Part shown: piece after piece, positions 1 to 64,000 of the stretch
Numbering within the stretch: the first letter of the stretch is position 1
How the letters are laid out: each line of letters opens with the position of its first letter
DNA from: an uncultured Candidatus Saccharibacteria bacterium
Lineage (GTDB): Bacteria; Patescibacteriota; Minisyncoccia; Phycocordibacterales; UBA12445
Direction: 5' to 3'
Length of the DNA: 64,000 nucleotides
Assembly (NCBI GenBank): GCA_964531375.1
Contig: CAZHDO010000002.1
Span: 21,469-85,468, forward strand
Translations under genes and position numbers: made by a program
Notes under the pieces: generated by a model
The model's input: the letters and a program-made list of their open reading frames with translations, nothing else
Databases searched by the model: none
What the model was told of the DNA's origin: nothing

Positions 1-1106
1 AAAATATCTTTGATTTTAACATCGTAAGCTTCCTTTTTCTCGGCCTCCTTTCTTTTTTCCTCCTTTATTCCAGAATACACACTCCATACCTCATCAAAAT
101 TTATAGATGTTTTCTTTTCATTTTTTGACTGTTTCAATTCGTCACCTATCAACTCAAGATGTCCGGTTGCATTACCATCAACGTCTAAAATTTTAAACAA
201 GGAACTTACTATTTTTATTCTTTCCTCGTCACTAGTAGCAAGTTTATCAATATACTTAAAAATGTTTTCCCTTTTGTTTTGTTTGTCTTTAATATTTTTT
301 AGACTCTCCTTGCTCTTATCTTCCACCTCCTCTTTTGTAATTTCAAGATTTTTAAAATCATTCGCGTCTTTCATATGCGCATTAACAACCTTCATAAAAA
401 TTTTTACTTCATCCTTATCAATACCATTTGCAATAAAACCTTCCTTAACCTTTTTACCAACATCGTAAGTCTCTTCTGTGCTGTCTTTTTTATAAACTTC
501 AGCATGACCCCTCATCGTCTTTATTATTTTACCCTTTTTAGACTCTTCTTCTGTTCCTTTTTTGTTTGCATCATAGTTAGTAACAATATTTTTACCCAAA
601 TCATGATACAAGAACAATATTTTCATTTTCTTCTTCTCGTCAGAAGGAATATCCATTTCTTCAATATTATTTAAACCGGTTTTAACATGATCCCAAACTG
701 TAATACCCTCAGAGTGGGCCACAGAAATAGTCTTTAGCTCGTCTTTGGTCTTATTTGGTTTTTTTCCCTCCTTCTTGTTTTTTTCGTTTTCTAAGGCAAT
801 TTTCTCGTTTTCTGTTTTGATATCCTTATTTAATTCAGCAAGCCTATTCTTTAAAACTTTTTTTAATTCTTCAGGATTATTAAGATTATCAGCAATCTCC
901 TTGTCTTTAATCTGCAAAGTCTTCATATAAGATTGCACCAATTCCAAATTTTCCTTTATTTCCTCAATACCAAATCTTTTTAATTCATTCTTTGACTCAG
1001 CTTCAATTCTTTCTGCTTCTTTTTTATTTTCTAATTCTTGTTTTTCTCCAGAAACGCTGCTATTTTCTCTCATAGCACCTCCCATTTTTTCTGCATTAAA
1101 TCTCAT
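1..1106 (-). CDS. HD-domain phosphohydrolase-like protein. Partial; the C-terminus runs off the window start.
   Basis: A long minus-strand frame stays open from the ATG at 1106 to position 1. The translation MRFNAEKMGGAMRENSS... contains the motif LYHDLGK (an HD-domain signature). The plus-strand ORFs at 262-930 are shadow ORFs of this gene. No clear RBS, so the start is uncertain. Confidence 0.5.
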   Translation of the reverse strand, partial: MRFNAEKMGGAMRENSSVSGEKQELENKKEAERIEAESKNELKRFGIEEIKENLELVQSYMKTLQIKDKEIADNLNNPEELKKVLKNRLAELNKDIKTENEKIALENEKNKKEGKKPNKTKDELKTISVAHSEGITVWDHVKTGLNNIEEMDIPSDEKKKMKILFLYHDLGKNIVTNYDANKKGTEEESKKGKIIKTMRGHAEVYKKDSTEETYDVGKKVKEGFIANGIDKDEVKIFMKVVNAHMKDANDFKNLEITKEEVEDKSKESLKNIKDKQNKRENIFKYIDKLATSDEERIKIVSSLFKILDVDGNATGHLELIGDELKQSKNEKKTSINFDEVWSVYSGIKEEKRKEAEKKEAYDVKIKDI

Positions 1107-1215
1107 GAGTTTTAAAAATATTATTTATAATGAAGAAATTATATCACGTTCTTTAAAAAATAATAAAAGCGCCATCATTTACGACTGGCGCTTACATACA
1201 AAGATAAATAAGGAG

Positions 1216-1809
1216 TTATGAAGCGAGAAACCTTACCATTCCAATCACTTCGGAGATTTTGCCAACAATACCCCGATTACCATTGATAACAAAATGACGA
1301 TGATGTTTTTCCCATACTTTTTTAACAGAGGCTTCAATTTCAATAGCTTTTTCCAGTGGCTCAAAACGATGAGAATTACCAGCCTTGCCATATTTATCAG
1401 GATCAACAACCGAAAGCGATTCAAGGTGGACAATGGCATCGTACCCATTAAGACAATCATCCTGGTTCAAATTGAATTTCTTACAAAACTCGTCAGACCC
1501 GCCTGGCGTATATGCAGCACCGTCAAGAATGCCACGGTCACAAATCAAAATTTTTTTCCCTTCTTTTTTGGCTTTAATGACAATGACACGCTCCACTGAT
1601 TTTTGAAGTGGTAAAATAACATTTTGAAATGCCTCTTGCCACTCCTCGGACCACTCGACATCTCTGCCCGGGGTAGGAAAACCACCCTCTAGAAGCATTG
1701 TTGCGACCTCAGGAACGACAGCAACTTCTTTTTCAAATTCTACACCAAGTGCCGAAATAACCGTTGTTTTACCACCACAAGGGCCGCCCGTAATAACAAT
1801 CTTTTTCAT
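1216..1809 (-). CDS. P-loop NTPase (AAA_28 / NadR-like predicted ATPase-kinase).
   Basis: Walker A motif GGPCGGKTT at the N-terminus. AGGAG RBS 7 nt upstream of the ATG. 197 aa. Confidence 0.55.
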   Translation of the reverse strand: MKKIVITGGPCGGKTTVISALGVEFEKEVAVVPEVATMLLEGGFPTPGRDVEWSEEWQEAFQNVILPLQKSVERVIVIKAKKEGKKILICDRGILDGAAYTPGGSDEFCKKFNLNQDDCLNGYDAIVHLESLSVVDPDKYGKAGNSHRFEPLEKAIEIEASVKKVWEKHHRHFVINGNRGIVGKISEVIGMVRFLAS

Positions 1810-2020
1810 AAATACTCCTTTTTTTCTTGTTAAATTTTAATGTACAAATTTGCTGTAAAGTAGAATAACATTTTTAATCTCCTAGTAAAAAGATTGACAT
1901 GAACACCCAAAAGAATGGTTGTTATTCTTAAAATTGACCTTAATTGCATTCTTTCTGTATAGTTAGGCGAGAAAAAACAAATGAGCTCGTTGAAAAAACC
2001 AAAAAAAGAAAGGAAATTAC

Positions 2021-2653
2021 ATGGATAGCTATATTACGCCAAACCAGATGATTGATTTATTGCGACTGCTTGAGAGAAAGGGGATGACTCCGGAAAAATT
2101 CAAAAAAATCATAGATTCAAACCTCCTGGAAGATTTTTTTGAACTCGATACTAATTCCATAAACGAAATCGACAAGGACGAATTCAGGAGGATCATGGAT
2201 ATTGGACCAAAAGAAAAAAAAATCACCATCAACCAGAGGCTGACCTTAACCCAAATGATTACCGCTGGAGACTACAATTTTGTCGACCCCTTGTTTACTA
2301 AGAACATTAGCAGTTTCAGATTTTCTGCAGGGGTAAAGAAAGAAGAAATAGTCTGTGAGTATATGCAATTCGAGAATAAGATAACTCCACGAGATGCCGA
2401 CAAAGAAATAAGGGCAAAAAACTACAGGTCGACAACAATTGAGGAAATTCTCACTTTCGGGATCGCATTCCCAAAAGAGCAAACCAAGGGCCCGATTGTG
2501 ACCGTGGGAACATCACCAAGAATCGATAACATACAAAAGTTCCCAGGATTAAACATGATTCAGGGAAGAAGCTTGGTTCTTTACAACTGGTTTTGCAGTC
2601 TTGATATCCGTTTTCGATTCCTCGTGGTCAAACGACCGCTGATCGTTAAGTAG
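2021..2653 (+). CDS. Hypothetical protein.
   Basis: 210-aa ORF preceded by an AGGAAA RBS-like sequence. An intrinsic terminator follows. Confidence 0.45.
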   Translation: MDSYITPNQMIDLLRLLERKGMTPEKFKKIIDSNLLEDFFELDTNSINEIDKDEFRRIMDIGPKEKKITINQRLTLTQMITAGDYNFVDPLFTKNISSFRFSAGVKKEEIVCEYMQFENKITPRDADKEIRAKNYRSTTIEEILTFGIAFPKEQTKGPIVTVGTSPRIDNIQKFPGLNMIQGRSLVLYNWFCSLDIRFRFLVVKRPLIVK

Positions 2654-2680
2654 CCCCACGCTGTTTGTGGGGTTTTTTTA
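2654..2680 (+). terminator. Rho-independent terminator.
   Basis: Stem ccccac/gtgggg with loop gctgtttg, followed by a T7 run. Confidence 0.7.
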
Positions 2681-2724
2681 TCCACAGAATATTTTTAGAT
2701 TGATGTGGTATAATAAATGCATAG

Positions 2725-3945
2725 ATGAAATTTGAGTTCAAGGCAAAAAAGCCAGATGGTAGTTTTATTGAAGGAACAAGAGAAAGTCTTGACCGTTTTC
2801 GACTTTCACACGAAATTGTTTCTGAAGGCCTAATCCCTGTTTTAATAAAACCTGTTTCAGAGGGTAGAAAATTTAATTTCGAATACTTTAACCAATTTTT
2901 TATAAGAATAAGCCTCCAGGAGAAGATTACTTTTTCACGCAACTTGGGCGCAATGCTTGCAGCTGGGCTTTCTTTATCACGATCACTCAGTGTCCTAGAA
3001 AAACAAACAGAAAACCCGAAGTTTAAAAAAATAATAAAATCATTACTAGACGATATTGAGGCTGGTAAAAGTTTAAGCCAAGCCCTTGTCCGTTTTCCTA
3101 ATGTTTTCTCGTCTCTTTTTGTTGCGATGGCCTCTGCGGGAGAGGAGTCAGGAAGTCTACATGAGTCATTAAAAATTGTCAGCGATCAACTAGACAAAAT
3201 ATACGCACTAAGGAAAAAGGTTAAAAGTGCACTTATATACCCAATAGTCATCTTAATCGCAATGGTTATAATTGGCTCTTTGATGCTTATTTATGTTGTT
3301 CCAACGATAATCGGGACATTTAAGGATTTTGATGCGACACTACCACTTTCTACAAAAATTGTTATAAATTCAAGTAACTTCCTGGTAAATAACTTTTTGC
3401 TTGTACTGTTTTCTTCCATATTTTTAGGATTCTTGTCGTATACAGCTGTAAATTCAGCAAAAGGACACAGGGTTACGGATTATATTTTACTAAAACTCCC
3501 CGTAATCTCCGAAATCGTTAAACAAATCAACACAGCCACAACAGCAAGAACAATTTCTTCTCTAGTTTCTTCTGGGGTAACACTAACAAAATCCCTAGAA
3601 ATAACTGCCGATGTTATACAAAATTATTACTATCGAAACGCCATTTTAAGGGCCGCTATTGGTATCCAAAATGGCGAATCCCTATCAAACCTATTTAAAA
3701 AAGAGGGTAATTTATTCCCAATTTTGATTACCGAAATGACTGAAGTGGGGGAAGAAACTGGCGGTCTTCCAAAAATGCTCATGAGTGTGGCAATTTTTTA
3801 CGAGGGTGAAGTTGATTCGTTAACAAAAGATATCTCTACAATTATTGAACCGGCTTTAATGCTTATTATTGGCGCTGCTGTCGGTTTTTTCGCCCTTGCG
3901 ATGATCCAACCTATATATGCACTAAGCGGAGGCGCTGGAATTTAA
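2725..3945 (+). CDS. pilC: Type IV pilus assembly protein PilC / T2SS protein F (GspF family).
   Basis: 406 aa, with the two T2SSF-type repeats and three-TM topology typical of PilC. It begins an operon with the prepilin-like genes downstream. Confidence 0.85.
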   Translation: MKFEFKAKKPDGSFIEGTRESLDRFRLSHEIVSEGLIPVLIKPVSEGRKFNFEYFNQFFIRISLQEKITFSRNLGAMLAAGLSLSRSLSVLEKQTENPKFKKIIKSLLDDIEAGKSLSQALVRFPNVFSSLFVAMASAGEESGSLHESLKIVSDQLDKIYALRKKVKSALIYPIVILIAMVIIGSLMLIYVVPTIIGTFKDFDATLPLSTKIVINSSNFLVNNFLLVLFSSIFLGFLSYTAVNSAKGHRVTDYILLKLPVISEIVKQINTATTARTISSLVSSGVTLTKSLEITADVIQNYYYRNAILRAAIGIQNGESLSNLFKKEGNLFPILITEMTEVGEETGGLPKMLMSVAIFYEGEVDSLTKDISTIIEPALMLIIGAAVGFFALAMIQPIYALSGGAGI

Positions 3946-4003
3946 GGTATTTGGTTTTTTGAGATAATAAATAAACACGAACTTCCACAACACAAGAATT
4001 GTT

Positions 4004-5806
4004 ATGCATAAAAACAAAAAAACAGGTTTTACACTAATAGAAACACTTGTTGGAGTTGCTATTTTTGTGATGATAGCAAGTAGTGTATACGAGGCGTATT
4101 CTTTGTTAATAAAATCAGCAAGGCTTTCCAGACTCAAAATAGCAGCAACGATGATCGCAAACGAACAAATAGAAATTGCTAGAAATCTTCCATATTCACA
4201 AGTTGGAACAGCTGGTGGTGTACCAAGTGGAGTAATGATTGCAGACAGAGTAATAGAAAGAGATAACGCAAAATTTAACGTAAAAGCAACAATTAGAAAC
4301 ATTGATGATCCTTTTGACGGAACACTTGGAGGTTCGCCAGGGGACACAGCTCCTGCAGACTACAAAAAAGTAGAGGTAGACGTTTCTTGTCCAGGGTGCG
4401 GAGGTGGATTTACAGATCTTAACCTAAACACAATAGTGGCCCCGAAAAATCTCGAAACAACATCAAGCAATGGTGCTTTATTTATAAATGTCTACGACGC
4501 GCTAGGACAACCAATCCCCAGTGCAGATGTAAAAGTAATAAATAGCACAGTAAGTCCAAACATCAACCTAACCGACATAACTGGTAATAATGGCTCACTA
4601 CAACTTGTCGATGTCCCTCCCTCAAGCCAAAGCTATCAGGTACAAGTTTCAAAAAAGGGTTATTCTAGTGAGATGACATATGCTCCAAACGGCACAATCA
4701 AAAATCCTGTTAAACCAAATTCAACAATAGCAGCACAAAAAGTTACGCAAATAAGTTTTTCTATCGATAAATTAAGCACAATTAATTTTTCAACACTTTC
4801 TTCTAATTGCACACCAAGTCCAAGTGTTGGTTTCCAACTAACAGGAAATAAAACACTAGGCACCACACCTACTGTTTTAAAGTACAATAAATATTTGACT
4901 ACCGATCAGAGTGGAAACAAAAACCTAAGTGATATTGAATGGGACACCTACAACATAGCGGTACCAGTAACATCGACAAGTACCTACTACATGACCGGAT
5001 CGCTGCCAACGTCTCCTACACTAACTTTACCAAATTCAACACAAAATTTTTATATAGTAACAAAACCAAAATTACCAAACGCCATATTAATATCTGTTAA
5101 AGATCAAGGAACAAAATTGCCAATAACAGGGGCTACTGTAACCTGGCTCAAAGGAACAACAGCTTCTTCTACGCTCGTAACAGGGAGAACTTCACAAACC
5201 CAAACCGACTGGTCTGGTGGTGAGGGACAGGACTATGTTATAAATCAAACAAAATTTTACAGCTCATCAAACATTAATTTCAATAATCCAATAGGGGATA
5301 TTCATCTTTCAGGTGCGCTTAATAACTATGAAAGCAGTGGTTTTCTAGAATCTTCGACGTTTGACATCGGCTCGGCGGGAAATTTCTACAGCCTGATATG
5401 GAACCCAAAGGACCAACCCTCAAAAACAGGCTCAAATAGTGTCAAATTCCAGATTGCCACAAATAATGACAAAAATACTTGGAATTATTTAGGTCCAGAT
5501 GGTACCTCAAATAGTTATTATGTTGTTTCTGGCACAAACATTAACGCATTACATAACGGAAATAGATACCTTAGATACAAAGCATTACTAAACACAGCTT
5601 CAACCTCAACAACCCCCACAATTTCAGATGTTTCTTTCGGGTTTACCGGCGCATGCGTTCCTGTTGGACAAGTTTTTTTTGATGGCCTGGCAACGGGAAA
5701 CTATACTCTAAATATCTCACGAAACAGCTATAATAGTATAACCAACCAGGCTTTTTCCGTTACAAATGGTTGGCAAGAGTTAATTGTTTATATGACACAG
5801 AAATAA
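4004..5806 (+). CDS. Large type IV pilin-like protein with a prepilin-type N-terminal cleavage/methylation domain.
   Basis: N-terminus MHKNKKTG|FTLIETLVGVAIFVMI is a class III signal (G-FTLIE with E at +5). 600 aa; the Thr/Ser/Asn-rich remainder suggests a minor pilin or tip adhesin. Confidence 0.6.
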   Translation: MHKNKKTGFTLIETLVGVAIFVMIASSVYEAYSLLIKSARLSRLKIAATMIANEQIEIARNLPYSQVGTAGGVPSGVMIADRVIERDNAKFNVKATIRNIDDPFDGTLGGSPGDTAPADYKKVEVDVSCPGCGGGFTDLNLNTIVAPKNLETTSSNGALFINVYDALGQPIPSADVKVINSTVSPNINLTDITGNNGSLQLVDVPPSSQSYQVQVSKKGYSSEMTYAPNGTIKNPVKPNSTIAAQKVTQISFSIDKLSTINFSTLSSNCTPSPSVGFQLTGNKTLGTTPTVLKYNKYLTTDQSGNKNLSDIEWDTYNIAVPVTSTSTYYMTGSLPTSPTLTLPNSTQNFYIVTKPKLPNAILISVKDQGTKLPITGATVTWLKGTTASSTLVTGRTSQTQTDWSGGEGQDYVINQTKFYSSSNINFNNPIGDIHLSGALNNYESSGFLESSTFDIGSAGNFYSLIWNPKDQPSKTGSNSVKFQIATNNDKNTWNYLGPDGTSNSYYVVSGTNINALHNGNRYLRYKALLNTASTSTTPTISDVSFGFTGACVPVGQVFFDGLATGNYTLNISRNSYNSITNQAFSVTNGWQELIVYMTQK

Positions 5807-5807
5807 A

Positions 5808-6434
5808 ATGTTGAAAAATAACAGAAAAAATCTATTTAAAAATGGTTTTACTACTGCTGAATTACTGGTTGGCATAGCAATTTTTGTTTTTATAGGGATG
5901 GCTGTTAACAAGTTTCAATCTAGTATCTTTTCATCTAGTTCTTATTTACAAGCAAGTCTCAGGACAGAAGATGACGCAAGAAGAATACTTAGAACTATTA
6001 TTTCTGAAATAAGGTCAATGAATTATTCAGCTGTTGGTGGATATCCAATAACCTCCGCAACTGGCAATTCATTTATTTTTTATAGCGACACAAACAATGA
6101 CAATAATACGGAAAGGTTGAGATATTTTATAGAAGGAACGAATCTAAAACGTGGAATTGTGTACCCAACAGGTTCTCCATTTTCCTATGACCTAAATAAT
6201 GAAAAAATATCTATAATTACTTCAAATATAGTAGCCACATCCAGTATTTTTTCTTATTTTAGTGACAGCTATGTTGGTACAGGAATGCCATTACCTGAAC
6301 CCGTAAATCTACCGGATGTAAGATTGATTAAAGTGAGTATTCCGGCCACTATTAAAACAGCCGACGGAAAAATATCGACTTCTTATGAAATTTCAAGTCA
6401 AGTTTCGATTAGAAATCTAAAAGATAATATGTAA
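5808..6434 (+). CDS. Prepilin-type pseudopilin / minor pilin.
   Basis: N-terminus KNG|FTTAELLVGIAIFVFI. Its start is 1 nt after the upstream stop, indicating translational coupling. Confidence 0.55.
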   Translation: MLKNNRKNLFKNGFTTAELLVGIAIFVFIGMAVNKFQSSIFSSSSYLQASLRTEDDARRILRTIISEIRSMNYSAVGGYPITSATGNSFIFYSDTNNDNNTERLRYFIEGTNLKRGIVYPTGSPFSYDLNNEKISIITSNIVATSSIFSYFSDSYVGTGMPLPEPVNLPDVRLIKVSIPATIKTADGKISTSYEISSQVSIRNLKDNM

Positions 6435-7903
6435 TGCTAGGTTTCAATAATAAAACACAAGATAAAAGCAAGAAACCAAAAAAGAAAGGTGCAATTTTGG
6501 TACAGATAATCGTTTTAACCTCTCTTGCTTCAATGCTAATAACCGCCCTTGCGAACTGGAGCGCGATATCTCTAAAAACCAGTAGAAAAGAATATTACAG
6601 AGAAATAGCGATACAAATTGCCGAGGCTGGAATAGATTATTACAGATGGCATTTAGCACACGCGCCAACCGACTACAAAGACGGAACACAGACAAATGGC
6701 CCATATGTTCACAATTACTACGATAAAAATGGAAATATACTTGGAACATTCTCTTTAGATATAACAGCGCCAACAACCGGCTCAACAAATGTAAAAATAA
6801 GATCAACAGGAAAGGTTTCGGCAGACGCAACTATTTCAAGAAAAATTGAAGTCGCGGTGGCAAAACCATCATTGGCCAAGTATGCAGTTATAACCGAAAA
6901 AGACGTAAGATTTGGTGAGGGGACAGAGATATATGGACCAGTACATTCTAACGGTGGCATTCGCTTCGATGGACTTGCACACAACATTGTCTCTTCTGCA
7001 CTATCCAATTACAACGACCCAGACCACTCTGGAAATGTTGAATATGCAGTGCACACACACCTAAATTCAGTCGACCCATACCCGCCAGCGACACTACCGA
7101 GCAGGGGTGATGTATTCCAGACAGGGAGATCCTTCCCAGTACCAGCTGTTGATTTTGCAAAATTCACAAACGATCTTTCTACTCTAAAAACAATAGCGCA
7201 ATCTTCTGGAGTCTATCTTTCAAGTTCGGGAAAATTAGGCTATCACCTTGTGCTAAAAACCAACGGAACTTTTGATATTTACAAAGTTACACAGCTCGTT
7301 CCTGTACCACAAAATTGTAATAGCAATAGCGGTCAGTTCGGATGGGGGACATGGAGTATTCAAACTGAAACTTTTGTACAAAATAGAGCATTCCCAACCA
7401 ATGGAATAATTTTTGCCGAGGATGATATTTGGGTTGATGGACAAATAAATAACGCGCGGCTAACGGTTGCCTGTGGACACTTCCCGGAAAACAAGGGTCA
7501 GGAAACTTCAATAACTGTAAACAATAATTTACTTTATACTTACTATGACGGAAGAGATAGCATCGGATTAATTTCTCAAGGTAATATAAACGCAGGTTTG
7601 ATGAGCGCCGATGTCCTTAGGATAGACGCTGCTCTTATTGCAAAAAACGATAGGGTAGGAAGATATTACTATCAACCTTCTTCCGGCAACAAAACCAATT
7701 GCTCTCCCTATGACACGAGAGACACAATTACTCTTTATGGGATGATAGCAACAAATGAGAGGTACGGTTTTGCCTACACAGACGACACCGGATATCAAAT
7801 AAGAAATATTATTTACGACGCGAATTTATTATTTTCACCCCCACCAAATTTCCCACTAACGACAGACCAATATCAAATAATTTCTTGGAAAGAAATAAAA
7901 TAA
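6434..7903 (+). CDS. Membrane-anchored protein, possibly a PilX-like minor pilin.
   Basis: Its ATG overlaps the upstream TAA. The N-terminal hydrophobic segment KKKGAILVQIIVLTSLASML is non-canonical (Q rather than E at +5). 489 aa. Confidence 0.4.
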   Translation: MLGFNNKTQDKSKKPKKKGAILVQIIVLTSLASMLITALANWSAISLKTSRKEYYREIAIQIAEAGIDYYRWHLAHAPTDYKDGTQTNGPYVHNYYDKNGNILGTFSLDITAPTTGSTNVKIRSTGKVSADATISRKIEVAVAKPSLAKYAVITEKDVRFGEGTEIYGPVHSNGGIRFDGLAHNIVSSALSNYNDPDHSGNVEYAVHTHLNSVDPYPPATLPSRGDVFQTGRSFPVPAVDFAKFTNDLSTLKTIAQSSGVYLSSSGKLGYHLVLKTNGTFDIYKVTQLVPVPQNCNSNSGQFGWGTWSIQTETFVQNRAFPTNGIIFAEDDIWVDGQINNARLTVACGHFPENKGQETSITVNNNLLYTYYDGRDSIGLISQGNINAGLMSADVLRIDAALIAKNDRVGRYYYQPSSGNKTNCSPYDTRDTITLYGMIATNERYGFAYTDDTGYQIRNIIYDANLLFSPPPNFPLTTDQYQIISWKEIK

Positions 7904-7932
7904 AAACTGCTCACAAAAAGCAGTTTTTATTT
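7904..7932 (+). terminator. Rho-independent terminator.
   Basis: Stem ctgct/agcag with loop cacaaaa, followed by a T-run. Confidence 0.65.
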
Positions 7933-8262
7933 TTACAAAAAATTTGAAATTTCGTTCTCGTTTTTTTTATAAAATATAGTCCTCATTGAAAATATATTTA
8001 CTAAAAATAAAAAATTCAAAACGCGAGAGACGCAGGTAGTATCGGTCACAAAAATAATAAAAATTTTGATGTCATTTTTTTGAGTGATTTTAATTAAAAA
8101 TAAATTACTAAATAATCATAAATAAAATAAAAATAATTTTTAAAAAATATTTTACCTTTCGTTAATTATAAAAATATTTTTAATTAAATAAATTTTAATT
8201 TAATTAATACCAGAATGTGCTATCATTTTGTTATTAAAAAATATTACCAAAACGAACAAAAA

Positions 8263-9045
8263 ATGCTTAAGAAAAAAATCATTATTGCCAACTGGAAAAT
8301 GGGTCCAGACAGTATTAAAGAGGCGACTGGGTTTGTTTCACAAATTTTTAAAAAAATTTATTTTTTAAAAAATAAACCAAAAATTGTAATTTGTCCGCCA
8401 CTTCCATACATCTCAGAAATCAAAAAAAACGTTTCATCAAACAAAAATAATGATTTAAATATTGGAGCGCAAGATTGTTTCTATGAAGACAAAGGACCTT
8501 TTACAGGAGAGATATCTTCTCTGTCACTTAAGTCACTAGGAGTTAAGTACATCACAATCGGTCATCACGAAAGGAGATTGCGTGGTGAAACAAATGAAAT
8601 AGTAAACAAAAAATTAAAAAATTTACTAAAAAATGGTTTCACGGGAATTCTTTGTGTGGGAGAAATAGAAAAAGATGAAACCGGGAATTATTTAAAATTT
8701 ATCGAAGAAGAAATTAGGGAGTGTCTAAAATCTATACAAAAAAATTATTTAAAAAATATTATTGTCGCGTACCAACCTATCTCAAACCTACTAAATGAAA
8801 ATAAAAACTTACTACACACACACGAAATAAAACAAATTTCTATTTTTATAAAAAAAATTCTTGTTGAAATTTGTGGCAGAGAAATTGGTCTCGAAATTCC
8901 GATAGTTTATGGAGGAAATTTTGATAAGAAAAACTTTGAATTTTTTTTTCTTGAATCTGGAACTGACGGTTTGTTAACAGAAAAAGATGTTTTCAAAAAA
9001 GATAAATTTTTGGAGTTAATTAAATTGTTTGATAATGTAAAATAA
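8263..9045 (+). CDS. tpiA: Triosephosphate isomerase.
   Basis: Motifs IIANWKM (TIM signature AxNWKMN) and IGHHERR (TIM GHSERR-like). The ORF opens at 8215, but the conserved N-terminus begins at MLKKKIIIANWKM. Confidence 0.8.
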   Translation: MLKKKIIIANWKMGPDSIKEATGFVSQIFKKIYFLKNKPKIVICPPLPYISEIKKNVSSNKNNDLNIGAQDCFYEDKGPFTGEISSLSLKSLGVKYITIGHHERRLRGETNEIVNKKLKNLLKNGFTGILCVGEIEKDETGNYLKFIEEEIRECLKSIQKNYLKNIIVAYQPISNLLNENKNLLHTHEIKQISIFIKKILVEICGREIGLEIPIVYGGNFDKKNFEFFFLESGTDGLLTEKDVFKKDKFLELIKLFDNVK

Positions 9046-10151
9046 TGAACATAAAAACGATAAAAAATTTAAAGGATTTTGGTGGTAAAAAATTTCTACT
9101 TCGATTAGATCTAAATGTACCGATGATTGACGGAATAATTCAAGATGACTACAGAATTAAAAGATCACTTGCGACAATAAATTATTTAAAAAATGGTGGA
9201 GCTAAAATTATAATAATTAGTCACACAGAAAGCGACCCAAACAACTCCTTAAGAAGTGTTGCAAATTTTTTAAATTACAAATTTCTTGATTTAGATTTTA
9301 ATACGCTCGAAGATAAAATTAGAAAAATAGAAAATGGCGAAATTGTAGTTTTAGAGAACTTAAGAACCAACCCAGGCGAGAAAAAAAATGATGAAGCTTT
9401 TACCAAAGAGCTCTCCTCGCTTGCCGATTTTTTTGTGAATGAAGCATTCTCTGTTTCTCATCGAGAACATGCCTCTATTGTAGGTATTCCGAAATATTTG
9501 CCAAGCTATTTTGGTTTCCTTTTTGAGGAGGAAATTGATAACCTCTCCCTTGCATTCAACCCAGAGCATCCGTTTACTTTTATTCTCGGAGGTGCAAAAT
9601 TTGAAACCAAACTACCTCTTGTGGAAAAATTCCTAAACATAGCTGATCAAATTTTTATCGGCGGCGCACTCGCAAATAGTTTCTATAAAGAGCTTGGATA
9701 TCAGACAGGAAAATCGTTGGTAGATAACTCAGATTTAAATCTAAAAAAACTTTCTAAAAATAGTAAAATATTTCTACCAGAAGATGTCGTTGTAAATACC
9801 CCCAATGGAGACAAAATTAAAAATGCGAATGACGTTTTTAAAGAAGAAACAATTGTGGATAACGGACCTTTGTTTATAGCCAAATTAGAGAAGGCCATTT
9901 CTTCCTCAAAATTCATACTATGGAATGGCCCTCTTGGCTTAGCCGAAAAAGGTTATTCAGAAGCGACAAACAGAACCTCTGGGGCCATAGCAAATTCAAA
10001 AGCCAAATCAATTATTGGTGGAGGAGATACGATTGCTGCAATAAATAAATTAGACATTATGAATAAGTTCAGCTTTGTTTCTACCGGAGGAGGTGCTATG
10101 CTCGATTTCTTATCGAATGGCACATTGCCCGGAATTGAAGCAATAAAATAA
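9045..10151 (+). CDS. pgk: Phosphoglycerate kinase.
   Basis: N-terminus LLRLDLNVPMIDG...DDYRI...IIISHTE and C-terminus STGGGAMLDFL match conserved PGK blocks. Its ATG overlaps the tpiA stop. Confidence 0.85.
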   Translation: MNIKTIKNLKDFGGKKFLLRLDLNVPMIDGIIQDDYRIKRSLATINYLKNGGAKIIIISHTESDPNNSLRSVANFLNYKFLDLDFNTLEDKIRKIENGEIVVLENLRTNPGEKKNDEAFTKELSSLADFFVNEAFSVSHREHASIVGIPKYLPSYFGFLFEEEIDNLSLAFNPEHPFTFILGGAKFETKLPLVEKFLNIADQIFIGGALANSFYKELGYQTGKSLVDNSDLNLKKLSKNSKIFLPEDVVVNTPNGDKIKNANDVFKEETIVDNGPLFIAKLEKAISSSKFILWNGPLGLAEKGYSEATNRTSGAIANSKAKSIIGGGDTIAAINKLDIMNKFSFVSTGGGAMLDFLSNGTLPGIEAIK

Positions 10152-10156
10152 ATACA

Positions 10157-10903
10157 GTGAAAAATAAAATAAAAATAATCTTTGAGGACGCTGATATTGT
10201 GGTTATTGATAAGCCAACAGGTATTTCTGTACACAAAGATGGCAAAAACGCCACAGAATACACAACAGCCGACTGGGTTTTAGAAAATTACCCTGAAATT
10301 AAAGGAATTGGCGAGAACATCGAGCTAGATGAGGATGGGGAAATAGACCGTCCAGGAATCGTACATCGACTAGACAAAGACACAAGTGGGATAATGGTAA
10401 TAGCCAAAACAGTTGGTAGCTATAATTTCCTTAAAAGGCAATTTTTACAAAAAAACATCAAAAAAGTATATAGAGCAATTGTTTTTGGAGAATTCAAAGA
10501 CAACAATGGTATGATAGATAAGCCGATTGGAAGAAGCTCTGGAGATTTCCGAGCTAAAGCAGTCGGCAGTAATGCAAGAGGAGAAATGCGAGAGGCGCTT
10601 ACTTATTACAAGGTTATTGAAAGATTTCCAGGATATTCACTGTTAGAACTTCGACCTAAAACAGGCAGAACTCATCAATTAAGAGTTCACCTCAAGTCAA
10701 TAAGCAAACCGATTGTCTGCGACCCAATTTACGCAAAAGGGAAGGAATGTCCAGAATGGATGAGACGTCTCGCCCTACACGCCGTTTCAATTGAAATACC
10801 CCTACAGGGAGAAGATACTACTGGCAGCCGTACATTTACATCCGAATTACCAAAAGATTTCCAAAATGCAATTTCCACACTAGAAAAAACAAAAAAGGCT
10901 TAA
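10157..10903 (+). CDS. RluA-family pseudouridine synthase.
   Basis: Catalytic motif HRLDKDTSGIMVIAKT. The N-terminus ADIVVIDKPTGISVH is typical of RluA/RluD. Confidence 0.8.
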   Translation: MKNKIKIIFEDADIVVIDKPTGISVHKDGKNATEYTTADWVLENYPEIKGIGENIELDEDGEIDRPGIVHRLDKDTSGIMVIAKTVGSYNFLKRQFLQKNIKKVYRAIVFGEFKDNNGMIDKPIGRSSGDFRAKAVGSNARGEMREALTYYKVIERFPGYSLLELRPKTGRTHQLRVHLKSISKPIVCDPIYAKGKECPEWMRRLALHAVSIEIPLQGEDTTGSRTFTSELPKDFQNAISTLEKTKKA

Positions 10904-10995
10904 ATTTAAAAGAAAAGACTGTTTTTTGCCATTTTAAAGAATAAAACCAGGCCACTCTTGATAAAATAAAAGCTTTATGATAGATTTCAGTAACT

Positions 10996-11400
10996 ATGAA
11001 TTTAGGAAATATTAAAATTTCACCTATAGATATCGAGGAGAGGAAGAAATTCAACGGCAGAGCCGGCGATACTGTTAGAGTTTCTGTTAAAATTAAAGAA
11101 GGAGATAAGGTAAGAACCCAGGATTTTGAGGGTATTATCCTTGCCAGAAAGCACGGAACAGAGCCAGGAGCCACATTTTCAGTAAGAAAGGTAGCTAGTG
11201 GAGTCGGAGTCGAGAGAATCTTCCCATTATACTCCCCAAGTATCGAAAAAATCGAAATCAAAAAGAGAGGAGGGGTTAGAAGATCAAAACTTTATTACAT
11301 CAGAGACAAAGCTTCTAAAGAAATAAGAAGAAAAATGAGAAGCGAAGTTGTTCACGAAGAAGCCCCATCAAAGAAAGAAACAGCAGCAGTAACAGAATAA
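10996..11400 (+). CDS. rplS: 50S ribosomal protein L19.
   Basis: [31 protein letters not shown]...[21 protein letters not shown] matches L19 throughout. It carries a basic C-terminal extension. Confidence 0.85.
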
Positions 11401-11432
11401 TTTTTAAAAAGACGGCGCAAGTCGTCTTTTTT
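11401..11432 (+). terminator. Rho-independent terminator.
   Basis: Stem aagacg/cgtctt with loop gcgcaagt, followed by a T6 run. A degenerate copy of this element recurs at 12643-12677. Confidence 0.7.
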
Positions 11433-11466
11433 GCTACCGATTCTGAAAAGGGCTATAATTACAACG

Positions 11467-12642
11467 ATGGACCCAAATAAACCACAAATAAAAAAAATTA
11501 TAAACACATCGAACATAGATAAGTTTTCCTTAACACCTACAAATAGGCCAGTACCTGTTTTTGAAAAAGAAAAAACTTTAGCAGAAAAATTTATGGATCT
11601 CCGAGGCTTTACTGGTAAAAACTTAAACGACATAAATTTTAGTAATTTTTCCACAGAAGATCTAGAAACTTGCAGTTTTGACACACAAACTGTTTGGCCA
11701 AATAAATTACCTGACAGTATCAAACCTAAAGATATTATAGAAAAAGGAAAAAATCCCGGACTTGGAATAAGAGAATTGCACGAGAGGGGTATTACTGGAA
11801 AGGGTGTAAATGTTGCCATCATTGACCAAAAACTTCTCACAGACCATGAGGAGTATAAAGACAATTTGGTATTTTACGAAGAAAATAAGAGTATGGAAAA
11901 CATAAGGCCAGAATTTCATGGAGTTGCAATGTCTAGTCTTCTTATTGGGAAAAATTGTGGTGTTGCGCCTGGTTCAAAACTTCATTATTTTGCAGCCGAA
12001 AACAGGCAAGGTGTAGGAAATTATTTAGAAAATTCCAGATTAGCTTTAGAAAAAATCATTAGCAAAAATGAAACCCTTCCAAAAAGAGAGAAGGTTAGGC
12101 TCGTAAGCATTTCAACTGCGTTACTTCAGAGACAAGATAAAGGTCAAAATTTGGAAGAAGAAAAGATTATGAAAGAGAGTATTATGAGGGCAGAAAATGC
12201 AGGAATAAATGTCATTTTTATGGGACATATAAAGGAAACGGACGGAGATTTTTATTTTGGCAAAGTAGGCAATAACACAGAGGACAAAAACGATACCGAT
12301 TGCTATGAAATCGACCTGTATTCAAAAGAAACAGGAGAAGAACCGACGACTGAACAAAAAGAACGAAACGTGTACATACCAACAGAATACAGAACAAAAG
12401 CATCTTTTACAGGAAAAAATGAGTATTGTTATAGCGGAAAGGGTGGAGGAAGTAGTGCTGCACCATACTTAGTTGGGGTTATGGCCCTAGCACTTCAGAT
12501 TAATCCCGATTTAAAGAAGAAAGAGATTCTTGAGAAAATTAAATTGACTAGTGTGACCAACAAAGCAGGCCTTAGGATAATTAATCCAAAAGGGTTAATT
12601 GAACTTCTTGAAGCAGAGAAAGGACAAAAGCAAACCAAGTAA
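11467..12642 (+). CDS. Subtilisin-like serine peptidase (S8 family), apparently cytoplasmic.
   Basis: Catalytic triad contexts VAIIDQ (Asp), HGVAMSS (His) and GGSSAAPY (Ser). No signal peptide. The ORF opens at 11431 inside the rplS terminator, so I place the start at the ATG of MDPNKPQ, which follows a TATAAT box. Confidence 0.7.
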   Translation: MDPNKPQIKKIINTSNIDKFSLTPTNRPVPVFEKEKTLAEKFMDLRGFTGKNLNDINFSNFSTEDLETCSFDTQTVWPNKLPDSIKPKDIIEKGKNPGLGIRELHERGITGKGVNVAIIDQKLLTDHEEYKDNLVFYEENKSMENIRPEFHGVAMSSLLIGKNCGVAPGSKLHYFAAENRQGVGNYLENSRLALEKIISKNETLPKREKVRLVSISTALLQRQDKGQNLEEEKIMKESIMRAENAGINVIFMGHIKETDGDFYFGKVGNNTEDKNDTDCYEIDLYSKETGEEPTTEQKERNVYIPTEYRTKASFTGKNEYCYSGKGGGSSAAPYLVGVMALALQINPDLKKKEILEKIKLTSVTNKAGLRIINPKGLIELLEAEKGQKQTK

Positions 12643-12787
12643 TTTTTAAAAAAGACGGCGCAAATCATCTTTTTAATTATCCAGATTGGTATTCGCTACA
12701 ACCCTGAGGTACAATATACAAATAAGACCGCTGGGAAGAGTAGAAATCAAACGGTCTATAGAAGTTATTAGCCTGTCTAGAAAACGC

Positions 12788-12816
12788 TTGAAAAATGAAA
12801 GGATATTGAGTATTAT
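12788..12816 (+). promoter_or_regulatory. Sigma70-like promoter for tRNA-Leu.
   Basis: TTGAAA, a 17-nt spacer, then TATTAT. The tRNA 5' end lies about 20 nt downstream. Confidence 0.5.
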
Positions 12817-12836
12817 GGGGCATAAGTCGTAAATAT

Positions 12837-12920
12837 GCGCGGGTGGCGAAACTGGTAGACGCACTACCTTGAGGTGGTAGCGCCCTTACGGGTATGGAAG
12901 TTCAAATCTTCTCCCGCGCA
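12837..12920 (+). tRNA. tRNA-Leu (anticodon GAG).
   Basis: Cloverleaf folds by eye: acceptor gcgcggg/cccgcgc, anticodon loop uuGAGgu, long variable arm, T-loop gttcaaatc, discriminator A. CCA is not encoded. Confidence 0.85.
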
Positions 12921-13174
12921 CAAAATAACCATCCAGAAGCGAAAGCTTTTGGTGGTTTTATTTTATAGACGCCGGGAAGATTTGAAAGACGGAAGTGGGC
13001 CCCTTTCTGCAAAAAAGGGAGCTGAGTCGCGATAGCAAACGGCGAAGAACCTTCTTGAGAATTTTTCAGAGCAAGGTGAATGAAAAAGTCAAAGGTGTAC
13101 TGAACCTGTAAGGTTTGAGAGTACTTAGTGCTCGCAAATTGCGAAGCAATTGAGAACACTTAGTAACTCGTGAC

Positions 13175-13195
13175 CAAATCTTCTCCCGCGCACAA
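13175..13195 (+). repeat. 21-bp exact copy of the tRNA-Leu 3' end (att-like direct repeat).
   Basis: caaatcttctcccgcgcacaa is identical to 12903-12923. Confidence 0.8.
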
Positions 13196-13270
13196 CATAA
13201 AAACACATCAACTGATATTTTGATGTGTTTTTGCATTTTAACAAACATTTTACCGTGCTATTATAGAAAT

Positions 13271-13819
13271 ATGCTTTATACAGGAAATGGGGACAATGGT
13301 TACTCAAAACTATTTGGATGCGAACAAGAGATTGGAAAGGATTCTGAAATTTTTGAAATTTTGGGGATTTTTGACGAATTAAATTCTTTTTTGGGTATAT
13401 GCAAGGTAAAAGCTAATAACCATAAAATTAGCAAAGAACAAACATTTAGCGAAATATTAGAAGAAATACAGCAAAATCTTTTTATTATTCAAGCCAACTT
13501 AGCTGGTGCAAATAAAGTATTTGGTTTAGAAAAAACCATTAAAACAGAAGAGATAATAAATGAAATAGAAAAAGAACTACCAAAAATAAGGAGTTTTTGT
13601 GTTTCGGGAGGAAATGAGCTTTCAACCTACCTAGATTTCGCAAGGACAATCGCCAGAAAAGCTGAAAGGGGATTTGTAAAAATACAAACAATCAAAGCCG
13701 TATTTAATAATGAAAATATTGCCCCATTTTTAAACCGACTTTCCAGCCTCTTGTATGCTTTGTCAAGATTTGCTAATCTCAAGTCTGGGTTTAAAGAGAT
13801 AAACCCAACATATAAATAG
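13271..13819 (+). CDS. ATP:cob(I)alamin adenosyltransferase, PduO/MMAB type.
   Basis: N-terminus MLYTGNGDNGYSKLFGCE...DELNSFLG matches the Cob_adeno_trans signature (YTKTGDxGxTSL...DELN). The ORF opens at 13220, with the conserved start at 13271. Confidence 0.7.
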   Translation: MLYTGNGDNGYSKLFGCEQEIGKDSEIFEILGIFDELNSFLGICKVKANNHKISKEQTFSEILEEIQQNLFIIQANLAGANKVFGLEKTIKTEEIINEIEKELPKIRSFCVSGGNELSTYLDFARTIARKAERGFVKIQTIKAVFNNENIAPFLNRLSSLLYALSRFANLKSGFKEINPTYK

Positions 13820-13821
13820 AT

Positions 13822-13893
13822 GGTGGCCATGGTGTAGTGGTAACACAACAGTCTGTGGATCTGTTATCGCCGGTTCGAATCCGGCTGGTCACC
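13822..13893 (+). tRNA. tRNA-His (anticodon GTG).
   Basis: An extra 5' G(-1) pairs with discriminator C73, which is the hallmark of tRNA-His. Anticodon loop cuGUGga, T-loop ttcgaat. The anticodon stem has one U-U mismatch. Confidence 0.75.
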
Positions 13894-14112
13894 CAAATAA
13901 AAAATCCTTATATGCGGACTTTTTGATTAGGTGGCCAAAAAAGCAAACTTCTTTGCTTTCGCGCCGAGTTCGAAGCCGTTCTCCCATAAGATTTATATAA
14001 CAAAATTGTGTTAAATCTACGACACACTGGTCACTCCAACGGGAATTGAACAAAACAATTAGACAATGAATCTAAAATGATAAATAATCATACTTAATAT
14101 ATAATTTGGTTT

Positions 14113-14733
14113 ATGCTTAAAATAAATAACTTACCCACACCAAAACTGTCTCAAGAGGAAATAATTCATAAAAAAATATCTGTAATCGAAAAAATTCCCA
14201 CCGGGGTTGGTCCAAGGGCTAATGCCATTTTAGTTTTACTTGGCGAAAAACCTGCCGTTGAAATGTATATCCCAGACAAAGAACACGCAGAAAAAGCTGT
14301 TAAAGACTTAAAAGATATTGGACTTTTTGCTGAAATCAGTAAAAAGCCAAGAGTGGGGTTTGACCCGGAAAGCGCAGATGTGCTTATCGCGCGCACTCAA
14401 GAAATTTTGGATGAGTTAAAACAGATTCATCCAAATAAACACCACAGAAGATATGGTGAGTTAATGGGGTATCCACAAACAGCAATCGATGCTTTTCTCG
14501 GAGAGAATGGTGCCGAGATATTACCTGCGGAGGAGCAGGATAAAATGCTAGGTGACATTCCGACTATCTTTAATGGGACTTTTGTTTTTTCCAAAGACCA
14601 CAAAGATGAAGAGTTGGCAGTGGTAAAACACAGAACCAAGCTAATAGCACAAAAAGCCCCAGAACTTTTTTACGACTCGTTCGGAAAAGAGGGTGCTGAT
14701 AAACTTTTAAGTTATATTTTGAATTATTATTAA
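14113..14733 (+). CDS. Hypothetical protein.
   Basis: 206-aa ORF. I recognise no family. Confidence 0.45.
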   Translation: MLKINNLPTPKLSQEEIIHKKISVIEKIPTGVGPRANAILVLLGEKPAVEMYIPDKEHAEKAVKDLKDIGLFAEISKKPRVGFDPESADVLIARTQEILDELKQIHPNKHHRRYGELMGYPQTAIDAFLGENGAEILPAEEQDKMLGDIPTIFNGTFVFSKDHKDEELAVVKHRTKLIAQKAPELFYDSFGKEGADKLLSYILNYY

Positions 14734-14735
14734 AT

Positions 14736-15260
14736 TTGTTTATGAAAATTTTAGGAATAATCAGAGAAACTGATATTTTTCCGGGCCAGCCTCCTACTCC
14801 GGAAGAACAATTGGGAAAATTAAGACAAACAGTAAGAATTGTTTTGTTTGATAAATATGGGAAAATTGCTATGGGTTGTTATCCTCCGTCACCTCACAAT
14901 GAAATGAAAGGTTCCCATGGCTTGCCAGGCGGAGGGGTAGAGGAGGGGGAATCTATAATAAAGGCTCTTTTTCGAGAAAGTTCTGAAGAAACTGGCTGTC
15001 TTGTAAAAAATGTTAGAGAGTTGGGAATAATTAAGGAATTTGGCGTTGGGAAAAAAATAAAACATAATCAAGATACGCATTGTTTTATGGCTGAAGTTGA
15101 TGGAGAGAAGGGTATTCCGAAATTTACGGAAAGAGAAACTGAAGACGGTCTTGAAATACGCTGGGTAACGATTGAAGATGCTTTGAAATTTATAAATGAT
15201 AAAAATTTGTGTGTTGAAAAAATTAGGGAGTTGATTTGTTTAAAAGAGGTAGAAAATTAA
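14736..15260 (+). CDS. NUDIX hydrolase.
   Basis: Nudix box GGGVEEGESIIKALFRESSEETG (Gx5Ex7REUxEExGU). Confidence 0.8.
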   Translation: MFMKILGIIRETDIFPGQPPTPEEQLGKLRQTVRIVLFDKYGKIAMGCYPPSPHNEMKGSHGLPGGGVEEGESIIKALFRESSEETGCLVKNVRELGIIKEFGVGKKIKHNQDTHCFMAEVDGEKGIPKFTERETEDGLEIRWVTIEDALKFINDKNLCVEKIRELICLKEVEN

Positions 15261-15265
15261 AAAAA

Positions 15266-15826
15266 ATGACAAATAAAAGAATTACACTCAAGCCACTTTC
15301 AGTAGACGATGCGAGGCTAATTTATGACAATAGAGAATATATAGTCTCTTATTACAATGGTGGCATAAGTAAAAAAGAATTCGATAATTGGAATTACGAA
15401 AACGAACTAGAATCTATTAAAAATGATATTGAGGAAATAAAAGCGGGAAAGATGGCTAGTTTTACAATATTTAATGAAAACAAAGAATATATTGGTAAGT
15501 GTATGTTAAACAAAATTAAAAAAAGAAACGAAAACGCGAGTATTTCAGTTTCCATAAAAGAGCGCTTCTGGGGAAAGGGTTATGCGACAGAAGTCGTTCA
15601 GGCACTAATGAAATTAGCCTTTGAAGAATACAAGCTACACAGACTTGAATATACTTATTACTCAATAAACGAAAGATCAAAAAAACTTGCAGAAAAGCTT
15701 GGTTTTAAATTTGAAGGCATAAAGAGAGAATCAAAGAAAATTGGCGATAATTTTACGATATCATATTTCACAGTATGCTGGCCCAAGAATACCAACAAAA
15801 TAGTATTGACAAATAGGGTTATTTAA
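15266..15826 (+). CDS. GNAT family N-acetyltransferase (RimJ/RimL-like).
   Basis: Acetyl-CoA binding region RFWGKGYATEVVQALMKLAFEE. The ORF opens at 15236; MTNKRITLKPL is the likely start. Confidence 0.7.
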   Translation: MTNKRITLKPLSVDDARLIYDNREYIVSYYNGGISKKEFDNWNYENELESIKNDIEEIKAGKMASFTIFNENKEYIGKCMLNKIKKRNENASISVSIKERFWGKGYATEVVQALMKLAFEEYKLHRLEYTYYSINERSKKLAEKLGFKFEGIKRESKKIGDNFTISYFTVCWPKNTNKIVLTNRVI

Positions 15827-15875
15827 GTCAAAGTGGCAGACAAATAGTAAATTTACAAACAAAGGAGATTTACTT

Positions 15876-16202
15876 ATGAAAGGTGTTATCAAGGCGATGG
15901 TTAATGGTCAATGTGAGCTTTTTGTTCAACCAGACAATGGAGGAGATCCAGTAATCGTCCGTTGGGACGTTACAATAGAGGAGGAAGATGATTCTGAGGT
16001 GGATTTTATTTTTGACTCCGAAACGACCGACCCAGAAATAAAGAAAAACATCCTTTTTCCTCCCGACGATTGCGTTATTTGCTTTAAGGAAGACCGCATT
16101 CGTTACGAAAAAACGAACACTGGCGAGTATGCCCTAACCAGACTTCTCGTAAAAGAAGGCGACCCGCGCTCCGGTCTCGACAAGGTTGAAACAGAACCCT
16201 GA
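15876..16202 (+). CDS. Hypothetical small acidic protein.
   Basis: Strong RBS AAAGGAG 8 nt upstream. An intrinsic terminator follows directly. Confidence 0.5.
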   Translation: MKGVIKAMVNGQCELFVQPDNGGDPVIVRWDVTIEEEDDSEVDFIFDSETTDPEIKKNILFPPDDCVICFKEDRIRYEKTNTGEYALTRLLVKEGDPRSGLDKVETEP

Positions 16203-16224
16203 CCTTCTTAACAGAGGACACACG

Positions 16225-16252
16225 CACCCCGCTTACTGGGGTGCTTTTTTAT
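16225..16252 (+). terminator. Rho-independent terminator.
   Basis: Stem cacccc/ggggtg with loop gcttact, followed by a T6 run. Confidence 0.7.
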
Positions 16253-16323
16253 TTTCCAAGTGTTCTAAAAATAAACAAAACGACTACCCAAAAAGTATCA
16301 GCTAAGTATGGTATAATTTTCCA

Positions 16324-17136
16324 ATGAAACTCGAAACAATCAATGTCGACTACCATTTTCACCCCAACCTTCCCAAGAACGATAAAAAAGCAATTAAAAA
16401 GATCAAAAAAATCTATGATAAATTTCAAAGAGCCAATATCAATGCAGTAATTGTAACAGAACATATATACAAAGATTACGTGCGTTCTTGGAATTTAATG
16501 AAAGAGCATAAACCAGAAAATTTCTTTATATTTCCTGGAATAGAATATGTCACCAGTGAGAACCTCGATATTATTATATTTTCAAAAGACGAAGAGATAT
16601 TTAATCTAAACCTCAAGCCCTTTAAAATTAGTTATGAAGAAACCGTAAAACTCATTAAAAATAACGATAAACTATTTGGCTTTATTACACACCCACTCAC
16701 ACTTGGCTGGACGAGTATAATTAATAAAAAAGGTCTACCTTTCGAAAAAAAGATGGCCAACGAGTTAAAATCCATAGAAAAAAAATATATTGTGTATTCG
16801 AAATTAAAAAAATTCTTAAATATTCCAATATTAAAAAACATTTTCCACAATACCTTATTAAAAATCAAAAGAGGAGAGAATCTTCCTTCGGCGTATTATC
16901 CCACAGATGTAAGATTTTTTGCAACAGGCTCTGATGCCCACAATACATGGGAAATTGGCAATTATGCAGAAGTAAAAATACAAAAAGGAGATATTTTTTA
17001 TTCTATTATTAATAATGAATATCTGAAAACACATTACAAACCCGACAGAACTAACATAATTCAAGACATTAAAAGCCTATCTACTGTATTTTTCGAGTGG
17101 TGCGCAAAGAGATACTACCTTTTTACTAACAAATAA
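16324..17136 (+). CDS. PHP-domain metal-dependent phosphoesterase.
   Basis: N-terminal DYHFHPN and C-terminal GSDAHN motifs are characteristic of the PHP superfamily. Confidence 0.6.
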   Translation: MKLETINVDYHFHPNLPKNDKKAIKKIKKIYDKFQRANINAVIVTEHIYKDYVRSWNLMKEHKPENFFIFPGIEYVTSENLDIIIFSKDEEIFNLNLKPFKISYEETVKLIKNNDKLFGFITHPLTLGWTSIINKKGLPFEKKMANELKSIEKKYIVYSKLKKFLNIPILKNIFHNTLLKIKRGENLPSAYYPTDVRFFATGSDAHNTWEIGNYAEVKIQKGDIFYSIINNEYLKTHYKPDRTNIIQDIKSLSTVFFEWCAKRYYLFTNK

Positions 17137-17851
17137 AAGAGTTTATTTTTTCTGCCAGTAATGAAGTGAATAATAAAGGAGGGGCACTGTGACCACCGTC
17201 TAATACAATTAACTGCTTTTCAGTCGCAGGAACGGCGTCTATAAAACCATCTATCGTCTTACGACTCACACGTTCGTCTCTGTGACCATAAAAAACAAGA
17301 AGTGGGTGGTTTATTCCCTTTGCAACTTTCAAGTGGTCAAAATTACTCACAATATCATCAATAACTGATGTTTTAACCTTGAAATATAGCGGTTTTATCG
17401 GAGAATAAACCGGCATAAAAAAGTACATATATTCTTTTTTCATTAAGTCAGACAAAGAAACATCTCCAAAATATGAAGATAGAGTTTCTTTAATTTCCAA
17501 TACAGGGGAAGACAGAGCAATACCATCAACAAACCGCTTATCCACCGATAAAGAAACAACCCCTCCAAAAGACTGGCTAAATAATATTATTTTCTTATTT
17601 GGGTATTTATTTTTGATTATATAAAGAATGGATTCTAGTTCTTTTTTCCCTTTAGACAGAGACATTTCTTGAAAATTCTTTTTAGCGAACCATCTAAATG
17701 AAAAATCCAAAGTCACTACGTGTAATCCAAGGTTGATTAACTTACGCCTAAGAATAAAATACTGAAAAGAGCCGCCCTTAAAAGAGGGAACACACACAAC
17801 TATCTTATTACAGCTAGCTGGATAATCGTTTATCCTAAAATCTTCATTCAT
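17126..17851 (-). CDS. Alpha/beta-hydrolase fold protein.
   Basis: Nucleophile elbow SQSFGG (GxSxG). A His/Asp region DGGH near the C-terminus. Confidence 0.6.
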   Translation of the reverse strand: MNEDFRINDYPASCNKIVVCVPSFKGGSFQYFILRRKLINLGLHVVTLDFSFRWFAKKNFQEMSLSKGKKELESILYIIKNKYPNKKIILFSQSFGGVVSLSVDKRFVDGIALSSPVLEIKETLSSYFGDVSLSDLMKKEYMYFFMPVYSPIKPLYFKVKTSVIDDIVSNFDHLKVAKGINHPLLVFYGHRDERVSRKTIDGFIDAVPATEKQLIVLDGGHSAPPLLFTSLLAEKINSFIC

Positions 17852-17994
17852 ATCTTAAAGAAAAAGGTTTAAATATTTTCATAAAACAAAACATGGTAAT
17901 ACAAAACTTATTTCATGAAAATAATTTTACCATTTTATCTTTCTTGACCAAAGTTATATAATACAAAAATTAATAGTATTAACCAAACAACAAT

Positions 17995-18330
17995 ATGTCA
18001 GAATTAGATGATGCAAGGCAGCGAGAGTTAGATGCTGAAAAAAAGCTTGAGGAAGCAAGAGAAGAAGCAAAAAGACCTGAACAAGAAGAAAAACAAAAAG
18101 CAGAAGAGGCGAGGATAAAAACAGAAAGACTTGCACAAGAAGCAGAGCAAGTGCGTATCGCAAAAGAAGCAGAAGACGCCCGCATTGCTGCAGAAAAAGC
18201 GACTGAAACCGCAAGGCTAGCGACAGAGCAGGCAGAAACACGCATAGCAAAAGAAGCAGAAGAGGCACGTGTAACAGCTGAAGAAGCAGAAAGGGCTCGT
18301 CTTGCGGCAGAACAAGCTGCTTCGGCGTAA
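17995..18330 (+). CDS. Ala/Glu/Arg/Lys-rich helical-repeat protein.
   Basis: 111 aa with degenerate AKEAE(E/D)AR(I/V) repeats. It lies in a GC-rich island (~50% GC versus ~33% in the flanks). TTGACC / TATATAAT promoter-like boxes upstream and a weak terminator downstream support the plus strand. The minus-strand ORFs over the same repeats look like shadows. Confidence 0.4.
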   Translation: MSELDDARQRELDAEKKLEEAREEAKRPEQEEKQKAEEARIKTERLAQEAEQVRIAKEAEDARIAAEKATETARLATEQAETRIAKEAEEARVTAEEAERARLAAEQAASA

Positions 18331-18454
18331 TAAACGCTGAAAAACAAAAATAAAACCTTCACATTAATTTGTGGGGTTTTTATTTTGATAAAGATTCCGT
18401 TCTATAATTAACTGAAATTCGACCCACTATTTTCTCTATGTTATATTATCTAAC

Positions 18455-20437
18455 ATGAACAAAGCTGATGAATTAAATGATAAACAAAAAGAGGCGGTGG
18501 CGCATAAAGATGGGCCACTTTTAATTGTAGCGGGGGCGGGGGCGGGAAAAACAAAAACAGTAACACACAGAATCGCTCATCTTATAAAATCAGGTATTGA
18601 ACCAAAGAGAATTCTTGCTGTTACATTCACAAACAAGGCCGCAAAAGAGATGAATGACAGAGTAAGACTTCTTATCCAAGCTAATCCTTTTTCAACTCCA
18701 GCAGGTTTTCCTTTTATAAGCACGTTTCACTCGCTTGGGGTTCACATTCTTAAAGAAAATGCTGAAGCGCTTGGGCGAAGCAAATATTTTTCGATCTTAG
18801 ATAGTGACGAATCGTTCTCTTTTGTAAAAAAAGCAGCAAGAGACATTGGACTTGACCCAAAAACGGTGAATATTAAGGGTATTCGCAATACGATATCTTC
18901 AAACAAGAACAAAATGATTTCGATTTCCGAATACCAAGACCAACCTTCAAATTTCTTCAAAGATACAACACTCAAGGTTTGGAGGAAATATGAAGACTTA
19001 CTTAAAGACAGCGAGGCCTACGACTTCGACGATCTTATCTTAAAAACAGTCCTGCTTTTTAAAAGCAATAAAGAAATTTTAAATTATTACCAGACACTCT
19101 GGCAGTATATTCACATTGACGAGTATCAGGACACAAATATTGTACAGTACGAGCTTTCACGGTTACTCGCTGAAAAACACATGAACATTTGTGTTGTAGG
19201 AGACAGCGACCAAGCCATTTACAGCTGGAGGTCTGCTGATTTCAGAAATATCCTTAATTTTGAAGATAATTTCCCTGGCGCAAAGACGGTTTTACTGGAA
19301 GAAAACTACCGCTCTACCAAGAACATACTCGAGCTGGCAAACAAGGTTATTCAAAAAAACAAGCTTCGAAAGGAGAAAAACCTTTTCACAATGAATAAAG
19401 ATGGCGAGAAAGCGGTTCTTTACGAAGCGATAGATGAGGGTGACGAAGCGAACTTTGTCATCAAAAAAGTTAAAGACCTTGTGAACACACAAAAGGTTGA
19501 TCCGTCTCAAATAGCATTACTTTATCGTGCGAACTTCCAATCACGTGTTCTTGAAGAACATTTCATTAGAGCAGGACTTCCTTACCAAATACTCGGAACA
19601 AGATTCTATGAACGCAAGGAAATTAAGGACATAATTGCTTTTATAAAATTTGCGCTTAATCAGAAAGACAAAGAGGCCTTTGTTCGAATAATAAACGTAC
19701 CACCAAGGGGAATAGGTAAGGTTACTCTTGAAAAGATTCTCGCAAACAAAGAATCCGAGATACCACAGGGCACACGGGACAAAATCGCCGAATTTAAAAG
19801 AAAAATAGACAAAATCAAAGACGTTCTTTTTAAGGAAAAACTTTCTGAAGCTATTAAATTCATAGTTAAAGAAACAGGAATGGACGTTGCTTTTATGGAA
19901 GAAGGCAAGGAAGAGGGGGTTGATAGAATGGAAAACATCCGAGAATTGGCCAACATTACGACCAAATACGATATACTTTCAAAAGAAGAAGCGCTCGATA
20001 AGTTCCTTACCGACACCTCACTTATGTCTGACCAAGACGCAATAATGGATAAACAAGCAAAAAACGGAGTGCGATTAATGACAGTTCACGCCTCAAAAGG
20101 CCTTGAATTCAAATACGTTTTCATTGTTGGCCTAGAACAAGACCTGTTTCCACACAAAAGCTTTGGTGATGAGGAAGTCAGCGACCCAGAAGAGGAGAGA
20201 CGCTTATTCTATGTTGCGATCACAAGAGCCCGAGAAAAACTATTCCTTTCTTATGCGGTATCAAGAATGATTTTTGGCACCAGGCAAATGAATATGCCAT
20301 CAGAATTTCTATCTGACATAGATGAATCTCTCGTAAATGTCGAACAAAATCAGTCATTTTCTTCCGGATACAATGGCGGCAAATCAAAAAGCTATTACAA
20401 AGAAGAAGACGCCATAATTTGGGACTGTTTGGGGTAA
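18455..20437 (+). CDS. pcrA: ATP-dependent DNA helicase, UvrD/PcrA/Rep family.
   Basis: Motif I AGAGAGKTKT, motif Ia TFTNKAAKEM, motif II DEYQDTN, and C-terminal VAITRAREKL. 660 aa. Confidence 0.85.
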   Translation: MNKADELNDKQKEAVAHKDGPLLIVAGAGAGKTKTVTHRIAHLIKSGIEPKRILAVTFTNKAAKEMNDRVRLLIQANPFSTPAGFPFISTFHSLGVHILKENAEALGRSKYFSILDSDESFSFVKKAARDIGLDPKTVNIKGIRNTISSNKNKMISISEYQDQPSNFFKDTTLKVWRKYEDLLKDSEAYDFDDLILKTVLLFKSNKEILNYYQTLWQYIHIDEYQDTNIVQYELSRLLAEKHMNICVVGDSDQAIYSWRSADFRNILNFEDNFPGAKTVLLEENYRSTKNILELANKVIQKNKLRKEKNLFTMNKDGEKAVLYEAIDEGDEANFVIKKVKDLVNTQKVDPSQIALLYRANFQSRVLEEHFIRAGLPYQILGTRFYERKEIKDIIAFIKFALNQKDKEAFVRIINVPPRGIGKVTLEKILANKESEIPQGTRDKIAEFKRKIDKIKDVLFKEKLSEAIKFIVKETGMDVAFMEEGKEEGVDRMENIRELANITTKYDILSKEEALDKFLTDTSLMSDQDAIMDKQAKNGVRLMTVHASKGLEFKYVFIVGLEQDLFPHKSFGDEEVSDPEEERRLFYVAITRAREKLFLSYAVSRMIFGTRQMNMPSEFLSDIDESLVNVEQNQSFSSGYNGGKSKSYYKEEDAIIWDCLG

Positions 20438-21660
20438 GTAGCAATATTAAATCATTAATTTTTATGAAATTAGAAAGTTTTGGAGAACAAAAAGGGAAAA
20501 TTAGGGAAATAGACACGAAGAATCCTGAATCTCAAAAAAATATTGAGGTTATGAAAATCCCAGAAATTGTTTTTGAAGAAGACTGCGGGGCGCAAATATT
20601 CTCTTTGATTAGAAAAGCAAGAGAGCCAGAGTGGGGCGAGACAAAAACGGAAATTGCAAGAGAAACCGTTGAATATTTTAAAGAAAATCCACTTGGAAAA
20701 GAACTTAAGGACTACCTTAATTACCTAAAAGAAAATGGTTTTGATGAAGAAACCCTATACAACATGGCTTTAATTTACAAACACGCAGAAAGACAAGAGG
20801 CGATGTTTGATATAGCCAAAAGATATAAACCACATATTAAAATTCCAAGTTCCGAATGGTCAAAAATAACTGAAAATTTTATAGATGAACTTGAAGAGTT
20901 TGATAAATCATTTTTCAGCTCAGATTTGGGTAAAAAATTCAAATCCCAAACGGAAAATGATATACAAGAAAGAATCAAGAAATCGGAGGAAACAAAAAAA
21001 TTAGTTCGGGATTTAATAGCGTTTTTCAAGCCAGATGCCAAAACAACCACAACAAAGAAATTAAATTATATGCCGACAGATTTTCTTTACAAAAAGAACT
21101 CCGGACGAAATTTTCGTTTTGGAAATGAACAGCTGATTACTTCACACATAGAAAATGTCGATAATCAAAAACATGAATTTTTACACGGGGTGATTAACCC
21201 TATCGTTGATAAATTAAAAGATGTTTTAACAATAGAGCAAAAAGAAAAAATATCAAAACTGGCGCGTGAGGGCTTAAAGAAAGATTATGGGGAAAATTAT
21301 TATAGTCTGCTTTGCGAAGAGCTTATTAGAACTTTTAATGATGTCGTTGAAAAAGAGGAAACACCTTATTTTGAAAATTTTAAGATAAAAGTTGAAAATC
21401 TTAAAGAAAATCAATTTCAAGAACACTTACAGAAAGATAACAAATTCAAAGAGGGGTGCAGAGGACTTAGTATAGAAAACCCTGAACAACTTAAAGAAAA
21501 AGTACAATTATTTTTTGATAATTTTGTAAAAAACCCTTTGCGTGAAATAATTTTTGAGATATATCAAAAATATTCTAGAGTTAAAGATGAACCAAGTATT
21601 AATTTCGAAAATTTCTTTTTAAGTAATTTTGTTGAATTTTTAAATAAAAAAATAAAATGA
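20419..21660 (+). CDS. Hypothetical protein with an HExxH motif.
   Basis: 413-aa ORF containing NQKHEFLHGV. The start could instead be MKLESFGEQ at 20464. It shares a GNxxITxxIxxxxN...HExxH block with the ORF at 22270. Confidence 0.45.
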   Translation: MGLFGVSSNIKSLIFMKLESFGEQKGKIREIDTKNPESQKNIEVMKIPEIVFEEDCGAQIFSLIRKAREPEWGETKTEIARETVEYFKENPLGKELKDYLNYLKENGFDEETLYNMALIYKHAERQEAMFDIAKRYKPHIKIPSSEWSKITENFIDELEEFDKSFFSSDLGKKFKSQTENDIQERIKKSEETKKLVRDLIAFFKPDAKTTTTKKLNYMPTDFLYKKNSGRNFRFGNEQLITSHIENVDNQKHEFLHGVINPIVDKLKDVLTIEQKEKISKLAREGLKKDYGENYYSLLCEELIRTFNDVVEKEETPYFENFKIKVENLKENQFQEHLQKDNKFKEGCRGLSIENPEQLKEKVQLFFDNFVKNPLREIIFEIYQKYSRVKDEPSINFENFFLSNFVEFLNKKIK

Positions 21661-22094
21661 GAATGCTTTTTGTTTGTAAGGGAAATATGTTTAGAAGCGT
21701 AATGGCAGAAGCCATCTATCGAAAAATAACAGGCAGTCGGGGTGTCATTTCGGCTGGCACGTATGTTGGGGCACCAGACGAACCAGAAGGCCGTATTTTG
21801 TCCGATTTATATGCCGAAGATTCCAAATTTTTTAAAATTATGGACGAGCATGGTATAAATATTCGAGACAAAAGAACAAAAAGACTAACACCTAAAATGG
21901 TAAACGATGCCGACATAGTAGTCTCGATGGCACAAGAGCCATTTATTCCCGATTTCCTTAAAAATAATAAAAAAGTAATCTGGTGGCAAATTGCCGACCC
22001 AGATAGCCATACCATAGATTTTCTTGAAGAAACTTATAGAAAACTAGAGACACTTATAACCGAACTCGTTAAAAAAAATAATCAAACCTCATAA
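21657..22094 (+). CDS. Low-molecular-weight protein tyrosine phosphatase / arsenate-reductase-like.
   Basis: P-loop VCKGNMFRS (CX5R(S/T)) at the N-terminus and a DP motif later. Confidence 0.8.
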   Translation: MRMLFVCKGNMFRSVMAEAIYRKITGSRGVISAGTYVGAPDEPEGRILSDLYAEDSKFFKIMDEHGINIRDKRTKRLTPKMVNDADIVVSMAQEPFIPDFLKNNKKVIWWQIADPDSHTIDFLEETYRKLETLITELVKKNNQTS

Positions 22095-22269
22095 ACCATG
22101 CTAAAATTGAATTTTTAATGTATTTTTAAAATAAGATGAAAAATAATCCAGAAAATCCAAATATAAAACAAAACAGTAAAGAAGAGGAAAAACTAGAATA
22201 TGACAAGAAGTTTTGGATTAAAATGTCTTTGGTTTTGAGTTTGCTTTTTCCTGAAGTAAGCGGGGGGGG

Positions 22270-23298
22270 GTGCGAGAAATGCTCATAAAAACAGAAAAGG
22301 TTAAGATTATAAAATCGCACGAGGCCACAAAAGAAGACCGAGAAAGCAACAAGTACTCAAAAGAAATACAAAAAGAAGCGGTCTTGGAAATATTTATGAG
22401 AGGGAGGTCTTATGGCAAAACTCGTGCGGAAAACATAAAACTCAACCCAGAAAATAACCCGAAAAAAGAACCAAAAATTGAAGTTCCTGATGATTTCATA
22501 ATCCCAGGGGCCAAAGAAATGATCACCTCGGCCATAAACAAGCTTCCACAGACAATAACGACAAACATAAGAAGTATTACCTGTACTAATGAAAAAAGAG
22601 AACTGCCAGATGATCTAGGTATAAAAGGTTTTGAGCTTGCACATGCAGATTTTAACGGAAATATTTTCATTACAGGCGGCATTTCTCAAGAAAAAAACTT
22701 AGTGCTAGATAAAATAATTTTTCATGAATGCGGGCACTTTTGTTTCGAATACAACGCGCTACTATCCGACGAAGAAAAATTTAGCCTTATTAATAAAATA
22801 AAAAATAGGGTTATTTCGAGCGATAATTTTTGGAGCAATTATGTGTCACAGATTAAAAATAAAGATAAAAAAACAGAACTTTTAAGAAAAACAGTGGAAT
22901 ATTTTTCCGAAATTATTTCCGCATACTATATGAATAACCCATCGTTGCCTGAAGAAGATGTCGCCATACTAAAAGAATTTCGAATTATCACAGAAGAAAC
23001 TGAAAACTACAAAAAAGCAATAATAAAATTAGCTTCTATTGAAACATATGTTCGTATTTATTATCAAAAGTTCAACCCACAAAACCGTGACTCTATTACC
23101 AAAATACTAAAAGCAAGACGACTAGAGGTTGATAATATTAAAGAAGAAGCTACTTCTCTTTTTAATAAAAAAGAAGAAGATTACGCTGGCGACCTGAACA
23201 AACTAGAAATGGAAATTATAAAAACAATAAATGACGTCAATGTGGAGATTGAAAAAGAAATAGAAAAAGACAAAAACCAACACAAAAAAGTTAAATAA
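22270..23298 (+). CDS. Hypothetical protein with a zincin-like HExxH motif.
   Basis: IIFHECGHFCFEY. The C-terminal half is K/E-rich and helical. 342 aa. Confidence 0.45.
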   Translation: MREMLIKTEKVKIIKSHEATKEDRESNKYSKEIQKEAVLEIFMRGRSYGKTRAENIKLNPENNPKKEPKIEVPDDFIIPGAKEMITSAINKLPQTITTNIRSITCTNEKRELPDDLGIKGFELAHADFNGNIFITGGISQEKNLVLDKIIFHECGHFCFEYNALLSDEEKFSLINKIKNRVISSDNFWSNYVSQIKNKDKKTELLRKTVEYFSEIISAYYMNNPSLPEEDVAILKEFRIITEETENYKKAIIKLASIETYVRIYYQKFNPQNRDSITKILKARRLEVDNIKEEATSLFNKKEEDYAGDLNKLEMEIIKTINDVNVEIEKEIEKDKNQHKKVK

Positions 23299-23299
23299 A

Positions 23300-23761
23300 A
23301 TGAAAAAAATAATTATTGTATTTGATAAATTTTTATTTCTGCGCATGTTTGTTTTTTTAAATGATGGAATGTTTTATGCCGAATATTACTCTGTAGGGAC
23401 CGAGAGAAAAGAAGATGAAAATAAAATAGAAAATTTAAATAGATTAGTGACCGAAAATAAAGTAAAGATAATCGGATTAGAACCAGAGATAGGGGACAAG
23501 AAATCCGTTTTTTACACAAAAGACGTTAATTTAACTGACCCAAATTTCATAAATGCAGTTGAACAATATCTAACCGACGGAGAGTTATTTTCCAAGATAA
23601 TTCCTGAAGAAACAAAAAAGATGTTTCTTTTCCTAGAAGAAAGAAAGCTTACCTTGGAAATTAAAAAGGAACTATATTCAAAAATACTAAATTCCAACGA
23701 CGATTTCATATTAAATATGTCCAATCTAGTCAACAAGGCCGAAGAGACATTTAAAAAATAA
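23300..23761 (+). CDS. Hypothetical protein.
   Basis: 153-aa ORF lying 1 nt after the upstream stop. Confidence 0.4.
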   Translation: MKKIIIVFDKFLFLRMFVFLNDGMFYAEYYSVGTERKEDENKIENLNRLVTENKVKIIGLEPEIGDKKSVFYTKDVNLTDPNFINAVEQYLTDGELFSKIIPEETKKMFLFLEERKLTLEIKKELYSKILNSNDDFILNMSNLVNKAEETFKK

Positions 23762-23837
23762 AGAAACGGGTTGTGTTTATTGTATGATGTGATAATATGA
23801 TGACGTAATATATAAATTACTAAATAATACAAAAAAA

Positions 23838-24062
23838 ATGACCACAATATCTGTTCCCTTACCACAAGACTTGATTGCATATATAGAATCCGTAATCGAC
23901 ATGAACGAGGCAGAGACAAAAGCTGAAGTAGTAAGAAAAGCACTAAGAAAAATGAGGGAAGACGACTTAGTCGACAATCTACTAAAGGCAGAGCAGGAAT
24001 ATAAAAATGGGAAAACTCTAAAAGGTGACCTCCGAAAGCTACTAGGAGAAAATAATAAATAA
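23838..24062 (+). CDS. Ribbon-helix-helix antitoxin (ParD/CopG-like).
   Basis: MTTISVPLPQDLIAYIES...AEVVRKALRKM is the RHH antitoxin pattern. It lies immediately upstream of a RelE/ParE-like toxin gene. Confidence 0.6.
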   Translation: MTTISVPLPQDLIAYIESVIDMNEAETKAEVVRKALRKMREDDLVDNLLKAEQEYKNGKTLKGDLRKLLGENNK

Positions 24063-24323
24063 ATGAAAATCCATTATTCCTCTACTTTTTTCAAGAAAGT
24101 AAAAAGACTGGAAATTGACCTCCAAGAGGAAGTTTTAGAAAAAATAGAACTCATAAAAAACGGGAATAGCGCCAAACGTCTTAAAATCCACAAACTCCAC
24201 GGGCGACTCGGTAAAAGCTATGGTCTTTCAATAAATTATAAAATTAGGGCCATTTTTTACCACGAAAAGAATGGGGATATTGTATTTTTTGACGTAGGCG
24301 AACATGATCAAGTCTATAGATAA
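24063..24323 (+). CDS. RelE/ParE-family toxin.
   Basis: 86 aa. The C-terminus YKIRAIFYHEKNGDIVFFDVGEHDQVY matches the RelE/ParE core. Its ATG abuts the antitoxin stop. Confidence 0.65.
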   Translation: MKIHYSSTFFKKVKRLEIDLQEEVLEKIELIKNGNSAKRLKIHKLHGRLGKSYGLSINYKIRAIFYHEKNGDIVFFDVGEHDQVYR

Positions 24324-24335
24324 CACTATATATAA

Positions 24336-25130
24336 ATGGACGAATATTTTTCACCAAAAAAATCGCTGGGGCAAAACTTTCTGACGTCAGAAGGTGCACT
24401 CCAAAAAATAGTTGAGACTGCGGAAATCAATGAAAATGATGTGATTTTGGAAGTCGGACCAGGGAAGGGCGCTTTGACACTTGAACTTCTACATAAAAAA
24501 CCCAAAAAAATACTAGCAATAGAAAAGGACAAGGAACTTACACCACTTCTAGAAGAAAATTTTAAAAAATATACAGACGAAGGAATTTTAGACATACAAA
24601 ATGGTGATATTCTCGATTTTGAACCAGAAGATAACCCAACCTTAAAAGATGGCTATAAAATAGTCGCAAATATTCCTTATTACATTACCGGTCATTTTAT
24701 TAGAAAATTTCTAACAACACAGAATAAACCCTCAAAGATGGTGATTCTTGTGCAAAAAGAAGTAGCAGAAAGAATTGTAGCAAGAGACGACAAAGAAAGC
24801 CTGCTTTCTATAAGCGTGAAGGTGTTTGGCGAGCCAAAATACATAACGACCGTTAAAAAGGGCTCATTCTTCCCAGTGCCGAATGTTGATTCTGCAGTCC
24901 TACTTATAGATAAAATCAAAAGAGACTCCGATATTAAAGATGGTGATAGATTTTTTCAAATACTACACGCGGGGTTTGCCCAAAAAAGAAAAATGCTATT
25001 AGGAAACCTAGCCGACACGTTCGGAGGAAGGGAGCAGGCCGAGCAAAAACTTAACATTTGTAAAATAGACACAAAGAAAAGAGCAGAGGATATAAAACTA
25101 GAAGACTGGCTCTGTTTAGCGAATAAATAA
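24336..25130 (+). CDS. rsmA: 16S rRNA (adenine1518/1519-N6)-dimethyltransferase.
   Basis: KKSLGQNFL at the N-terminus, SAM site ILEVGPGKGALT, and NIPYYIT. Confidence 0.85.
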   Translation: MDEYFSPKKSLGQNFLTSEGALQKIVETAEINENDVILEVGPGKGALTLELLHKKPKKILAIEKDKELTPLLEENFKKYTDEGILDIQNGDILDFEPEDNPTLKDGYKIVANIPYYITGHFIRKFLTTQNKPSKMVILVQKEVAERIVARDDKESLLSISVKVFGEPKYITTVKKGSFFPVPNVDSAVLLIDKIKRDSDIKDGDRFFQILHAGFAQKRKMLLGNLADTFGGREQAEQKLNICKIDTKKRAEDIKLEDWLCLANK

Positions 25131-25151
25131 CAACCCGACTTGTCTATATTT

Positions 25152-25177
25152 TTACCTTTTGGAAACGACGTTTCCAA
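25152..25177. repeat. 26-bp perfect palindrome cttttggaaacgacgtttccaaaagg (copy 1).
   Basis: Identical to 25710-25735. The two copies bracket the hicBA module. Confidence 0.8.
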
Positions 25178-25224
25178 AAGGCAAAATGGTTTATTTTTTA
25201 TTTATTTTGTGGTAAATTTAACAT

Positions 25225-25443
25225 GTGAAAAAGTTAAATCTTAAAAACATAATCTGGAAAGAAGGCAAACACTACGTTGGTCAGTGTCTTAACGTTGATG
25301 TTTCAAGCTTTGGGAATACAAAAAAGGAGGCACTAAAAAATCTTGACGAGGCAATTGAGCTTTATTTTGAGGGTACTGATAAAATTGATTTCACCAAAGT
25401 TGTCCGTCCGGAAATTATTGCACTCTCAGTAAAATATGCCTAA
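25225..25443 (+). CDS. hicB: HicB-family antitoxin.
   Basis: KHYVGQCLNVDVSSFGNTKKEALKNLDEAIELYFE matches the HicB N-terminal domain. GTG start. It overlaps hicA by 8 nt. Confidence 0.6.
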   Translation: MKKLNLKNIIWKEGKHYVGQCLNVDVSSFGNTKKEALKNLDEAIELYFEGTDKIDFTKVVRPEIIALSVKYA

Positions 25444-25648
25444 ATTTTACTCTTCTAACCACATCATTAAAACCCTTGAAAGAAAGTGTTTTTGCTTTAT
25501 TTCACAAAAAGGTAGCCACGCTAAATATTATTCTGAAGCCTTTAAAAATACCGTTATTATTCCGACCGAAAGAAAACAAATTCCATTTGGAACATTTAAA
25601 TCGATACTTAGACAATCTGGACTTAAAAAAGAGGACTTCGAAAAATAG
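25436..25648 (+). CDS. hicA: HicA-family mRNA interferase toxin.
   Basis: IIKTLERKCFCFISQKGSHAKYY...TVIIPTERKQIPFGTFKSILRQSGL matches the HicA pattern (GSH...VPxH...GTLRSILKQAGL). Confidence 0.7.
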   Translation: MPKFYSSNHIIKTLERKCFCFISQKGSHAKYYSEAFKNTVIIPTERKQIPFGTFKSILRQSGLKKEDFEK

Positions 25649-25709
25649 CACGCGGGAATAACTCAACCGAAAAGTAACATTTTACCTTAAAATTATCCAC
25701 AGTTTTGGC

Positions 25710-25735
25710 TTTTGGAAACGACGTTTCCAAAAGGG
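25710..25735. repeat. 26-bp perfect palindrome (copy 2).
   Basis: Identical to 25152-25177. Confidence 0.8.
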
Positions 25736-25832
25736 GATTAAGTTATCCACATCTTTATCCGGAATTCGTACTTGCTTTTCAAAAGAAGTGTTATAATAAA
25801 TTGGGGATTATTGTTTCCCATTTTATAATATT

Positions 25833-26582
25833 ATGGATATTCTTCCTGGCGAAAATTTCTTTAAACGAGTGCTTATTTTAACGCTAATAACAGGCGGTTA
25901 CTTTTATTTTTCTTCTGGCACAAGAGCTAATATTACAAATACAGAAAATGGTACCATTCAAAAAATTGGAAATGCTGTGGTTTTTTCAAGAAACAAAGAT
26001 TCTGGTTCACCAAAGATGAACGAAATTAATGATTTGAATATCGTTAGCCAAAACCCAGAAACAAGCACCGCCAGTGTTTCAAACGCAATAAACCCAAACA
26101 ACCTTACTCAACTAAAGCTTTCTGATTTAAATATTGATAATAACAACACCACAAAAGACCTACAAACATACGCCAAAAACCTTTCTCTTGCTTTGAAGCC
26201 TTATTCTACTGATGGAATTCCAAACGAACTTGACCTTATGCTTCAGGTCGCAAAAAACCTGGACAATACCGCACTAAATAAAATAAGACTTTTATCACAA
26301 TTCCACGCTTTAATAGCCAAAGATCTCTCAAATATACAAGTTCCAAGCAGTGCTGGATGGAGACATTTAAATCTCACAAACAATTGCCTTAAAATTTCCT
26401 ATTTAGATAGCCAAATCGCAAACAATATCAACGACCCAAAGAAATTACCCTTATTATTAAACGATTTTCAAACTGAGACAAAATTATTCATTTCTACGAT
26501 AAACGACCTTAATCAGTTTTTCCTAGATAAAAAAATTATCTTTAACGACAACAACGCAATTTCAATAAAGCTAAAATTTTAA
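25833..26582 (+). CDS. Bitopic membrane protein, first gene of the T4SS-like cluster (VirB8-like topology).
   Basis: A single N-terminal TM segment (VLILTLITGGYFYFSS) followed by an extracytoplasmic domain of about 220 aa. The topology alone suggests VirB8. Confidence 0.4.
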   Translation: MDILPGENFFKRVLILTLITGGYFYFSSGTRANITNTENGTIQKIGNAVVFSRNKDSGSPKMNEINDLNIVSQNPETSTASVSNAINPNNLTQLKLSDLNIDNNNTTKDLQTYAKNLSLALKPYSTDGIPNELDLMLQVAKNLDNTALNKIRLLSQFHALIAKDLSNIQVPSSAGWRHLNLTNNCLKISYLDSQIANNINDPKKLPLLLNDFQTETKLFISTINDLNQFFLDKKIIFNDNNAISIKLKF

Positions 26583-29500
26583 ATGATCAATATTTTTGGG
26601 CACAAACCAATAAAATTACAACAAAAAGGTAAAACCCCTTATTCTTCGTCATTGCGAGCTGTGGGCGAAGCAATCCAGGATCCAGCACAATTAAATCTGG
26701 ATTGCCGCGGGCTACGCCCTCGCAATGACATATGGATAAAGTCTGTCTTTTATTCAACACTCGTTTTTACCGTCATAAGTGCGTCCATCTTTTCTTATTC
26801 CGCAAATAATTCCTTTGCCTCGACACTACCAATGGGGAACACCCCTGCAAATACGGCTGAAATTACTCAGATTGCGGCACTAGAAATAGGCAAACTTGTT
26901 CCAATTTTCCAGAAAATTAGAGAAATGGGAATAGAAGGAACCTTAGCAAATGGCAATCCAGAGACAATTAGAAAATTTAAAGAACTACAACCAATACTCG
27001 ACAGGCTTGCACCAGGCACAATGGACTCATTGAGCCAACTGCAAAACAACGTAAACGGTTATGCAAAACTTACTTTCTTAACAAAGGATCTGGCAAAAAA
27101 TCCTGAAATTGAAAAAATTAATCAAATATATGCGCTAACCCAATCGGTCAAAAACCTTGGCCAGGCGCAAGATATCAACGGTTTTATGAGTGCTGCTCAA
27201 GGACTCGCCGGAGTTCTACCAGGTCTAAGCCAAACACTTCCACAGATCCAACAAGGAATGAGCCTGATAAATCAATTCGCTGGGGCGCTCGGTGGCAACC
27301 AAACTCAAATCGCCATAAGTAAAATAGAATCGATGTCGAAACCTGGGGGCGCTCTTACCACTGCTCTATCCGGAGCTGGTACAGTTGGTCTTGGTGGGCA
27401 ATCACAATCCCTTTCGCAAATTTTAGGCGAACTTGATGAAGTCGACAAAATACTCAATGAAACTTTGCTAGCAGCAGATTATGACCTTTTTGCGGGTATG
27501 GACCCCCTCATTTCAAACCCAGAAGATATCGTCGGAGCAATGACCAGTGCACAAAAAGAGGCAATGAGTAAAAATAATCCTACCGGTCAAGGTGGTTGTC
27601 AGGGGGTACCAGCGGGACAAAATTCTCAAACAGGACAATACACAGGAAGTGGAAGTGGTGCCACAACAGCTTATCTTAAGGGCGCGGCTACACAATTCAT
27701 ACAAAATGGCGGAGTAAATGGAATTGTTCAACAAGGTTTAAGCGCGGTTTCTAATGCAGGCGTTAGTGGAATAGGCAATACCATAAGCGGTATCACTGGC
27801 GGGCTAACTCAGGCCACTGGACTACTTGGATCCACAGGAAGCCAATCAAATTCCTACATTAGTGCAATGACAAAAGGAATTACAGGTTTTACCGATGCAT
27901 ATGGCTCCGTATCAAGCGCACTTGGACTATCTGGCGGAGGGAGCAATGGTGTGCCTGTCATAGAACAACCAGGTCAGCTCATCAACTGGACAGGCGAAAT
28001 CAAAGACACAAACCAAAAAATCTGCGAAATCACACAGGCTATTCTTTCGGTTGAATTAAATATGTGGAACAAATTGACAAAGACTGACCCAGAACAGGCC
28101 AAAAAATCCGAAGATGCTTTTATTGCAACGAAAAAGGTAATAGAAAGGCAAAACAACGAGGACCGCAAGCCTCTCGACAACATTACAGGGCAAGGCCAAA
28201 ATTTCTATTCACCCGACACCTATCTATCACAAGCAATAAATGTTGGGCGAGCAATATACGAAAACGCTCTAAAGGGACTCTCTAGTCTAAATTATATAAG
28301 TCCGACAGCCAAGGACGACATGGTTCTAAAATTTAAACAGCAATCCGCGATAGAGCAGGGTGGGGCGAGAGCTAAGTACTTAGCAGCGACAACACCAACT
28401 TTTGATACATACAAATGGGTTACCGAAAGAACTACCAACCCTTTAACATTCCTCAATGGATTAATAAAAGTAGCTGAACCAAGAAACAACGTCATTGGAA
28501 ACCTTATGCTTCAAAACGAAGCCAGACAAGTAATGTTGGCTGACTATGAAAAGGAAGCTGAACTAAAATTAAAATACAGCTGGTTACCAGAAGAAACTTG
28601 CGACGTACCAGTTACAACTGACGACGGAAGAGTCGTTTGCGAAAAATCACACATTACAGTACCTGCAAGTATAAAGTCTGGAACAGCTCAAAAACTAAAA
28701 GACGGCTTAATTGAAAATACGCTTAACTCAAAACTTGCTGGACAAGACACACTAACCTTAATAAACCAGCTTCCGGCAGAAAACAAAATTGGCCAAGATG
28801 CTGAATATGCAAACTGGGAAGAATATAATTTAGCAAACACCGAAGCAAGCCCAGCAGACAACCCAGGCAACATAGGAGCCGGTGGTGGAGGTGGGGGTGG
28901 AAGTGGTGGTGGAAATGCAAACACTTCAAAACCATTAACACTAACCGAAATCAACACTATTCTTAATCAATTGCAAGGAATAACTGGAAGCGACACACAC
29001 GACCAAGGAGGAGATTCTTCTGAGCTATCGGAAGCTCCTGCTATAAATATCTCGATGTCTAAAGAAGACCTTGGCGATTCTGTGAGAATTTCCTGGAATG
29101 CAGATGGCGCTGAATCATGCAAAGCAGGCAATGATTGGCCAAACTATCTCGAAAACAACATTAACGGAAGCATAACAACCCCAATAAACTCAGATTTGGT
29201 CACGATGGATGAAATGGTAATCACCAAGCCAACCTTATTTACTTTTAAACCATACATTTCTGGCACAGACGATAGACAAATAAACGCACCACAGCCTTTT
29301 AATAAAACTTACTCAAAGGAAGGGGACTATCTAATAGAAACAGTTACCTATAAGCCAAACATAACCGGACTTATATCTGCTGACATTGTATTCTTAAACT
29401 TAAACGGCAAGGCTGTCTACATTACAGCAGGAGGTGAAGACGACTATATTTCTGCGTCGGACATTGTTAAGAGATTAATAACAACCTTAAATGACAAAGG

Positions 29501-29735
29501 TCTCTCCACAGACAAAGTAAGCGAATTTGCTCAATATACAATAAAACAAACGTATGACAGCCTTGTTATTTCAAAGAAAACAAAAATTTCCTCGACAGCA
29601 ATCGCTAGCATAAAAGGCGACCCACAATCGACAGCCCCAATCGGACTCCAGACAAGTTATGACTACAAAATTACCTGCAGTAACGCAATAGGCGACACAG
29701 CTGAAAGTAAAATAACAGTTGATTTTTTCAAATAA
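26583..29735 (+). CDS. Very large secreted or surface protein (1050 aa) with a Gly-rich linker.
   Basis: Its ATG overlaps the upstream stop. N-terminal TM/signal-anchor segment IWIKSVFYSTLVFTVISASIFSYSA. A poly-Gly run GAGGGGGGGSGGGN near aa 770. Confidence 0.5.
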   Translation: MINIFGHKPIKLQQKGKTPYSSSLRAVGEAIQDPAQLNLDCRGLRPRNDIWIKSVFYSTLVFTVISASIFSYSANNSFASTLPMGNTPANTAEITQIAALEIGKLVPIFQKIREMGIEGTLANGNPETIRKFKELQPILDRLAPGTMDSLSQLQNNVNGYAKLTFLTKDLAKNPEIEKINQIYALTQSVKNLGQAQDINGFMSAAQGLAGVLPGLSQTLPQIQQGMSLINQFAGALGGNQTQIAISKIESMSKPGGALTTALSGAGTVGLGGQSQSLSQILGELDEVDKILNETLLAADYDLFAGMDPLISNPEDIVGAMTSAQKEAMSKNNPTGQGGCQGVPAGQNSQTGQYTGSGSGATTAYLKGAATQFIQNGGVNGIVQQGLSAVSNAGVSGIGNTISGITGGLTQATGLLGSTGSQSNSYISAMTKGITGFTDAYGSVSSALGLSGGGSNGVPVIEQPGQLINWTGEIKDTNQKICEITQAILSVELNMWNKLTKTDPEQAKKSEDAFIATKKVIERQNNEDRKPLDNITGQGQNFYSPDTYLSQAINVGRAIYENALKGLSSLNYISPTAKDDMVLKFKQQSAIEQGGARAKYLAATTPTFDTYKWVTERTTNPLTFLNGLIKVAEPRNNVIGNLMLQNEARQVMLADYEKEAELKLKYSWLPEETCDVPVTTDDGRVVCEKSHITVPASIKSGTAQKLKDGLIENTLNSKLAGQDTLTLINQLPAENKIGQDAEYANWEEYNLANTEASPADNPGNIGAGGGGGGGSGGGNANTSKPLTLTEINTILNQLQGITGSDTHDQGGDSSELSEAPAINISMSKEDLGDSVRISWNADGAESCKAGNDWPNYLENNINGSITTPINSDLVTMDEMVITKPTLFTFKPYISGTDDRQINAPQPFNKTYSKEGDYLIETVTYKPNITGLISADIVFLNLNGKAVYITAGGEDDYISASDIVKRLITTLNDKGLSTDKVSEFAQYTIKQTYDSLVISKKTKISSTAIASIKGDPQSTAPIGLQTSYDYKITCSNAIGDTAESKITVDFFK

Positions 29736-29738
29736 AAA

Positions 29739-32564
29739 ATGAATTTTTGGAACAAAAATAAAATATTTAAACTTTTCCTAATTACATTAGTTGTTTTTTC
29801 TACGTTATTTTTAGCTGGTAAAGCACGGGCTAAAGATACAACTTTCCAGAATCAACAAATAATAAAAGAAGAACAAACGGAGACCACCGCAGCCATAGAA
29901 AACGCGAAAAATAGTATAGGAGCAGCTCCTTTAATAACAGATAAGAATAAAATTAAGGAAATAGGAGATAACTTGGCTATTGCAATTCCCTATATCGACA
30001 AGAAGATTGATGAGCAATCAAAATTAATTACTGATTTTAAAAAACAACAAGATGAAGTGAAGAAAAAAATGTCGAGAACAGGTTTGTTTGATAACGCAGA
30101 AGAAGCACAGGCTAAAATTGATTATTATAAAATAGAAAATCAACTCAAGACAGAAAACTATGTTTTATACGACCTAAAAGAAAAAAAGGCTGTATTAGAT
30201 CTTGAAAAAGCTAGAATTAGTGGGGATCAAAAACAAGTAAATGACGCAATAACAAAACTTGCTGAGGCACGTGTTAATCTAGGTTCAAATGACCACAGGA
30301 ATGACGTGGACACAAGTTTCTCTGGTATTATGACAACTGCGGTTTCAAGTCTGGTTGGTGATAAATGTACATGGGCAACACCAGGCATGCATTGTTTGTT
30401 TGATTTGATGTCGTGGGCCCTAACAGCTGTACGATATTTCCTTACAACCCTACTTAGTTATACTGCAGCAGCCTTTAATATCTCAATTGATATTTCAATA
30501 AATAATCTTTCCGGTTTCCTGTTCTCTATAAAGTCGATTGATATTGCCTGGAAAGTCTTAAGGGATTTGTGCAATATGTTTTTTCTCCTTGTAATGATGT
30601 ATATATCAATTGGAACTGTACTTCAACTTGATGGGGTGAATTGGAAAAAACAAATCGTTACACTGATATTTTCTGCACTTTTGATAAATTTTAGCATGAC
30701 GATAACTAGGGTTGTAATTGATACATCAAATATTTTTGCTGTTTATTTTTACGAACAAGCGGGCGGAGAAATGGTTGGTGTCAATTTAATAAAAAAGGTA
30801 GAAATAGATACCAATCTTGCTGGACTCAAAGAAACCGAAGGAACATCAAGTCTCGAAGGCTTAGTAAGCATGATTGGGACCTTGATACTATTAGTGTCAA
30901 CAATCTTTGTACTTCTTGCTGGTGCCATTTTAATCATCATAAGGATGGTGAGTCTCGTTTTTTTGTTAATTTTTTCACCACTACCTTGGCTAGGGGACGC
31001 AATCCCAAAATTTGGAGGTAAAATTACTGGCAGTTATTGGAATGAACTAATGGACCAGTCTTTATTTGCTCCTGCGTATATGTTTTGTTTATATTTTGCA
31101 ATGACAGTAATCAAATGCACAAATGTTTCACTACTAGGAACATTTAGTCAGGATAAATTCTCTTACAAGGTCCCTGGCGTTTCAATAATAATGTACAATG
31201 CGATTGTAATAAGCCTTATGCTTGGAGCAATAGCCGCCGCAAAAAAAATGAGTGCAGCCGGAGCTTCATTTGCAACATCAACTGCGGGCGGAATAGTGGG
31301 GGGTCTGACTGCTGGAGCAGCAGGATTTGCAGGCAGACAAACAATTGGCCGCATAGCTGGTTCTGATACTGTTACCGATTGGTTGAAAGATCAAAAGAAA
31401 AAAGGTGGCGCAACTGGCTATCTTGCTGAGACAGCAAGTGATTACATAGTAGACCCTATGGCAAAAGGCACGTACGACATTCGAGGAACAAAAGCAGCCG
31501 AGTCTTTTGAAAAAGCCTCTGATGCTAATTTTGGTAAAGCTGGTTCTGGAATGATCTTCGGAGAAGGTTGGGTCGGCGGATCTAAGGGTTATGCTGGTGG
31601 CTTAGCAGCAGCAAAAAAGGCCGAGAGACAGGCCGAAATTGACGAAAGAAAGGAGGCTACTGAGACAAACATAGAGGACGCTAAAAAAGAAATAGTTAGA
31701 TTGGCATCCACCCCAGGCGCTAACCCCGACGATATTAGAAAGAACCTTGGTTATCTAAACAAAGATAATTTCCTAGCAACTGTTGAGAAAAACCCAACCT
31801 TACTAATAAACAACGACATTACAAAATGGCTATCGGAAGATCAGATAAAAACATTAACAGATCCATCTAATAAAAAATCTTACGATGCTTTAGAAAAACA
31901 ATTATTACCAAAAACGCAAAATCCAAACGATAACAATAATCCATATACCAAGCTATCAGATTATCTAGAAGATCAAATGGGTGGCAACACAAAAAACAAA
32001 TCTGGGCGTTCTTATGCAGAGGTCAAGAGAGCAAAAAGAGCCCTTGATTCTGCAGTAAACAGCGGATTAACAACTGGTAATTTCGGTGGTGTAACGAGTA
32101 TAATAACAGGTCTAGCTGCTGGAAAAATTACAGACATAGCCGATGATTTATTTGACAGTACAGGCGCACTAAAAGGAGGAGTGGTAGAAGCACTAGGACC
32201 TAAAGAGCTGGGAGAACTAATTATCGGAAAATCGCTAAACAACACACAAACAACGGAACTAGGTTCAAAAGTTAGAGCCAGACTAGATACAATAAGAAAT
32301 GGAACGACAACGGAAGAAGACGATATTAGTAAAGACAGAATTCCTGATCCAGCAGGCGGAACCATGGATGACCCAGGTGGGGCAATGGAACCACATCCAA
32401 TCACAAGACAGCCTAGAATTAAGCAAGTTCCAAAGACCATCTCTGTTAAAATAAGAGTCCCAGCTGAAATGAAGCAAGACCCAAAGAAAACAGGAGATTT
32501 GCTGTTTAAAGACAAACAATTACAGAAACTTAGTGAATACCTGGATGGTCAAAAGATTTTCTAA
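29739..32564 (+). CDS. Polytopic membrane protein, VirB6/TrbL/TcpH-like candidate.
   Basis: Signal peptide MNFWNKNKIFKLFLITLVVFSTLFLAGKARA, then a coiled-coil region. A block of at least 6 TM helices spans aa 200-470. Gly/Ala-rich amphipathic segments follow, and the C-terminal domain is acidic. Confidence 0.45.
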   Translation: MNFWNKNKIFKLFLITLVVFSTLFLAGKARAKDTTFQNQQIIKEEQTETTAAIENAKNSIGAAPLITDKNKIKEIGDNLAIAIPYIDKKIDEQSKLITDFKKQQDEVKKKMSRTGLFDNAEEAQAKIDYYKIENQLKTENYVLYDLKEKKAVLDLEKARISGDQKQVNDAITKLAEARVNLGSNDHRNDVDTSFSGIMTTAVSSLVGDKCTWATPGMHCLFDLMSWALTAVRYFLTTLLSYTAAAFNISIDISINNLSGFLFSIKSIDIAWKVLRDLCNMFFLLVMMYISIGTVLQLDGVNWKKQIVTLIFSALLINFSMTITRVVIDTSNIFAVYFYEQAGGEMVGVNLIKKVEIDTNLAGLKETEGTSSLEGLVSMIGTLILLVSTIFVLLAGAILIIIRMVSLVFLLIFSPLPWLGDAIPKFGGKITGSYWNELMDQSLFAPAYMFCLYFAMTVIKCTNVSLLGTFSQDKFSYKVPGVSIIMYNAIVISLMLGAIAAAKKMSAAGASFATSTAGGIVGGLTAGAAGFAGRQTIGRIAGSDTVTDWLKDQKKKGGATGYLAETASDYIVDPMAKGTYDIRGTKAAESFEKASDANFGKAGSGMIFGEGWVGGSKGYAGGLAAAKKAERQAEIDERKEATETNIEDAKKEIVRLASTPGANPDDIRKNLGYLNKDNFLATVEKNPTLLINNDITKWLSEDQIKTLTDPSNKKSYDALEKQLLPKTQNPNDNNNPYTKLSDYLEDQMGGNTKNKSGRSYAEVKRAKRALDSAVNSGLTTGNFGGVTSIITGLAAGKITDIADDLFDSTGALKGGVVEALGPKELGELIIGKSLNNTQTTELGSKVRARLDTIRNGTTTEEDDISKDRIPDPAGGTMDDPGGAMEPHPITRQPRIKQVPKTISVKIRVPAEMKQDPKKTGDLLFKDKQLQKLSEYLDGQKIF

Positions 32565-32573
32565 TCATAAAAC

Positions 32574-33185
32574 ATGGAACATACAAAAGAACAAGTAAAT
32601 AATATTTTTCAATCACTACCGGTTGAAATAAAAACTGCAATTTTATCAGTTGAAACCTTTGATTCTATTGTAGAAATATCTCAAAAACACCAACTACACC
32701 TAGACCAACAATCTACACTTGGTCAGGAAACAGGGAATATTTTACTTGGAATCTCTGACCCACTAGATTTCGTGTCAACAATAAGTACAAAACTAGGAAT
32801 TGATAAAAACATAGCCAATCAAATTGTTGGCGAAATAAATGAGAAAATATTTAGTAAAGTTAAAGATTCACTAAGAAATATTCACAACGCTGCAAATAAG
32901 AAAGAGGTTCCAGTAAGTCCTGTGCCAGTTGCACCAAACCTTATTAAAAATACCGAAACACAAAATTTGAATGTTCCACAAAAAACATTAGATGTATTAC
33001 AAGGGAAGGGGGTTGTCACAGAACAAAAACACGACACAAGTATTCTCGGATTTTCAGTAGAGAAAATTGCCGACAAACCAACTAACATTCTAAGCCAGAA
33101 AATGAACGGAAGCTTCAATATGCCAAAAAACGAAACAGAAAATGGAACACAGAAAATAACAGATCCGTACTTAGAAAGTATATAG
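32574..33185 (+). CDS. Hypothetical protein.
   Basis: 203-aa ORF in the cluster, followed by an intergenic repeat element. Confidence 0.45.
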   Translation: MEHTKEQVNNIFQSLPVEIKTAILSVETFDSIVEISQKHQLHLDQQSTLGQETGNILLGISDPLDFVSTISTKLGIDKNIANQIVGEINEKIFSKVKDSLRNIHNAANKKEVPVSPVPVAPNLIKNTETQNLNVPQKTLDVLQGKGVVTEQKHDTSILGFSVEKIADKPTNILSQKMNGSFNMPKNETENGTQKITDPYLESI

Positions 33186-33388
33186 TATTGCGTATAAGTA
33201 TTTAGCATAAACACGAAAAGTATTAAGTATGGGTATATAGTGTTTAGTATAAATACACAAAGAGAAAAAAGACAAAATAAATAAAAAAAATGAGATATAA
33301 AATGCCAAATACCAGATACTACATACTTAATACAAAATACATAATACTGAAATTGCATATTTTTATTAATAATTCTTATTAATAAAAA
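33186..33388. repeat. Intergenic inverted-repeat element of the GTATTTAGTAT family.
   Basis: Forward units (gtataagtatttagcat, agtattaagtatgggtatatagtgtttagtata) on the left face reverse-complement units (atactacatacttaatacaaaatacataatact) on the right. Confidence 0.7.
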
Positions 33389-33390
33389 AA

Positions 33391-33819
33391 ATGCAATTTC
33401 AAGTTCCACAATTTATTGAAATAGAGGATAAAATAATAGGGCCTTTTACATTTTTCCAATTTATGTATCTTCTTGGTGGTTTTGGAGGTGGATATGCCTT
33501 ATATAGACTACTAGAACCATATTTAGGTAGTTTGGTTTATGTCGTAGTGGTACCTTTGATTATCTTTTCACTTGCATTGGCATTCTATAAAGTAAACGAA
33601 AGGCCATTTATAAATATCGTTGAGTCTTGGATAAAGTTTAAATTTAGCGGGAAAAGATATTTGTGGAAAAAGGAAGAAATAGTTATTAAAAAACAGGCTG
33701 ACGATATCGATATTTTAATCAGAAATGCCGGCACACAAAAAGCAGTCGTCCCAAAACTTACATCAGGAAGATTAAAAGACATTGCTTGGAGTTTAGATAT
33801 ACAGGAGAAGATAAAGTAA
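33391..33819 (+). CDS. PrgI/VirB3-like T4SS membrane protein.
   Basis: N-terminal motif VPQFIEIEDKIIGPFTFFQFMYLLGG, followed by two TM helices. This is the layout of the PrgI/TcpE/VirB3-like family. Confidence 0.5.
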   Translation: MQFQVPQFIEIEDKIIGPFTFFQFMYLLGGFGGGYALYRLLEPYLGSLVYVVVVPLIIFSLALAFYKVNERPFINIVESWIKFKFSGKRYLWKKEEIVIKKQADDIDILIRNAGTQKAVVPKLTSGRLKDIAWSLDIQEKIK

Positions 33820-33952
33820 GTATTGGGTATAAAGTATTTAGTATTTAGTATAAAGAGAAAAAGTATTAAGTATCGGGTATATAGTATTTAGTATAAATAC
33901 AAAACAAGACAAAATAAACAAAAAAATTATGTATCGTGTATAATATATTAGA
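33820..33952. repeat. Intergenic GTATTTAGTAT-family repeat element.
   Basis: gtattgggtataaagtatttagtatttagtataaag...gtattaagtatcgggtatatagtatttagtataaatac. Confidence 0.7.
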
Positions 33953-33954
33953 GC

Positions 33955-34329
33955 ATGGAAAAAATAAAGAGTTTTACTGATTTAAATACATGGAAAGAAG
34001 GGCATTCATTAGCTTTATCTGTTTATGAAATAACAAAATCATTTCCAAAAGAAGAAATATTTAGCCTTACCAACCAAATGAGACGATGCGCAGTGTCAAT
34101 TACATCAAATATAGCCGAAGGATTTAGTAGAAGGTCAAAAAAAGAAAAAATACAATTTTATTCAATATCACTGGGATCTATAACAGAACTACAAAATCAG
34201 TTAATCATATCAAAAGACATAAAATACTTGATGCAGGAAAAATTTACCACAATGTTTGACCAAGCCACGAAGACTCAAAGAATGATATATGGATTAATAA
34301 AAAGTGCAAAAGATGTTGTTTATACATAA
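33955..34329 (+). CDS. Four-helix-bundle protein (TIGR02436 / 23S rRNA intervening-sequence protein, Avd-like fold).
   Basis: 124 aa. TDLNTWKEGHSLALSVYEITKSFPKEE...MRRCAVSITSNIAEGFSRRSKKEKIQFYSISLGSITELQNQL matches this family closely. Confidence 0.7.
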   Translation: MEKIKSFTDLNTWKEGHSLALSVYEITKSFPKEEIFSLTNQMRRCAVSITSNIAEGFSRRSKKEKIQFYSISLGSITELQNQLIISKDIKYLMQEKFTTMFDQATKTQRMIYGLIKSAKDVVYT

Positions 34330-34361
34330 TACGTAATACAAAATACTAAATACATATAAAT

Positions 34362-35015
34362 ATGGCGAATAAAAGTACACAAGATTTCGTTCCGGTAGAC
34401 AAAATACATGATGGAATAGTTGTTCTGAAAGATGGGACAATGCTTGTTGTTTTTATGTGCTCGTCTTTAAATTTCGCGTTAAAATCAGCCGACGAACAGC
34501 AGGCTGTAATAATGCAATATCAAAATTTCTTAAACTCGCTAGATTTCACTGTTCAAATACTTGTTCAATCAAGAAGGCTTGATATTAAGCCATATTTAAA
34601 CTCTCTCAACGACAGAATGAGCTTGCAATCAAACGACCTACTTAAAATACAACTAAAAGAATATATTAACTTCATAAGAAATTTCACAGAGGGGGTTAAT
34701 ATTATGGAAAAATCTTTTTATGTTGTGGTTCCATATCAGCCAATGACTTTTATACAGCCAGGTAGTACAAGTAGCGGAATACTGTCTTCGATAACTGGGT
34801 TTTTTGGTAAAAGCGAAAACAAAATGGCTGAAAAGAAACAAGAATTACTTACCTTTGAAGAGAATAGAAGCCAGCTGGAACAAAGAGCAGGAGTGGTATC
34901 ACAAGGCCTCAGTAGGACAGGTGTTAGGACAGTCGCGCTAGGTACCGAAGAATTAATCGAACTTTTTTACAGAATATTTAACCCAGAAGACCAAGGTGGT
35001 GTGCCGAAGGTGTAG
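34362..35015 (+). CDS. VirB4/TraC-family conjugal-transfer ATPase, N-terminal domain fragment.
   Basis: VPVDKIHDGIVVLKDGTMLVVFMCSSLNFALKSADEQQAVIMQYQNFLNSLDFTVQILVQS matches the VirB4 N-terminal domain of Gram-positive systems (PrgJ/TcpF/Orf16-like). It ends 125 bp, and one frame, away from the ATPase ORF. Confidence 0.5.
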   Translation: MANKSTQDFVPVDKIHDGIVVLKDGTMLVVFMCSSLNFALKSADEQQAVIMQYQNFLNSLDFTVQILVQSRRLDIKPYLNSLNDRMSLQSNDLLKIQLKEYINFIRNFTEGVNIMEKSFYVVVPYQPMTFIQPGSTSSGILSSITGFFGKSENKMAEKKQELLTFEENRSQLEQRAGVVSQGLSRTGVRTVALGTEELIELFYRIFNPEDQGGVPKV

Positions 35016-35140
35016 GAAGGGGGTGGAGGGGAAGTATTAAGTATTTGGTATTATGTATTGTGTATATTAAATTTTATACAAAACACGAAACACCAAATAC
35101 TAGATACTAAATACAAAATACTTAATACTTTGTAAAATAT
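35016..35140. repeat. GTATTTAGTAT-family inverted-repeat element splitting VirB4.
   Basis: TAG-gaagggggtggagggg-aagtattaagtatttggtattatgtattgtgtat ... aaacaccaaatactagatactaaatacaaaatacttaatact. Confidence 0.7.
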
Positions 35141-36943
35141 ATGAGCTTTTTTGGAAAACAAAACGACGAAAATAAAATAGAGACAATTCTACCGCAGGAT
35201 ATATATTCTGGTGGGGTTTTGGAGCTCAAGGATATTATTTCTCCTTCAGCGCTAGAAATTGGATCAAATAGCATTAAACTAGGGGAGAAGATAGCGAGGA
35301 CGTTTTTCGTCATTTCTTATCCTAGGTTTTTGTCTGAAAACTGGTTTTCTCCAATAATAAATCTCGACAAAATATTCGATGTTTCTCTTGTAATACACCC
35401 GATAGACACATCCACAGTCCTTCATCAACTTCAAAAGAAACTAGCTGAAGTACAAAGCCAAATACACTCCAACGAAACAAAAGGAATGGTCCGAGATCCT
35501 ATGCTCGACACAGCTTTTCAAGACATAGAGACATTAAGAGACCAATTATCCCAAGCCAGAGAGAAAATTTTTGACGTCGGACTTTATCTCACAATGTACG
35601 CCAACAGTGAAGAGGAACTAAATAAGGTTGAAGCTGAAATTAAAACGATAATGGAATCAAGGCTGGTGTATATAAAACCTGCTCTTTTTCAACAAGAAGA
35701 AGGGTTTAATAGTATTATGCCAATCGCATCAGACGCGCTAGCCGTGAACACTAAACTTAACTCGGCTCCGCTTTCTAGTATTTTCCCCTTTATCTCTTTT
35801 GACCTTACTTCAAACAAAGGAATTTTATATGGAATAAATAGACACAACTCCAGCCTTATAATCTTCGACAGATTTTCACTTGAAAACTACAACTCTGTTA
35901 TCTTTGCCAAAGCTGGCTCTGGTAAATCTTATTTTACAAAACTGGAAATTTTAAGGTCTTTAATGTTCGATGTAGATGTAATTGTAATTGACCCTGAAAA
36001 AGAATATGAATTCCTAGCAGAAGCTGTCGGGGGTAGGTATTTTAATATTTCCCTCTCGTCAGAACACCACATAAATCCTTTTGACCTTCCACCAGTAAGA
36101 GAAGATGAATCTCCATCTGATGTTTTGAGATCTCACATTATTAGTCTCGTGGGGTTGTTTAGAATAATGCTTGGAGGAATGTCGCCAGAAGAAAGCTCTG
36201 TTATGGATAATGCGATAATGGAGACATACGCCCTTAAAGATATAACAGCGGATAATGATTTCACAAACGCAAATCCTCCGCTTATGTCTGACCTTGAACT
36301 CGTGCTCGCGGGTATGGACGGGGGGGCATCGCTTGCACAAAGGCTTCTTAAATACACACAAGGAACTTGGTCCGGATTCTTAAACAGACCAACAAACATC
36401 GACATCAATAAAAAATTCATAGTATTTTCTGTTCGCGATATGGAAGACGAACTCAAGCCTATCGCAATGCACATAATAATGAATAATATTTGGGGCTCAA
36501 TCAGAAGAGACCTGAAAAAGAGAATGCTTATTATCGACGAGGCGTGGTGGATGATGAAATCGCCAGATACCGCTTCATTCTTATACAGCCTCGCAAAAAG
36601 AGGTAGAAAATATTATCTCGGTGTGACAACAATTACACAAGACGTCGCCGATTTTTTAAACTCGCCATACGGTATTCCTATCATTACGAACTCTTCAATG
36701 CAGATAATATTAAAACAATCTCCAGCCTCGATAGGCCTTGTTCAAAAAACGTTCAACCTGACCGACGAAGAGAAGTTTTTGCTTTTAGAGTCGAATGTGG
36801 GGGAGGGAATCTTCTTTGCTGGCTTGAAGCACGTTGCAATTAAAGTAATCGCTTCATACACCGAAGATCAAATAATAACATCAGATCCATCACAGATATT
36901 AGCGATTAAAAAAGCAAAAGAAGATTTAAGAGCGACGGAGTAG
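35141..36943 (+). CDS. VirB4/TrbE/CagE-family T4SS ATPase (C-terminal body).
   Basis: Walker A FAKAGSGKSYF, Walker B MLIIDEAWWMM, middle region ARTFFVISYPRFLSENWFSPII, and C-terminal RGRKYYLGVTTITQDVADF. 600 aa. Confidence 0.75.
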   Translation: MSFFGKQNDENKIETILPQDIYSGGVLELKDIISPSALEIGSNSIKLGEKIARTFFVISYPRFLSENWFSPIINLDKIFDVSLVIHPIDTSTVLHQLQKKLAEVQSQIHSNETKGMVRDPMLDTAFQDIETLRDQLSQAREKIFDVGLYLTMYANSEEELNKVEAEIKTIMESRLVYIKPALFQQEEGFNSIMPIASDALAVNTKLNSAPLSSIFPFISFDLTSNKGILYGINRHNSSLIIFDRFSLENYNSVIFAKAGSGKSYFTKLEILRSLMFDVDVIVIDPEKEYEFLAEAVGGRYFNISLSSEHHINPFDLPPVREDESPSDVLRSHIISLVGLFRIMLGGMSPEESSVMDNAIMETYALKDITADNDFTNANPPLMSDLELVLAGMDGGASLAQRLLKYTQGTWSGFLNRPTNIDINKKFIVFSVRDMEDELKPIAMHIIMNNIWGSIRRDLKKRMLIIDEAWWMMKSPDTASFLYSLAKRGRKYYLGVTTITQDVADFLNSPYGIPIITNSSMQIILKQSPASIGLVQKTFNLTDEEKFLLLESNVGEGIFFAGLKHVAIKVIASYTEDQIITSDPSQILAIKKAKEDLRATE

Positions 36944-37009
36944 GAGGGGTAAGTATTTAGTATTAGGTATTTGGTATTTAGTATAAAAATACACAATACA
37001 AATAAAAAA
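36944..37009. repeat. GTATTTAGTAT-family repeat element.
   Basis: TAG-gaggggtaagtatttagtattaggtatttggtatttagtataaaaatacacaatac. Confidence 0.7.
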
Positions 37010-37609
37010 ATGCCAGAAGAAAATACGCCGACATTAGACAAAGCAGACTGGTTAAGCCTTTATCTCGTGGCCATTTTTTTTGATGTTATGGGCTGGTTGA
37101 TGGCTTTTGTGGATATTTTTTTGTTAGGGTGGGGAGGGTTCTTTTTAAATCTTTCTGGGGGGGCCACTTTCTCACTTTGGTTAGCAATCTGGAAAGACAA
37201 ATTCGGTGGTTTTGGTAAAATATCAACGACGTTTATAATTGTTTTTCTTTTAGAAGCAACCCCTATTGTGGGCGATGTTTTACCACTTTGGACTGGCATG
37301 ATTTACAGGTTACAAAAAAATCACGAAAAAAACCTAATGGGTACAATAACAGGCACCATCAAAGACAAAGCAACAAAAAAGAAAGAGCAGGACGAGAGAA
37401 GAAAAAAAGAGGAGGACGAAAAAAAGAAAAAAACAGAAGAAGATGGAAGAAGGGAAGAAGAAAGAAGAGAACAACAAAGACAAAAGGAAATGGATGAGAA
37501 GAAAGCAGAAAGACTGGAAAATGGAAAAAGTAGCCAAAATGAAAAGGAGGTAGGTGAAAATAAAAATGAGGGTCTGGAAGAAGCCCAACCTGCACAACAA
37601 GTAGAATAA
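37010..37609 (+). CDS. Small polytopic membrane protein with a Lys/Glu/Arg-rich cytoplasmic tail.
   Basis: ATG at 37010 (MPEENTPTL). Three or four TM helices, then a KKEQDERRKKEEDEKKKK tail. The ORF-track start at 36971 is a TTG inside the repeat element, and I reject it. Confidence 0.4.
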   Translation: MPEENTPTLDKADWLSLYLVAIFFDVMGWLMAFVDIFLLGWGGFFLNLSGGATFSLWLAIWKDKFGGFGKISTTFIIVFLLEATPIVGDVLPLWTGMIYRLQKNHEKNLMGTITGTIKDKATKKKEQDERRKKEEDEKKKKTEEDGRREEERREQQRQKEMDEKKAERLENGKSSQNEKEVGENKNEGLEEAQPAQQVE

Positions 37610-37617
37610 ACAAAAAT

Positions 37618-38622
37618 ATGAAAAAATATCTAGCTCAAATAATTTTAATATCAACAATACTCCTACCACTTAGCGTTGGGGCCGTTGCGACAACTCCGAC
37701 CATTGGGGGTAATTTATCCATAGAGCTCGAACCAAAAAATCCAGGAAGTATGACTTTTGTAAAGGCAACAGCAGTGAGCTTCGAGGCTGAGCTAGGAAGC
37801 GCAACAATATCTTGGTATTTAAATGGAAAACTGGAAAGGGAAGGGGTTGGTCAAAATAATTTTACTTTTCAAACAGACAAACCAGGCCAAATTTCAATAA
37901 TCAAAACCGTAATAAAAACTGATAAAAAACAAATAGAAAAAACAATTTTAATAAATCCCGCTGATGTTGATATTGTTTGGGAAGCGAATACATACACAAC
38001 TCCTTTTTATAAAGGAAAGGCCCTAGCTTCTCCAAGCAGTACTATAAAAATAACAGCTATTCCAAGTATAATTTCTAACCAAGGAACTGCTCTTTCTCCA
38101 GCAAATCTAACATATAAATGGAAATATAATTACGAAAACTTATTATCTGGAATTGGAAAACAAAACGCAGAAATAAAGACTGGATCTCCTTTTACAGATA
38201 ACGTTATTTCTGTGGTTGTATCAGACAATACTGGTAGTATCGTCGCCGAAAAAACGATAAAAATCAGACCTGAAAACCCTAATATTGTTTTTTATGAAGA
38301 CAAATCAATAGAAGGAACAAACTACAACATGGCTTTAGATAATACTTATAATTTAAGTGAAAAAGAAAGCACTGTTAGAGCAGAGCCATATTTCTTTTCT
38401 TACCCGAAATCTGCAACCGAGAATAATCTGTTATTTAGTTGGGCATTAAATAGCAACGGCATTGCACCAAACGACGGCAGTCCTAAGATAATTACCCTCA
38501 GAAATGAAACTGGCAAAAATATCACATCGGAACTTTCTCTTTCAATAGAAAATACAATGCAAGTATTTCAGTCTGCAATTAACAAACTAACAATAAAAGC
38601 AACATCTGGCCTTGGTTTTTAA
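37618..38622 (+). CDS. Secreted protein with Ig-like beta-rich repeats.
   Basis: Signal peptide MKKYLAQIILISTILLPLSVGAVA. 334 aa. Confidence 0.5.
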   Translation: MKKYLAQIILISTILLPLSVGAVATTPTIGGNLSIELEPKNPGSMTFVKATAVSFEAELGSATISWYLNGKLEREGVGQNNFTFQTDKPGQISIIKTVIKTDKKQIEKTILINPADVDIVWEANTYTTPFYKGKALASPSSTIKITAIPSIISNQGTALSPANLTYKWKYNYENLLSGIGKQNAEIKTGSPFTDNVISVVVSDNTGSIVAEKTIKIRPENPNIVFYEDKSIEGTNYNMALDNTYNLSEKESTVRAEPYFFSYPKSATENNLLFSWALNSNGIAPNDGSPKIITLRNETGKNITSELSLSIENTMQVFQSAINKLTIKATSGLGF

Positions 38623-38631
38623 TCGAAAAAA

Positions 38632-39414
38632 ATGAAAAATAAAACTTTTAAAAATGTAATAAGAAAAATGTTGGCGGTTCTTTGTTTTTTTATGCCAATA
38701 ATTTCATTTGCAGCCACAACTGGCTATATACCACTGGAACCACTGCCTGGGTTAAAATCCACGGACGGAGTTGTAAGTCCTGGTGATTATATTAAGTCTG
38801 CATATTGGTATGTTCTCGGAATGACGATTGCACTTTCTGTTTTAATGATGGTTGTCGGCGGCCTACAATACACACTCACTTGGGCAGATCCCGGCCAAGC
38901 AGGGGAAGGAAAGAAAAGGATCGAAAGTGCCGTTATTGGACTAATTCTTGCCTTACTATCTTGGCTTATTCTTTATACAATTAACCCACGGTTAGTTGAT
39001 TTAAGCATGCCGACAGCAAAAGAGTGTGAAAAGGCACCAACCGCATCAACAAACACAACAGTTATACCAGTATCTGGAAACGCAAGTGGTAGTGGAGCAG
39101 TAGGTCCAACAATCGAGGCACAAAAAGAACTGGAGGCTTTAAAGAAAAAAATAAAAGAAATTCCTGATATGAATAAACCAACAGAGACATCAGGATGGGA
39201 TCCCCTTTTGCAAATTCAACCACCAACACAAAACCCTAATCCAACCACAATAACAACACCTCCAGCCCCAACACCAACTCCGACTCCAGCGCCTACTCCA
39301 ACACCAGCACAAGAAAAACCAACAACATCAACACAAGCACCCTTTACCACAAACAATGGTTGGACATTTCACGAGGTTCCGATAGAACAACCTAATAATA
39401 ATCAAGGAGATTAA
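38632..39414 (+). CDS. VirB2/TrbC-like pilin candidate with a Pro/Thr-rich C-terminal extension.
   Basis: A long signal peptide, then two hydrophobic helices (AYWYVLGMTIALSVLMMVVGG and VIGLILALLSWLILYTI) separated by a short charged loop. The tail is TTPPAPTPTPTPAPTPTP. Assignment is by topology only. Confidence 0.35.
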   Translation: MKNKTFKNVIRKMLAVLCFFMPIISFAATTGYIPLEPLPGLKSTDGVVSPGDYIKSAYWYVLGMTIALSVLMMVVGGLQYTLTWADPGQAGEGKKRIESAVIGLILALLSWLILYTINPRLVDLSMPTAKECEKAPTASTNTTVIPVSGNASGSGAVGPTIEAQKELEALKKKIKEIPDMNKPTETSGWDPLLQIQPPTQNPNPTTITTPPAPTPTPTPAPTPTPAQEKPTTSTQAPFTTNNGWTFHEVPIEQPNNNQGD

Positions 39415-39427
39415 GCATTATTTAGCA

Positions 39428-40720
39428 ATGAACAAAAATAAAATTATATTTATAATAATCGTCTCTCTGGTTGTGGTTTTGGGTATTGGGGGGACTGTTT
39501 GGTATTTAAACAATCAAATACAACCTCAAACCAATACACCGGTCACAAACCCTGTCACCACAACAGATAATGGAACTGGTGCTTTTCCTAGCTCTGACAA
39601 AATAATTCCTGTAAGCACTCCCACCAACCAACAAAACACTATCGATAACACCGCGGGAGCTGATACAGTAGAAAGGGTTCCTGGGGAAATTACAAGAAAA
39701 GCAGATGTTGGTGTTGCTGGTGTTGCTTTTATAGATAATTCTTTTAATGGCGCTGGGCCTCTTTTAAGATACATAGAAAAGGGGACAGGGCACATAAGCG
39801 ACATTTCTTATGACGAAAAAATACCTACAAAAATTTCAAACACGACAATGACTGGCGTTTTTGATACCGTTTGGAACAAAGACGCTTCTTCTTTAATAAT
39901 CAGAAGACTAGATGGCGTAGGAAATAATATTCAAACGATTTACGGTAATTTAGAAAGAGGTTTCGCTTCGACAACAATTGATGGGGAAGTGGGAAGCATT
40001 GTTGGTACAATTCTACCAAGTAGCGTAAAAGAAATAGCAGTTTCGCCGTTAAAAGATAAAATATTTTTCCTAAGTAAAAATGGAAACTCTACTATTGGTT
40101 CAATTTCAGACTTTAACAGAGTTGGGGCAAGCAACAAAAAGAATCAAATATTTTCATCTGCTTTTTCTGACTGGTCTGTGTCTTGGCCCACAACAAATTC
40201 AATATCTTTAGTCACAAAACCTGGATATAACGTAAGTGGTTATTTTTATTCTCTAGGGGTTTCAAACAATAAGCTCGAAAAGGTTATTGGGGATATTTCT
40301 GGTTTAACAACACTAATGAGCCCAAGTGGAGATAAAACAATTTATTCTGAGACAACAGGTGCTGGTTTTATGACATATTACACAAACAAAAGCACAGATT
40401 ATCCAAACATAATGCCAATAACAACACTCCCAGAAAAATGCGTTTGGAGTAAAATAAACGAAAACGTGGTTTATTGTGGCGTGCCTAAAACAACCCCACT
40501 AGCGAAATATCCTGACTCTTGGTATCAAGGAGTAACTTCATTCTCCGACAACATATACGAGATCAATTTAGACACAAATTCAGCCAGAGTAATGATCGAC
40601 GACCAAAAACTTGGAGGCATCGAGATTGACGTCACAAACCCAATCCTAAGCACAAAAGAAGACTATCTAGCCTTCATAAACAAAAAAGACAACACACCAT
40701 TTATGGTTAAGATAAGATAG
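39428..40720 (+). CDS. Membrane-anchored extracytoplasmic protein (beta-propeller-like).
   Basis: N-terminal TM segment IIFIIIVSLVVVLGIGGTVWYL, followed by a Thr/Asn/Ser-rich region. 430 aa. It is the last gene of the cluster and is followed by a large repeat element. Confidence 0.5.
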   Translation: MNKNKIIFIIIVSLVVVLGIGGTVWYLNNQIQPQTNTPVTNPVTTTDNGTGAFPSSDKIIPVSTPTNQQNTIDNTAGADTVERVPGEITRKADVGVAGVAFIDNSFNGAGPLLRYIEKGTGHISDISYDEKIPTKISNTTMTGVFDTVWNKDASSLIIRRLDGVGNNIQTIYGNLERGFASTTIDGEVGSIVGTILPSSVKEIAVSPLKDKIFFLSKNGNSTIGSISDFNRVGASNKKNQIFSSAFSDWSVSWPTTNSISLVTKPGYNVSGYFYSLGVSNNKLEKVIGDISGLTTLMSPSGDKTIYSETTGAGFMTYYTNKSTDYPNIMPITTLPEKCVWSKINENVVYCGVPKTTPLAKYPDSWYQGVTSFSDNIYEINLDTNSARVMIDDQKLGGIEIDVTNPILSTKEDYLAFINKKDNTPFMVKIR

Positions 40721-40905
40721 GAGGGGTGGTGTTTAGTATTTAGTATTATGTATATAGTATTTAGTATAAGCACTAACACAAACAATAAACCACTTTTTTA
40801 AGTAGTTGTAAGTTTAGTAGCATACTAAATACAAAATACTAGATACAATATACTTTTTGTTTTATTTATACTAAATACAAAATACAATATACATAATACC
40901 AAATA
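40721..40905. repeat. Large GTATTTAGTAT-family inverted-repeat element (between convergent genes).
   Basis: TAG-gaggggtggtgtttagtatttagtattatgtatatagtatttagtata ... atactaaatacaaaatactagatac ... atactaaatacaaaatacaatatacataataccaaatactaaatact. Confidence 0.75.
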
Positions 40906-41622
40906 CTAAATACTCTTCGCCTTTTGTTTTACGTATAACTCGTGGGCGATACCGAAGAGGTTACTTGTTATCCAGAACACAGAGACGGCTGCATTTAGTT
41001 TTGAGGCGATATAAACAATAAAAACGGGCAAGAAATACTTAACCTGCCAATTCATACTTTGTGCAAAATCATCGGCAAAAGAAGACTCTTTTCCTTGGCT
41101 CTTTGGAAGGTCAGGAACGGAGAGTTTGGTTTGAAAAAACTGTGTAATCCCAACCAAAACCGCTAAATAAAAATTGCTTGTAGCCATTTCTATAAATCCC
41201 AAAAACATAGTGTTTACTGTGGATGGAATTATATTAAATGAGAATATTACAGAAGAGGTAAGGTCTATTTTTTCGCTAAAAATATAATAAAGAGCTATAA
41301 ACATCGGCAATTGAATAAATAAAAGCAAAATAGTAGAAAATGGATTTATTCCATGTTCCTTATATAGATTCATTGTTCTGATGGCCTGCTCTTCTTGATT
41401 ATCCTTAAATTTTTCTTTTATGTTCTTTATATGTGGCTCAATTTCTTTCATTTTCTTCTGAGTCTCAAGTGATTTGTGAGAAAGGGGGAGTATTACGATC
41501 TTTGAAAATATCGTTAAAAGAACAATTGCGATACCAATATCGTTGTTTGGGACAATTGCACTCAAAAATATAATAAGATTATATAGGGGGTAATAAAAGA
41601 TGTTAAAAATAAATGAAAACAT
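40906..41622 (-). CDS. yidC: Membrane protein insertase YidC (short form).
   Basis: GIAIVLLTIFSKIVILPLS...QKKMKEIEPHIKNIKEKFKDNQEEQAIRTMNLYKEHGINPFS is the YidC/Oxa1 core. Confidence 0.8.
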   Translation of the reverse strand: MFSFIFNIFYYPLYNLIIFLSAIVPNNDIGIAIVLLTIFSKIVILPLSHKSLETQKKMKEIEPHIKNIKEKFKDNQEEQAIRTMNLYKEHGINPFSTILLLFIQLPMFIALYYIFSEKIDLTSSVIFSFNIIPSTVNTMFLGFIEMATSNFYLAVLVGITQFFQTKLSVPDLPKSQGKESSFADDFAQSMNWQVKYFLPVFIVYIASKLNAAVSVFWITSNLFGIAHELYVKQKAKSI

Positions 41623-41730
41623 AAGTTATGTATTTAGTATTAAGTATTTAGTATACAGTATTGGGTATTTAGTATACAAGAAGTATTAAGTATTATGTAT
41701 ATAGTATACAAAATACTTAATACCCAATAC
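41623..41730. repeat. GTATTTAGTAT-family inverted-repeat element between rnpA and yidC.
   Basis: gtatttagtattaagtatttagtatacagtattgggtatttagtatac ... atacttaatacccaatacctaatacttattactaaatacc. Confidence 0.75.
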
Positions 41731-42078
41731 CTAATACTTATTACTAAATACCAGAAGCCTCCTAAGCAAAAGGGTAATCTCATTCTCCAATTCTGCAAAT
41801 GACAACTTAGTAACACCCGGCTTGGCAAAAAAAGACAACGTTAAACCATCCTTAATAAGAGGCAGGTTCTTTTTTATTATATGTCGACACCTTCTTTTAA
41901 AAAGGTTCCTTTCTGTGGCTTTTTTGGCTACTTTACTAGATATAACAAAACCAAAGATACTTTTTCCTTGTCTATTGCTTAGGTATTTAACAGAAAGAAG
42001 GGGGGAAAAGGCCGATTTTCCCTTTTTTAGAAGCTCCTCGAAGTATTCTTTCTTAATTCTTCTTGTTTTATCTAACAT
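41731..42078 (-). CDS. rnpA: Ribonuclease P protein component.
   Basis: The basic RNR motif region KKATERNLFKRRCRHIIKK. Position between rpmH and yidC. Confidence 0.7.
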   Translation of the reverse strand: MLDKTRRIKKEYFEELLKKGKSAFSPLLSVKYLSNRQGKSIFGFVISSKVAKKATERNLFKRRCRHIIKKNLPLIKDGLTLSFFAKPGVTKLSFAELENEITLLLRRLLVFSNKY

Positions 42079-42197
42079 ATCTTAAGAGTATTATATTTAT
42101 GGCTCATTGCCAAACGTTTTCAGCTAAACACCCTAACTATACTTATTAAATAAAAATTACGAATTTTTGAGTTCGTAATTTTTATTTTTTTATTATT

Positions 42198-42332
42198 TTA
42201 AACTGTTAGCTTTGCTCTTCCTTTTCTTCTTCTCCTTTGAATGGTTTTTTTACCTCCAGGAGTAGCTTGTCGGACTAAAAATCCGTGTGTTTTATTCCTT
42301 TTTCCTTTTTTTGGTTTATATGTCTTTGACAT
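42198..42332 (-). CDS. rpmH: 50S ribosomal protein L34.
   Basis: A 44-aa ORF, too short to appear in the ORF track: MSLTYKPKKGKRNKTHGFLVRQATPGGKKTIQRRRRKGRAKLTV, which is canonical L34. Confidence 0.8.
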   Translation of the reverse strand: MSKTYKPKKGKRNKTHGFLVRQATPGGKKTIQRRRRKGRAKLTV

Positions 42333-42650
42333 TCCGCTACATTATCACAAGAGGCCTAAAGTGTAAAGTGTCAAAAACACAGTTAGGAAAATCTCATAAA
42401 ATAAAAGCTGGTTTATGTTTTTTCCCTTTACATTTTTATTTTAAATAGTTATCCACACCTAAACCACCTATTATATTTGAAACAGTCTAGTTTCTTTTTC
42501 AAAAGCAAAGAATATAATTATCTTATAAAAATTCAAAAAATAATTTACGTACCGAGCCACAGCATAAAAAAATAAAAAGAAACACCTATAAACAAGAAAA
42601 GATAATTTGGTCGAGAAGGATATATTATAAATTTTTATTTGATACGGTAA
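42333..42650. promoter_or_regulatory. oriC region (rpmH-dnaA intergenic) with a DnaA box.
   Basis: A perfect DnaA box TTATCCACA at 42449-42457, in the AT-rich spacer between divergent rpmH and dnaA. Confidence 0.6.
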
Positions 42651-44039
42651 ATGTCTGACAACAAAAAAATCTGGGACAGCGCTTTAGGGGAGATAGAGAT
42701 GGACGTCTCCAGAGCAAATTTTAGCACTTGGTTTAAAAATACATTTATCGCGAGAGAAGAAGATGGCAATATATATCTTTCTGTACCAAACGCTTTCGTA
42801 AAAGATTGGCTTTCAAATAAATATCACAAATTTATACTAAAGGCATTAAGAAATGTTTCCCCAAACACAAGAAATGTTGAATACATTATCCAAAAAGAAG
42901 GAACAGTTGTAAAAGAACCATACAGCAATCTAACAACTGAGCAAAAAACGACAGTAAGTCAGCTTAAACTAAACGAACCTTACGTAAATAGAGAGGATAA
43001 TCTTAATCCAAAATACATTTTTGAAAACTTCATCGTTGGACCTTTCAACGAACTAGCTTTTGCTGCCTCTCAATCGGTCATAAAGAGGCCTGGCGTGGAT
43101 TATAATCCTCTTTATATATACGGAGGAACTGGACTCGGTAAAACTCACCTTATACAAGCAATCGGCAATTCACTAAAGAAGGCTGGCGCTAGGGTTTTCT
43201 ACTTAACATCCGAAAGATACACTGTCGAACTTGTAAGCGCAATGCAAAACAATACGATTAATTCCTTTAAAGAGAAATATAAAAAATACGACACGCTTAT
43301 AATAGACGACGTTCAGTTCTTTGGAGGTAAAGACAAAACTCAAGAAGAAATCTTCCACCTCTTTAATGATTTTTACAACAACAATAAACAAATTGTTTTC
43401 TCATCAGACAAGCCACCGAAGTTCATACCAAATCTTGAAGAAAGACTTAGGTCGCGCTTCGAAGGTGGAATGACTGTGGATATCTCTAGACCAGAATATG
43501 AATCTAAGATCGCTATTCTTCAAACAAAACTAAAAGTTATGAATTATGCTTTGTCTGATGAAGCTCTTCAATTCATAGCATCTAATGTTCAAGAAAGCAT
43601 TCGAGAACTTGAAGGTGTTTTAAACTCTGTAATATGCCAGTCTCAACTTAAGAACAGAGAAATAAATATTCAAGAAATAAAAGCTCTCATAAAAAATAAT
43701 ACCAGACAGCAAAAAACAATTTCCTTTAAAGATATATTAAGAATAATTGCTGACTACTATAATATTGAGGAAAAATTCCTATACGAAAAGACCAGAAGGA
43801 GGGAAGTGGTAAAACCAAGGCAAATTGCTATGTACATCTTAAGAGAAGATCTTAATTCTTCTTATCCATATATAGGACAAAAATTCGGTGGCAGAGACCA
43901 CACCACAGTTATACACGCCTGTGAAAAAATAAAAGCTGATTTAAAGGAAAATGAAGCCTTACTACGAGAGATAGAAGAAATTAAAACCTTATTATTCGGG
44001 TCTGAAAACAAATCCCCAATTCTAGCTGGAAGTTGTTAA
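42651..44039 (+). CDS. dnaA: Chromosomal replication initiator DnaA.
   Basis: Walker A GGTGLGKTHL, box VII and sensor motifs, and the C-terminal DNA-binding domain KFGGRDHTTVIHA. Confidence 0.9.
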   Translation: MSDNKKIWDSALGEIEMDVSRANFSTWFKNTFIAREEDGNIYLSVPNAFVKDWLSNKYHKFILKALRNVSPNTRNVEYIIQKEGTVVKEPYSNLTTEQKTTVSQLKLNEPYVNREDNLNPKYIFENFIVGPFNELAFAASQSVIKRPGVDYNPLYIYGGTGLGKTHLIQAIGNSLKKAGARVFYLTSERYTVELVSAMQNNTINSFKEKYKKYDTLIIDDVQFFGGKDKTQEEIFHLFNDFYNNNKQIVFSSDKPPKFIPNLEERLRSRFEGGMTVDISRPEYESKIAILQTKLKVMNYALSDEALQFIASNVQESIRELEGVLNSVICQSQLKNREINIQEIKALIKNNTRQQKTISFKDILRIIADYYNIEEKFLYEKTRRREVVKPRQIAMYILREDLNSSYPYIGQKFGGRDHTTVIHACEKIKADLKENEALLREIEEIKTLLFGSENKSPILAGSC

Positions 44040-44270
44040 TTAACTGTGGATAAAAACAAGTTTAAGTTGTGGGTAAACCGTGGAGAAAAGAGGTGATAAA
44101 AAAGGGGTACAATTAACCACAGATGGACAGCAAAATTACAGTACGATAATCCACAGAGAAAAAAATAGATTACCTTTAAAATAAAAGATATAATTAAGTT
44201 ATACACTTATCAACAGTCCTAATAGTAATAATAAACTTTTATATATAATTATTTAAATAAATAAAATCCT
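44040..44270. promoter_or_regulatory. DnaA-box cluster (dnaA-dnaN intergenic; second half of oriC).
   Basis: TGTGGATAA at 44045-44053, TGTGGGTAA at 44068-44076, TTAACCACA at 44112-44120, TAATCCACA at 44146-44154. Confidence 0.6.
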
Positions 44271-45371
44271 ATGAAAGCAGAATGTTTAAAAAACAAACTT
44301 AAAGAAGCAGTCTTCCAAGTAGGAAAAATATCTGGTAAGAATTTATCATTACCAATTCTTGAAGCAATACTTATTGAAGCTAAAGAAAATGAAATTATTT
44401 TAAAGGCAACAAATCTAGATATCGGTTTGGAAGTTAGAATTTCTGCTAAAGTTGAGAGGGAAGGGGCTGTTGCTGTTCCAGGATATTTGATAGCTGGTTT
44501 TATACAGATGCTAGAGGGAGATACTGTCGTTAAATTAGAATCGGTTAATAATAACCTTTCTGTTTCTAGTAAGAAAAATTCTACATTAATTAAAAGTTAT
44601 CCTGCGGATGAATTTCCTTTGATTCCAAGAGTTGAAAAAGAGGAGTCGTTTTTTATTGAGGCATCTAAGATAATTAACGGTATAAAATCAGTTTCTTTTG
44701 CAGCTCTTGCTTCTGATATAAAGCCTGAGATTTCAAGTGTGTATATGTATTTTGATAATGGTTATTTATATTTTGTTTCAACAGACTCCTCTAGGCTGGC
44801 AGAAAAGAAGTTTGAGATAAACAAAGATGCTAATTTTTCTTCTTCTATAATTCCAATAAAAAATGCTAACGAGCTGGTTAGAATATTAGAAAGTACAGAA
44901 GGGGATGTGGAACTTATTTTTAATAAAAACCAGATGTCTGTAATTTCATCTTCAGTTTATTTTACATCAAGAGTTGTGGGTGGAATTTTTCCTGATTACA
45001 GACAAATAATTCCAAAAGATAAAAAAACAGAAGTCATTGTGCAAAAACAAGAGTTGGCAGATTCTATAAAAATGTCGACTATTTTTTCTGATAAATTTAA
45101 TCAAATAAATTTTAAAATAATTCCAGCAGATGGTTTTTTTGAGATAAGCTCTAGAAATCAAGACAAGGGGGAAAGTGTTACGAGAATAGATTCGACTTTA
45201 AAAGGGGAGGATATTGATATGAGTTTTAATGCTAAATTTATTTTAGATTCCATTGCTTCTGTTCAGGATAATAATATAACCATAGATTTTAATGGACACC
45301 AAAGACCAGTTATAATAAAAGGTGTTGGTGATAATTCATTTACATATCTGTTAATGCCGATGATAAAGTAG
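44271..45371 (+). CDS. dnaN: DNA polymerase III beta sliding clamp.
   Basis: 366 aa directly after dnaA. N-terminus KNKLKEAVFQVGKISGKNLSLPILEAILIEA is the beta-clamp pattern. Confidence 0.85.
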   Translation: MKAECLKNKLKEAVFQVGKISGKNLSLPILEAILIEAKENEIILKATNLDIGLEVRISAKVEREGAVAVPGYLIAGFIQMLEGDTVVKLESVNNNLSVSSKKNSTLIKSYPADEFPLIPRVEKEESFFIEASKIINGIKSVSFAALASDIKPEISSVYMYFDNGYLYFVSTDSSRLAEKKFEINKDANFSSSIIPIKNANELVRILESTEGDVELIFNKNQMSVISSSVYFTSRVVGGIFPDYRQIIPKDKKTEVIVQKQELADSIKMSTIFSDKFNQINFKIIPADGFFEISSRNQDKGESVTRIDSTLKGEDIDMSFNAKFILDSIASVQDNNITIDFNGHQRPVIIKGVGDNSFTYLLMPMIK

Positions 45372-45376
45372 TTTAT

Positions 45377-45637
45377 ATGCTTCAAATAGGAACTTTACTA
45401 GAAAGATTTAAAAGGTTTTCTAAACCAGATATTTTAGTACGCGAAAAAACTTGTCAGATAATAGAGGAAGAACTTGGTATTAAATTAGATGACAAAAAAA
45501 TATCTTTTAAAAACGGCACTATTTGTGTGAGTACTTATAATCACGTTCTTAAGAGCGAGATTTTTATAAAAAAAGGAAGGATTTTAAGAAGAATTCAAGA
45601 CTCTATGGCTGATAAGAATATTTTAGATATCAGGTAG
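45377..45637 (+). CDS. DUF721 (DciA-like) small protein.
   Basis: 86 aa directly after dnaN. ISFKNGTICVSTYNHVLKSEIFIKKGRILRRIQDSMADKNILDI fits the DUF721 pattern (L.V.V.S..W..EL.....EIL..LN). Confidence 0.4.
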   Translation: MLQIGTLLERFKRFSKPDILVREKTCQIIEEELGIKLDDKKISFKNGTICVSTYNHVLKSEIFIKKGRILRRIQDSMADKNILDIR

Positions 45638-45722
45638 AGGGGAGGAAAGTATTAAGTATTTTGTATATAGTATTTAGTATAAAAATTTCATACAAAATAC
45701 ATTATACTTAATACTAAATACT
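45638..45722. repeat. GTATTTAGTAT-family inverted-repeat element.
   Basis: TAG-aggggaggaa-agtattaagtattttgtatatagtatttagtata ... tacaaaatacattatacttaatactaaatact. Confidence 0.75.
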
Positions 45723-48248
45723 CTATATGGCTACTTTGAATGGAATAGTCATTTCTTCTGAGTTTCTTATGCTGTCGTAAATAATAACTTTGATTTCATT
45801 ATTGTAATCTATTTGTGGAATCTCTTTTGGTAAGAAATTAAAATTAAAAGGAGGGTTTTTTGAGGAACCAATAAAAGTGTTGTTTATGAAGAAGTCAGCT
45901 TGTACGACAGGGTAGGTGGTTTGTGTTACTTGTAAATTTATATTTACTGTCTCGATTAAGCCGTATGTCCTATTTCTATCTGGTAATAGTATATTTAATT
46001 TTGGTGCAAGACTTGGTCCGTGTACATTATCTAGACCAGTGGGTGCTGTCGTTGTTCCACTGCTTTGTAATCCTTGTATTTCCGCCCATTTTTTAATTGA
46101 GGTTTCCCAGTTGTTAAATTGTGGGTCACTCCAAGGGTCTGTCGGCGCTGGTCCAAGTGGGTCTTTCTTGTCTACCCAATATAAAATTGAATGTACATCG
46201 GTTAAAACCTTCTTTTCTTTAAGTTCTTCTGGTGTGTAAGGTGTTGCTAAATTTCCAGAGGCTTTGTCGATTGTGTATTCAACACCTCCACGCCATTCTC
46301 CACGAAGAACTGGTTTAATATCTTCTGGGATTGGGTCAGGTTTTTTGAAATTTTCAACAGGCAGTGTCTTGAGAACCTTGTCGAAGAAGTTTCTCCATAG
46401 CGGTGCTGTTATCATTCCTGCTACTTTTTTAACCATAGGTGAGTTGTCATTGTTTCCTACCCAAACTCCCATTGCGAAATTTGGTGTGAATCCTATAACC
46501 CAAGCGTCTTTTGTGTCGTTTGTTGTACCTGTCTTTGACGCAACTTGCCTGTCGTCGAACCTGAGAGGGGAGTTTTCTCCATATGCAGGAAGTTTTGCAT
46601 GGTAATCAGAAAGTACATCAGAAATTTCTCGTGCAACATTTGTTTCCAGGACTTTTATTCCATTGTTAGAATATTCTTCAAGAGTTTTTCCTGTCGAATC
46701 TGTAATTTTAAGAATAGGAGTATATGGATTTCTTATACCATCATTCGCAAACACAGAATAAGCGTTCGTCATATCTAGTAAAGTAACCTCTCCGCCTCCT
46801 AATACAAGCGTCAGTCCATATTGGGTGGCATTTGTGAGTCCTGTTATTCCAAGGTCTCTTGCTGTTCTTATAGCGTCGTTTATGCCGACTAGATAAAGAA
46901 GTTTTATGGCGGGTATGTTTATTGACTGAGCTAATGCGTTTCGAAGCGACATTGGCCCCCTAAAACTATCATCATAGTTTTGTGGCATGTAGCAGACGTT
47001 GGGATTATTGTTTGGTGGAATTGGATTTCCGTCTGGGTCACAGTTTGCTTGAAATTCTGTTTCTAAATCAAAAAGAACTGTGTCTGGTGTATATCCTTTT
47101 TTAAAAGCTGTCGCATAAACAAAGGGTTTAAAAGAAGATCCTGGTTGCCTATGTGCAAGAGTAACGTTAAAGTTGCCTTCATTTTTTGTATTGAAGTAGT
47201 CCCTTGAACCAACCATCACTAATATTTGTCCTGTCTTTGGATCTGTTGCTATTAATCCAGCATTTTTAGCCTTAAAATCTTTCTCATTTTTATCGCCGAA
47301 TTCTTTTATTGTTTCTTCAGCTTTTTGTTGAAGGTCGTAGTCAAGGGTTGTTATTATGTTTAAACCTCCAGTTTCAACTTCCTCTCTTCCGTATCTGCTT
47401 TCAAGGTAACTTCTTACAAACTCCACAAAGTGGGGTGCTTTAATACCACTATCATCTTTATTTTTATTAAACACAACGACTTCTTTTTTTGCGCTATCAA
47501 GTTCGTCTTTCGATATAAGCTTCAGTTCATACATTCTATTGAGAACTGTGTTTTTTCTTTCGTCTAGTTTTGTTTTGTTCTGTCCATAAGGGGAGTACAG
47601 GGTTGGTGCTTGTGGAATCGCAGCTATGTAAGCCGCCTCCGCCAAAGTAACATCGCTTGCTTTCTTATTGAAAAATCTCTGTGTCGCTTCTTCAACTCCA
47701 TAGACTGTTCCTCCGTATGGTGACTCGTTTAAATAAATAGAAAGTATCTGTTGTTTACTTAAAACTTTGTCTAGTTTTAAAGCTAATATCCATTCTGTTA
47801 TTTTTCTTGTTACACTTTTTTCTTGAGTTAGAAGCGTGTTTTTTATAACCTGTTGGGTTATTGTAGAGCCACCTTGGACAGCTCCGCCTTTCGTTAAATT
47901 CACCCAAACCGCTCTTATTATTGACTCTATTTTTATACCATTATGAGTGTAGAAATCAGAATCTTCTATCGCGATTGTTGCTTTTTGAATATATGTTGAG
48001 ATGTTTTCAAGAGGAACAACGCGTCTTTTGATGTCTTGGTGAATATCATATAGGAGAATTTTTCCTGTACGGTCGTATATTTTTGTGGATTGGGAAATTT
48101 TCCTCTTATCAAAAGAACCAAAATCAGGGATTTTTAAGTTGGCCATCCAAATAAGGATAATTCCCGCAAAAAAGAAAAAAAATATGGCCAAAACCATAAT
48201 TATCCTTATAGATTCATGTTTTATTGTCTTAAAAATCTTCCTTTTCAC
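45723..48248 (-). CDS. Class A penicillin-binding protein (PBP1A; transglycosylase plus transpeptidase).
   Basis: GT51 motifs EDSDFYTHNG and GGSTITQQ. Transpeptidase motifs SSFKP and KTGTT. 841 aa with an N-terminal TM anchor. Confidence 0.85.
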   Translation of the reverse strand: MKRKIFKTIKHESIRIIMVLAIFFFFFAGIILIWMANLKIPDFGSFDKRKISQSTKIYDRTGKILLYDIHQDIKRRVVPLENISTYIQKATIAIEDSDFYTHNGIKIESIIRAVWVNLTKGGAVQGGSTITQQVIKNTLLTQEKSVTRKITEWILALKLDKVLSKQQILSIYLNESPYGGTVYGVEEATQRFFNKKASDVTLAEAAYIAAIPQAPTLYSPYGQNKTKLDERKNTVLNRMYELKLISKDELDSAKKEVVVFNKNKDDSGIKAPHFVEFVRSYLESRYGREEVETGGLNIITTLDYDLQQKAEETIKEFGDKNEKDFKAKNAGLIATDPKTGQILVMVGSRDYFNTKNEGNFNVTLAHRQPGSSFKPFVYATAFKKGYTPDTVLFDLETEFQANCDPDGNPIPPNNNPNVCYMPQNYDDSFRGPMSLRNALAQSINIPAIKLLYLVGINDAIRTARDLGITGLTNATQYGLTLVLGGGEVTLLDMTNAYSVFANDGIRNPYTPILKITDSTGKTLEEYSNNGIKVLETNVAREISDVLSDYHAKLPAYGENSPLRFDDRQVASKTGTTNDTKDAWVIGFTPNFAMGVWVGNNDNSPMVKKVAGMITAPLWRNFFDKVLKTLPVENFKKPDPIPEDIKPVLRGEWRGGVEYTIDKASGNLATPYTPEELKEKKVLTDVHSILYWVDKKDPLGPAPTDPWSDPQFNNWETSIKKWAEIQGLQSSGTTTAPTGLDNVHGPSLAPKLNILLPDRNRTYGLIETVNINLQVTQTTYPVVQADFFINNTFIGSSKNPPFNFNFLPKEIPQIDYNNEIKVIIYDSIRNSEEMTIPFKVAI

Positions 48249-48261
48249 TGCTAAAATTATA

Positions 48262-48345
48262 CTATAAAAATAGTAAAAAGTATATGAAAGTATTTAGTAT
48301 TGTGTATATAGTATATGGTATACAAAATACAACATACAAGAAATA
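48262..48345. repeat. GTATTTAGTAT-family repeat element.
   Basis: aagtatatgaaagtatttagtattgtgtatatagtatatggtatacaaaatacaacatac. Confidence 0.65.
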
Positions 48346-48432
48346 TTTGGTGAAAATACAATAACTATGGCTAGTAAATTTAAATTTTGATAGTATCTAT
48401 ATATTATTAAAATTTCACTAAAAACCACCAAG

Positions 48433-49635
48433 ATGAGCGACGATAAAAACAAAGATCAAAAAATAAGCGATTTATTAAGTAGGGGGGTTGAGAATATTTA
48501 CCCATCAGTTGGTTTTTTGAAATCAAAACTAGAAAAAGAAGAAGAAATAAAAATATATCTCGGAATAGATCCAACAGGACCGACACTTCATCTTGGACAT
48601 GCAATTGCGCTAAAGAAATTGGCAGAATTTCAAAAACTTGGTTGCAAGATAATACTTTTAATCGGTGATTTCACAGCGATGATTGGTGACCCGACAGATA
48701 AAAAAGCCACCAGAAAACAACTTACACGAGACGAAGTTTTAAATAACGCAAAACTTTACAAAGAACAAGCGTCAGTTTTTTTGGATTTTAGTGGAGCCAA
48801 TTCTGCAGAGTTAAAATACAACTCAGAATGGTTAGAAAAAATGAATTTTGCTGATGTTTTAGGTCTTGCTTCTAAGATGACGGTGAGTCAGATGCTTGAA
48901 AGAGATATGTTTGAAAACCGAATTAAAGAAAATAAACCAATATTCCTTCATGAATTTTTGTATCCACTTATGCAGGGTTATGACAGTGTGGCTATGGATG
49001 TAGATGGGGAAGTGGGCGGAAATGATCAGACTTTCAATATGCTTGTTGGTAGAAACCTCCAAAAGGAAATAAATAATAAAGAGAAGTTTGTTTTAACGAT
49101 GAAACTTCTTGCCGACAATTCTGGAACAAAGATGGGTAAAACAGAAGGAAATATGGTTGCGTTAAACGATGACGCCCCAATGATGTTTGGAAAAATTATG
49201 AGTTGGGAAGATAGCATGATTTTTTCTGGTTTTGAATTATGTACAAATGTTTCTATGGAAGAAATAGATGGTTTAAGGAAAGAAATGAATGACGGCAAAA
49301 ACCCAAGAGATATTAAAATGAGACTAGGGAGAGAGATTGTATCTATTTATTACGGAAATGATGAGGCCGTAAAAGCAGAAGAAAATTTTATAAAGACATT
49401 TCAGAAAAAAGAAACACCAGACGACTTGGAAGAGATAACTGGTGCTGTTGGAGAAGTCATGTCAGATTTTCTTCTTTCAAAAGGTCAAATAAAATCAAAG
49501 TCAGACTTTAGGAGGTTGGTAGAAGAAGGGGCTGTTTCTATAGACGGCATAAAAATCGACGACTTTCTAATAAAAATAGAAAAACTCCCAGTTGTGGTAA
49601 AACTAGGTAAGAAAAAGTTCATAAAACTTATATAA
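48433..49635 (+). CDS. tyrS: Tyrosyl-tRNA synthetase.
   Basis: HIGH motif TLHLGH, KMSKS-type motif KMGKT, anticodon-binding region, and a C-terminal S4 domain (FRRLVEEGAVSIDGIKIDD). Confidence 0.85.
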   Translation: MSDDKNKDQKISDLLSRGVENIYPSVGFLKSKLEKEEEIKIYLGIDPTGPTLHLGHAIALKKLAEFQKLGCKIILLIGDFTAMIGDPTDKKATRKQLTRDEVLNNAKLYKEQASVFLDFSGANSAELKYNSEWLEKMNFADVLGLASKMTVSQMLERDMFENRIKENKPIFLHEFLYPLMQGYDSVAMDVDGEVGGNDQTFNMLVGRNLQKEINNKEKFVLTMKLLADNSGTKMGKTEGNMVALNDDAPMMFGKIMSWEDSMIFSGFELCTNVSMEEIDGLRKEMNDGKNPRDIKMRLGREIVSIYYGNDEAVKAEENFIKTFQKKETPDDLEEITGAVGEVMSDFLLSKGQIKSKSDFRRLVEEGAVSIDGIKIDDFLIKIEKLPVVVKLGKKKFIKLI

Positions 49636-49728
49636 ACAGTTATTTTTGAGTACTGTTGACATAATTTATATTATGTGCTAAATTATTGACTTATTTAGTA
49701 CATTTCTAATTAAAATAGGGAGTTTTTT

Positions 49729-49896
49729 ATGGAACATTTTCAAAATGCTCTTGTTGCTATTCTCGGTCTTTTGTCTCTTTATTGCATGATGAGGGTTTTT
49801 TTTGATTTATTTTGGGATGGAAGCATTGAAGAGATTTCCAAAGAAAAAGAGGAAGAGCTTCTCCGAATTGAAAAGGAGATGCAGAAGAAAAAGTAG
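49729..49896 (+). CDS. Small hypothetical membrane protein (55 aa).
   Basis: RBS TAGGGAG 8 nt upstream. One TM helix (ALVAILGLLSLYCMM) and a K/E-rich tail. An intrinsic terminator follows. Confidence 0.3.
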   Translation: MEHFQNALVAILGLLSLYCMMRVFFDLFWDGSIEEISKEKEEELLRIEKEMQKKK

Positions 49897-49916
49897 GTTT
49901 ATCCTTCTTTTAATAG

Positions 49917-49941
49917 GACCGCCAGAAAAGGCGGTTTTTTC
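49917..49941 (+). terminator. Rho-independent terminator.
   Basis: Stem accgcc/ggcggt with loop agaaaa, followed by a T6 run. Confidence 0.7.
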
Positions 49942-49965
49942 ATTTTTGTCTATTATTTGGTAATA

Positions 49966-49999
49966 AAAAACCGCTTGTTTTAGAAAGCGGTTTTTTCTT
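49966..49999. terminator. Bidirectional intrinsic terminator.
   Basis: aaaaaaccgct-tgttttagaa-agcggtttttt: an A-run, a hairpin and a T-run. It serves the convergent small ORFs on either side. Confidence 0.6.
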
Positions 50000-50006
50000 T
50001 GATTTA

Positions 50007-50216
50007 TTAAAAAGGATCTTTGTCGTCGAAGCTGTCCATGTCTTTATCGATTCCAAGGGTTCTGTTGAAATCGATGTCGTCTGACTCTGTTGTTATTGCT
50101 TCAAGCACAGCATCTCCATCTAATTCTCCTTCTAGTTCAGCATCACCTTTGTATTCCTCACCTAACTCATCGGCATCGTTTACTTTTTTTATTGGTTTTG
50201 GCATGTTTTTATGCAA
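50007..50216 (-). CDS. Small, highly acidic hypothetical protein.
   Basis: 69 aa, rich in D/E (DADELGEEYKGDAELEGELDGD). Confidence 0.35.
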   Translation of the reverse strand: MHKNMPKPIKKVNDADELGEEYKGDAELEGELDGDAVLEAITTESDDIDFNRTLGIDKDMDSFDDKDPF

Positions 50217-50286
50217 AAAAATTTATAAAAATTTACCTTATAATTTATATAATAATTAAAGATATTTATTTTTAGCAAAGTCGTGG

Positions 50287-50781
50287 TTATTTTGCAAGCC
50301 CCCTGTATGTTGCAAGACCTGTTAGTGCCATCCCAATGGCATCGAATTCATCATCTTCAACCTTTTTCTTGTCGATTGTCTTCCAATTTTTGATTAAAAA
50401 CGGGATCATCTTAGAAACCTGGCTTTTTTCAGCCTTACCGTAACCAACAATAGCCATTTTCATTTGGAGTGGGGTAAATTCAAAAACCTTTAGGCCATTT
50501 GCCATTGCAATATATGTCGCCATTCCCTTGGCTTCTGATACTCCCATGGCAGTTTTCTGATTAGTCGTAAAAAAAAGCTTTTCTATAGCCAGAGCTTGGG
50601 GTTTAAATTTATCGATTAGGGTTTGAAATTCTTTTCCTATTGAAAGAAGCCTTTCACTAAATGTGGTTTTTGCCGAAGTTCTAATACACCCAGAATAAAG
50701 TAATTCATCACCACCGCTTTGGTTGTCGACAACAGCGACACCAAACTTGTCATATCCAGGATCAACTCCGATAATTATCAT
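50287..50781 (-). CDS. ruvC: Holliday-junction resolvase RuvC.
   Basis: MIIIGVDPGYDKFGVAVV...ALAIEKLFF...DEFDAIGMALTG carries the catalytic-residue contexts. The ORF opens 27 codons further upstream, but the conserved start is at 50781. Confidence 0.8.
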   Translation of the reverse strand: MIIIGVDPGYDKFGVAVVDNQSGGDELLYSGCIRTSAKTTFSERLLSIGKEFQTLIDKFKPQALAIEKLFFTTNQKTAMGVSEAKGMATYIAMANGLKVFEFTPLQMKMAIVGYGKAEKSQVSKMIPFLIKNWKTIDKKKVEDDEFDAIGMALTGLATYRGLAK

Positions 50782-50804
50782 AAAAAATGATTTAAGATTT
50801 ATTT

Positions 50805-50890
50805 TGTCATCCCGGACTCGATCCGGGATCCAGGATTTATTTAGTTTATATTTAAAATACAATGGATTCCGAGTCGAGCCCGGAATGACA
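50805..50890. repeat. GC-rich imperfect inverted repeat (two hairpins) in the yebC-ruvC intercistronic region.
   Basis: tgtcatcccggactcgatccgggatcc ... ggattccgagtcgagcccggaatgaca. Each arm also folds on itself. Confidence 0.5.
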
Positions 50891-50900
50891 GGTGGAGTTA

Positions 50901-51461
50901 TTATTCAGCTGACTCTTCTTCGGATGATAGGTTTGAAATATTTGTGAAAATATTTTCCACATCTTCGTGGTCGTCAATTATGCCAAGTAAGGTTTCTAGT
51001 GCTTCCTTGTCTGTAGGGGAGACTTCCATTGGCATTGTTGGTACCCACTCATCGTCCTTTTTTTCAAAAGCCCAAGTTACAGAACCTTCTCCGCCAAGTG
51101 TTCCTCCATGGTCAGATAAAATGTGTTTTATTTCAGGAGTCATTCTGTTTTTGTTGTCTGTAATTCCTTCAATAATAATAGCAGCTCCGCCTGGCCCATA
51201 AGCTTCATATTTTACATTCTGCATTTCTGAGCCGCCAACACCAAGTCCTTTTGCGATTGCCCCATCAATTTTATCGTTTGGCATATTAACCTCTCGCGCC
51301 TTCTCGATCATTTTTCTTAGTGAAGGAGAATTTCTATCTCCCTTTGCCGTTCGAGATTCCACGATTAATTTCTTGGCTAAAATAGCAAAAGCCTTACTTT
51401 TCTTCGCATCATTAATACCTTTTTTAACTTTTATTTTTGAAAATTTATTATGTCCTGACAT
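50901..51461 (-). CDS. yebC: YebC/PmpR-family transcriptional regulator (short form).
   Basis: MSGHNKFSKIK...LRKMIEKAREVNMPNDKIDGAIAKG...YEAYGPGGAAIIIEGITDNKNR is the YebC signature. Confidence 0.75.
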   Translation of the reverse strand: MSGHNKFSKIKVKKGINDAKKSKAFAILAKKLIVESRTAKGDRNSPSLRKMIEKAREVNMPNDKIDGAIAKGLGVGGSEMQNVKYEAYGPGGAAIIIEGITDNKNRMTPEIKHILSDHGGTLGGEGSVTWAFEKKDDEWVPTMPMEVSPTDKEALETLLGIIDDHEDVENIFTNISNLSSEEESAE

Positions 51462-51589
51462 ATTTTTTGCAAATTAAAATTATTAATTAGAAGTTATCTA
51501 TTAATTTAGACGTTTCTCTTATTATATTATAAATAATACCAAATTAGTCAACGATAGAAACTTTACCCATCTGATGTATAATACAAAGT

Positions 51590-54022
51590 ATGCAAAACAT
51601 GGAAAATTTTAAACCAAAACCAAAAGAAGAATTAAAAGCACAATTAGGGCAAGTTGCAGAAAAAGTAGGAAATCGTCTTACTCCAGAATCGCAAAATGGT
51701 GGATTGCTGAGTATGACTATTGATGAGATTAAGAATAAATTTCCTTTAAGATATGATATATATCGAAAACTTTTGATTTCTCAAAAAAATAAAACAGAAA
51801 TTGACGAGAAAGAAATTTCAGAAATGAAAACATGGCTTACTGCATTAAATAATCTAGATAAATATATAGAAAATCACAAAGACAATGAAGCTGGTCGTAC
51901 TTTAAGAGAAAGACAATTTACAGTGTTCGAAGCGATTCGTGATTTCTTAGAAAGGGGCGAGAAAGAGGGATATATAAAACTACCAACAGGGGCGGGAAAA
52001 ACAGTTATTTTCTCAGAATTAATCGAATCTCTTCGATTAAAGACGCTGGTTGTTGTTCCGACGCAAATACTTGTTGAACAAACAGGCAAGGAGATCGAGA
52101 AATTTACAGAAGATCTTGATATTGGAAAGATATATACTTATGCGAAGAATCATGGCGATGATGTGACAATTACAACCTATTCATCTTTAATAAATAAAAT
52201 CAAAGATGGTTCGATAAACCCAAAAGACTATAAATGCCTTATTCTCGACGAGGCCCACAAGGCACTTAGCGAAAAAAGAATAGAATCAATTAGTGGTTTT
52301 GATGATGCTATTAAATTGGGTTTTACAGCAACTCCAGAATATTCAGAAGATAAAAATGTAGCTAAATTATTAAGTAAAGAAATATGTTCTCTTTCGATTA
52401 AAGAAGCCGTTAAAGAGAAAGTTTTAAGTGGTTTTTCGGTTTATCTTGTCCAAACAAATATTGATTTGAGTGAAGTGAAAGTCACCTCAACAGGAGAATA
52501 TAATCAAGAGGACCTCGAGAGAGCGATTAATAAGGAGGCGAGAAATAAGGCAGGTGTGGATGTCTACCGAAAGATGTTTGATGGTGAAAGAGCAGTTGTT
52601 TATTGTTGCGGTGTGGCCCATGCAGAAAATATGGCACGGCTATATAACGAGCAAGGTATTTCTGCTAATTTTGTTTCTGGAAAACAAGGTAAGACAGAAA
52701 GAGAGCAAATTTTAAATGATTTCAAGGAGGGAAAGATTAAGGTTCTGTGTAATTCTGATATTTTAATTGAAGGTTTTGATGAGAAGAAAGCGAGTGTCTG
52801 TATTAATTTAAAACCAACATTATCAAAAATAGTTGCAGAACAAAGAGCCGGGCGAGTATTAAGGATAGACGAAACTAATCTAGACAAAATAGGCAGAATT
52901 GTTGATTTTGTTGATGTTTATGATCAAGGCCGTGGTGGTATTTCATTTGCAGATATCGTAGGTGAGGCCGAGGTTTATCAAGAAGAAAAAGAAAAGAGTG
53001 GTGCTGATAATGGTAACGAAACAGAACAAAGCCGAAATATTAAAATTAGGGAAGATATTAAGCTTGAGTTTAAAATTATAACTGAGGCTAAAGAGGTAGT
53101 GCGGATTTTGAGTGAAACTGGCTTGTTGATAGATAAAGAAAAAATAGAACATTTGCCTTTTGAAGAGTTAAAAAAAGAGGTTCAGGTTTTAAAAATAAAA
53201 GATTTTATTGAATATGAAAAAAAGAGAAAAGAAAACCATCCAAATTGGATGAGTTCCGGTAATTTACGTAGACAAAAAGGATGGAAAAATGCAGATGATT
53301 TTTTTGGTAGAGAAGTTGTAGAATTCCTATCTTTTGAGGATACTAAAAAAGAAGTTCAAAGTTTGGGAATTAAAACAAGAATCGAATATAAAAAAGAGAA
53401 AAAAGAAAACCATCCAAAATGGAGATGTTTTTCTGATTTAAAACATGAAAAAGGATGGAAAGGTGCGGATGATTTTTTCGACAGAGAAGCTGTAAAATTC
53501 TTATCTTTTGAGGATACTAAAAAAGAAGTTCGGGGTTTGGGAATTAAAACAAAAAAAGAATATGAAAAAAAGAGAAAAGAAAACCATCCAAACTGGAGAT
53601 GTTTTTCTGATTTAAAACATGAAAAAGGATGGAAAGGTGCGGATGATTTTTTCGACAGAGAAGCTGTAAAATTCTTATCTTTTGAGGATACTAAAAAAGA
53701 AGTTCGGGGTTTGGGAATTAAAACAAAAAAAGAATATGAAAAAAAGAGAAAAGAAAACCATCCAAACTGGAGATGTTTTTCTGATTTAAGCAAAGAAGAA
53801 GGGTGGAAAAGTTCATATGATTTTTTTAATAAGGAACGAAAAGAATTCTTATCTTTTGGGGATACTAAAAAAGAAGTTCGGGATTTGGGAATTAAAACAA
53901 TTACTGAATATGAAGAAGAAAGAAAAAAACATCCAAATTTGAGGAGCTATATATCATTAGTTGATCAAAAAGAATGGAAAGGTTGGGATGATTTTTTAGG
54001 AAGAGGTAAAAAAGAATTCTAA
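51590..54022 (+). CDS. Superfamily-2 DEAD/DEAH-type helicase (ResIII-like) with five tandem 58-aa C-terminal repeats.
   Basis: Walker A PTGAGKTV, DEAH box LILDEAHKA, and motif VI QRAGRVLR. From about aa 520 the protein carries five repeats of the form FLSFEDTKKEVRGLGIKTKKEYEKKRKENHPNWRCFSDLKHEKGWKGADDFF. Confidence 0.7.
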   Translation: MQNMENFKPKPKEELKAQLGQVAEKVGNRLTPESQNGGLLSMTIDEIKNKFPLRYDIYRKLLISQKNKTEIDEKEISEMKTWLTALNNLDKYIENHKDNEAGRTLRERQFTVFEAIRDFLERGEKEGYIKLPTGAGKTVIFSELIESLRLKTLVVVPTQILVEQTGKEIEKFTEDLDIGKIYTYAKNHGDDVTITTYSSLINKIKDGSINPKDYKCLILDEAHKALSEKRIESISGFDDAIKLGFTATPEYSEDKNVAKLLSKEICSLSIKEAVKEKVLSGFSVYLVQTNIDLSEVKVTSTGEYNQEDLERAINKEARNKAGVDVYRKMFDGERAVVYCCGVAHAENMARLYNEQGISANFVSGKQGKTEREQILNDFKEGKIKVLCNSDILIEGFDEKKASVCINLKPTLSKIVAEQRAGRVLRIDETNLDKIGRIVDFVDVYDQGRGGISFADIVGEAEVYQEEKEKSGADNGNETEQSRNIKIREDIKLEFKIITEAKEVVRILSETGLLIDKEKIEHLPFEELKKEVQVLKIKDFIEYEKKRKENHPNWMSSGNLRRQKGWKNADDFFGREVVEFLSFEDTKKEVQSLGIKTRIEYKKEKKENHPKWRCFSDLKHEKGWKGADDFFDREAVKFLSFEDTKKEVRGLGIKTKKEYEKKRKENHPNWRCFSDLKHEKGWKGADDFFDREAVKFLSFEDTKKEVRGLGIKTKKEYEKKRKENHPNWRCFSDLSKEEGWKSSYDFFNKERKEFLSFGDTKKEVRDLGIKTITEYEEERKKHPNLRSYISLVDQKEWKGWDDFLGRGKKEF
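53150..54000 (+). repeat. Five tandem 174-bp repeats within the helicase gene.
   Basis: The period is 174 bp. Copies 3 and 4 (about 53501-53674 and 53675-53848) are nearly identical at the DNA level. Confidence 0.8.
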
Positions 54023-54026
54023 TTTT

Positions 54027-55058
54027 TTAGAGTAAGCTATCTTTAGGTGGTTCAATATTTAGGTGTTCGTAAGCTTTTGTTGTAGCGGATCGGCCTCTTG
54101 GGGTTCTTTCGATGAAGCCAAGTTGTATTAAATATGGTTCGTTTACTTCTTCTACGGTGCCGACTTCTTCGGATATTGCAGCGCCGATTGTGCCGAGGCC
54201 GACTGGTCCACCTCCGAACTTGTTGATTATCGTGTCGATTATTTTCCTATCGACGATGTTTAGGCCTGCGTGATCTATGCCAAGGAGGTCCAAAGCCTTA
54301 CCAACTGTCTTTCTGTTCAATACAACCTCTTTTACCTGAGCGAAATCCCGACATCTTTTTAGTAGGTGATTCGCGATTCTCGGGGTAAATCTACTTCTTC
54401 TTGAAATTTCTTCGGAGGCTTCTTTTTCTATTTCAACGCTGAGTATCTTTGACGAACGTTCGATAATTTTTTCAATTTCTTTTTCTGTATAAAATTCTAG
54501 TCTGAAAGTTCCACCCGAAAATCTTGAACGGAGGGGGGAAGAGAGGAGTGCTATTTTGGTAGTGGCGGCGATAAGTGTGAATGGTGGGAGTTCAAGTTGA
54601 ATTGTTCTCGCTGACGGACCTTTGCCGATTATGATATTTAAAATTCCCGACTCCATTGCAGGATAAAGAACCTCTTCGATCATCTTGTTGAGGCGATGAA
54701 TTTCGTCGATAAATAAAATATCTCCCGGTGAAAGGTTTGTGAGGAGGGAAGCGAGGTCGCCAACTTTCTCTATCGCAGGACCTGATGTGATTTTAATCTG
54801 AGAATTGTTTTCTTTGGCAATTAAATGTGCCAAAGTTGTCTTTCCAAGTCCAGGAGGCCCATAAAAAAGCAGGTGTTCTGGTGGTTGTTTTCTGGACTTG
54901 GCAGCATCGAGTAAAATCTTCAAATTTTCCTTAATTACCTCCTGTCCAATATACTCTTCCCATCGCTCTGGTCTGAGCGTACTGTCAAGAAATACCTCGT
55001 TTTTTTGAGGGTTTTGGTCATTCTCTTGTACTTCATTTTCTGGTGGTATACTTGACAT
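54027..55058 (-). CDS. ruvB: Holliday-junction branch-migration helicase RuvB.
   Basis: LRPERWEEYIGQE...LLFYGPPGLGKTTLAHLIA...DEIHRL is the RuvB AAA+ pattern. Confidence 0.9.
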   Translation of the reverse strand: MSSIPPENEVQENDQNPQKNEVFLDSTLRPERWEEYIGQEVIKENLKILLDAAKSRKQPPEHLLFYGPPGLGKTTLAHLIAKENNSQIKITSGPAIEKVGDLASLLTNLSPGDILFIDEIHRLNKMIEEVLYPAMESGILNIIIGKGPSARTIQLELPPFTLIAATTKIALLSSPLRSRFSGGTFRLEFYTEKEIEKIIERSSKILSVEIEKEASEEISRRSRFTPRIANHLLKRCRDFAQVKEVVLNRKTVGKALDLLGIDHAGLNIVDRKIIDTIINKFGGGPVGLGTIGAAISEEVGTVEEVNEPYLIQLGFIERTPRGRSATTKAYEHLNIEPPKDSLL

Positions 55059-55184
55059 TTATTTTCTTTTATGATAGCCTATTGGGTAATCGATTAAAAT
55101 GTTTACAAATAGGCGATTCTGTGTTGTTAGGTTGATTCGAAAAGATTTCCTTAATAATTTAATAGAATAGATATAGAGGTCTTG

Positions 55185-55382
55185 ATTCTCTAAGCAATAA
55201 AACTTTCGGGTTTAAATGGTCTTTTGAGGAGGACGCCTTGGTACTCACCTTTGAGTGAAATTACTGAGACTATCCTACAAAAAAAATCTAACTTATAATG
55301 TTACATTAAAAGAATTGCTTAGAGAATCAAATTCTCTATATAGGACCGCTTAGTTTTTTAAACTTGGCGGTCCTTTGTTTTT
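55185..55382 (+). ncRNA. Candidate small structured RNA (unassigned family).
   Basis: A 15-bp perfect long-range inverted repeat: gattctctaagcaat at 55185-55199 pairs with attgcttagagaatc at 55314-55328. A local palindrome follows at 55321-55337. There is a plus-strand intrinsic terminator (aggaccgc...gcggtcct plus a T-run) at 55342-55382, but no plus-strand CDS upstream of it. Confidence 0.25.
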
Positions 55383-55479
55383 AAATGAACTTACCGCTAT
55401 TTGCGACTCGGGATCTATAATTTAAGAAATTAACTATTATTTTTTTATTCATGAATTATAGATCTCGAGCCACAAACTA

Positions 55480-57177
55480 TCAGTATCCTTCGTCTGCAAC
55501 TACCAACTCAACAACTCTCGCTAACTCTTCCATTGATGTTATTCCTTGTAAAACCTTCAAAATTCCATGTTCCCTCATGTCTAGTATTCCTTGTTTCTTG
55601 GAAGCACTTTTAATATCTAAAGCATTTACTCTATCTGTAATAACCTTATTTACTTCTGAATCAACCATTATTGCCTCAAATACACCAGTTCTGCCTTTGT
55701 ATCCAACCCCGTGACAAGCAGGGCATCCATCACCAGCCATCCATATTTTACCTCCATCTGGCAGATTAATATCTGGTCTTTTTTCGTTAATTAATTTTGA
55801 AACAATATTAATTATTTTTGTTTCATCTTCTTTTGGTGTTGTTTCTTTTTTGCATTGCTGACAAAGCTGTCTTACAAGTCTTTGTGCGATGGTGAGGGTA
55901 AGGGCTGAACCAATAATTTTTGGATTTACTCCAAGGTCTACGAGTCTTGGAATTGCGCCCGCTGCGTCGTTTGTGTGTAGGGTAGAGAAGACAAGGTGTC
56001 CTGTAAGAGCAGAGTTAATAGCAATCTTGGCTGTCTCTGTGTCTCTTATTTCTCCAACCATTATAATGTCTGGGTCTTGTCTGAGCGCAGAGCGAAGGCC
56101 TTCAAGGAATGTGTATCCTGAGTCTTCGTTGGTTTGTGTTTGGGACAAACCTTTCATGTGGTATTCGACAGGGTCTTCGATTGTGATTATTTTTGTTTCG
56201 TTGTCGTTTACCTTTCTGAGAAAAGCATAAAGTGTGGTTGTTTTACCGGAACCCGTTGGACCTGTGGTCAAAATAAGGCCATTTGGTTTTTTAATCTCGT
56301 CGTTAAAAATCTTTAAGAGTTTTTCTTCAATACCCATATCTTCAAGGTTTATAGATATTGAATCTGGGTCGAGAAGTCTCATTACGATTGTTTCTCCGTA
56401 TACTCCAGGTAGCACAGAAGTTCTTACTTCGATTTCTTTTTGATTTGTCGCAATTGTGAATCTTCCGTCTTGCGCGCCTTTCTTCATGTTTAATTTAAGA
56501 GCAGAAATGAGTTTGATTCTGGAAACGATTAGTTTGTATACATTATTACTTAAGAAATCTATGTCATGCAAAATACCGTCTAATCTATAGCGAAGTCTTA
56601 CCGACTCTTCCTGTGGTTCCATATGAATGTCTGATGCAGATGTTGCAAGGGCTCCACCTAAGACTATTTCTAATATTCTAGAAACACCTTGTGTTTTGTT
56701 ATTTTCAGTGAGTTCTTTTATTTGAACTTGAACATCTTTTACATCTTTTGTTCTTGAGAGAATTTCTGTTAAAAGTTCTTTTGAGATATCAACTAATCCA
56801 GCTTTTGTTTCTACTGATTTTGATATTTCCGCATATCTGGCCCAGGATTTTTCAAGACCTCTTTCTGATCCTATGTTAAGAGTAATTGTATAACCTCTTT
56901 CTTTTAGGTCATTTAAGACTTGGTCTAATTTAGGATTAGATGGCGTAAGTATTACAACGCTTAATTTTTTGCCCGTGAGCTGGAAGCCAGCAATCTTTGC
57001 TTCTTTTGCAACTGATTCATCGATAAGTTTAAGAGCATCTGTATTGATAGAGATATTCATCATATCAACATAGGGAATCGAGTATCTCGAAGAGAGTATT
57101 CTGGCAAGATCTTCTGCTTCCTGTATCTTCAGGTCGTCGATCTTTTTTTGATTTTGTGTGTCGTCGAATGTCGTCAT
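55480..57177 (-). CDS. pilB: Type IV pilus assembly ATPase PilB / GspE.
   Basis: N-terminal GSPII_E_N-like domain, Walker A TGPTGSGKTTTL, Asp/His boxes, and the tetracysteine-region motif CPACHGVGYKGRTGVFE. 565 aa. Confidence 0.85.
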   Translation of the reverse strand: MTTFDDTQNQKKIDDLKIQEAEDLARILSSRYSIPYVDMMNISINTDALKLIDESVAKEAKIAGFQLTGKKLSVVILTPSNPKLDQVLNDLKERGYTITLNIGSERGLEKSWARYAEISKSVETKAGLVDISKELLTEILSRTKDVKDVQVQIKELTENNKTQGVSRILEIVLGGALATSASDIHMEPQEESVRLRYRLDGILHDIDFLSNNVYKLIVSRIKLISALKLNMKKGAQDGRFTIATNQKEIEVRTSVLPGVYGETIVMRLLDPDSISINLEDMGIEEKLLKIFNDEIKKPNGLILTTGPTGSGKTTTLYAFLRKVNDNETKIITIEDPVEYHMKGLSQTQTNEDSGYTFLEGLRSALRQDPDIIMVGEIRDTETAKIAINSALTGHLVFSTLHTNDAAGAIPRLVDLGVNPKIIGSALTLTIAQRLVRQLCQQCKKETTPKEDETKIINIVSKLINEKRPDINLPDGGKIWMAGDGCPACHGVGYKGRTGVFEAIMVDSEVNKVITDRVNALDIKSASKKQGILDMREHGILKVLQGITSMEELARVVELVVADEGY

Positions 57178-57292
57178 TTACCCTCATACTACTGTTTTTT
57201 ATTTTATAGACAAATAAGTTATCAACAGCCTATATTTTTTTCTTTTGCGCAAATATGTTTTTTGATGTTATTATGATTTTTTAACTAGACAA

Positions 57293-57748
57293 ATGAAAAA
57301 AATAACAAAAAATTTAGAAGAGACACAGAAGCTTGCAAAAGAATTTGTGGATTCTTTGAATGCGATGAAAGAGAAGGGACAAATAAATAAAGAAGCTATT
57401 GTGATCGCTCTCTTTGGTGATCTTGGTTCTGGCAAGACATCTTTTGTTCAAGCAATCGCTAAGAATTTTAATATAAAAGAGGGTGTCATTAGTCCAACTT
57501 TTGTTATTCAAAAAAACTATCCAATTAAAAACAATAAAAATTTTAAAAACCTTATTCATATAGATGCGTATCGACTAGATAACCCCGAAGAAATTTTAAC
57601 ACTAGGTTGGCATGAATTAGTTAAAAACGAAAATAATCTTATTTTCGTTGAGTGGCCAGAAAAAATAGGGGACCATATACCAAAAGGCCACAAAAAAATA
57701 TATTTTGAATTTTTAGATCCAGAGACAAGGAGTATAGATGTTGTGTAA
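57293..57748 (+). CDS. tsaE: tRNA threonylcarbamoyladenosine biosynthesis protein TsaE.
   Basis: LFGDLGSGKTSFVQ, SPTF and HIDAYRL motifs. Confidence 0.8.
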   Translation: MKKITKNLEETQKLAKEFVDSLNAMKEKGQINKEAIVIALFGDLGSGKTSFVQAIAKNFNIKEGVISPTFVIQKNYPIKNNKNFKNLIHIDAYRLDNPEEILTLGWHELVKNENNLIFVEWPEKIGDHIPKGHKKIYFEFLDPETRSIDVV

Positions 57749-57795
57749 ATAAGATTTGGTTTGTTTTTTCTTTCCATTTAACTACAATTAACTCT

Positions 57796-60180
57796 ATGAT
57801 TGAGAAAAAACACAAAAGACGCTTAGTTCTTCTTGATGTGCATGCGATATTACATCGTGCTTATCATGCTTTGCCTGATTTTACTAGTTCAAAGGGGGAG
57901 CCGACTGGGGGGCTTTATGGGCTTTGTTTAATGATTATAAAAATAGTTAGTGATTTAAAGCCAGATTATGTTGTGGCTTGTTTTGATTTGCCTGAGCCAA
58001 CTTTTCGAAAACAGATGTATGATGAGTATAAGGCTGGGAGAAAGAAAACAGATGAAGCTTTGGTTAAGCAAATAATTCGTTCTAGGGAGGTATTTGAGGC
58101 TTTTAATATTCCAATGTATGAAAAGGCGGGTTTTGAGGCGGACGATATGATTGGGACGATCGCAGAGGTCGCTAAGAAGGAAGAAGATTTGCAGGTGGTT
58201 ATTGCTTCTGGTGATTTGGATACCACCCAGCTTATTGAAGATGATAAGGTCGTGGTCTATACACTTCATAAAGGAATTAAAGATACAGTTATTTATAATG
58301 AAAAAGGGATAGAGGAAAGATATGGTTTTGCACCTAAATTTATGGTGGACTTCAAGGGACTTCGTGGTGACCCTTCAGATAATATAATGGGAATAAAAGG
58401 AATTGGGGAAAAGACTGCTGAAATTTTAATAAAAAGTTTTGGAACAATCGAAGGAATTTATGAAGCGCTTCGAAAAGATGAAAATCTTTTGCTTGAGGCT
58501 GGTGTAAAACAGAGAATGATCGAGCTTTTGAAGGAAGGGGAAGAAGAGGCTATGTTTTCAAAGAAGCTTGCGACAATAAGGAGAGACGCACCAATAGACT
58601 TTTCTTTATCAGAAAAAAGATGGGAAGATGGATTGGAGTTAGAAAAGGTTAAAAAATTATTTGCAGAGCTTGAGTTTCGAACACTCGGCCCAAGACTCGA
58701 GCAATACTTGGGTAAAGGAAATGGAGATTTAGGTTTTATTGGTTCAAATAAGGAAACAGAGAGTGTTGCTATGGAAGAAATTGAGCCAGTCAGATTAAAG
58801 AAGGCGTTTATCGCTCTTTGGCTTATTAATTCTGAATTTACAAATCCGTCGGTAGAGGATTTATATGCTTTTGCAGATACAAGGAACTTTGATGAAGTAG
58901 AGAAAAAACTCACAGAAAGGTTAAAAAAGGATAATTTGGAAAGGGTCTATTTTGAGATAGAGTTGCCTATTATTTCAATAATTGACGATGCAGAAAAAAG
59001 AGGAATTCTTCTTGATGTCGGTTATTTAAAGAAGTTGTCAGAAGATTATCATAAAAAATTAACGATATTAGAAAAAAATATTTGGGAACTTTCTGGCTCT
59101 GAGTTTAATATCAATTCCCCAAAGCAAATGTCGAAAATTCTATTCGAAAAACTCGCTTTATCAAAAAAGGGGATAAAGAAAACAGCAGGTGGTGCTATCT
59201 CCACAAAAGAATCAGAATTAGAAAAATTAAAAGAATTACATCCAATAATTGTGCCAATTCTTGAATATAGGGGAATGCAGAAACTTCTTTCTACTTATAT
59301 AGATAATTTGCCGTTGCTTGTTGATAAAGAAGGCCGACTTCACACTCATTTAAATCAGACAGGCACAACAACAGGTAGAATGTCGTCTACTGAGCCTAAT
59401 TTGCAGAACATTCCAGCGAGGGGTGAATTTGGGTCTGAAGTTAGAAGGGCAATGCTTGCAACTCCAGGATATAAGTTGGCGACATTTGATTATTCACAAA
59501 TCGAGATGAGAGTGCTCGCTTGGCTTACAGGAGACGAGACGCTTATTCAGACATTTAGGGATGGAAAAGACATTCACTCTTCAGTTGCCTCAAAAGTTTT
59601 TGGCGTACCAGAGTCAGAGGTTACAAAAGAAATGCGCCGTCAGGCTAAAGTGATTAATTTTGGAATAATTTATGGAATGGGGGTGAAGGCACTTAAGAAA
59701 AATTTAGGAAGCACTATGGAAGAGGCCGAAAAATTCCACAATAATTATTTTGAAAAATTTCCAAAAGTTAAAGAATATTTTGATAAGACAAAAGAGGACG
59801 CACATAAAAATGGTTATACTGAAACTTTTTTTGGAAGACGTCGATATTTTCCAGATATAAATTCTTCACTTCCTTACATAAGGAGTGAGGCGGAAAGAAT
59901 GGCTATGAATGCGCCAATACAGGGGAGTGCGACGGCGGATATAATAAAAATAGCAATGTCCCATGTCGCAAAAAAGATAGAGGAAAATAAGTTGGGAGAT
60001 AGTGTGCATATTCTTCTACAAGTACACGACGAGCTTCTTTTTGAAATAAAAGATGATGAACATTTGTTAAACACGGTCACCATTATTAAGCATGCGATGG
60101 AAAATGCGGTCTCAATAAATCTTCCTCTTTTGGTAAATGCTTCGATTGGTGACAATTGGAGCGAATTAACAAGTATTTAG
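57796..60180 (+). CDS. polA: DNA polymerase I (5'-3' exonuclease plus polymerase domains).
   Basis: 5'-nuclease N-terminus LLDVHAILHRAYHA. Polymerase motif A DYSQIEMR, motif B RRQAKVINFGIIYGMG, and motif C LQVHDELLFE. 794 aa. Confidence 0.9.
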   Translation: MIEKKHKRRLVLLDVHAILHRAYHALPDFTSSKGEPTGGLYGLCLMIIKIVSDLKPDYVVACFDLPEPTFRKQMYDEYKAGRKKTDEALVKQIIRSREVFEAFNIPMYEKAGFEADDMIGTIAEVAKKEEDLQVVIASGDLDTTQLIEDDKVVVYTLHKGIKDTVIYNEKGIEERYGFAPKFMVDFKGLRGDPSDNIMGIKGIGEKTAEILIKSFGTIEGIYEALRKDENLLLEAGVKQRMIELLKEGEEEAMFSKKLATIRRDAPIDFSLSEKRWEDGLELEKVKKLFAELEFRTLGPRLEQYLGKGNGDLGFIGSNKETESVAMEEIEPVRLKKAFIALWLINSEFTNPSVEDLYAFADTRNFDEVEKKLTERLKKDNLERVYFEIELPIISIIDDAEKRGILLDVGYLKKLSEDYHKKLTILEKNIWELSGSEFNINSPKQMSKILFEKLALSKKGIKKTAGGAISTKESELEKLKELHPIIVPILEYRGMQKLLSTYIDNLPLLVDKEGRLHTHLNQTGTTTGRMSSTEPNLQNIPARGEFGSEVRRAMLATPGYKLATFDYSQIEMRVLAWLTGDETLIQTFRDGKDIHSSVASKVFGVPESEVTKEMRRQAKVINFGIIYGMGVKALKKNLGSTMEEAEKFHNNYFEKFPKVKEYFDKTKEDAHKNGYTETFFGRRRYFPDINSSLPYIRSEAERMAMNAPIQGSATADIIKIAMSHVAKKIEENKLGDSVHILLQVHDELLFEIKDDEHLLNTVTIIKHAMENAVSINLPLLVNASIGDNWSELTSI

Positions 60181-60198
60181 TATCTAGTATTTTGTATC

Positions 60199-60939
60199 AT
60201 GTATTACTTATTTATCGGTAAAGATACTCAAAAAAGCAGAACAAAGATGGGCGAAACCATCTCGGCTTTTTATTCTAAAAATCCAAACTCAAATGTTTTT
60301 AGGGTTTCTTCAGACGATTTTAACGAGAGCGCTTTTTTGGAATATATTGGGGGGCAGAGTTTATTTTCAAATAAGTTTTTAATTTCCGCGGATGGAATAT
60401 TTAAAAATGAAGAAGCAAAGAAATTTATTTTAAAGAATATTAAGGAGATAGTTTCGTCGCATAACGTTTTCGTTTTTTTGGAAGAAAGCTTGAAAAAAGA
60501 TGAATTAACACCTATGAAAGAAAATGCAGAAAAGGTTTTTGACTTTGAATTGTCTTTAGATAAAGAAGGAAAGAAAAGCGATTTCAACCCTTTTGCTGTA
60601 TCAGATGCTTTTGGTGAAAAAGATAAAAAGAAGATTTGGGTTGTTTATCAAAAAGCGCTTAGAGAGGGAATGGCTTCAGAAGAGGTTTTTTGGAAATTTA
60701 CTTGGCAGGTTAAAAATTTACTTCTTGCAAAAATAGCAGAGAAAAAGGGCGATGCGAGTATTGAGGGATTAAAAATAAGCCCATTTGTTATAAAGAAAGC
60801 CAAGAACTATACAAAAAAATTTACTGAAATAGAATTGCTAAATTTTTATAGTCAGTTAATTTCTTTGTATCATGATGCTAGGAGGGGTGTTATGGATTTT
60901 GATACAGCAACAGAGGCATTTATTTTGAATTTGAGGTAG
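60199..60939 (+). CDS. Possible DNA polymerase III delta subunit (HolA-like).
   Basis: N-terminus MYYLFIGKD...SNKFLIS and overall size and shape are consistent with a reduced HolA. The match is weak, and the start ATG lies inside a repeat element. Confidence 0.3.
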   Translation: MYYLFIGKDTQKSRTKMGETISAFYSKNPNSNVFRVSSDDFNESAFLEYIGGQSLFSNKFLISADGIFKNEEAKKFILKNIKEIVSSHNVFVFLEESLKKDELTPMKENAEKVFDFELSLDKEGKKSDFNPFAVSDAFGEKDKKKIWVVYQKALREGMASEEVFWKFTWQVKNLLLAKIAEKKGDASIEGLKISPFVIKKAKNYTKKFTEIELLNFYSQLISLYHDARRGVMDFDTATEAFILNLR

Positions 60940-61127
60940 GGAGAATTGGGGGGTGGTCTCTATGAGACCAGCAGGATTCTTCCATTACATGGACGGTATA
61001 GCTTTCCCATTTTCTGGGATTTTAAAATCCCAGAAAATAAGGGAGAAGCTTTTCGAATCCTGCGCGAAAGCAAAGCAGTTTGCTTTCTTGGGCGCAAAAT
61101 TAAAACACCTTTCGGTGTTTGAATTTG

Positions 61128-61200
61128 TGCGCCCAGCAGGATTCGAACCTGCGACCATTCGCTTAAGAGGCGACTGCTCTACCAACTGAGCTATGGGCGC
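61128..61200 (-). tRNA. tRNA-Lys (anticodon CTT).
   Basis: The reverse complement folds as a cloverleaf: gcgccca acceptor, D-loop agttggta, anticodon loop cuCUUaa, T-loop ttcgaat, discriminator A. Confidence 0.8.
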
Positions 61201-61295
61201 GTTTGTGTAAAAACAATAACAAAAAAGACGTTAATTGTCCACGTTTGACTCTGTTTGGTTGTATATTTCTCTAAATATGTTAAAAACACACTATT

Positions 61296-61787
61296 GTGAA
61301 TAAGGCAAAAATTACGGGAAATGAGGTGTTTTTAATTCTAGATAATATTAGAAGTAACTTTAATGTTGGTTCTATTTTTCGAATAGCGGATTGCGCTGGA
61401 ATAAAGAAGGTCTTTTTGGTTGGCGTAACACCCTCGCCGATTGATCGTTTTGGTAGGGATAACAAGGAACTTAAAAAGGTTTCTCTTGGAGGGGAGAATT
61501 CTGTGTCCTGGGAAAAGGTTTCTTCCGTTTCTCGACTTATTGGAAAATTAAAGAAAGATGGTTTTGAAATCGTTTCACTTGAGCAGGGTGCTAATTCGAT
61601 TGATTATAAAAAATTTAAAATAAAGTCTCCTACTGTAATTATTCTTGGTAACGAAGTTAATGGAATCCCAAAAAATATTTTAGATAAATCAGACAAAACA
61701 ATTGAGATAAAGATGGAAGGTAAAAAAGAGTCGTTAAATGTGGCGGTCGCAACAGCCGTGGTGTTGTTTAGGATATTGGAAATTTAG
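61296..61787 (+). CDS. SpoU/TrmH-family RNA 2'-O-methyltransferase (TrmL-size).
   Basis: SPOUT motifs LILDNIRSNFNVGSIFRIADCAG, IILGNEVNGI and SLNVAVATAVVLF. Confidence 0.8.
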   Translation: MNKAKITGNEVFLILDNIRSNFNVGSIFRIADCAGIKKVFLVGVTPSPIDRFGRDNKELKKVSLGGENSVSWEKVSSVSRLIGKLKKDGFEIVSLEQGANSIDYKKFKIKSPTVIILGNEVNGIPKNILDKSDKTIEIKMEGKKESLNVAVATAVVLFRILEI

Positions 61788-62680
61788 TTATTTAGTTTCT
61801 GATGAGTTTCACAAAAATGTGCACTTCTTCCTCCTACTTTTATTCTGTTTATGAACCCGCCACATCCTCTTTTGGGGCAAATTTCACCTTTTCTTCTGTA
61901 GGCTTTGTGGCATTCTTGAAAGCCGCCTTTCTCGCCGTTTATATTTCTAAAGTCAGACATTGAATCACCCCCCATTTCTATTGATTTTTTTAGTATTGCT
62001 TTTGTCGATTCAAAAATTTTTTTTAATTTATTTTCTGGAATATTTTTAACTTTTTCCATAGGGTGAACTTCAGCTTCCCACAGAACTTCATCTGAATAAA
62101 TGTTTCCAATTCCTGAAATAATTTCTTGATCCATTAAAACTTGTTTTATCTTCCCATTTTCTTTTTTGTTTATTGACTCTTTGAATTTTTTATAGATAAA
62201 ATCTTTTGACATTGGGTCTGGTCCAAGATCTTTTAGATCCTTTGAGCTCAGTTCCTCTCCTTCATTAAATAAAACAACTTTACCAAATTTTCTGACATCA
62301 CTCATCGCAAGTTGTTTACCATTTGAAAGATTGAACATTAGGTGGATGAACCTGTTGTATGGGTCGGATAGGGGGCCGGGAACTTCTGTTTTCCATGGAA
62401 ATTTACCACTATTTTCTTTGTTCCATTTTCCATATAGAAGATGGCCTGTCATTTTCATGTGGAAAAGAATAGTTTTTTCATCGGACAGGTGCATTAAAAT
62501 ATTTTTACCAACTCTTTCTGAGTTTAATATTTTTTTACCAATAACTTCATTTCGAAAAATATCAAATTTTGGATTTTTGATTATTTTTGGCCAGTCGGTC
62601 CAAACATCTTCTATTGTTAGGTTCTTGAGATTGTCGTTTAGACCAAAGACAATATTTGTCACTTCAGGAAGTTCGGGCAT
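61784..62680 (-). CDS. mutM: Formamidopyrimidine-DNA glycosylase (Fpg/Nei family).
   Basis: N-terminus MPELPEV (catalytic Pro2/Glu3), an H2TH region, and the C-terminal zinc finger CPKRGCGGFINRIKVGGRSAHFC. Confidence 0.85.
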   Translation of the reverse strand: MPELPEVTNIVFGLNDNLKNLTIEDVWTDWPKIIKNPKFDIFRNEVIGKKILNSERVGKNILMHLSDEKTILFHMKMTGHLLYGKWNKENSGKFPWKTEVPGPLSDPYNRFIHLMFNLSNGKQLAMSDVRKFGKVVLFNEGEELSSKDLKDLGPDPMSKDFIYKKFKESINKKENGKIKQVLMDQEIISGIGNIYSDEVLWEAEVHPMEKVKNIPENKLKKIFESTKAILKKSIEMGGDSMSDFRNINGEKGGFQECHKAYRRKGEICPKRGCGGFINRIKVGGRSAHFCETHQKLNN

Positions 62681-62695
62681 AAGTTAGTTGTAAGG

Positions 62696-63934
62696 TTAAT
62701 TTAGAAATTTTTCTTTTGCAAATTTTGTAAGTTCTTCTTCTGCTACTTTTTTGTCGCTCCATTTAATATTTAAGCCATTTTTGCCCATTATAAAAGGATC
62801 AGTTCCTTTGCCTGTGATTATTATGATATCTCCTTTTTTGGCAGACCTTATTGCCTCAGCGATAGCCTCTTTTCTGTCGATGATTATTTTTGGGGTGTGT
62901 TCTTTAACCCCTTCGGCTACGCAAGTAATAATTTCTTCAGGATTGTCATCGTATGGGTCTTCGTTTGTTAAGATTATCTCTTGGCAATTATCATCTGCAA
63001 CTTTGCCCATAAGAGGTCTTTTCCATTTGTCGCGACCACCGCCGCAGCTTCCAAGAACGCAAATCTTTTTTTCATTCTTGAATATTTTGTAAACTTTTTC
63101 CAAAGAATCAGCGGTGTGTGCATAGTCTACAATCACCGAAAAATCAGGAAAGAGTCCCTGTCCAATTGCTTTTCCATTTTTATCTTTTATTTCAGATAAG
63201 TCTATTTGCACCTTTTCCAGTCTTCCGGGAATACTAGAAATTTTCTCAACAGCATCTCTTATTTTTGCAGGGGAGACACCCTGACTCTTGGCGAAGGTTG
63301 CAGCTGCTAAGATATTGTAAACATTAAACTCACCAGGAAGTTTTGTGTGGAACCTTTCTTCGTATATTTTTATATCAGATCCATCTTTCTCTAGGGTGAA
63401 CGGTTTTGCTTCGTTTATTGAATAGGTAAGTTTATTTGGTACGCTTGTGGCCAAAAACTTATTAGCTTCTTTGTCGTCCATGTTTACGATAACCTCTTTG
63501 CTTATTTTACTTGATTTTTCCAGCTGTCTAAGGATTTCCAGCTTTGCAGAGAGATAATTTTCATAAGAACCGTGTGACTCTATGTGTTCAGGAGAAATAT
63601 TTGTAAAGATAAAAGCATTAAGGTCAATGAATTTGTGGCGGAAGTTTTTTGCTCCCTCTGAGGTCATTTCAATTATTGCATAATCACATTTTGCTTCCAC
63701 GGCCTCGCGAAGGAATTTTTGAATAAAAAATCTACCAGGCATTGTCATCTTCATGAGGTTTGGTTGTGTGTTATTTCCGACCTTAAACCTTACCGTCGAC
63801 GCAATCGCGGTTTTGTACCCAGCTTCTTCAAGGATTGCACTTACTATTTCCGCAGTTGTTGATTTTCCTTTTGTTCCCGTAATGCCAACAACAAAAATTT
63901 CTTTAGAGGGGGAGGAGTAGATAATATTTCCCAT
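62696..63934 (-). CDS. Mur-ligase-family protein (MurE/MurF-like; lacks the usual N-terminal domain).
   Basis: P-loop GITGTKGKSTT at aa 17, IIEMTSEG, and NISPEHIESHG (the Mur ligase NxSxDHLDxHG motif). The precise substrate is not assignable. Confidence 0.6.
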   Translation of the reverse strand: MGNIIYSSPSKEIFVVGITGTKGKSTTAEIVSAILEEAGYKTAIASTVRFKVGNNTQPNLMKMTMPGRFFIQKFLREAVEAKCDYAIIEMTSEGAKNFRHKFIDLNAFIFTNISPEHIESHGSYENYLSAKLEILRQLEKSSKISKEVIVNMDDKEANKFLATSVPNKLTYSINEAKPFTLEKDGSDIKIYEERFHTKLPGEFNVYNILAAATFAKSQGVSPAKIRDAVEKISSIPGRLEKVQIDLSEIKDKNGKAIGQGLFPDFSVIVDYAHTADSLEKVYKIFKNEKKICVLGSCGGGRDKWKRPLMGKVADDNCQEIILTNEDPYDDNPEEIITCVAEGVKEHTPKIIIDRKEAIAEAIRSAKKGDIIIITGKGTDPFIMGKNGLNIKWSDKKVAEEELTKFAKEKFLN

Positions 63935-64000
63935 CCACGAAAGGGAGAAGTGGTAAAGTGGTAGGAACTTATTGATAACATCCTTCGGAATTATATTTTT

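Follow-up and report, generated by a model that had tools for sequence, protein, structure and literature searches.

A 21-mer that contains the 3' end of a tRNA-Leu(GAG) gene recurs downstream of that gene in the window (i.e., the whole 64-kb stretch of DNA that was analysed), and the second copy is the 3' arm of a structured element of ~225 nt (unit B, or the "tRNA-appended element", 12970-13195). We put it at about even odds that this is a modular, probably mobile RNA element that is appended to tRNAs and bears a tRNA-like end. Its family is apparently a large and undescribed one that sits behind many of the tRNA genes of the Paceibacteria; no description of elements that copy tRNA tails in this way was found in the full-text literature. 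An earlier note on the same DNA had read the repeat as an att-site scar or a miniature integrated element, and the second of these terms is a fair description of the unit behind tRNA-Leu.

Both copies of the repeat, CAAATCTTCTCCCGCGCACAA, lie on the + strand (Table 1) and they are its only exact sites in the window, where no third site appears even when 3 mismatches are allowed. Shuffled sequences yield a mean of 0.01 matches, and none of 100 shuffles yields two or more, so that the repeat is real and chance is excluded. The exact duplication that the earlier note had reported is thus borne out, and within the window the 21-mer is not the generic repeat of many sites that the note had wished to see checked; the gap between the copies is 251 nt by our count, rather than 252 bp. 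Identity between the copies extends to 25 of 26 nt (to position 13200 for the second copy, with one mismatch). The first copy, X1, runs from C56 in the T-loop through the 3' strands of the T-stem and acceptor stem to the discriminator A and CAA, and the second, X2, consists of a pairing arm followed by the discriminator A and CAA. The promoter scan detected a promoter-like TTGAAA-17-TATTAT (12788-12816) 5' of tRNA-Leu and no clear promoter ahead of the 5' arm of the element, X'. The interval between the copies is rich in hairpins when folded and is non-coding, as had been noted: its ORFs overlap the tRNA or a terminator and look spurious, among them a minus-strand ORF (12902-13159) that overlaps both tRNA-Leu and the terminator. 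An ORF of 85 aa has been called across unit B in GCA_037130235.1.

Table 1. Features of the tRNA-Leu locus and of the sister elements in the window
Feature	Position	Strand	Basis
tRNA-Leu(GAG) gene	12837-12921	+	ARAGORN; Rfam tRNA, 50.6 bits (end at 12921 or 12920, depending on the tool)
X1, first copy of the 21-mer	12903-12923	+	Repeat search, shuffles
Terminator-like hairpin 1	12924-12968	+	Fold, sequence reading
X', 5' arm, CGCCGGGAAGATTTG	12970-12984	+	MFE and centroid folds; inverted repeat I11
5' module, long-form (type-2) frame	12985-13041	+	Block alignment with L129, L152 and L193; type-2 consensus
Nested type-1 core	13042-13118	+	Covariance model R1
3' module	13119-13174	+	Motif C; block alignment; fold
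X2, repeat of the 21-mer that forms the 3' arm of the closing helix	13175-13195	+	Repeat search
Terminator-like hairpin 2	13199-13232	+	Inverted repeat I5; fold
PduO-type cobalamin adenosyltransferase	13271-13819	+	Pfam PF01923; synteny
Degenerate sister element, behind tRNA-His (13823-13894)	13931-14040	+	By eye; repeats D9 and D13
Full-length type-1 sister element, behind tRNA-Lys(CUU) (61127-61200, -)	60950-61099	-	R1; tRNA-matching arms

A terminator-like hairpin separates tRNA-Leu from the element and comprises an A-rich trailer and a stem (12928-12941/12946-12958) that includes two G·U pairs and is followed by a U-tract. X' starts beyond this hairpin, 49 nt past the end of tRNA-Leu, and is an inverted copy of the tRNA-Leu 3' end that pairs with X2 over 14 bp with two single-base bulges; this closing helix is present in the MFE and centroid folds alike. 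X' could pair equally well with X1, and the outer part of the first hairpin extends the complementarity between X1 and X'. Between its arms, the element aligns block by block with the long forms L129, L152 and L193, and both the block alignment and motif C reveal a type-2 frame (GAAAG-GAC-GGA...GA-GUC, with UAGUAACUCGUGACC directly before X). The 5' module is composed of an AAAG linker, GAC-GGA...GA-GUC and a hairpin (13001-13019) with a CUGC-containing loop, and its GUCGCGA is the 5' strand of the P2 base, for which the 3' strand is the conserved UAGUAACUCGUGAC that accompanies two ACUUAGU-containing hairpins in the 3' module. The nested type-1 core reads, in order, GCGAAGAACC, hairpin H2, AAAGGUGUACU and hairpin H3 (GAACC-UGUAA-GGUUU); it is an exact match to the type-1 consensus (CGAARACC, H2, GGUGUACW and H3 with a UGUAA loop) and is recognised by covariance model R1 over model positions 44-120 (39.4 bits, E 6.7e-8). 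The second terminator-like hairpin, with Us after it, has a perfect stem of 13 bp and a loop of 8 nt. Folded together with its terminators the element has a z-score of -6.6, and without them one of -2.5, and the GC content of the element is 0.44-0.47 as compared to 0.28-0.37 in its flanks.

The two remaining tRNA genes in the window are also followed by sister elements. The element behind tRNA-Lys(CUU) matches R1 over its model positions 1-153 (64.5 bits, E 3.9e-14). The one behind tRNA-His, which consists of a GGTGGCCA arm, an H1 of AAAGCAAACTTCTTTGCTTT, then CGCCGAGTTCGAAGCC and the end CTGGTCACTCC, is degenerate and has no R1 match. Elsewhere in the 64 kb, R1 finds nothing convincing, the sole other listed match being at 8.7 bits (E 2.8). 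The decay of the tRNA-His copy and the two bulges in the arms of the tRNA-Leu element imply that not every copy is under selection.

The layout of tRNA, terminator, X', conserved core and X recurs at ~80 loci in Paceibacteria genomes and on more than 120 metagenome contigs (which is also the count for the type-1 motif), behind tRNAs of nearly all amino-acid types. Among 127 copies of the motif, 82 have a tRNA on the same strand within 450 nt upstream, typically at a spacing of 100-140 nt, and these tRNAs comprise ~37 species that differ in anticodon. Within the PduO loci, 20 of 26 R1 matches begin 15-162 nt past a same-strand tRNA. A survey of 188 tRNAs from the PduO loci and the window (score cut-off of at least 12) found direct copies of the tRNA end downstream in 20 of 188 cases and upstream in 3 of 184, and inverted copies in 19 downstream versus 2 upstream, with the inverted copy offset by ~40-75 nt and the direct copy by ~130-315 nt. 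A genome-contig search that used an S8 peptidase as anchor gave no match. A viral origin was considered and rejected: the type-1 core motif has 0 matches in 2.9 million viral contigs, and 65 of the 66 viral matches to the type-2 15-mer are attributable to chance (at loci with a median GC of 0.62), which leaves one contig, L215, with an array.

Cores are common to different tRNAs while arms are specific to each locus. At 44-45 of the 82 tRNA-associated copies the arms match the local tRNA, as compared to 1-3 of 82 when arms are re-paired with another tRNA, and where a tRNA varies between genomes its arms vary accordingly. The tRNA-His genes of L067 and L074 are identical and followed by different cores, and the cores behind tRNA-Leu in L034 and tRNA-Arg in L047 are 90% identical; elements behind one tRNA type often group across genomes (Leu in L016, L074, L036 and L086; His in L033 and L076; Arg in L074, L047 and L067). 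The core motifs are conserved across genomes in which the PduO proteins are only ~50% identical. Single tRNAs may be followed by arrays of modules, and the presence of the element is patchy among relatives. The comparison with relatives that had been proposed did uncover loci that lack it, namely the tRNA-Leu of L004 and 12 loci at which PduO starts no more than 40 nt from tRNA-Leu. A few copies occur in other settings: a copy in L133 follows a protein gene and has a direct repeat of the end of that gene (23 of 26 positions), the one clear case in a search for target duplications at non-tRNA sites, and a copy in L158 has an arm of 21 bp whose sequence is not that of a tRNA.

The helices of the element covary. 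In an alignment of 36 sequences, 88.2% of the positions assigned to helices can pair, versus 71.5% after shuffling and at most 46% when slid; double-sided changes number 154 versus 55, and the covariation score of 0.395 (versus 0.135) was reached by 0 of 500 shuffles. The H3 pair 117-125, the 3' base of which lies outside the search pattern, occurs as CG in 17, AU in 12 and UA in 7 sequences. Purines predominate in the junctions, where tandem GA motifs and CGAAGACC occur. The element helices contain 14 G·U pairs to 4 A·C pairs. G·U makes up just 14 of 1612 element pairs versus 24 of 565 acceptor-stem pairs in tRNAs from the same contigs, and this near-absence of G·U fits palindromes that act at the DNA level or very young copies and would be unusual for an old structured RNA. 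The G·U pairs of the type-2 P2 base were set aside as a marker of the strand; those bases were forced by the search expression, and the count is not independent.

At 16 of 16 G·U positions in tRNA acceptor stems, including G3·U70 of tRNA-Ala, X' carries the base that forms a Watson-Crick pair with X. X' can thus be described as a complement templated on the 3' strand of the tRNA, and X as a duplicate of that strand. Perfect palindromes of 24-28 bp join the tRNA end and X', and in some copies the direct repeat reaches 5-22 nt into the trailer, which points to duplication of DNA rather than mimicry of an RNA. In 9 of 44 second copies, NCCA stands where the tRNA gene reads NCAA, NCAG or NCAC. In type-1 copies, hairpin H1 interrupts X' exactly at the junction of the acceptor stem and T-stem. 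A tRNA mimic made for aminoacylation was rejected, since the X'/X helix has lost the identity pairs of the tRNA.

Several known systems resemble the element in part. Like attL/attR pairs and the integrase-less, CIME-like remnants of integrated elements, a repeat of the tRNA 3' end that starts in the T-loop bounds an insert after an intact tRNA at a variable site; the element differs from these in its lack of an integrase, in its inverted copy of the tRNA end, in a size of only ~150-230 nt and in its association with nearly all tRNA types through locus-specific arms and a common, covarying core. The E. coli tyrT operon contains 178-bp repeats and the rtT RNA (RF00391), each with a copy of the tRNA 3' end, that are co-transcribed and released by processing. 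These too are non-coding units located directly 3' of a tRNA gene that carry the 3' end of that tRNA; rtT, however, has no inverted arm and is confined to one enterobacterial operon, whereas the elements lie behind most tRNAs in some Paceibacteria, and the element has no Rfam match to rtT even at E<=10. As in tmRNA and other RNAs with tRNA-like caps, the ends of the element pair as an acceptor-like helix with a discriminator (and, in some cases, CCA) around a structured insert, and RNase P and the CCA-adding enzyme act on RNA ends of this kind. The element differs from tmRNA in that it has no T-loop and no tag reading frame and in that G3·U70 and other identity pairs are converted to Watson-Crick pairs; GCAAACGGCGAAGAAC looks like the first part of the E. 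coli tag, but in the absence of a T-arm, G3·U70 or an ARAGORN call a tmRNA was rejected.

Small size, non-coding and hairpin-forming sequence, multiple extragenic copies, patchy distribution, decay and arrays are features that the element shares with MITEs and REPINs. Its arms, however, are copied from the neighbouring gene, it is fixed in place and direction with respect to tRNA genes, and its copies resemble one another in motifs and structure, not in their sequence as a whole; in place of constant terminal inverted repeats there are arms that differ at each locus, and the near-identical copies expected from MITE behaviour do not occur in the 64-kb window, where a blastn search with the interval detects it only once. 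With the primer-binding site of LTR elements it shares a perfect complement, ~15-25 nt long, of a tRNA 3' end into the T-loop; it has no LTRs or reverse transcriptase, and the idea was rejected because X' is preceded by a complement of the genomic trailer and not by TGG, the complement of CCA. An Rfam 15 search of 12922-13198 (gathering thresholds and E<=10) returned only chance-level matches that reflect the terminator and tRNA, with none to tmRNA, T-box, group I or II introns, rtT, 6S, RNase P or self-cleaving ribozymes, and six related loci gave no match either. A group I intron in the T-loop was rejected for want of a U / omega-G pairing at the possible splice sites and of any Rfam match, and T-box, hammerhead and canonical K-turn junctions were dismissed, by eye only, as off consensus. 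The published tRNA introns of Patescibacteria lie in the anticodon loop (PMC13011429).

The gene downstream of the element encodes a PduO-type cobalamin adenosyltransferase, which the earlier note had considered unusual for a reduced genome and possible trapped cargo. Neither suggestion holds: PduO has 1415 homologues at E<=1e-20, the named ones being from Paceibacterota and related candidate groups, and the gene is a conserved neighbour in a block of tRNA-Leu(GAG), PduO and tRNA-His, the order of which, including the tRNA-His that had been noted to follow it, is maintained among loci. The suggestion of an integration hot spot fared better. Among 43 loci, the spacer between tRNA-Leu and PduO has lengths of -1 to 3363 nt, L080 has a gene between 14-nt copies of the tRNA-Leu end, and in L005 an island with a serine recombinase begins 1 nt past tRNA-His.

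It is against this background that the attL/attR reading, in which a tyrosine-integrase element in tRNA-Leu has decayed to 250 bp or persists as a cis-mobilisable miniature, has to be weighed. Many tRNA-targeting integrases reportedly use a repeat that runs from the T-loop past the tRNA end, as the present repeat does (21 of 21 positions, 25 of 26 when extended); a terminator follows each copy of the 21-mer, and the variable spacer and the flanked gene in L080 would also fit. We nevertheless regard this reading as very improbable. The same architecture is present behind ~37 tRNA species, with locus-specific arms and common cores, and one integrase specificity cannot account for such a family; the inverted copy X' belongs to the unit itself; the type-1 motif is in none of the viral contigs and the type-2 motif in one; and Pfam scans of the 39 ORFs in the window identified no integrase, other recombinase, transposase or reverse transcriptase, nor any candidate for an enzyme that copies the element. 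The earlier note had itself named a conserved RNA in relatives as the finding that would speak against an att site, and the interval does belong to a conserved, covarying structured family. Of the att-site scar, the part that survives is that the repeat truly duplicates the tRNA 3' end and bounds inserted non-coding DNA; its identity as an att site is not supported. A purely local accident, i.e., a tandem duplication of tRNA-Leu that has decayed to a pseudogene, or a chance repeat, could draw on a weak similarity of 12729-12746 to 12970-12987 (83% over 18 nt), but the shuffles exclude chance, the interval has no likeness to the body of a tRNA, and it contains motifs of the family that occur downstream of unrelated tRNAs in other genomes, by which this reading is refuted; we accord it next to no probability.

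A more serious rival is a selfish palindrome that operates at the DNA level, a non-autonomous insertion at the 3' flanks of tRNA genes and occasionally of other highly transcribed genes, for which an enzyme acting in trans would recognise folded single-stranded DNA or a cruciform, the repeats would be target-derived duplications and any RNA would be a by-product. The near-perfect Watson-Crick stems with very rare G·U pairs, the palindromes that join tRNA end and X', the exact complementarity of X' at G·U sites, the extension of direct repeats into the trailer, the gene-end repeat in L133 and non-tRNA arm in L158, the exchange of cores between tRNAs, and the arrays, patchiness and decayed copies all argue in its favour. 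It is less at ease with the strict orientation relative to the tRNA, with conserved unpaired motifs that are rich in purines and resemble RNA on just the + strand, with the excess of G·U over A·C pairs, with the enrichment of CCA at the 3' arm, with the tRNA-shaped design implied by the position of H1 in type-1 copies, with the dissimilarity of copies in plain sequence and with a window that contains no transposase or recombinase; we give it roughly one chance in four. Covarying helices, core motifs that outlast the divergence of PduO and the grouping of elements by tRNA type would also suit a vertically inherited, non-mobile host ncRNA gene paired with each tRNA, its arms kept in register by selection or gene conversion. 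That proposal seems unlikely to us, in view of the many relatives in which the same tRNA has no element, the different cores behind identical tRNA-His genes, the nearly identical core behind different tRNAs, and the decayed copies and non-tRNA contexts.

In the reading that we favour, the unit is a modular RNA element that behaves as mobile. It lies on the strand of the tRNA, directly beyond its terminator-like hairpin, with X' first, then the folded modules (the type-2 frame with its nested type-1 core) and last X, from the T-loop to the discriminator. One strand of the X'/X helix equals the 3' strand of the coaxial T-stem and acceptor stem with its discriminator end and, in some copies, CCA. 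Read-through from the strong tRNA promoter may transcribe the element, and RNase P, RNase Z or exonucleases, together with the CCA-adding enzyme, may excise a stable RNA by way of the tRNA-like end. Like cores lie behind different tRNAs, and the arms would be made from the local tRNA upon installation. It counts against this reading that it offers no functional explanation for why the arms should have to match the neighbouring tRNA, that a terminator-like hairpin with a U-tract stands ahead of an X' with no clear promoter, that the helices contain so few G·U pairs, and that direct repeats can extend into the trailer. A bolder form of the reading, to which we give somewhat less than one chance in three, is a new class of mobile RNA element specific to tRNA genes, with no dedicated integrase in evidence. 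Its conserved core would pass from one tRNA gene to another and its arms would be re-made from the target at each insertion, the direct arm by duplicating the tRNA 3' end or copying a mature, CCA-bearing RNA and the inverted arm by fold-back copying, such that every copy would become a tRNA-capped RNA that hijacks processing by RNase P and the CCA-adding enzyme.

If the family is real, an unannotated structured element lies behind most tRNA genes in many Paceibacteria of the Candidate Phyla Radiation and makes up a sizeable part of the non-coding DNA in these very small genomes. Gene callers mis-annotate the element, and island finders that rely on repeats would misjudge its loci as integration scars. 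For arms to be templated anew on the neighbouring tRNA, some copying process is needed, whether fold-back synthesis, retro-copying or template switching, and bacterial repeats are not known to arise in this way. The CCA-bearing, tRNA-like cap suggests that tRNA-processing enzymes may mature further RNAs in the Paceibacteria, and extra RNA maturation of this kind would tie in with the tRNA-flanked and apparently leaderless PduO gene.

The 21-nt sequence shared by the tRNA-Leu(GAG) gene and the region downstream, CAAATCTTCTCCCGCGCACAA, is a structural arm of a recurrent tRNA-appended element and not a lone att-site scar, as the earlier note had read it. The exact duplication itself stands: with up to three mismatches allowed, the 21-mer occurs at only two sites in the window, shuffled sequences gave a mean of 0.01 matches, and none of 100 shuffles held two. 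Over a longer stretch of 26 nt the two copies agree at 25 positions. The repeat starts at T-loop position 56, takes in the 3' strands of the T-stem and acceptor stem and finishes with the discriminator A and CAA, the gene not encoding CCA. The intervening segment is indeed non-coding (its ORFs are spurious) and hairpin-bearing, its length being 251 nt and not 252. Each copy is followed by a terminator-like hairpin, and just past the first of these lies an inverted complement of the repeat, X' (CGCCGGGAAGATTTG), which in both MFE and centroid folds pairs with the second copy (X, the direct copy of the tRNA 3' end) over 14 bp with two single-base bulges, in a closing helix around a multi-hairpin unit. 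This unit B has a GC content of 0.44-0.47 (background 0.28-0.37) and no match in Rfam 15, hits up to E<=10 included; further copies, raised earlier as a sign of MITE behaviour, were not found in the window by plain sequence similarity. Unit B aligns in blocks with three long-form relatives (loci L129, L152 and L193), in the order X', GAAAG-P0/P1 module, nested type-1 core, ACUUAG hairpins, UAGUAACUCGUGACC and X, and its interior belongs to a covarying family also represented by 36 type-1 elements (alignment A4) and the covariance model built from them (R1). The annotation of NCBI assembly GCA_037130235.1 includes an 85-aa GTG-start ORF that spans unit B together with the terminator and the 3' end of the tRNA; very likely this gene is spurious and results from the GC-rich structured element. 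Short-read Logan contigs of the same organism (L002, L003, L010 and L011; SRR12676969/70) stop inside tRNA-Leu (12864, 12882) and restart at 13143 in both samples, and graph branching at the tRNA sequence or at repeated elements could account for these breaks.

Coordinates of features in the window
Feature	Position	Strand	Basis or remark
tRNA-Leu(GAG)	12837-12921	+	ARAGORN, Rfam
21-mer, first copy	12903-12923
Terminator-like hairpin after first copy	12924-12968
Inverted arm X'	12970-12984
Type-1 core inside unit B	13042-13118		R1, 39.4 bits, E 6.7e-8
21-mer, second copy	13175-13195
Terminator-like hairpin after second copy	13199-13232
85-aa ORF (probable false call)	12902-13159	minus	GCA_037130235.1
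-10-like box before PduO ATG	13262-13274
Decayed element behind tRNA-His	~13931-14040 (with tRNA 13823-14040)		read by eye
Full-length type-1 element behind tRNA-Lys(CUU)	60950-61099 (with tRNA 60950-61200)	minus	R1, 64.5 bits, E 3.9e-14
Regions holding dnaA-dnaN, TraG-like and pilus/T2SS genes	42651-45371; 35141-39414; 2725-7903; 55480-57177

An element is present behind all three tRNAs of the window (Leu, Lys and His). The tRNA-Lys element carries a variant H3 hairpin (CCA-UGUAA-UGG), preceded by UAUACC instead of GGUGUAC, and the tRNA-His element, which R1 does not detect, has the arm GGTGGCCA, ends in CTGGTCACTCC and shares a nearly identical H1 hairpin with the tRNA-Lys element. The one other R1 match listed for the window (8.7 bits, E 2.8) is not convincing. 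In a survey of 188 tRNAs from the window and from loci fetched via PduO, copies of the tRNA 3' end scoring >=12 lay downstream in direct orientation in 20 cases and inverted in 19 (upstream control, 3 and 2 of 184), with the inverted copy ~40-75 nt and the direct copy ~130-315 nt past tRNAs that include Leu, His, Val, Arg, Ser and Lys. The arms track the sequence variants of each genome's own tRNA, and the interiors carry motifs that are independent of tRNA type: CGAARACC, hairpin H2, GGUGUACW and hairpin H3 with a UGUAA loop in type 1; GAAAG-NCC-GGAG-hairpin-GAG-GCGGGGUCGCGAG-hairpin-CUYGUGACC in type 2; and a third kind behind tRNA-His in loci L038 and L074.

The type-1 motif was found in more than 120 metagenome contigs, a lower bound from an exact-pattern scan. 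Among the matches listed, 82 of 127 copies follow a tRNA on the same strand at no more than 450 nt, usually at 100-140 nt, with ~37 tRNA species of differing anticodons represented; of these 82, X matches the local tRNA (score >=12) in 44 and X' in 45, as against 1 and 3 with mismatched tRNAs. R1 matches in the PduO loci start 15-162 nt past a same-strand tRNA in 20 of 26 cases, and the other six are mostly at contig ends. In IMG/VR the type-1 motif is absent and the type-2 motif is genuine in one viral contig only (L215, IMGVR_UViG_3300033463_005745), where two or more type-2 modules with arms in common form an array at 2880-3319 and the stored stretch contains no tRNA; this contig may come from a phage of the Candidate Phyla Radiation or be host DNA wrongly classed as viral. 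At ~1850-2080 of another locus, L101, a type-1 element follows an RNA with a T-arm/acceptor-like end (ccaggttcgagtcctggtcgcggagcc), which the element's arm matches; ARAGORN calls no tRNA there, and a tmRNA or a tRNA interrupted by an intron is possible.

Covariation in A4 was assessed over helices H1, H2, H3 and the T-loop extension with 500 shuffles. Paired cells amounted to 88.2% (shuffled 71.5%, slid partners <=46%), double-sided changes to 154 (shuffled 55) and the covariation score to 0.395 (shuffled 0.135), and no shuffle reached any of these observed values. The numbers of pairs with double-sided changes and with further pair types showed no excess over shuffles (87/500, 168/500). One H3 pair, whose 3' base lies outside the search pattern, occurs as CG17/AU12/UA7. 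The tRNA-Gln elements of loci L139 and L203 are near-identical orthologues that differ mainly by full compensatory double substitutions in H1 and H4, G·U intermediates being absent, which suggests that hairpins are exchanged between copies and do not drift.

As to the origin of the arms, X' is complementary to the 3' strand of the tRNA and does not repeat its 5' strand. At each of 16 G·U positions in acceptor stems, spread over 14 loci, X' has the Watson-Crick complement of X in place of the tRNA's own 5' nucleotide (G3·U70 of tRNA-Ala, for example, becomes A-U); contrary to this rule, the 5' arm of the window's tRNA-His element retains the tRNA's G at one such position. Complementarity usually continues through the trailer, giving perfect palindromes of 24-28 bp centred on the terminator loop. 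H1, H2 and the terminators together comprise 1598 Watson-Crick, 14 G·U and 4 A·C pairs, compared with 541 Watson-Crick and 24 G·U pairs in tRNA acceptor stems of the same contigs. The direct repeat usually ends at discriminator+1 and at times 5-22 nt into the trailer, and NCCA stands in the second copy in 9 out of 44 cases, in place of the gene's NCAA, NCAG or NCAC; the window's second copy retains ACAA.

Modules of these elements appear to be interchangeable. Two loci with identical tRNA-His and homologous terminator and X' (L067 and L074) have type-2 and type-3 interiors, respectively, swapped exactly between X' and X; the cores behind tRNA-Leu of L034 and tRNA-Arg of L047 are 90% identical; and arrays of two or three modules occur behind single tRNAs. 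In L133 a core follows a protein gene, with an EF-G-like C-terminus by our reading, whose last 26 nt recur beyond the core (23/26 identity), and in L158 the arms form a 21-bp perfect helix of non-tRNA sequence. Many relatives have no element at the same tRNA; in L004, the closest relative with a long contig (PduO 54% identical), the spacer between tRNA-Leu and PduO has no tRNA-end repeat and holds three genes instead.

The PduO gene had been thought unusual for a reduced genome and perhaps trapped cargo. It has 1415 homologues at E<=1e-20 and is common in Candidatus Paceibacterota, and among 79 species-level loci Leu(GAG) is the first same-strand tRNA upstream of it in 43 and His the first tRNA downstream in 64, with a Leu-PduO spacer of -1 to 3363 nt (<=40 nt in 12 loci). 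On these figures PduO counts as a conserved neighbour and not as cargo, and it is the spacer that varies, as had been proposed. A -10-like box lies ~6 nt before the PduO ATG in the window, in L004 (4985-5003) and in PduO loci L012-L091; in 12 loci PduO starts 0-40 nt past tRNA-Leu. The gene is followed within ~6-25 nt by tRNA-His. This arrangement suggests an mRNA that is leaderless or released via tRNA processing (tRNA punctuation). In L080 (2946-3960) tRNA-Leu(GAG) and a 14-nt tRNA-end copy with terminator enclose an ORF of 257 aa that has a hydrophobic stretch at its N-terminus, so tRNA-end copies can also flank a gene. Elsewhere the window contains dnaA-dnaN, where the replication origin region probably lies; genes for a TraG-like ATPase and a T4SS-pilin-like protein; and type IV pilus/T2SS genes (PilC-like, PilB-like, and a pilin with an N-methylation motif).

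Several lines of evidence argue for a role at the RNA level: placement behind tRNA promoters strictly in the same orientation; covarying helices with purine-rich conserved junctions and loops, which look like RNA motifs on the + strand only; the type-1 hairpin inserted exactly at the acceptor/T-stem junction; and enrichment of CCA at the 3' arm. Together co-orientation, covarying helices, the junction hairpin and CCA suggest a tRNA-capped RNA whose maturation would fall to RNase P and the enzymes of 3'-end processing; its transcription, processing and function, and the mechanism by which its arms would be copied, are all inferred. Copying or mobility at the DNA level is favoured by arms that are templated and perfectly Watson-Crick, by repeats extending into the trailer, and by the elements' patchy distribution, their arrays, the exchange of cores and the decay of some copies. 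The reading we favour, at about even chances, is a mobile RNA-type element of modular build that generates its arms from its target. A purely DNA-level palindromic parasite ranks second and is unlikely, and a non-mobile host RNA ranks third and is decidedly less likely still. A classical integrase scar would fit a direct repeat of a tRNA 3' end, but the repeat is here one arm of a recurrent structure and a Pfam scan found no integrase, transposase or reverse transcriptase among the 39 window ORFs, making this very unlikely. Two assemblies of one species, L004 and L005, are identical to 1 nt past tRNA-His (position 5641) and then fully divergent, L005 continuing with small ORFs and a large serine recombinase of 533 aa, apparently an island specific to that strain at the 3' end of tRNA-His.

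A full-text literature search found no description of this family; a related paper reports group I introns in anticodon loops of Patescibacteria tRNAs (PMC13011429). The nearest analogues, namely attL/attR remnants of tRNA-targeting integrative elements, the E. coli tyrT repeats and rtT RNA, tmRNA-like capped RNAs, MITEs/REPINs and retroelement primer-binding sites, each share one feature with the tRNA-appended elements but fail on others. Among known kinds, the tRNA-linked repeat and the tRNA-capped RNA come closest, and it is possible, if rather doubtful, that the re-templating of arms represents a genuinely new mechanism of mobility.

Follow-up and report, generated by a model that had tools for sequence, protein, structure and literature searches.

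How did the hicBA toxin-antitoxin module that follows the rsmA gene of an uncultured, ultra-small Candidatus Saccharibacteria bacterium come to lie between two identical palindromes, and what might these palindromes do there? For the 64,000-nt stretch of DNA analyzed here (hereafter the window), the initial annotation had considered terminal inverted repeats of a miniature toxin-antitoxin cassette, attC- or dif-like recombination sites, and twin operator or terminator hairpins. Our analysis leads to another answer. The hicBA genes are an insertion at the junction between rsmA and a T4SS-like operon, hairpins related to the palindromes reside at the rsmA site in genomes that lack hicBA, and the marks of a transposon, of attC or dif sites and of an operator are absent from the locus. 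We read the two palindromes as copies of a hairpin of the host site, resident downstream of rsmA in this lineage, and not as parts of a mobile toxin-antitoxin element; we give this reading a probability of about 0.6.

Structure of the Repeated Palindrome

The 26-mer CTTTTGGAAACGACGTTTCCAAAAGG occurs on the plus strand of the window exactly twice, at 25156-25181 (PAL-L, 25 nt past the rsmA stop codon) and at 25709-25734 (PAL-R, 60 nt past the hicA stop codon). Two copies had been recognized from the start, at positions that were off by four bases and one base, respectively. They bracket a unit that measures 553 bp from start to start, and not 558 bp as originally given, with 527 bp in between; this unit contains hicBA as proposed, but not hicBA only, as a perfect DnaA box also lies inside it. 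Likewise, the hairpins are real, but the description of a perfect palindrome with a 12-bp stem does not hold strictly: each copy consists of 12 nt, a central unpaired A and another 12 nt, followed by one additional G at the 3' end. Folded alone, each pairs into a stem of 11-12 bp that is capped by a loop of 3 nt and has a stability of -12.6 to -16.4 kcal/mol. The stem of PAL-L can be extended to 17/18 pairs over 25150-25186, and no extension beyond the palindrome is possible for PAL-R. Directly 3' of PAL-L follows the motif GCAAAAT (25181-25187), which recurs in a hairpin loop of a related genome discussed below.

None of 100 dinucleotide shuffles matched the 26-mer, and the 64-kb window holds no third copy even when up to three mismatches are allowed. 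The boundaries of the repeat are sharp and coincide with the edges of the palindrome; alignments of the flanks revealed no similarity in direct orientation beyond the 26-mer (left, p = 0.33; right, p = 0.99). Repeat finding had proposed a longer, 42-nt repeat (TTGTCTATA... versus TTATCCACA...), but the added part was not significant in the flank alignment and was dismissed. Three independent assemblies of the species (ENA, NCBI, Logan) carry the locus without a single difference, and no polymorphism exists among them; the twin palindromes are therefore not an assembly artefact.

The Inserted Genes and Their Predicted Promoter

On its left side, the insertion site is bordered by rsmA/ksgA (24336-25130, plus strand; PF00398, E = 1.3e-51), encoding a 16S rRNA dimethyladenosine transferase. 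The first gene of the inserted unit (25225-25443, plus strand) encodes a HicB-like antitoxin of 72 amino acids. Its single domain, PF24113 (DUF7387), spans residues 9-55 and scores above the cut-off (E = 3.3e-7). The 1667 homologues, nearly all of them 71-72 amino acids long among the 120 listed, carry the name HicB-family at NCBI and JGI. A HicB-family antitoxin is also the best, albeit weak, match among PDB profiles (E = 0.12), and the AlphaFold model (pLDDT 51) is too poor for judging the fold. Protein length, domain scan and homologue lengths agree that a C-terminal HTH or RHH DNA-binding domain is absent. The hicA gene (25436-25648, plus strand), whose start shares an 8-nt overlap with the end of hicB, encodes a 70-amino-acid toxin with a PF07927 domain above the cut-off (E = 1.1e-10). 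Its G-S-H motif (G26-S27-H28), the histidine of which we take to be the catalytic residue, is invariant across 35 homologues.

An extended -10 element (TGgTAAATT; 25210-25218, plus strand) is predicted ahead of hicB both by reading of the sequence and by the alignment of six hicBA loci, in which a TG-GTAWAWT element is likewise present upstream of hicB in the other loci. Only 6 nt separate its end from the GTG start codon, so that the hicBA transcript is probably leaderless. What the six loci have in common reaches from about 15 nt before hicB to the stop codon of hicA, and hence ends well inside the palindromes.

A Variable Junction with a Resident Hairpin

Related loci were found through RsmA homologues that are 61-68% identical. 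All six related Patescibacteria genomes, with RsmA identities of 63-68%, keep the arrangement uvrD-rsmA-intergenic region-T4SS-like operon, and none of them carries hicBA at this junction, which bears out the proposal that hicBA is an acquired unit; its presence there is specific to the window species. In four of the six (L030, L031, L069 and L071) the site is empty, with the order uvrD-rsmA, a spacer of 120-215 bp, a gene for about 255 amino acids and a gene for about 870 amino acids. The remaining two (L032 and L073) carry other cargo, a UDP-glucose dehydrogenase gene and a gene for 505 amino acids, so that the junction is a variable hotspot.

The right side of the site is marked by the first gene of the T4SS-like operon (25833-26582, plus strand; 249 amino acids). 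This gene is orthologous to the post-rsmA genes of the relatives, with 29-33% identity over the full length to its counterparts in all six genomes, and genes for PrgI and a VirB4-like ATPase follow farther downstream. Its promoter and 5'-UTR (25789-25820, plus strand), with the extended -10 element TGtTATAAT, are conserved across the relatives: the 17-mer TATAATAAATTGGGGAT (25792-25808) is the same in L030, L031, L032, L069 and L073, with a nearly identical version in L071, and a small hairpin lies in the 5'-UTR at 25802-25820. A conserved DnaA box is present in six of the six relatives and precedes the -10 element by 31-42 nt. The window has two perfect boxes. Box 2 (25743-25751, plus strand) is the orthologue of the single conserved box of the relatives, and box 1 (TTATCCACA; 25693-25701, plus strand) lies inside the inserted unit, where the 14-mer TTATCCACAGTTTT at the box matches, base for base, the surroundings of the native box of L030. 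PAL-R sits symmetrically between the two, 7 nt from box 1 and 8 nt from box 2; in the two relatives with two boxes (L071 and L073), a spacing of about 21-22 bp separates these, and no hairpin intervenes. From the locus to dnaA the distance is about 17 kb, and a cluster of DnaA boxes at 44045-44215 is about 18 kb away.

Two of the four empty sites possess hairpins after rsmA that resemble the palindrome of the window. In L030, the closest relative, the hairpin reads ACTTGGACTCCGGGTTTCCAAG-CAAAAT-ACTTGGAAACCCGGAGTCCAAGT, with a 22-bp stem (-45.4 kcal/mol, z = -9.5); it consists of two abutting units joined by CAAAAT, the very 6-mer that follows PAL-L. In L071 it reads CTTTTCTACTTAGGA-GCTTCGC-TTCCAAGTAGAAAAG (-21.5 kcal/mol, z = -6.5). 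A comparable post-rsmA hairpin is absent from L031 and L069. The two hairpins and the window palindrome have TTGGAAAC/GTTTCCAA and CTTTT...AAAAG in common, and alignment of the palindrome gave p = 0.017 against L030 and p = 0.022 against L071, values that are moderate and come from a shuffle null that ignores the double counting caused by palindromes. When positions 25188-25708 are taken out of the window, a two-unit sequence is left that is colinear with the L030 hairpin, including GCAAAAT (p = 0.0006, z = 5.2). The occurrence of related hairpins at these two empty sites indicates that the palindrome belongs to the site and was either split or duplicated when hicBA arrived. As the hairpins of the relatives differ in sequence, it is the structure that is conserved here and not the sequence.

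We propose that a compact hicBA cassette, consisting of its own leaderless-type promoter, hicB and hicA, entered the variable spacer that separates rsmA from the DnaA-box-controlled promoter of the T4SS-like operon. The site may already have had a compound hairpin, both arms of which were self-complementary, and the cassette may have been inserted into its apical loop; or the 26-bp hairpin may have been duplicated by the insertion, in the manner of a long target duplication. In either case one identical palindrome copy would be left on each side. The central A, identical in both copies, favors direct duplication, whereas the two-unit hairpin of L030 and the shared GCAAAAT favor insertion into the loop. 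The position of PAL-R between two DnaA boxes is not fully accounted for by a single simple event. The inference of recent mobilization that had been drawn from the perfect identity of the copies accords with our data insofar as this identity is consistent with a recent event. A further indication of recent mobility, near-identical hicBA genes elsewhere, was sought and rejected: the nearest homologues are 69% (HicA) and 77% (HicB) identical. Viral contigs yielded only two distant matches as a source of further hicBA loci.

Transposon Ends and Recombination Sites as Disfavored Readings

Could the palindromes instead serve as terminal inverted repeats, delimiting a non-autonomous transposon of the MITE or PATE kind that has hicBA as its passenger? 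Being palindromic, the two copies also form a 25-bp inverted repeat pair, and their inner flanks are weakly complementary (CAAAA versus TTTTG, TGTGGTAAATTTAA versus TTAAAATTATCCACA; p = 0.03, uncorrected). Elements of the IS200/IS605 type, which occur in several copies and use a Y1 transposase (TnpA) supplied in cis or in trans, have sub-terminal imperfect hairpins of this sort at each end, directly oriented, and direct-orientation hairpins are present here. However, the unit is single-copy, with no closer homologues than those given above; no target-site duplication lies outside the copies (outer flanks, p = 0.33, 0.99 and 0.94); the scan of 36 window proteins detected no transposase, of the Y1 or any other type; two of the four empty sites have hairpins of the same family; and the similarity among the six hicBA loci ends well before the palindromes are reached. 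The proposal of a miniature toxin-antitoxin cassette with its own terminal repeats consequently finds hardly any credence with us.

More can be said for a pair of attL/attR sites of the att or dif kind, at which a recombinase encoded elsewhere would excise and integrate a 553-bp hicBA circle. The copies are identical, directly oriented (as the same central A shows) and sharply bounded, and a 9-7-9 or 10-5-10 layout, typical of the core sites of tyrosine recombinases, can be read into the palindrome. The rsmA junction serves as a cargo hotspot in the relatives, and duplicated target sequence around other hicBA loci (see below) is expected from Campbell-type integration. Against this stand several observations, and we regard such sites as unlikely. 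The scan of the 36 window proteins detected neither a recombinase gene nor any match to IntI or Phage_integrase. The cargo of L032 and L073 at the same hotspot has no flanking repeats, and the duplications at hicBA loci are locus-specific and between about 26 and about 115 nt long, unlike one defined site. The dif consensus comprises two 11-bp arms around a 6-8-bp spacer in a site of 28-31 bp; the palindrome, with its 12-1-12 layout, lacks the dif arms TTATG/ATAA, and the locus lies beside oriC and not at the terminus. Nor does the 25-nt palindrome, with its one unpaired central base, contain the attC core GTTRRRY/RYYYAAC, R and L boxes or extrahelical bases. The attC- or dif-like sites put forward originally are thus not supported.

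Two public collections of genome and metagenome contigs contain no full copy of the palindrome and no second site with core and flanks. The 19-nt core TTGGAAACGNCGTTTCCAA occurs at 26 loci in genome contigs and 36 in metagenome contigs, most of them inside open reading frames of unrelated taxa, and in none of the 62 is it extended by CTTT/AAAG. A dispersed repeat or generic terminator was rejected on these grounds, together with the single pair of copies in 64 kb. Wide occurrence as a generic terminator had been named as an argument against a special link to hicBA; such occurrence was not found, but related hairpins at the rsmA site without hicBA were. An uptake-sequence-like function was rejected as well, since the window shows no excess of the half-site. 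The variant ACTTGGAAACGNCGTTTCCAAGT is present in a dozen CPR-like contigs, in no case beside hicBA, a count that by rough estimate is close to the chance expectation among abundant hairpins. Its AC/GT bias is not accounted for by this estimate.

Duplicated Sequences at Other hicBA Loci

At two of the five other hicBA loci, the module is bracketed by duplicated local sequence. In L076, a direct duplication of about 115 nt of the 5' end of atpC flanks hicBA (z = 30); read by eye, the duplicated atpC start forms a 39-codon open reading frame whose stop overlaps the hicB ATG. In L077, about 70-85 nt of the 3' region of the upstream gene are duplicated (z = 6.6), with a compensatory change in a hairpin. 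In both, the cargo ends exactly with the stop codon of hicA, and there the second copy of the duplicated sequence begins. Highly significant flanking duplications are accordingly found at three of six hicBA loci, the window included, versus none of the ten control insertions tested, which comprise other cargo at the rsmA hotspot and other small genes. The subtilase gene of the window is likewise bracketed, in its case by a duplicated rplS terminator (z = 13.6), and at tRNA-Leu the window has an insert between direct copies of target sequence, as in Campbell-type integration, with 12903-12928 repeated at 13175-13200. These data hint at a recurrent insertion-duplication process at the hicBA and subtilase loci.

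Taken one step further, the DUF7387-HicA cassettes of Patescibacteria might represent a recombinase-less mobile class that generates direct target duplications of variable length (26 to about 115 nt), with the identical palindromes of the window as its freshest example; we offer this generalization tentatively and consider it rather doubtful. Such cassettes may enter as circular intermediates after DNA uptake through short-homology (Campbell-type) recombination or, alternatively, through replicative template switching at hairpins, and the duplicated target could then be reused as a terminator, a ribosome-binding site or a leader. Should the recurrent duplications hold up, they would point to a way in which Patescibacteria gain genes without a dedicated recombinase, and this would bear on the acquisition of defense genes by reduced genomes.

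Possible Roles of the Hairpins

What the palindromes do today is a separate question. Most likely, we infer, each copy acts as a local 3' stem-loop. PAL-L would end or stabilize the uvrD-rsmA transcript and PAL-R that of hicBA, and both could insulate the promoter downstream from read-through. The location of the copies shortly after stop codons (25 and 60 nt) and the stability of their stems suit such a role. Among the functions initially envisaged, twin 3' stem-loops come closest to the suggested twin operator/terminator hairpins, but the operator half of that suggestion finds no support, and the copies lack the U-tract of the ordinary terminators of this genome. No T-run directly follows either stem, and the terminator scan called neither copy; at PAL-L, a T-run precedes the stem and an A-run follows it, the reverse of the usual A-stem-T order. 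The missing U-tract and the reversed runs weaken the case for a terminator role.

An identity of 26 in 26 positions exceeds what a hairpin requires, and this invites a view of the palindrome as an operator or activator site that would co-regulate the promoters of hicBA and of the T4SS-like operon. An odd-centered palindrome suits a dimeric regulator, each of the two predicted promoters has a copy upstream of it, PAL-L at about -70 to -44 and PAL-R at about -95 to -70, and PAL-R is centered between two perfect DnaA boxes. Yet neither copy overlaps -35 or -10 elements, no other copy exists in 64 kb, the half-site is not enriched in the window, and the hairpin of the relatives differs in sequence. 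Binding by HicB itself, as envisaged at the outset, is not supported, in view of its membership in a family of proteins of about 72 amino acids without a DNA-binding domain and of the location of PAL-L, which spans about -70 to -44 relative to the leaderless start predicted for hicB and so stays clear of the core promoter. Taken as a whole, we find co-regulation through the palindromes improbable. With no target-site duplication, no transposase or integrase among the 36 proteins scanned, no full copy of the palindrome in the two public collections and no promoter overlap, neither terminal inverted repeats nor attC or dif sites nor a HicB operator are supported at this locus.

A different kind of function is suggested by RNA folding. 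In transcripts that read through from rsmA, the two copies might pair into a double-stranded stem of about 31 bp that loops out the hicBA mRNA, forming a stalk for RNase III processing like those around rRNAs. Both the minimum-free-energy and the centroid structure of 25131-25760 pair PAL-L with PAL-R and CAAAAU with GUUUUG, thereby enclosing hicBA. But this is a thermodynamic prediction; during transcription, each copy would fold onto itself first, and a promoter of its own is predicted for hicBA past PAL-L. The fold as a whole reaches a z-score of only -2.5 (20 shuffles), and no second genome has such an arrangement that could lend comparative support. We deem this long-range pairing very improbable.

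If the palindromes are indeed copies of a host-site hairpin, the locus provides a clean natural example of a toxin-antitoxin islet entering a streamlined CPR genome at a hairpin in a variable spacer next to a conserved operon, in which the islet retains a hairpin on each side and the neighboring transcription units stay insulated from each other. It also holds a lesson for annotation: where a small cassette lies between identical palindromes, these do not necessarily denote a transposon, an integron or an operator.

Comparison with Known Systems

Our search of the literature on hicAB modules flanked by repeats, on terminator duplication and on insertion repeats in CPR genomes returned nothing that describes such an architecture; several known systems nevertheless share some of its traits. 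Integron gene cassettes with attC sites, including toxin-antitoxin cassettes in chromosomal integrons, are likewise compact units of open reading frames closely followed by a hairpin repeat, with a similar one at the end of the unit before. However, attC sites are imperfect palindromes of 57-141 bp with R and L boxes and extrahelical bases, and they require IntI and attI, whereas the repeats at hicBA loci are copies of the local target and not of one common site. Campbell-type integration, for example into the 3' ends of tRNA genes, also leaves an insert between direct target duplications; the hicBA loci differ from it in having no integrase gene and in duplications of 26 to 115 nt, one of which is exactly a palindrome.

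The pdif modules of Acinetobacter plasmids are small gene modules, several of them with toxin-antitoxin genes (PMC6449649, PMC13141974). They resemble the window in that a small module, often a toxin-antitoxin pair, lies between two short, partly palindromic sites of about 26-28 bp and contains no recombinase gene. Their sites, in contrast, bind XerC and XerD in an 11-6-11 layout, follow the dif consensus, are inverted relative to each other and are present many times per plasmid; the window has a 12-1-12 hairpin without similarity to dif, in two copies, with a homologue at empty sites and a chromosomal location beside oriC.

As a toxin-antitoxin system, the module resembles the canonical type II hicAB operons of E. 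coli, Yersinia and Pseudomonas (PMC11594946) in its G-S-H-type HicA, its HicB-like partner, its overlapping genes and its nature as an acquired islet. It departs from them in that the antitoxin gene comes first and in that the 72-amino-acid HicB lacks the HTH or RHH domain that binds the operator in the systems studied, so that autoregulation of hicBA through a palindromic operator seems unlikely from its protein sequence.

The REP and BIME sequences offer a further parallel, in which a resident extragenic palindrome downstream of a gene receives foreign DNA, sometimes within its loop (PMC1525189). REPs exist in hundreds of dispersed copies and the inserts are insertion sequences with a transposase (PMC1525189); at the rsmA junction of the window, in contrast, the hairpin is specific to the locus, and what it received is a toxin-antitoxin pair without a transposase.

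The hicBA module and its flanking palindromes

The 26-mer CTTTTGGAAACGACGTTTCCAAAAGG occurs twice in the window, both times on the + strand, at 25156-25181 (copy 1) and at 25709-25734 (copy 2). The region reads identically in the ENA, NCBI (GCA_037130235.1) and Logan assemblies of this species, which are independent of one another. The initial annotation correctly recognized two exact copies but placed them 4 and 1 bases too low, and the unit to which it assigned 558 bp measures 553 bp from start to start, with 527 bp in between. Its description as a perfect palindrome holds for the complementary 12-nt arms, but not for the unpaired central A between them and the extra G behind them. Folding gives each copy a stem of 11-12 bp and a loop of 3 nt (-12.6 to -16.4 kcal/mol), and the hairpin of copy 1 can be extended to 17/18 pairs (25150-25186). 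No third copy is present in the 64-kb window when up to three mismatches are allowed, and 100 dinucleotide shuffles yielded no match to the 26-mer. Since no similarity in direct orientation extends beyond its edges (p=0.33 and 0.99 for the flanks), the "42-nt repeat" returned by our repeat search is the 26-mer plus chance.

Copy 1 is located 25 nt after the stop codon of rsmA/ksgA (24336-25130; PF00398) and copy 2 60 nt after that of hicA (25436-25648; PF07927), whose product carries the invariant G-S-H motif. The hicB gene (25225-25443; GTG start) encodes a protein of 72 aa with DUF7387 as its sole domain match; no DNA-binding domain was found in it. Its 1667 homologues carry the HicB-family name at NCBI and JGI; of the 120 listed, almost every one is 71-72 aa long. 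The top match in a PDB profile search was a HicB antitoxin, although a weak one (E=0.12), and the AlphaFold model (pLDDT 51) was too poor for use. By its sequence, the gene pair is an ordinary hicBA islet with a short, HicB-like antitoxin.

A predicted extended -10 element (TGgTAAATT; 25210-25218) ends 6 nt 5' of the hicB start, and five other loci possess a similar -10-type element ahead of hicB, which suggests that the hicB transcript is leaderless. From this predicted start, copy 1 would lie at about -70 to -44, clear of the core hicB promoter. Two perfect DnaA boxes flank copy 2 at distances of 7 and 8 nt, one at 25693 and the other at 25743; box 25743 is the orthologue of a box conserved in relatives. 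Both the extended -10 element at 25789-25797 and the 17-mer TATAATAAATTGGGGAT (25792-25808) are kept in all relatives and precede an operon for products of 249, 1050, 941 and 203 aa, PrgI and a VirB4-like ATPase, by its gene content a T4SS-like cluster.

In seven genomes (the window and the related loci L030, L031, L032, L069, L071 and L073), a DnaA box is found 31-42 nt upstream of the conserved -10/5'-UTR motif (window 25743-25808), and the T4SS-like operon behind this promoter encodes, besides PrgI, a CD1110-family VirB4-like ATPase. The arrangement suggests DnaA-dependent control of the operon. The spacer (44045-44215) between dnaA (42651-44039) and dnaN (44271-45371) contains five DnaA-box-like sites and is the probable oriC, about 17-18 kb from the hicBA locus.

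Candidate identities of the palindrome

Scans for the core TTGGAAACGNCGTTTCCAA across 185,579 species genomes and through the JGI metagenome collection matched 62 loci, all of them lacking both the window extension and a neighboring hicBA; a dispersed repeat was consequently rejected. The usual terminators of this genome are A-run/stem/T-run or heptamer-repeat hairpins; the palindrome is built differently, and a terminator scan called neither copy, so that it is not counted among these usual types. The initial annotation had offered terminal inverted repeats, attC- or dif-like recombination sites, and twin operator/terminator hairpins. Flank comparison revealed no target-site duplication, which speaks against the first; the second is contradicted by the wrong architecture, the lack of an integrase among the 36 window proteins scanned, and the position of the locus next to the origin. 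A HicB operator is implausible, as HicB lacks a DNA-binding domain and the copies are wrongly positioned.

ACTTGGAAACGNCGTTTCCAAGT, a variant palindrome of 23 nt, is found repeatedly in CPR-like contigs, those of Saccharibacteria and Zambryskibacteria included (L003, L005, L013-L015, L018, L040, L043, L044, L051, L054, L061 and L064; four loci in one MAG), partly intergenic and partly within ORFs, with a consistent AC/GT extension exceeding chance.

Hairpins and cargo at the rsmA junctions of relatives

Six related loci were traced from RsmA homologues (61-68% identity). The empty sites envisaged in the initial annotation do exist: in L030, L031, L069 and L071, uvrD-rsmA is followed, after 120-215 bp and without hicBA, by the downstream operon, whose first gene is orthologous to the 249-aa gene over its full length (29-33% identity). 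At the same junction, L032 carries a UDP-glucose dehydrogenase gene (5855-7258) and L073 a 505-aa gene. Between uvrD and rsmA, L073 holds a restriction-modification system and the window six extra genes (20419-24323), two of which form a ParD/RelE-like TA pair (23838-24323) and another of which encodes an LMW phosphatase; the L073 cargo is at 1955-3736. With cargo differing on either side of rsmA, both junctions are variable and constitute cargo hotspots across the relatives. Among the window and the six related loci, hicBA follows rsmA in the window species only.

Directly 3' of rsmA, two empty sites possess a strong hairpin: ACTTGGACTCCGGGTTTCCAAG-CAAAAT-ACTTGGAAACCCGGAGTCCAAGT in L030 (22-bp perfect stem, -45.4 kcal/mol, z=-9.5) and CTTTTCTACTTAGGA-GCTTCGC-TTCCAAGTAGAAAAG in L071 (-21.5 kcal/mol, z=-6.5), which abuts the DnaA box. 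A comparable hairpin is absent from L031 and L069. Both hairpins share TTGGAAAC/GTTTCCAA and CTTTT...AAAAG with the window palindrome, and the window rsmA 3' region aligns with L030 (p=0.017) and L071 (p=0.022). As each arm of the L030 hairpin is itself nearly palindromic, we read it as two units separated by CAAAAT, the very 6-mer that directly follows copy 1 (25182-25187). Once 25188-25708 is taken out, the window sequence comprises two units and is colinear with that of L030 (z=5.2, p=0.0006); as a null built from shuffles is lenient toward palindromes, this lends moderate support to a site-resident palindrome. The hairpin is best read, from these alignments, as belonging to the host site and not to the hicBA cassette.

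On the metagenome contig L047, units with TTGGAAAC/GTTTCCAA form a tandem or inverted array (810-900; ...GTTTCCGTTTCCAATTATTGGAAAC...TTGGAAACGGCGTTTCCAA...TTGGAAACAGGCTGTTTCCGTTTCCAATT).

Origin of the two copies

Two routes could have given rise to the pair. hicBA may have inserted into the loop of an existing two-unit hairpin of the L030 type, for which the two-unit architecture of L030 and the GCAAAAT common to it and the window speak. Alternatively, the hicBA insertion itself would have duplicated the hairpin; this is favored by analogous cases and by the central A, which is the same in the two palindromes and marks them as direct and not mirror copies. By either route, the palindromes are best viewed as a side effect of hicBA having inserted at a hairpin already present there.

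In L076, a Taylorbacteria MAG, hicBA lies within the atp operon, flanked by a direct duplication (~115 nt; 79-89% identical, z=30) that covers the region upstream of atpC and the initial 22 codons of this gene. At a further hicBA locus, L077, ~70-85 nt of the upstream gene's 3' region are duplicated on either side of the cassette (z=6.6), including a terminator hairpin with a compensatory change (CCAAC/GTTGG vs CTAAC/GTTAG). The window's own subtilase-like gene (11431-12642; PF00082) has the same layout as its hicBA, a gene between duplicated hairpins, being bracketed by two 90%-identical copies of the rplS intrinsic terminator TTTTTAAAAAGACGGCGCAAGTCGTCTTTTT (11401-11431 and 12644-12674; z=13.6). 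No flanking repeat was present at the hicBA loci L075, L078 and L079, or at any of ten other insertions serving as controls.

Sequence shared by six hicBA loci is limited to the stretch from ~15 nt before hicB through the hicA stop codon, and right behind that stop, the duplicated target picks up again in L076 and L077. The DnaA box at 25693 falls within the inserted interval, and its context, TTATCCACAGTTTT, is the native box context in L030; the donor may thus have been a relative with hicBA in this very position.

Read by eye, the copied 5' end of atpC upstream of hicB in L076 (2671-2793) is an intact 39-codon ORF that departs from the real atpC start through three synonymous substitutions and a single K-to-R replacement, and its TGA stop overlaps the hicB ATG (ATGA). 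It may be a translationally coupled leader that would tie hicBA to the expression of the atp operon. In the stretch from atpD to the inserted hicBA, inverted copies of heptamer arrays (CCTAACA units; 2402-2432, 2637-2663 and 3223-3253) enclose a 70-aa ORF. At 33.2-60.2 kb of the window, analogous arrays, made of (GTATTTA)n and the complementary unit, occupy nine or more intergenic regions as long A+T-rich inverted repeats (e.g., 33178-33348, 33813-33899, 35034-35143, 36946-37015, 40729-40914, 41630-41759, 45642-45722, 48283-48338 and 60159-60212); the arms 33813-33899 and 34328-34354 enclose an ORF for a 124-aa 23S-rRNA-intervening-sequence protein (33955-34329; PF05635). The tRNA-Leu(GAG) 3' end (12903-12928) is repeated (25/26) 272 bp downstream at 13175-13200, and the enclosed G+C-richer 246-bp segment, devoid of an ORF or Rfam match, may represent either the att-like scar left by an integrative element that has since been lost, or an unknown small RNA.

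Present role and comparison with known systems

Each copy would supply its transcript with a stable 3' stem-loop, and the copies would shield the downstream DnaA-box promoter. When 25131-25760 is folded as a whole, copy 1 instead pairs with copy 2 over ~31 bp, enclosing hicBA; this structure reflects thermodynamics only, and its formation in vivo is unlikely.

We favor reading the bracket as a scar left by insertion at a site-resident hairpin. Our literature searches retrieved no account of hicBA lying between duplicated hairpins. The closest known analogues of the bracket are the pdif modules of Acinetobacter (PMC6449649, PMC13141974), REP palindromes as insertion targets (PMC1525189), integron cassettes and Campbell-type att duplications, and the hicBA bracket clearly displays the defining features of none of them. 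The variable-length target duplications that recur around the hicBA cassette family, at three loci, might be the sole new aspect.

Follow-up and report, generated by a model that had tools for sequence, protein, structure and literature searches.

A standard copy of the Patescibacteria type IV secretion locus with genome-specific heptad-repeat hairpins in its spacers

Layout and conservation of the locus

The window, that is, the whole 64-kb stretch of DNA analysed here, contains a block of 12 open reading frames (ORFs) that all lie on the + strand and fill positions 25833-40720 (Table 1). The first-pass annotation was right about their common direction but counted eleven genes, having missed a twelfth (33955-34329), which encodes a 124-aa protein of the 23S_rRNA_IVP family. 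Comparison with 80 species-level Paceibacteria genomes, whose related loci derive in 80/80 cases from Paceibacteria/Parcubacteria-type MAGs, reveals a conserved order ksgA - p249 - p1050 - p941 - p203 - prgI - trsD - virB4 - p212 - p334 - pilin - p430 - yidC - dnaA, with 11/11 type IV secretion system (T4SS)-associated genes found again, unchanged in order, between ksgA and yidC/dnaA. The identified parts comprise a VirB4 ATPase, its detached N-terminal domain TrsD, a PrgI/VirB3 anchor, a VirB6-like polytopic subunit and a VirB2-like pilin. Six more conserved proteins (p249, p1050, p203, p212, p334 and p430) belong to no curated family, and to that extent the earlier description of the accessory proteins as unassignable holds; they are nevertheless conserved positional orthologues across Paceibacteria. 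The GC content of the locus is close to that of its flanks, and the median best-hit identity in the same loci is 73% for VirB4 versus 55% for DnaA, which suggests strong purifying selection on the former.

The ksgA-like gene at the conserved upstream boundary has homologues upstream of 39 related loci and is listed as a typical virB4 neighbour (PMC12102498), while yidC and dnaA form the downstream boundary by synteny, with a DnaA-box cluster at 44045-44215. The two toxin-antitoxin modules reported upstream are also present: a HicB-like/HicA cassette, which has a copy of one palindrome on either side (25155-25199 and 25690-25734) and is genome-specific (0/80 related loci), and, on the other side of ksgA, a weak RelE/YafQ-like pair at 23838-24323 (E = 7e-4, below cutoff).

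In line with the initial reading of the cluster as lacking VirD4, relaxase, VirB11 and lytic transglycosylase, profile scanning detected no type IV coupling protein (T4CP), relaxase, VirB11 or transglycosylase within it, and the locus yielded no counterpart of VirB8 or VirB1. The other window ORFs scanned (all of at least 480 aa and a selection of shorter ones) likewise include no T4CP, relaxase or VirB11; they serve housekeeping functions or belong to a type IV pilus set (PilB, PilC and pilins). A T4CP and a relaxase could sit elsewhere in the genome, since 64 kb alone were examined; in Patescibacteria, T4CP homologues distant from virB4 are common and relaxases occur in 103 of 3035 genomes (PMC12102498).

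Table 1. Features of the secretion locus and its flanks (window coordinates)
Feature	Position	Strand	Description	Basis or detail
ksgA/rsmA-like	24336-25130	+	methyltransferase	sequence appearance and PMC12102498 neighbourhood
HicB-like/HicA	25225-25648	+	toxin-antitoxin cassette	HicA_toxin 1.1e-10; DUF7387 3.3e-7
p249	25833-26582	+	bitopic membrane protein, first locus gene	
p1050	26583-29735	+	large secreted or anchored Gly-rich protein	
p941	29739-32564	+	VirB6/TrbL-like polytopic channel subunit, "extended VirB6" type	
p203	32574-33185	+	soluble, no hydrophobic segment	
hairpin	33178-33347	.	ORF-less, heptad repeats, p203/prgI spacer	
PrgI	33391-33819	+	PrgI/VirB3-like small membrane protein, 142 aa, VirB4 membrane anchor	Pfam PrgI PF12666
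IVP cassette	33820-34356	+	IVP gene in inverted-repeat loop	PF05635; arms 33820-33897 and 34322-34356
TrsD	34362-35015	+	free-standing VirB4 N-terminal-domain homologue, 217 aa	NCBIfam matches
hairpin	35034-35129	.	heptad repeats, trsD/virB4 spacer	
VirB4	35141-36943	+	ATPase, motor	NCBIfam conju_CD1110
heptad array	36952-36984	.	short hairpin past virB4 stop	TAGGAGGGG precedes array
p212	36971-37609	+	small membrane protein	
p334	37618-38622	+	Sec-signal protein, extracytoplasmic accessory subunit	
pilin	38632-39414	+	VirB2-like, 260 aa	Pfam T4SS_pilin PF18895
p430	39428-40720	+	N-terminally anchored protein, last locus gene	
hairpins	40732-40913	.	compound heptad repeats, locus end to convergent yidC	
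yidC	40906-41622	-		60KD_IMP 4e-42
dnaA	42651-44039	+		Bac_DnaA 7.7e-63

Core components and accessory proteins

The VirB4 homologue carries both nucleotide-binding motifs claimed for it, Walker A (AKAGSGKS, aa 256-263) and Walker B (MLIIDE, aa 462-467), and matches the NCBIfam model conju_CD1110 above cutoff (361.5 bits against 325, model positions 185-733 of 752), Pfam P-loop_TraG (3e-26) and, in the PDB, 4ag5 (4.3e-41) and TrwK (1e-6). The missing N-terminal part is supplied by TrsD, which matches VirB4_plasma (positions 101-233, 1.7e-11), CD1110 (positions 2-121, 1.1e-7) and the TrsD model itself (2.5e-5). The two ORFs lie in different frames, 125 nt apart with a repeat hairpin in between, and were first taken for a split virB4, an arrangement that could signal a locus decaying after insertion of a repeat element. 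The comparative data already refute such degeneration, to which we assign next to no probability: trsD is an ORF of its own in 79/80 related loci, which also rules it out as a gene fragment; the closest relative has the same stop and start with a spacer of 35 nt, about 95 nt of the hairpin region being absent there; thousands of Paceibacteria proteins 75-87% identical to this VirB4 are each about 600 aa long; and both ORFs are intact and jointly span the whole VirB4 model. Separate TrsD and VirB4 are thus the normal arrangement (PMC12102498).

The PrgI/VirB3-like assignment is borne out by the IGPFTFFQF motif and a PF12666 match (E = 1.6e-11, 45 bits against a cutoff of 27), and prgI was found in 76/80 loci. 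Similarly, the VirB6-like reading of p941 agrees with its roughly 5-6 hydrophobic segments and with fold matches to TrwI/VirB6 and DotA; the protein begins with an extracytoplasmic region, continues with a transmembrane core at approximately aa 270-500 and ends in a long hydrophilic stretch. The pilin candidate displays the anticipated signal peptide, two hydrophobic (transmembrane) helices and a C-terminal tail of 135 aa that is rich in P and T (36% P+T), matches PF18895 above cutoff (E = 1.9e-7, 31.5 bits against 26.6) and is present, mostly in single copy, in 70 loci.

Among the accessory proteins, p249 had been proposed to share the topology of VirB8, and its bitopic organisation, with a segment of weak hydrophobicity near the N-terminus (aa 13-29), is retained. 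Its ectodomain is predicted to be helical, however, with residues 107-232 modelled entirely as helices (AF2), and Foldseek searches of the PDB returned generic helical bundles only, without an NTF2 or VirB8 match; the predicted structure thus does not support p249 as a VirB8. The protein has no Pfam or NCBIfam match, occupies the same position in 50 related loci and carries TSP3 Ca-binding repeats in 17/46 orthologues. The adjacent p1050 evolves fast; the window protein matches no family and no PDB sequence, and an iterated profile places its relatives in the same slot in 50 loci, where the modules vary between F5/8-type-C, Ig-like and FN3 domains and, in one case, a phage lysozyme. We consider p1050 a candidate adhesin or host-recognition module.

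Neither p203 nor p212 falls into a Pfam family. The former, probably cytoplasmic, is encoded directly upstream of prgI in 66 loci and ends in a C-terminal D-P-Y motif with invariant D197, P198 and Y199. The latter, found immediately 3' of virB4 in 48 loci, combines two hydrophobic regions, the first (about aa 27-61) probably comprising more than one helix and the second spanning aa 86-107, with a K/E-rich tail (57% charged) and conserved residues D38, P98 and P105; its translation may in fact begin at an ATG near 37010. Further downstream, p334 (74-75 of the 80 loci) has a signal-like segment at aa 4-27, orthologues with weak Ig_3, BiPBP_C and PKD matches only, and weak PDB matches to Ig-like decoration proteins, hints of tandem Ig-like domains, whereas p430 (64-65 loci, transmembrane segment aa 1-28) matches TolB weakly (E = 0.032), has a few orthologues with weak PD40, DPPIV_N and DUF5050 matches and is possibly a TolB-like beta-propeller. 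Both are secreted or membrane-anchored proteins for which these similarities weakly suggest beta-rich folds.

Relation to known secretion systems and proposed function

Patescibacteria-type T4SSs were described in 2023-2025 and are carried by most ultra-small Patescibacteria (CPR) beside the replication origin. The same architecture and origin-proximal site have been reported for the phylum (Quinonero-Coronel 2025, PMC12102498): TrsD, VirB4, PrgI/VirB3, a VirB6-like protein and a PF18895 pilin are encoded next to ksgA, yidC, dnaA and dnaN, VirB8 is not detectable, and neither a relaxase nor a T4CP adjoins the cluster. The window copy is distinguished by its one pilin gene, the genome-specific upstream HicAB, the IVP gene that separates prgI from trsD and the heptad hairpins in the spacers; in essence it does not differ from the Paceibacteria layout. 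The Southlakia epibionticum cluster SEML1_0006-0019 (Wang et al. 2023, PMC10633639) shares the core order VirB6-like ... PrgI - TrsD-like - VirB4 and the PF18895 pilins and, like the window locus, contains no recognisable relaxase or T4CP. It differs in encoding an array of six pilins, a lysozyme/glucosaminidase and an NTF2-like (VirB8-like) protein; the window has a single pilin gene and neither a hydrolase nor an NTF2-like candidate, and its accessory proteins (p249, p1050, p334, p430) are different ones. The locus is thus a standard copy of the known Patescibacteria system (PMC12102498, PMC10633639) and, its gene order matching the published one, adds one more member.

Resemblance extends to the Gram-positive MPF-FATA systems (pCF10 Prg/Pcf, CTn2 CD1110 type, pGO1 Trs), with which the locus shares the VirB4 family, PrgI, a VirB6/PrgH-type channel protein, the absence of outer-membrane core parts and, for pGO1, a TrsD-like protein. 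MPF-FATA systems reside on mobile elements and include a relaxase, a T4CP, a VirB1-type hydrolase and VirB8-like proteins and, to our knowledge, no VirB2 pilin, whereas the window system is chromosomally fixed and has a pilin. Family and fold matches support the initial view that this CPR genome encodes a reduced VirB4/VirB3/VirB6/VirB2-type apparatus unaccompanied by a relaxase or coupling protein, and we conclude, with a probability of about 0.8, that the region is a chromosomal, vertically inherited Patescibacteria-clade T4SS, derived from monoderm MPF-FATA conjugation machinery, in the origin-adjacent Paceibacteria layout.

In the model we favour, VirB4, TrsD and PrgI would form a membrane motor that powers the assembly, across the monoderm envelope, of a VirB6-based channel and a VirB2 pilus or conduit, and the extracytoplasmic proteins would provide the wall-spanning and host-contact parts. 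Because the locus is chromosomally fixed and has no accompanying relaxase or coupling protein, its most likely role is not conjugation but epibiotic host-cell interaction, in which pili would mediate contact and proteins or other macromolecules would be transferred. Such systems are no longer experimentally uncharacterised, as had been stated: Tn-seq shows the homologous cluster of Saccharibacteria to be essential (PMC10633639), and in these bacteria, as distinct from Paceibacteria, epibiotic growth requires cluster and pilins but not comEC (PMC10633639, PMC12857230). Furthermore, tubular structures have been observed at a parasite-host interface, which the authors suggest are possibly T4SS pili (bioRxiv 10.64898/2026.06.21.733656).

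Membership of VirB4 in the CD1110/MPF-FATA conjugative family, the toxin-antitoxin modules immediately upstream and the frequent remoteness of T4CP homologues noted above would also fit the mating-pair-formation module of an active or decaying integrated conjugative element that has its relaxase and coupling protein genes beyond the window. We consider this very unlikely given the constant chromosomal position and gene order in 80 species, the flank-like composition, a VirB4 more conserved than DnaA, the lack of integrase, relaxase and T4CP among the window ORFs scanned, the rarity of relaxases across Patescibacteria, and toxin-antitoxin cassettes that, being missing from all relatives, are later insertions. 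Somewhat less remote, though still improbable, is a nucleic-acid import machine akin to ComB or archaeal Ced that feeds a cell unable to make nucleotides: ComB likewise operates without T4CP and relaxase, nucleotide synthesis is missing in Patescibacteria, and a 2026 preprint proposes host-RNA feeding and ties VirB4 to macromolecule transfer (bioRxiv 10.64898/2026.06.21.733656). In S. epibionticum, however, competence needs type IV pili and ComEC, and, unlike the essential T4SS, comEC can be deleted without loss of viability (PMC10633639, PMC12857230); the window, moreover, already carries the type IV pilus genes noted above.

Heptad-repeat hairpins and the IVP cassette

The only feature that may be undescribed is the set of genome-specific 7-base-repeat hairpins between the genes, one of which encloses a four-helix-bundle gene; the single pilin gene, the HicAB insertion, the IVP gene and the hairpins all go unmentioned in the text of PMC12102498 and its two searchable supplement files. 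The repeat unit in the spacers is the heptad GTATNNN, and GTATNNNGTATNNNGTAT matches 57 times in the window against 0 expected and only once across the 80 related loci, so that the genome-specific inverted repeats noted at the outset are real. The IVP cassette, located between prgI and trsD, encloses a 23S_rRNA_IVP/bAvd-like gene (PF05635, E = 5.3e-38; PDB 2gsc, 1e-16) in an inverted repeat that scores above all 100 shuffles. The ORF-less hairpin in the p203/prgI spacer is a paralogue of the cassette arms (51 nt, 82% identical to 33875-33925), and the hairpin in the trsD/virB4 spacer, preceded by a G-rich box (35016-35032), has a predicted RNA fold of -27.7 kcal/mol (z = -4.8).

Within 2 kb upstream of virB4 in the 80 genomes, heptad arrays and IVP genes are concentrated and the IVP matches are co-oriented with the operon (15/15), which suggests selection or strong targeting; inverted repeats bracket IVP genes in 11/20 cases and control genes in 0/20 and 1/21. 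We infer that hairpins and cassette most likely act as RNA-level elements co-transcribed with the operon, where the stems could process, stabilise or attenuate the transcript, by analogy with RNase III-cleaved rRNA intervening sequences. The hairpins could instead be selfish MITE-like DNA, and the paralogy of the ORF-less copy with cassette arm and loop, the presence of IVP genes in three different spacers depending on the genome, the genome specificity of the repeats and the occurrence of window hairpins also 3' of housekeeping genes are all consistent with an autonomous IVP element and its ORF-less derivatives, devoid of any role in T4SS expression. As transposase activity is not known for IVP proteins, and as the clustering and uniform orientation upstream of virB4 speak against it, we regard this explanation as possible yet doubtful.

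Both kinds of element have counterparts. 23S rRNA intervening sequences, which are excised by RNase III, encode an IVP/S23p ORF within inverted repeats that form a long stem, and Correia/REP-type hairpin repeats, which are co-transcribed in operons, resemble the ORF-less hairpin copies in the window's intergenic spacers. The window elements differ from the former in lying within a protein-coding operon rather than in rRNA, and from both in having arms made of tandem 7-nt repeats whose sequence is different in every genome.

A Patescibacteria-type secretion locus and its motor

The T4SS locus consists of twelve co-directional plus-strand ORFs, encoding products of 249, 1050, 941, 203, 142, 124, 217, 600, 212, 334, 260 and 430 aa (proteins lacking a gene name are referred to below as p followed by their length). 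Gene spacing suggests two tightly packed blocks, with genes 0-9 nt apart from p249 to p203 and 8-13 nt apart from p212 to p430; the prgI/trsD/virB4 spacers between the two blocks are longer (27-205 nt) and repeat-bearing. The cluster's GC content (0.33-0.41) is near the flank values, and its position between ksgA and yidC/dnaA is fixed across the 80 species-representative genomes that were fetched with VirB4 and serve as the comparison set.

The 600-aa VirB4 scores 361.5 bits against the NCBIfam model conju_CD1110 (cutoff 325; model positions 185-733 of 752), with further matches to Pfam P-loop_TraG (3e-26), the solved VirB4 structure PDB 4ag5 (4.3e-41) and TrwK (1e-6), and both its Walker A (AKAGSGKS, aa 256-263) and Walker B (MLIIDE, aa 462) motifs are intact. 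By these profile matches the protein is classed as a VirB4 ATPase of the monoderm (CD1110/MPF-FATA) type. It very likely belongs to the monophyletic Patescibacteria clade, since those of its best 120 database homologues (74-100% identity) that carry a label are Patescibacteria, Paceibacteria or Parcubacteria, and since all 80 related loci, with VirB4 identities of 71-85%, likewise come from Patescibacteria/Paceibacteria/Parcubacteria MAGs. Near virB4, a 142-aa protein is a PrgI/VirB3 homologue (PF12666, E=1.6e-11, 45 bits against a cutoff of 27).

The first-pass annotation had taken the ATPase to be split into two ORFs. The 217-aa product encoded upstream of virB4 indeed hits N-terminal portions of VirB4 models (VirB4_plasma positions 101-233, 1.7e-11; CD1110 positions 2-121), as well as the TrsD model at 2.5e-5, but the best 120 VirB4 homologues are nearly all ~600 aa long and TrsD is a separate upstream ORF in 79/80 genomes. 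In L001, the closest relative (85% VirB4 identity), trsD has its own stop and virB4 starts 35 nt further on at the homologous ATG; the trsD|virB4 spacer of the window is ~95 bases longer, the extra sequence being a repeat hairpin. Homologue length, the separate TrsD of relatives and the L001 comparison together rule out a split or pseudogenised VirB4. TrsD has been reported as the most abundant T4SS-associated protein in Patescibacteria, usually adjoining virB4 (PMC12102498).

Taken as a whole, the cluster is a typical member of the MPF-FATA-derived Patescibacteria T4SS, matching the published system point for point. That system combines a VirB4 clade nested in MPF-FATA with TrsD, PrgI, VirB6 and VirB2-like pilins, has no relaxase and no nearby coupling protein (T4CP), and lies near dnaA, dnaN and ksgA in Paceibacteria (PMC12102498). 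The window cluster shares with it the VirB4 type, TrsD, PrgI, a VirB6-like protein, a PF18895 pilin and an origin-proximal chromosomal site, and neither relaxase nor T4CP was found among the window ORFs scanned. The first-pass observation of a minimal T4SS-like apparatus is confirmed, and its interpretation as a reduced episymbiont system is supported, with three amendments: TrsD is not a fragment of a split gene, no VirB8 fold is supported, and an IVP gene had been missed.

The homologous cluster of Saccharibacteria, pilins included, is indispensable to epibiotic growth (PMC10633639, PMC12857230), a T4SS requirement known only for Southlakia epibionticum (PMC10633639). Given the published Patescibacteria match and this essentiality, we read the window cluster as the same machine. 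Component identities and synteny are demonstrated here, while the assembly model, transport direction and substrate are inferred. In that model VirB4, TrsD and PrgI would form the motor, the VirB6-like protein a channel joined to a VirB2 pilus or conduit, and the accessory proteins the wall-spanning and host-contact parts, with the machine serving host interaction rather than conjugation. A conjugative-element reading, with the cluster as a module of an ICE or plasmid T4SS, is less likely: the locus is fixed at one chromosomal position in 80 species, no relaxase, T4CP, integrase or replication functions linked to the MPF genes were found among the window ORFs scanned, and the toxin-antitoxin cassettes are missing from all relatives. 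A role as a nucleic-acid import machine also appears less likely and is disfavoured by Saccharibacteria genetics; competence in Saccharibacteria, which proceeds via type IV pili and ComEC, is dispensable (PMC10633639, PMC12857230).

The T4SS itself is nothing new, as about 80% of Patescibacteria genomes carry the system, which has been catalogued before and whose kind was described in 2020-2025. The locus nevertheless represents a clean, fully resolved Paceibacteria example, in which all eleven T4SS-associated genes, six of them without a curated family, prove to be conserved positional orthologues, and it offers a defined inventory of components for structural and genetic studies of the machine.

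Channel, pilin and accessory proteins

Direct searches of Pfam and NCBIfam return no match for p941. TrbL/VirB6 is matched by 2/45 of its positional orthologues (best 6e-5), and PF19590/PF04610 is present in several of its database homologues. Furthermore, the top five Foldseek hits in the PDB for an AlphaFold2 model of residues 190-565 (pLDDT 73.6) are all TrwI/VirB6 chains from the R388 machine (E 0.011-0.18, probability 0.90-1.0), the structure models in this work having been built from shallow alignments of 18 and 4 sequences. These indirect but consistent lines of support point to p941 as a VirB6/TrbL-like polytopic protein. The 260-aa pilin scores above the Pfam threshold for T4SS_pilin (PF18895, 31.5 bits against 26.6) and carries a signal peptide and a pair of hydrophobic helices, with a tail rich in P and T.

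For p249, previously proposed as a VirB8-topology protein, the N-terminal TM-like segment is present, if weakly hydrophobic, but an NTF2-like alpha+beta C-terminal domain is not supported. The predicted ectodomain is almost wholly helical, with five helices (pLDDT 60-88), in a model of modest confidence derived from an alignment of only 4 sequences; Foldseek against the PDB yields generic helical bundles and no VirB8/NTF2 match, and the family profile has no VirB8 match in Pfam or PDB. Calcium-binding TSP3 repeats are carried by 17 p249 orthologues. No other VirB8 or VirB1 candidate was found among p203, p212, p334, p430 and p1050, and no other protein of the cluster looks NTF2-like, in line with the report that VirB8 can seldom be detected outside class ABY1 (PMC12102498). 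In this respect the cluster differs from its Saccharibacteria counterpart, which has an NTF2-like protein.

The accessory proteins p249, p1050, p203, p212, p334 and p430 have no curated family, as the first-pass annotation had stated, but they are not orphans: each family recurs at the same relative position in relatives. Among them, p334 combines a signal peptide with weak Ig-like signals, p430 an N-terminal anchor with weak TolB/PD40 propeller signals, p1050 orthologues share a common core with swapped adhesin-type modules, and p203 ends in a C-terminal region with an invariant D-P-Y motif. VirB4 is better conserved than DnaA in the same loci, so constraint on the motor exceeds that on the replication initiator, whereas the surface parts evolve fast.

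Conservation of T4SS and neighbouring protein families. Counts derive from iterated profile searches over 80 loci, many gaps being due to short contigs; identities are median best-hit values in the same loci
Family	Loci (of 80)	Median identity
p249	50
p1050	50
p941	60
p203	66
PrgI	76	44%
TrsD	79	53%
VirB4		73%
p212	48
p334	74
Pilin	70	36%
p430	64
Extracytoplasmic proteins		about 30%
DnaA		55%
KsgA		47%
YidC		41%

Heptad-repeat hairpins and the IVP cassette

In the window, spacers contain a 7-nt unit (GTATNNN) repeated in tandem and then an array of its reverse complement, and these arrays fold into long interrupted stems (-23 to -41 kcal/mol, z -4.8 to -6.5). The triple-unit pattern occurs 57 times in the window against 0 expected and is essentially missing from the 80 related loci, where the same kind of element is built on a heptad that differs per genome, for example GAATATA, AATTACG, TAGGCNC or GAGTTAN. 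Period 7 is the commonest tandem-repeat class in the 80 Paceibacteria loci (82 arrays in 28 loci, compared with 24 arrays at period 6 and 18 at period 8), and 47/82 arrays fall in the 2 kb preceding the virB4 start, enrichment statistics that overstate independence because the loci are phylogenetically related. Tandem 7-nt repeat hairpins were also seen in the related loci L006, L015, L034, L040, L055, L057, L076, L077 and others.

The loop of one hairpin, in the prgI|trsD spacer, holds a gene for a 124-aa 23S_rRNA_IVP/bAvd-like four-helix-bundle protein, whose bAvd match is under the cutoff (34.4 versus 40 bits); no second IVP gene occurs in the 64-kb window. The adjacent spacer holds an ORF-less hairpin that shares 82% identity over 51 nt with the arm and loop of this cassette. 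Across 1.37 Mb of related loci, 15/15 IVP hits fall 0.4-2.2 kb upstream of virB4 and are co-oriented with the T4SS operon (L005, L006, L008, L011, L012, L015, L016, L020, L023, L039, L040, L047, L053, L055 and L059), using three spacers in different genomes: p203|prgI, prgI|trsD and trsD|virB4. IVP genes are usually bracketed by inverted heptad arrays, and significant inverted repeats bracket 11/20 of them, compared with 0/20 and 1/21 of the control genes.

With an inverted repeat forming a stem around its IVP (PF05635) ORF, the cassette has the arrangement of an rRNA-type intervening sequence. A classic intervening sequence inside an rRNA gene is rejected, as the cassette sits between prgI and trsD and the window contains no rRNA gene, and so is a diversity-generating retroelement, with no reverse transcriptase among the window ORFs scanned, no TR/VR pair and only 7-nt repeat arrays. 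An Rfam search of the window returned three tRNAs only, the hairpins matching no known RNA family, while sigma-70 promoter and intrinsic-terminator scans gave sites not in excess of shuffles.

The most economical reading would be an IVS-like, co-transcribed RNA stem module of possibly selfish origin. Our literature searches turned up no earlier account of heptad hairpins or of T4SS operons containing IVP genes; of the whole locus, only this feature may be new. Tentatively, with a probability of roughly three in ten, we propose that heptad hairpins with or without an IVP gene in the loop constitute an undescribed Paceibacteria element class that prefers prgI/trsD/virB4 spacers and acts as RNA-processing or attenuation modules or as IVP targets. 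In such a class the 7-nt period and hairpin form may be conserved, with the heptad homogenised within a genome and different between genomes. The hairpins could set subunit stoichiometry through RNase III-type processing or through attenuation, or else the IVP protein of the same genome could target them; either role, if true, would provide the first functional context outside rRNA for the 23S-rRNA-IVP family. If general, the link to virB4-proximal spacers would define a new regulatory or selfish element class and give a lead on IVP protein function.

A G-rich box (TAGGAGGGG or GGAGGGG) precedes the left arm of several hairpins, directly after the upstream stop codon. No complementary C-rich box lies on the right side of these hairpins, and the G-rich box is not found in the homologous spacer of L001.

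Chromosomal surroundings

The window around the T4SS locus is ordinary chromosome, with a set of type IV pilus genes as well as PBP1, TyrRS, PolA, UvrD and RuvABC-type genes elsewhere along its length. The pilus genes include a T2SSF/PilC-like protein, a PilB-type T2SSE ATPase and an N-methyl pilin-like protein of 600 aa that contains a CarboxypepD_reg domain. Type IV pili and the T4SS are therefore both encoded by the genome, as in Saccharibacteria.

Positions of features in the window
Feature	Position	Remark
T4SS gene cluster	25833-40720	plus strand
IVP gene	33955-34329
7-nt-repeat intergenic hairpins	33178-48338; 60173-60204	extent
G-rich boxes	35016-35032; 36941-36949; 40718-40730; 45633-45647
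ksgA		upstream of T4SS locus
yidC, dnaA, dnaN		downstream of T4SS locus
DnaA-box cluster	44045-44215
DnaA boxes, TTATCCACA	25693-25701; 25743-25751	two, perfect
HicB-like/HicA cassette	25155-25734	including the flanking palindromes
ResIII/Helicase_C helicase	51590-54022	810 aa
Helicase tandem repeats	53100-53921	70-94% DNA-level identity
68-nt inverted repeat pair	13921-13988; 61038-61105	78% complementary
tRNA-His	13823-13894
tRNA-Lys	61127-61200
Type IV pilus genes	2725-7903; 55480-57177

Two perfect DnaA boxes lie 80-140 nt upstream of p249, the first T4SS gene. Upstream boxes are kept in only 2/46 relatives' loci, which argues against DnaA-box control of the operon, and for this lack of conservation the boxes are probably incidental or genome-specific. 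The HicB-like/HicA cassette, flanked by two copies of the palindrome CCTTTTGGAAACGACGTTTCCAAAAGG and missing from 80/80 related loci, appears to have inserted recently between ksgA and the T4SS locus. Farther away, the ResIII/Helicase_C helicase carries at least 4 in-frame tandem repeats of 174 nt (58 aa) near its C-terminus, and the copies of the 68-nt inverted repeat, 47 kb apart, each adjoin a tRNA gene (tRNA-His and tRNA-Lys).
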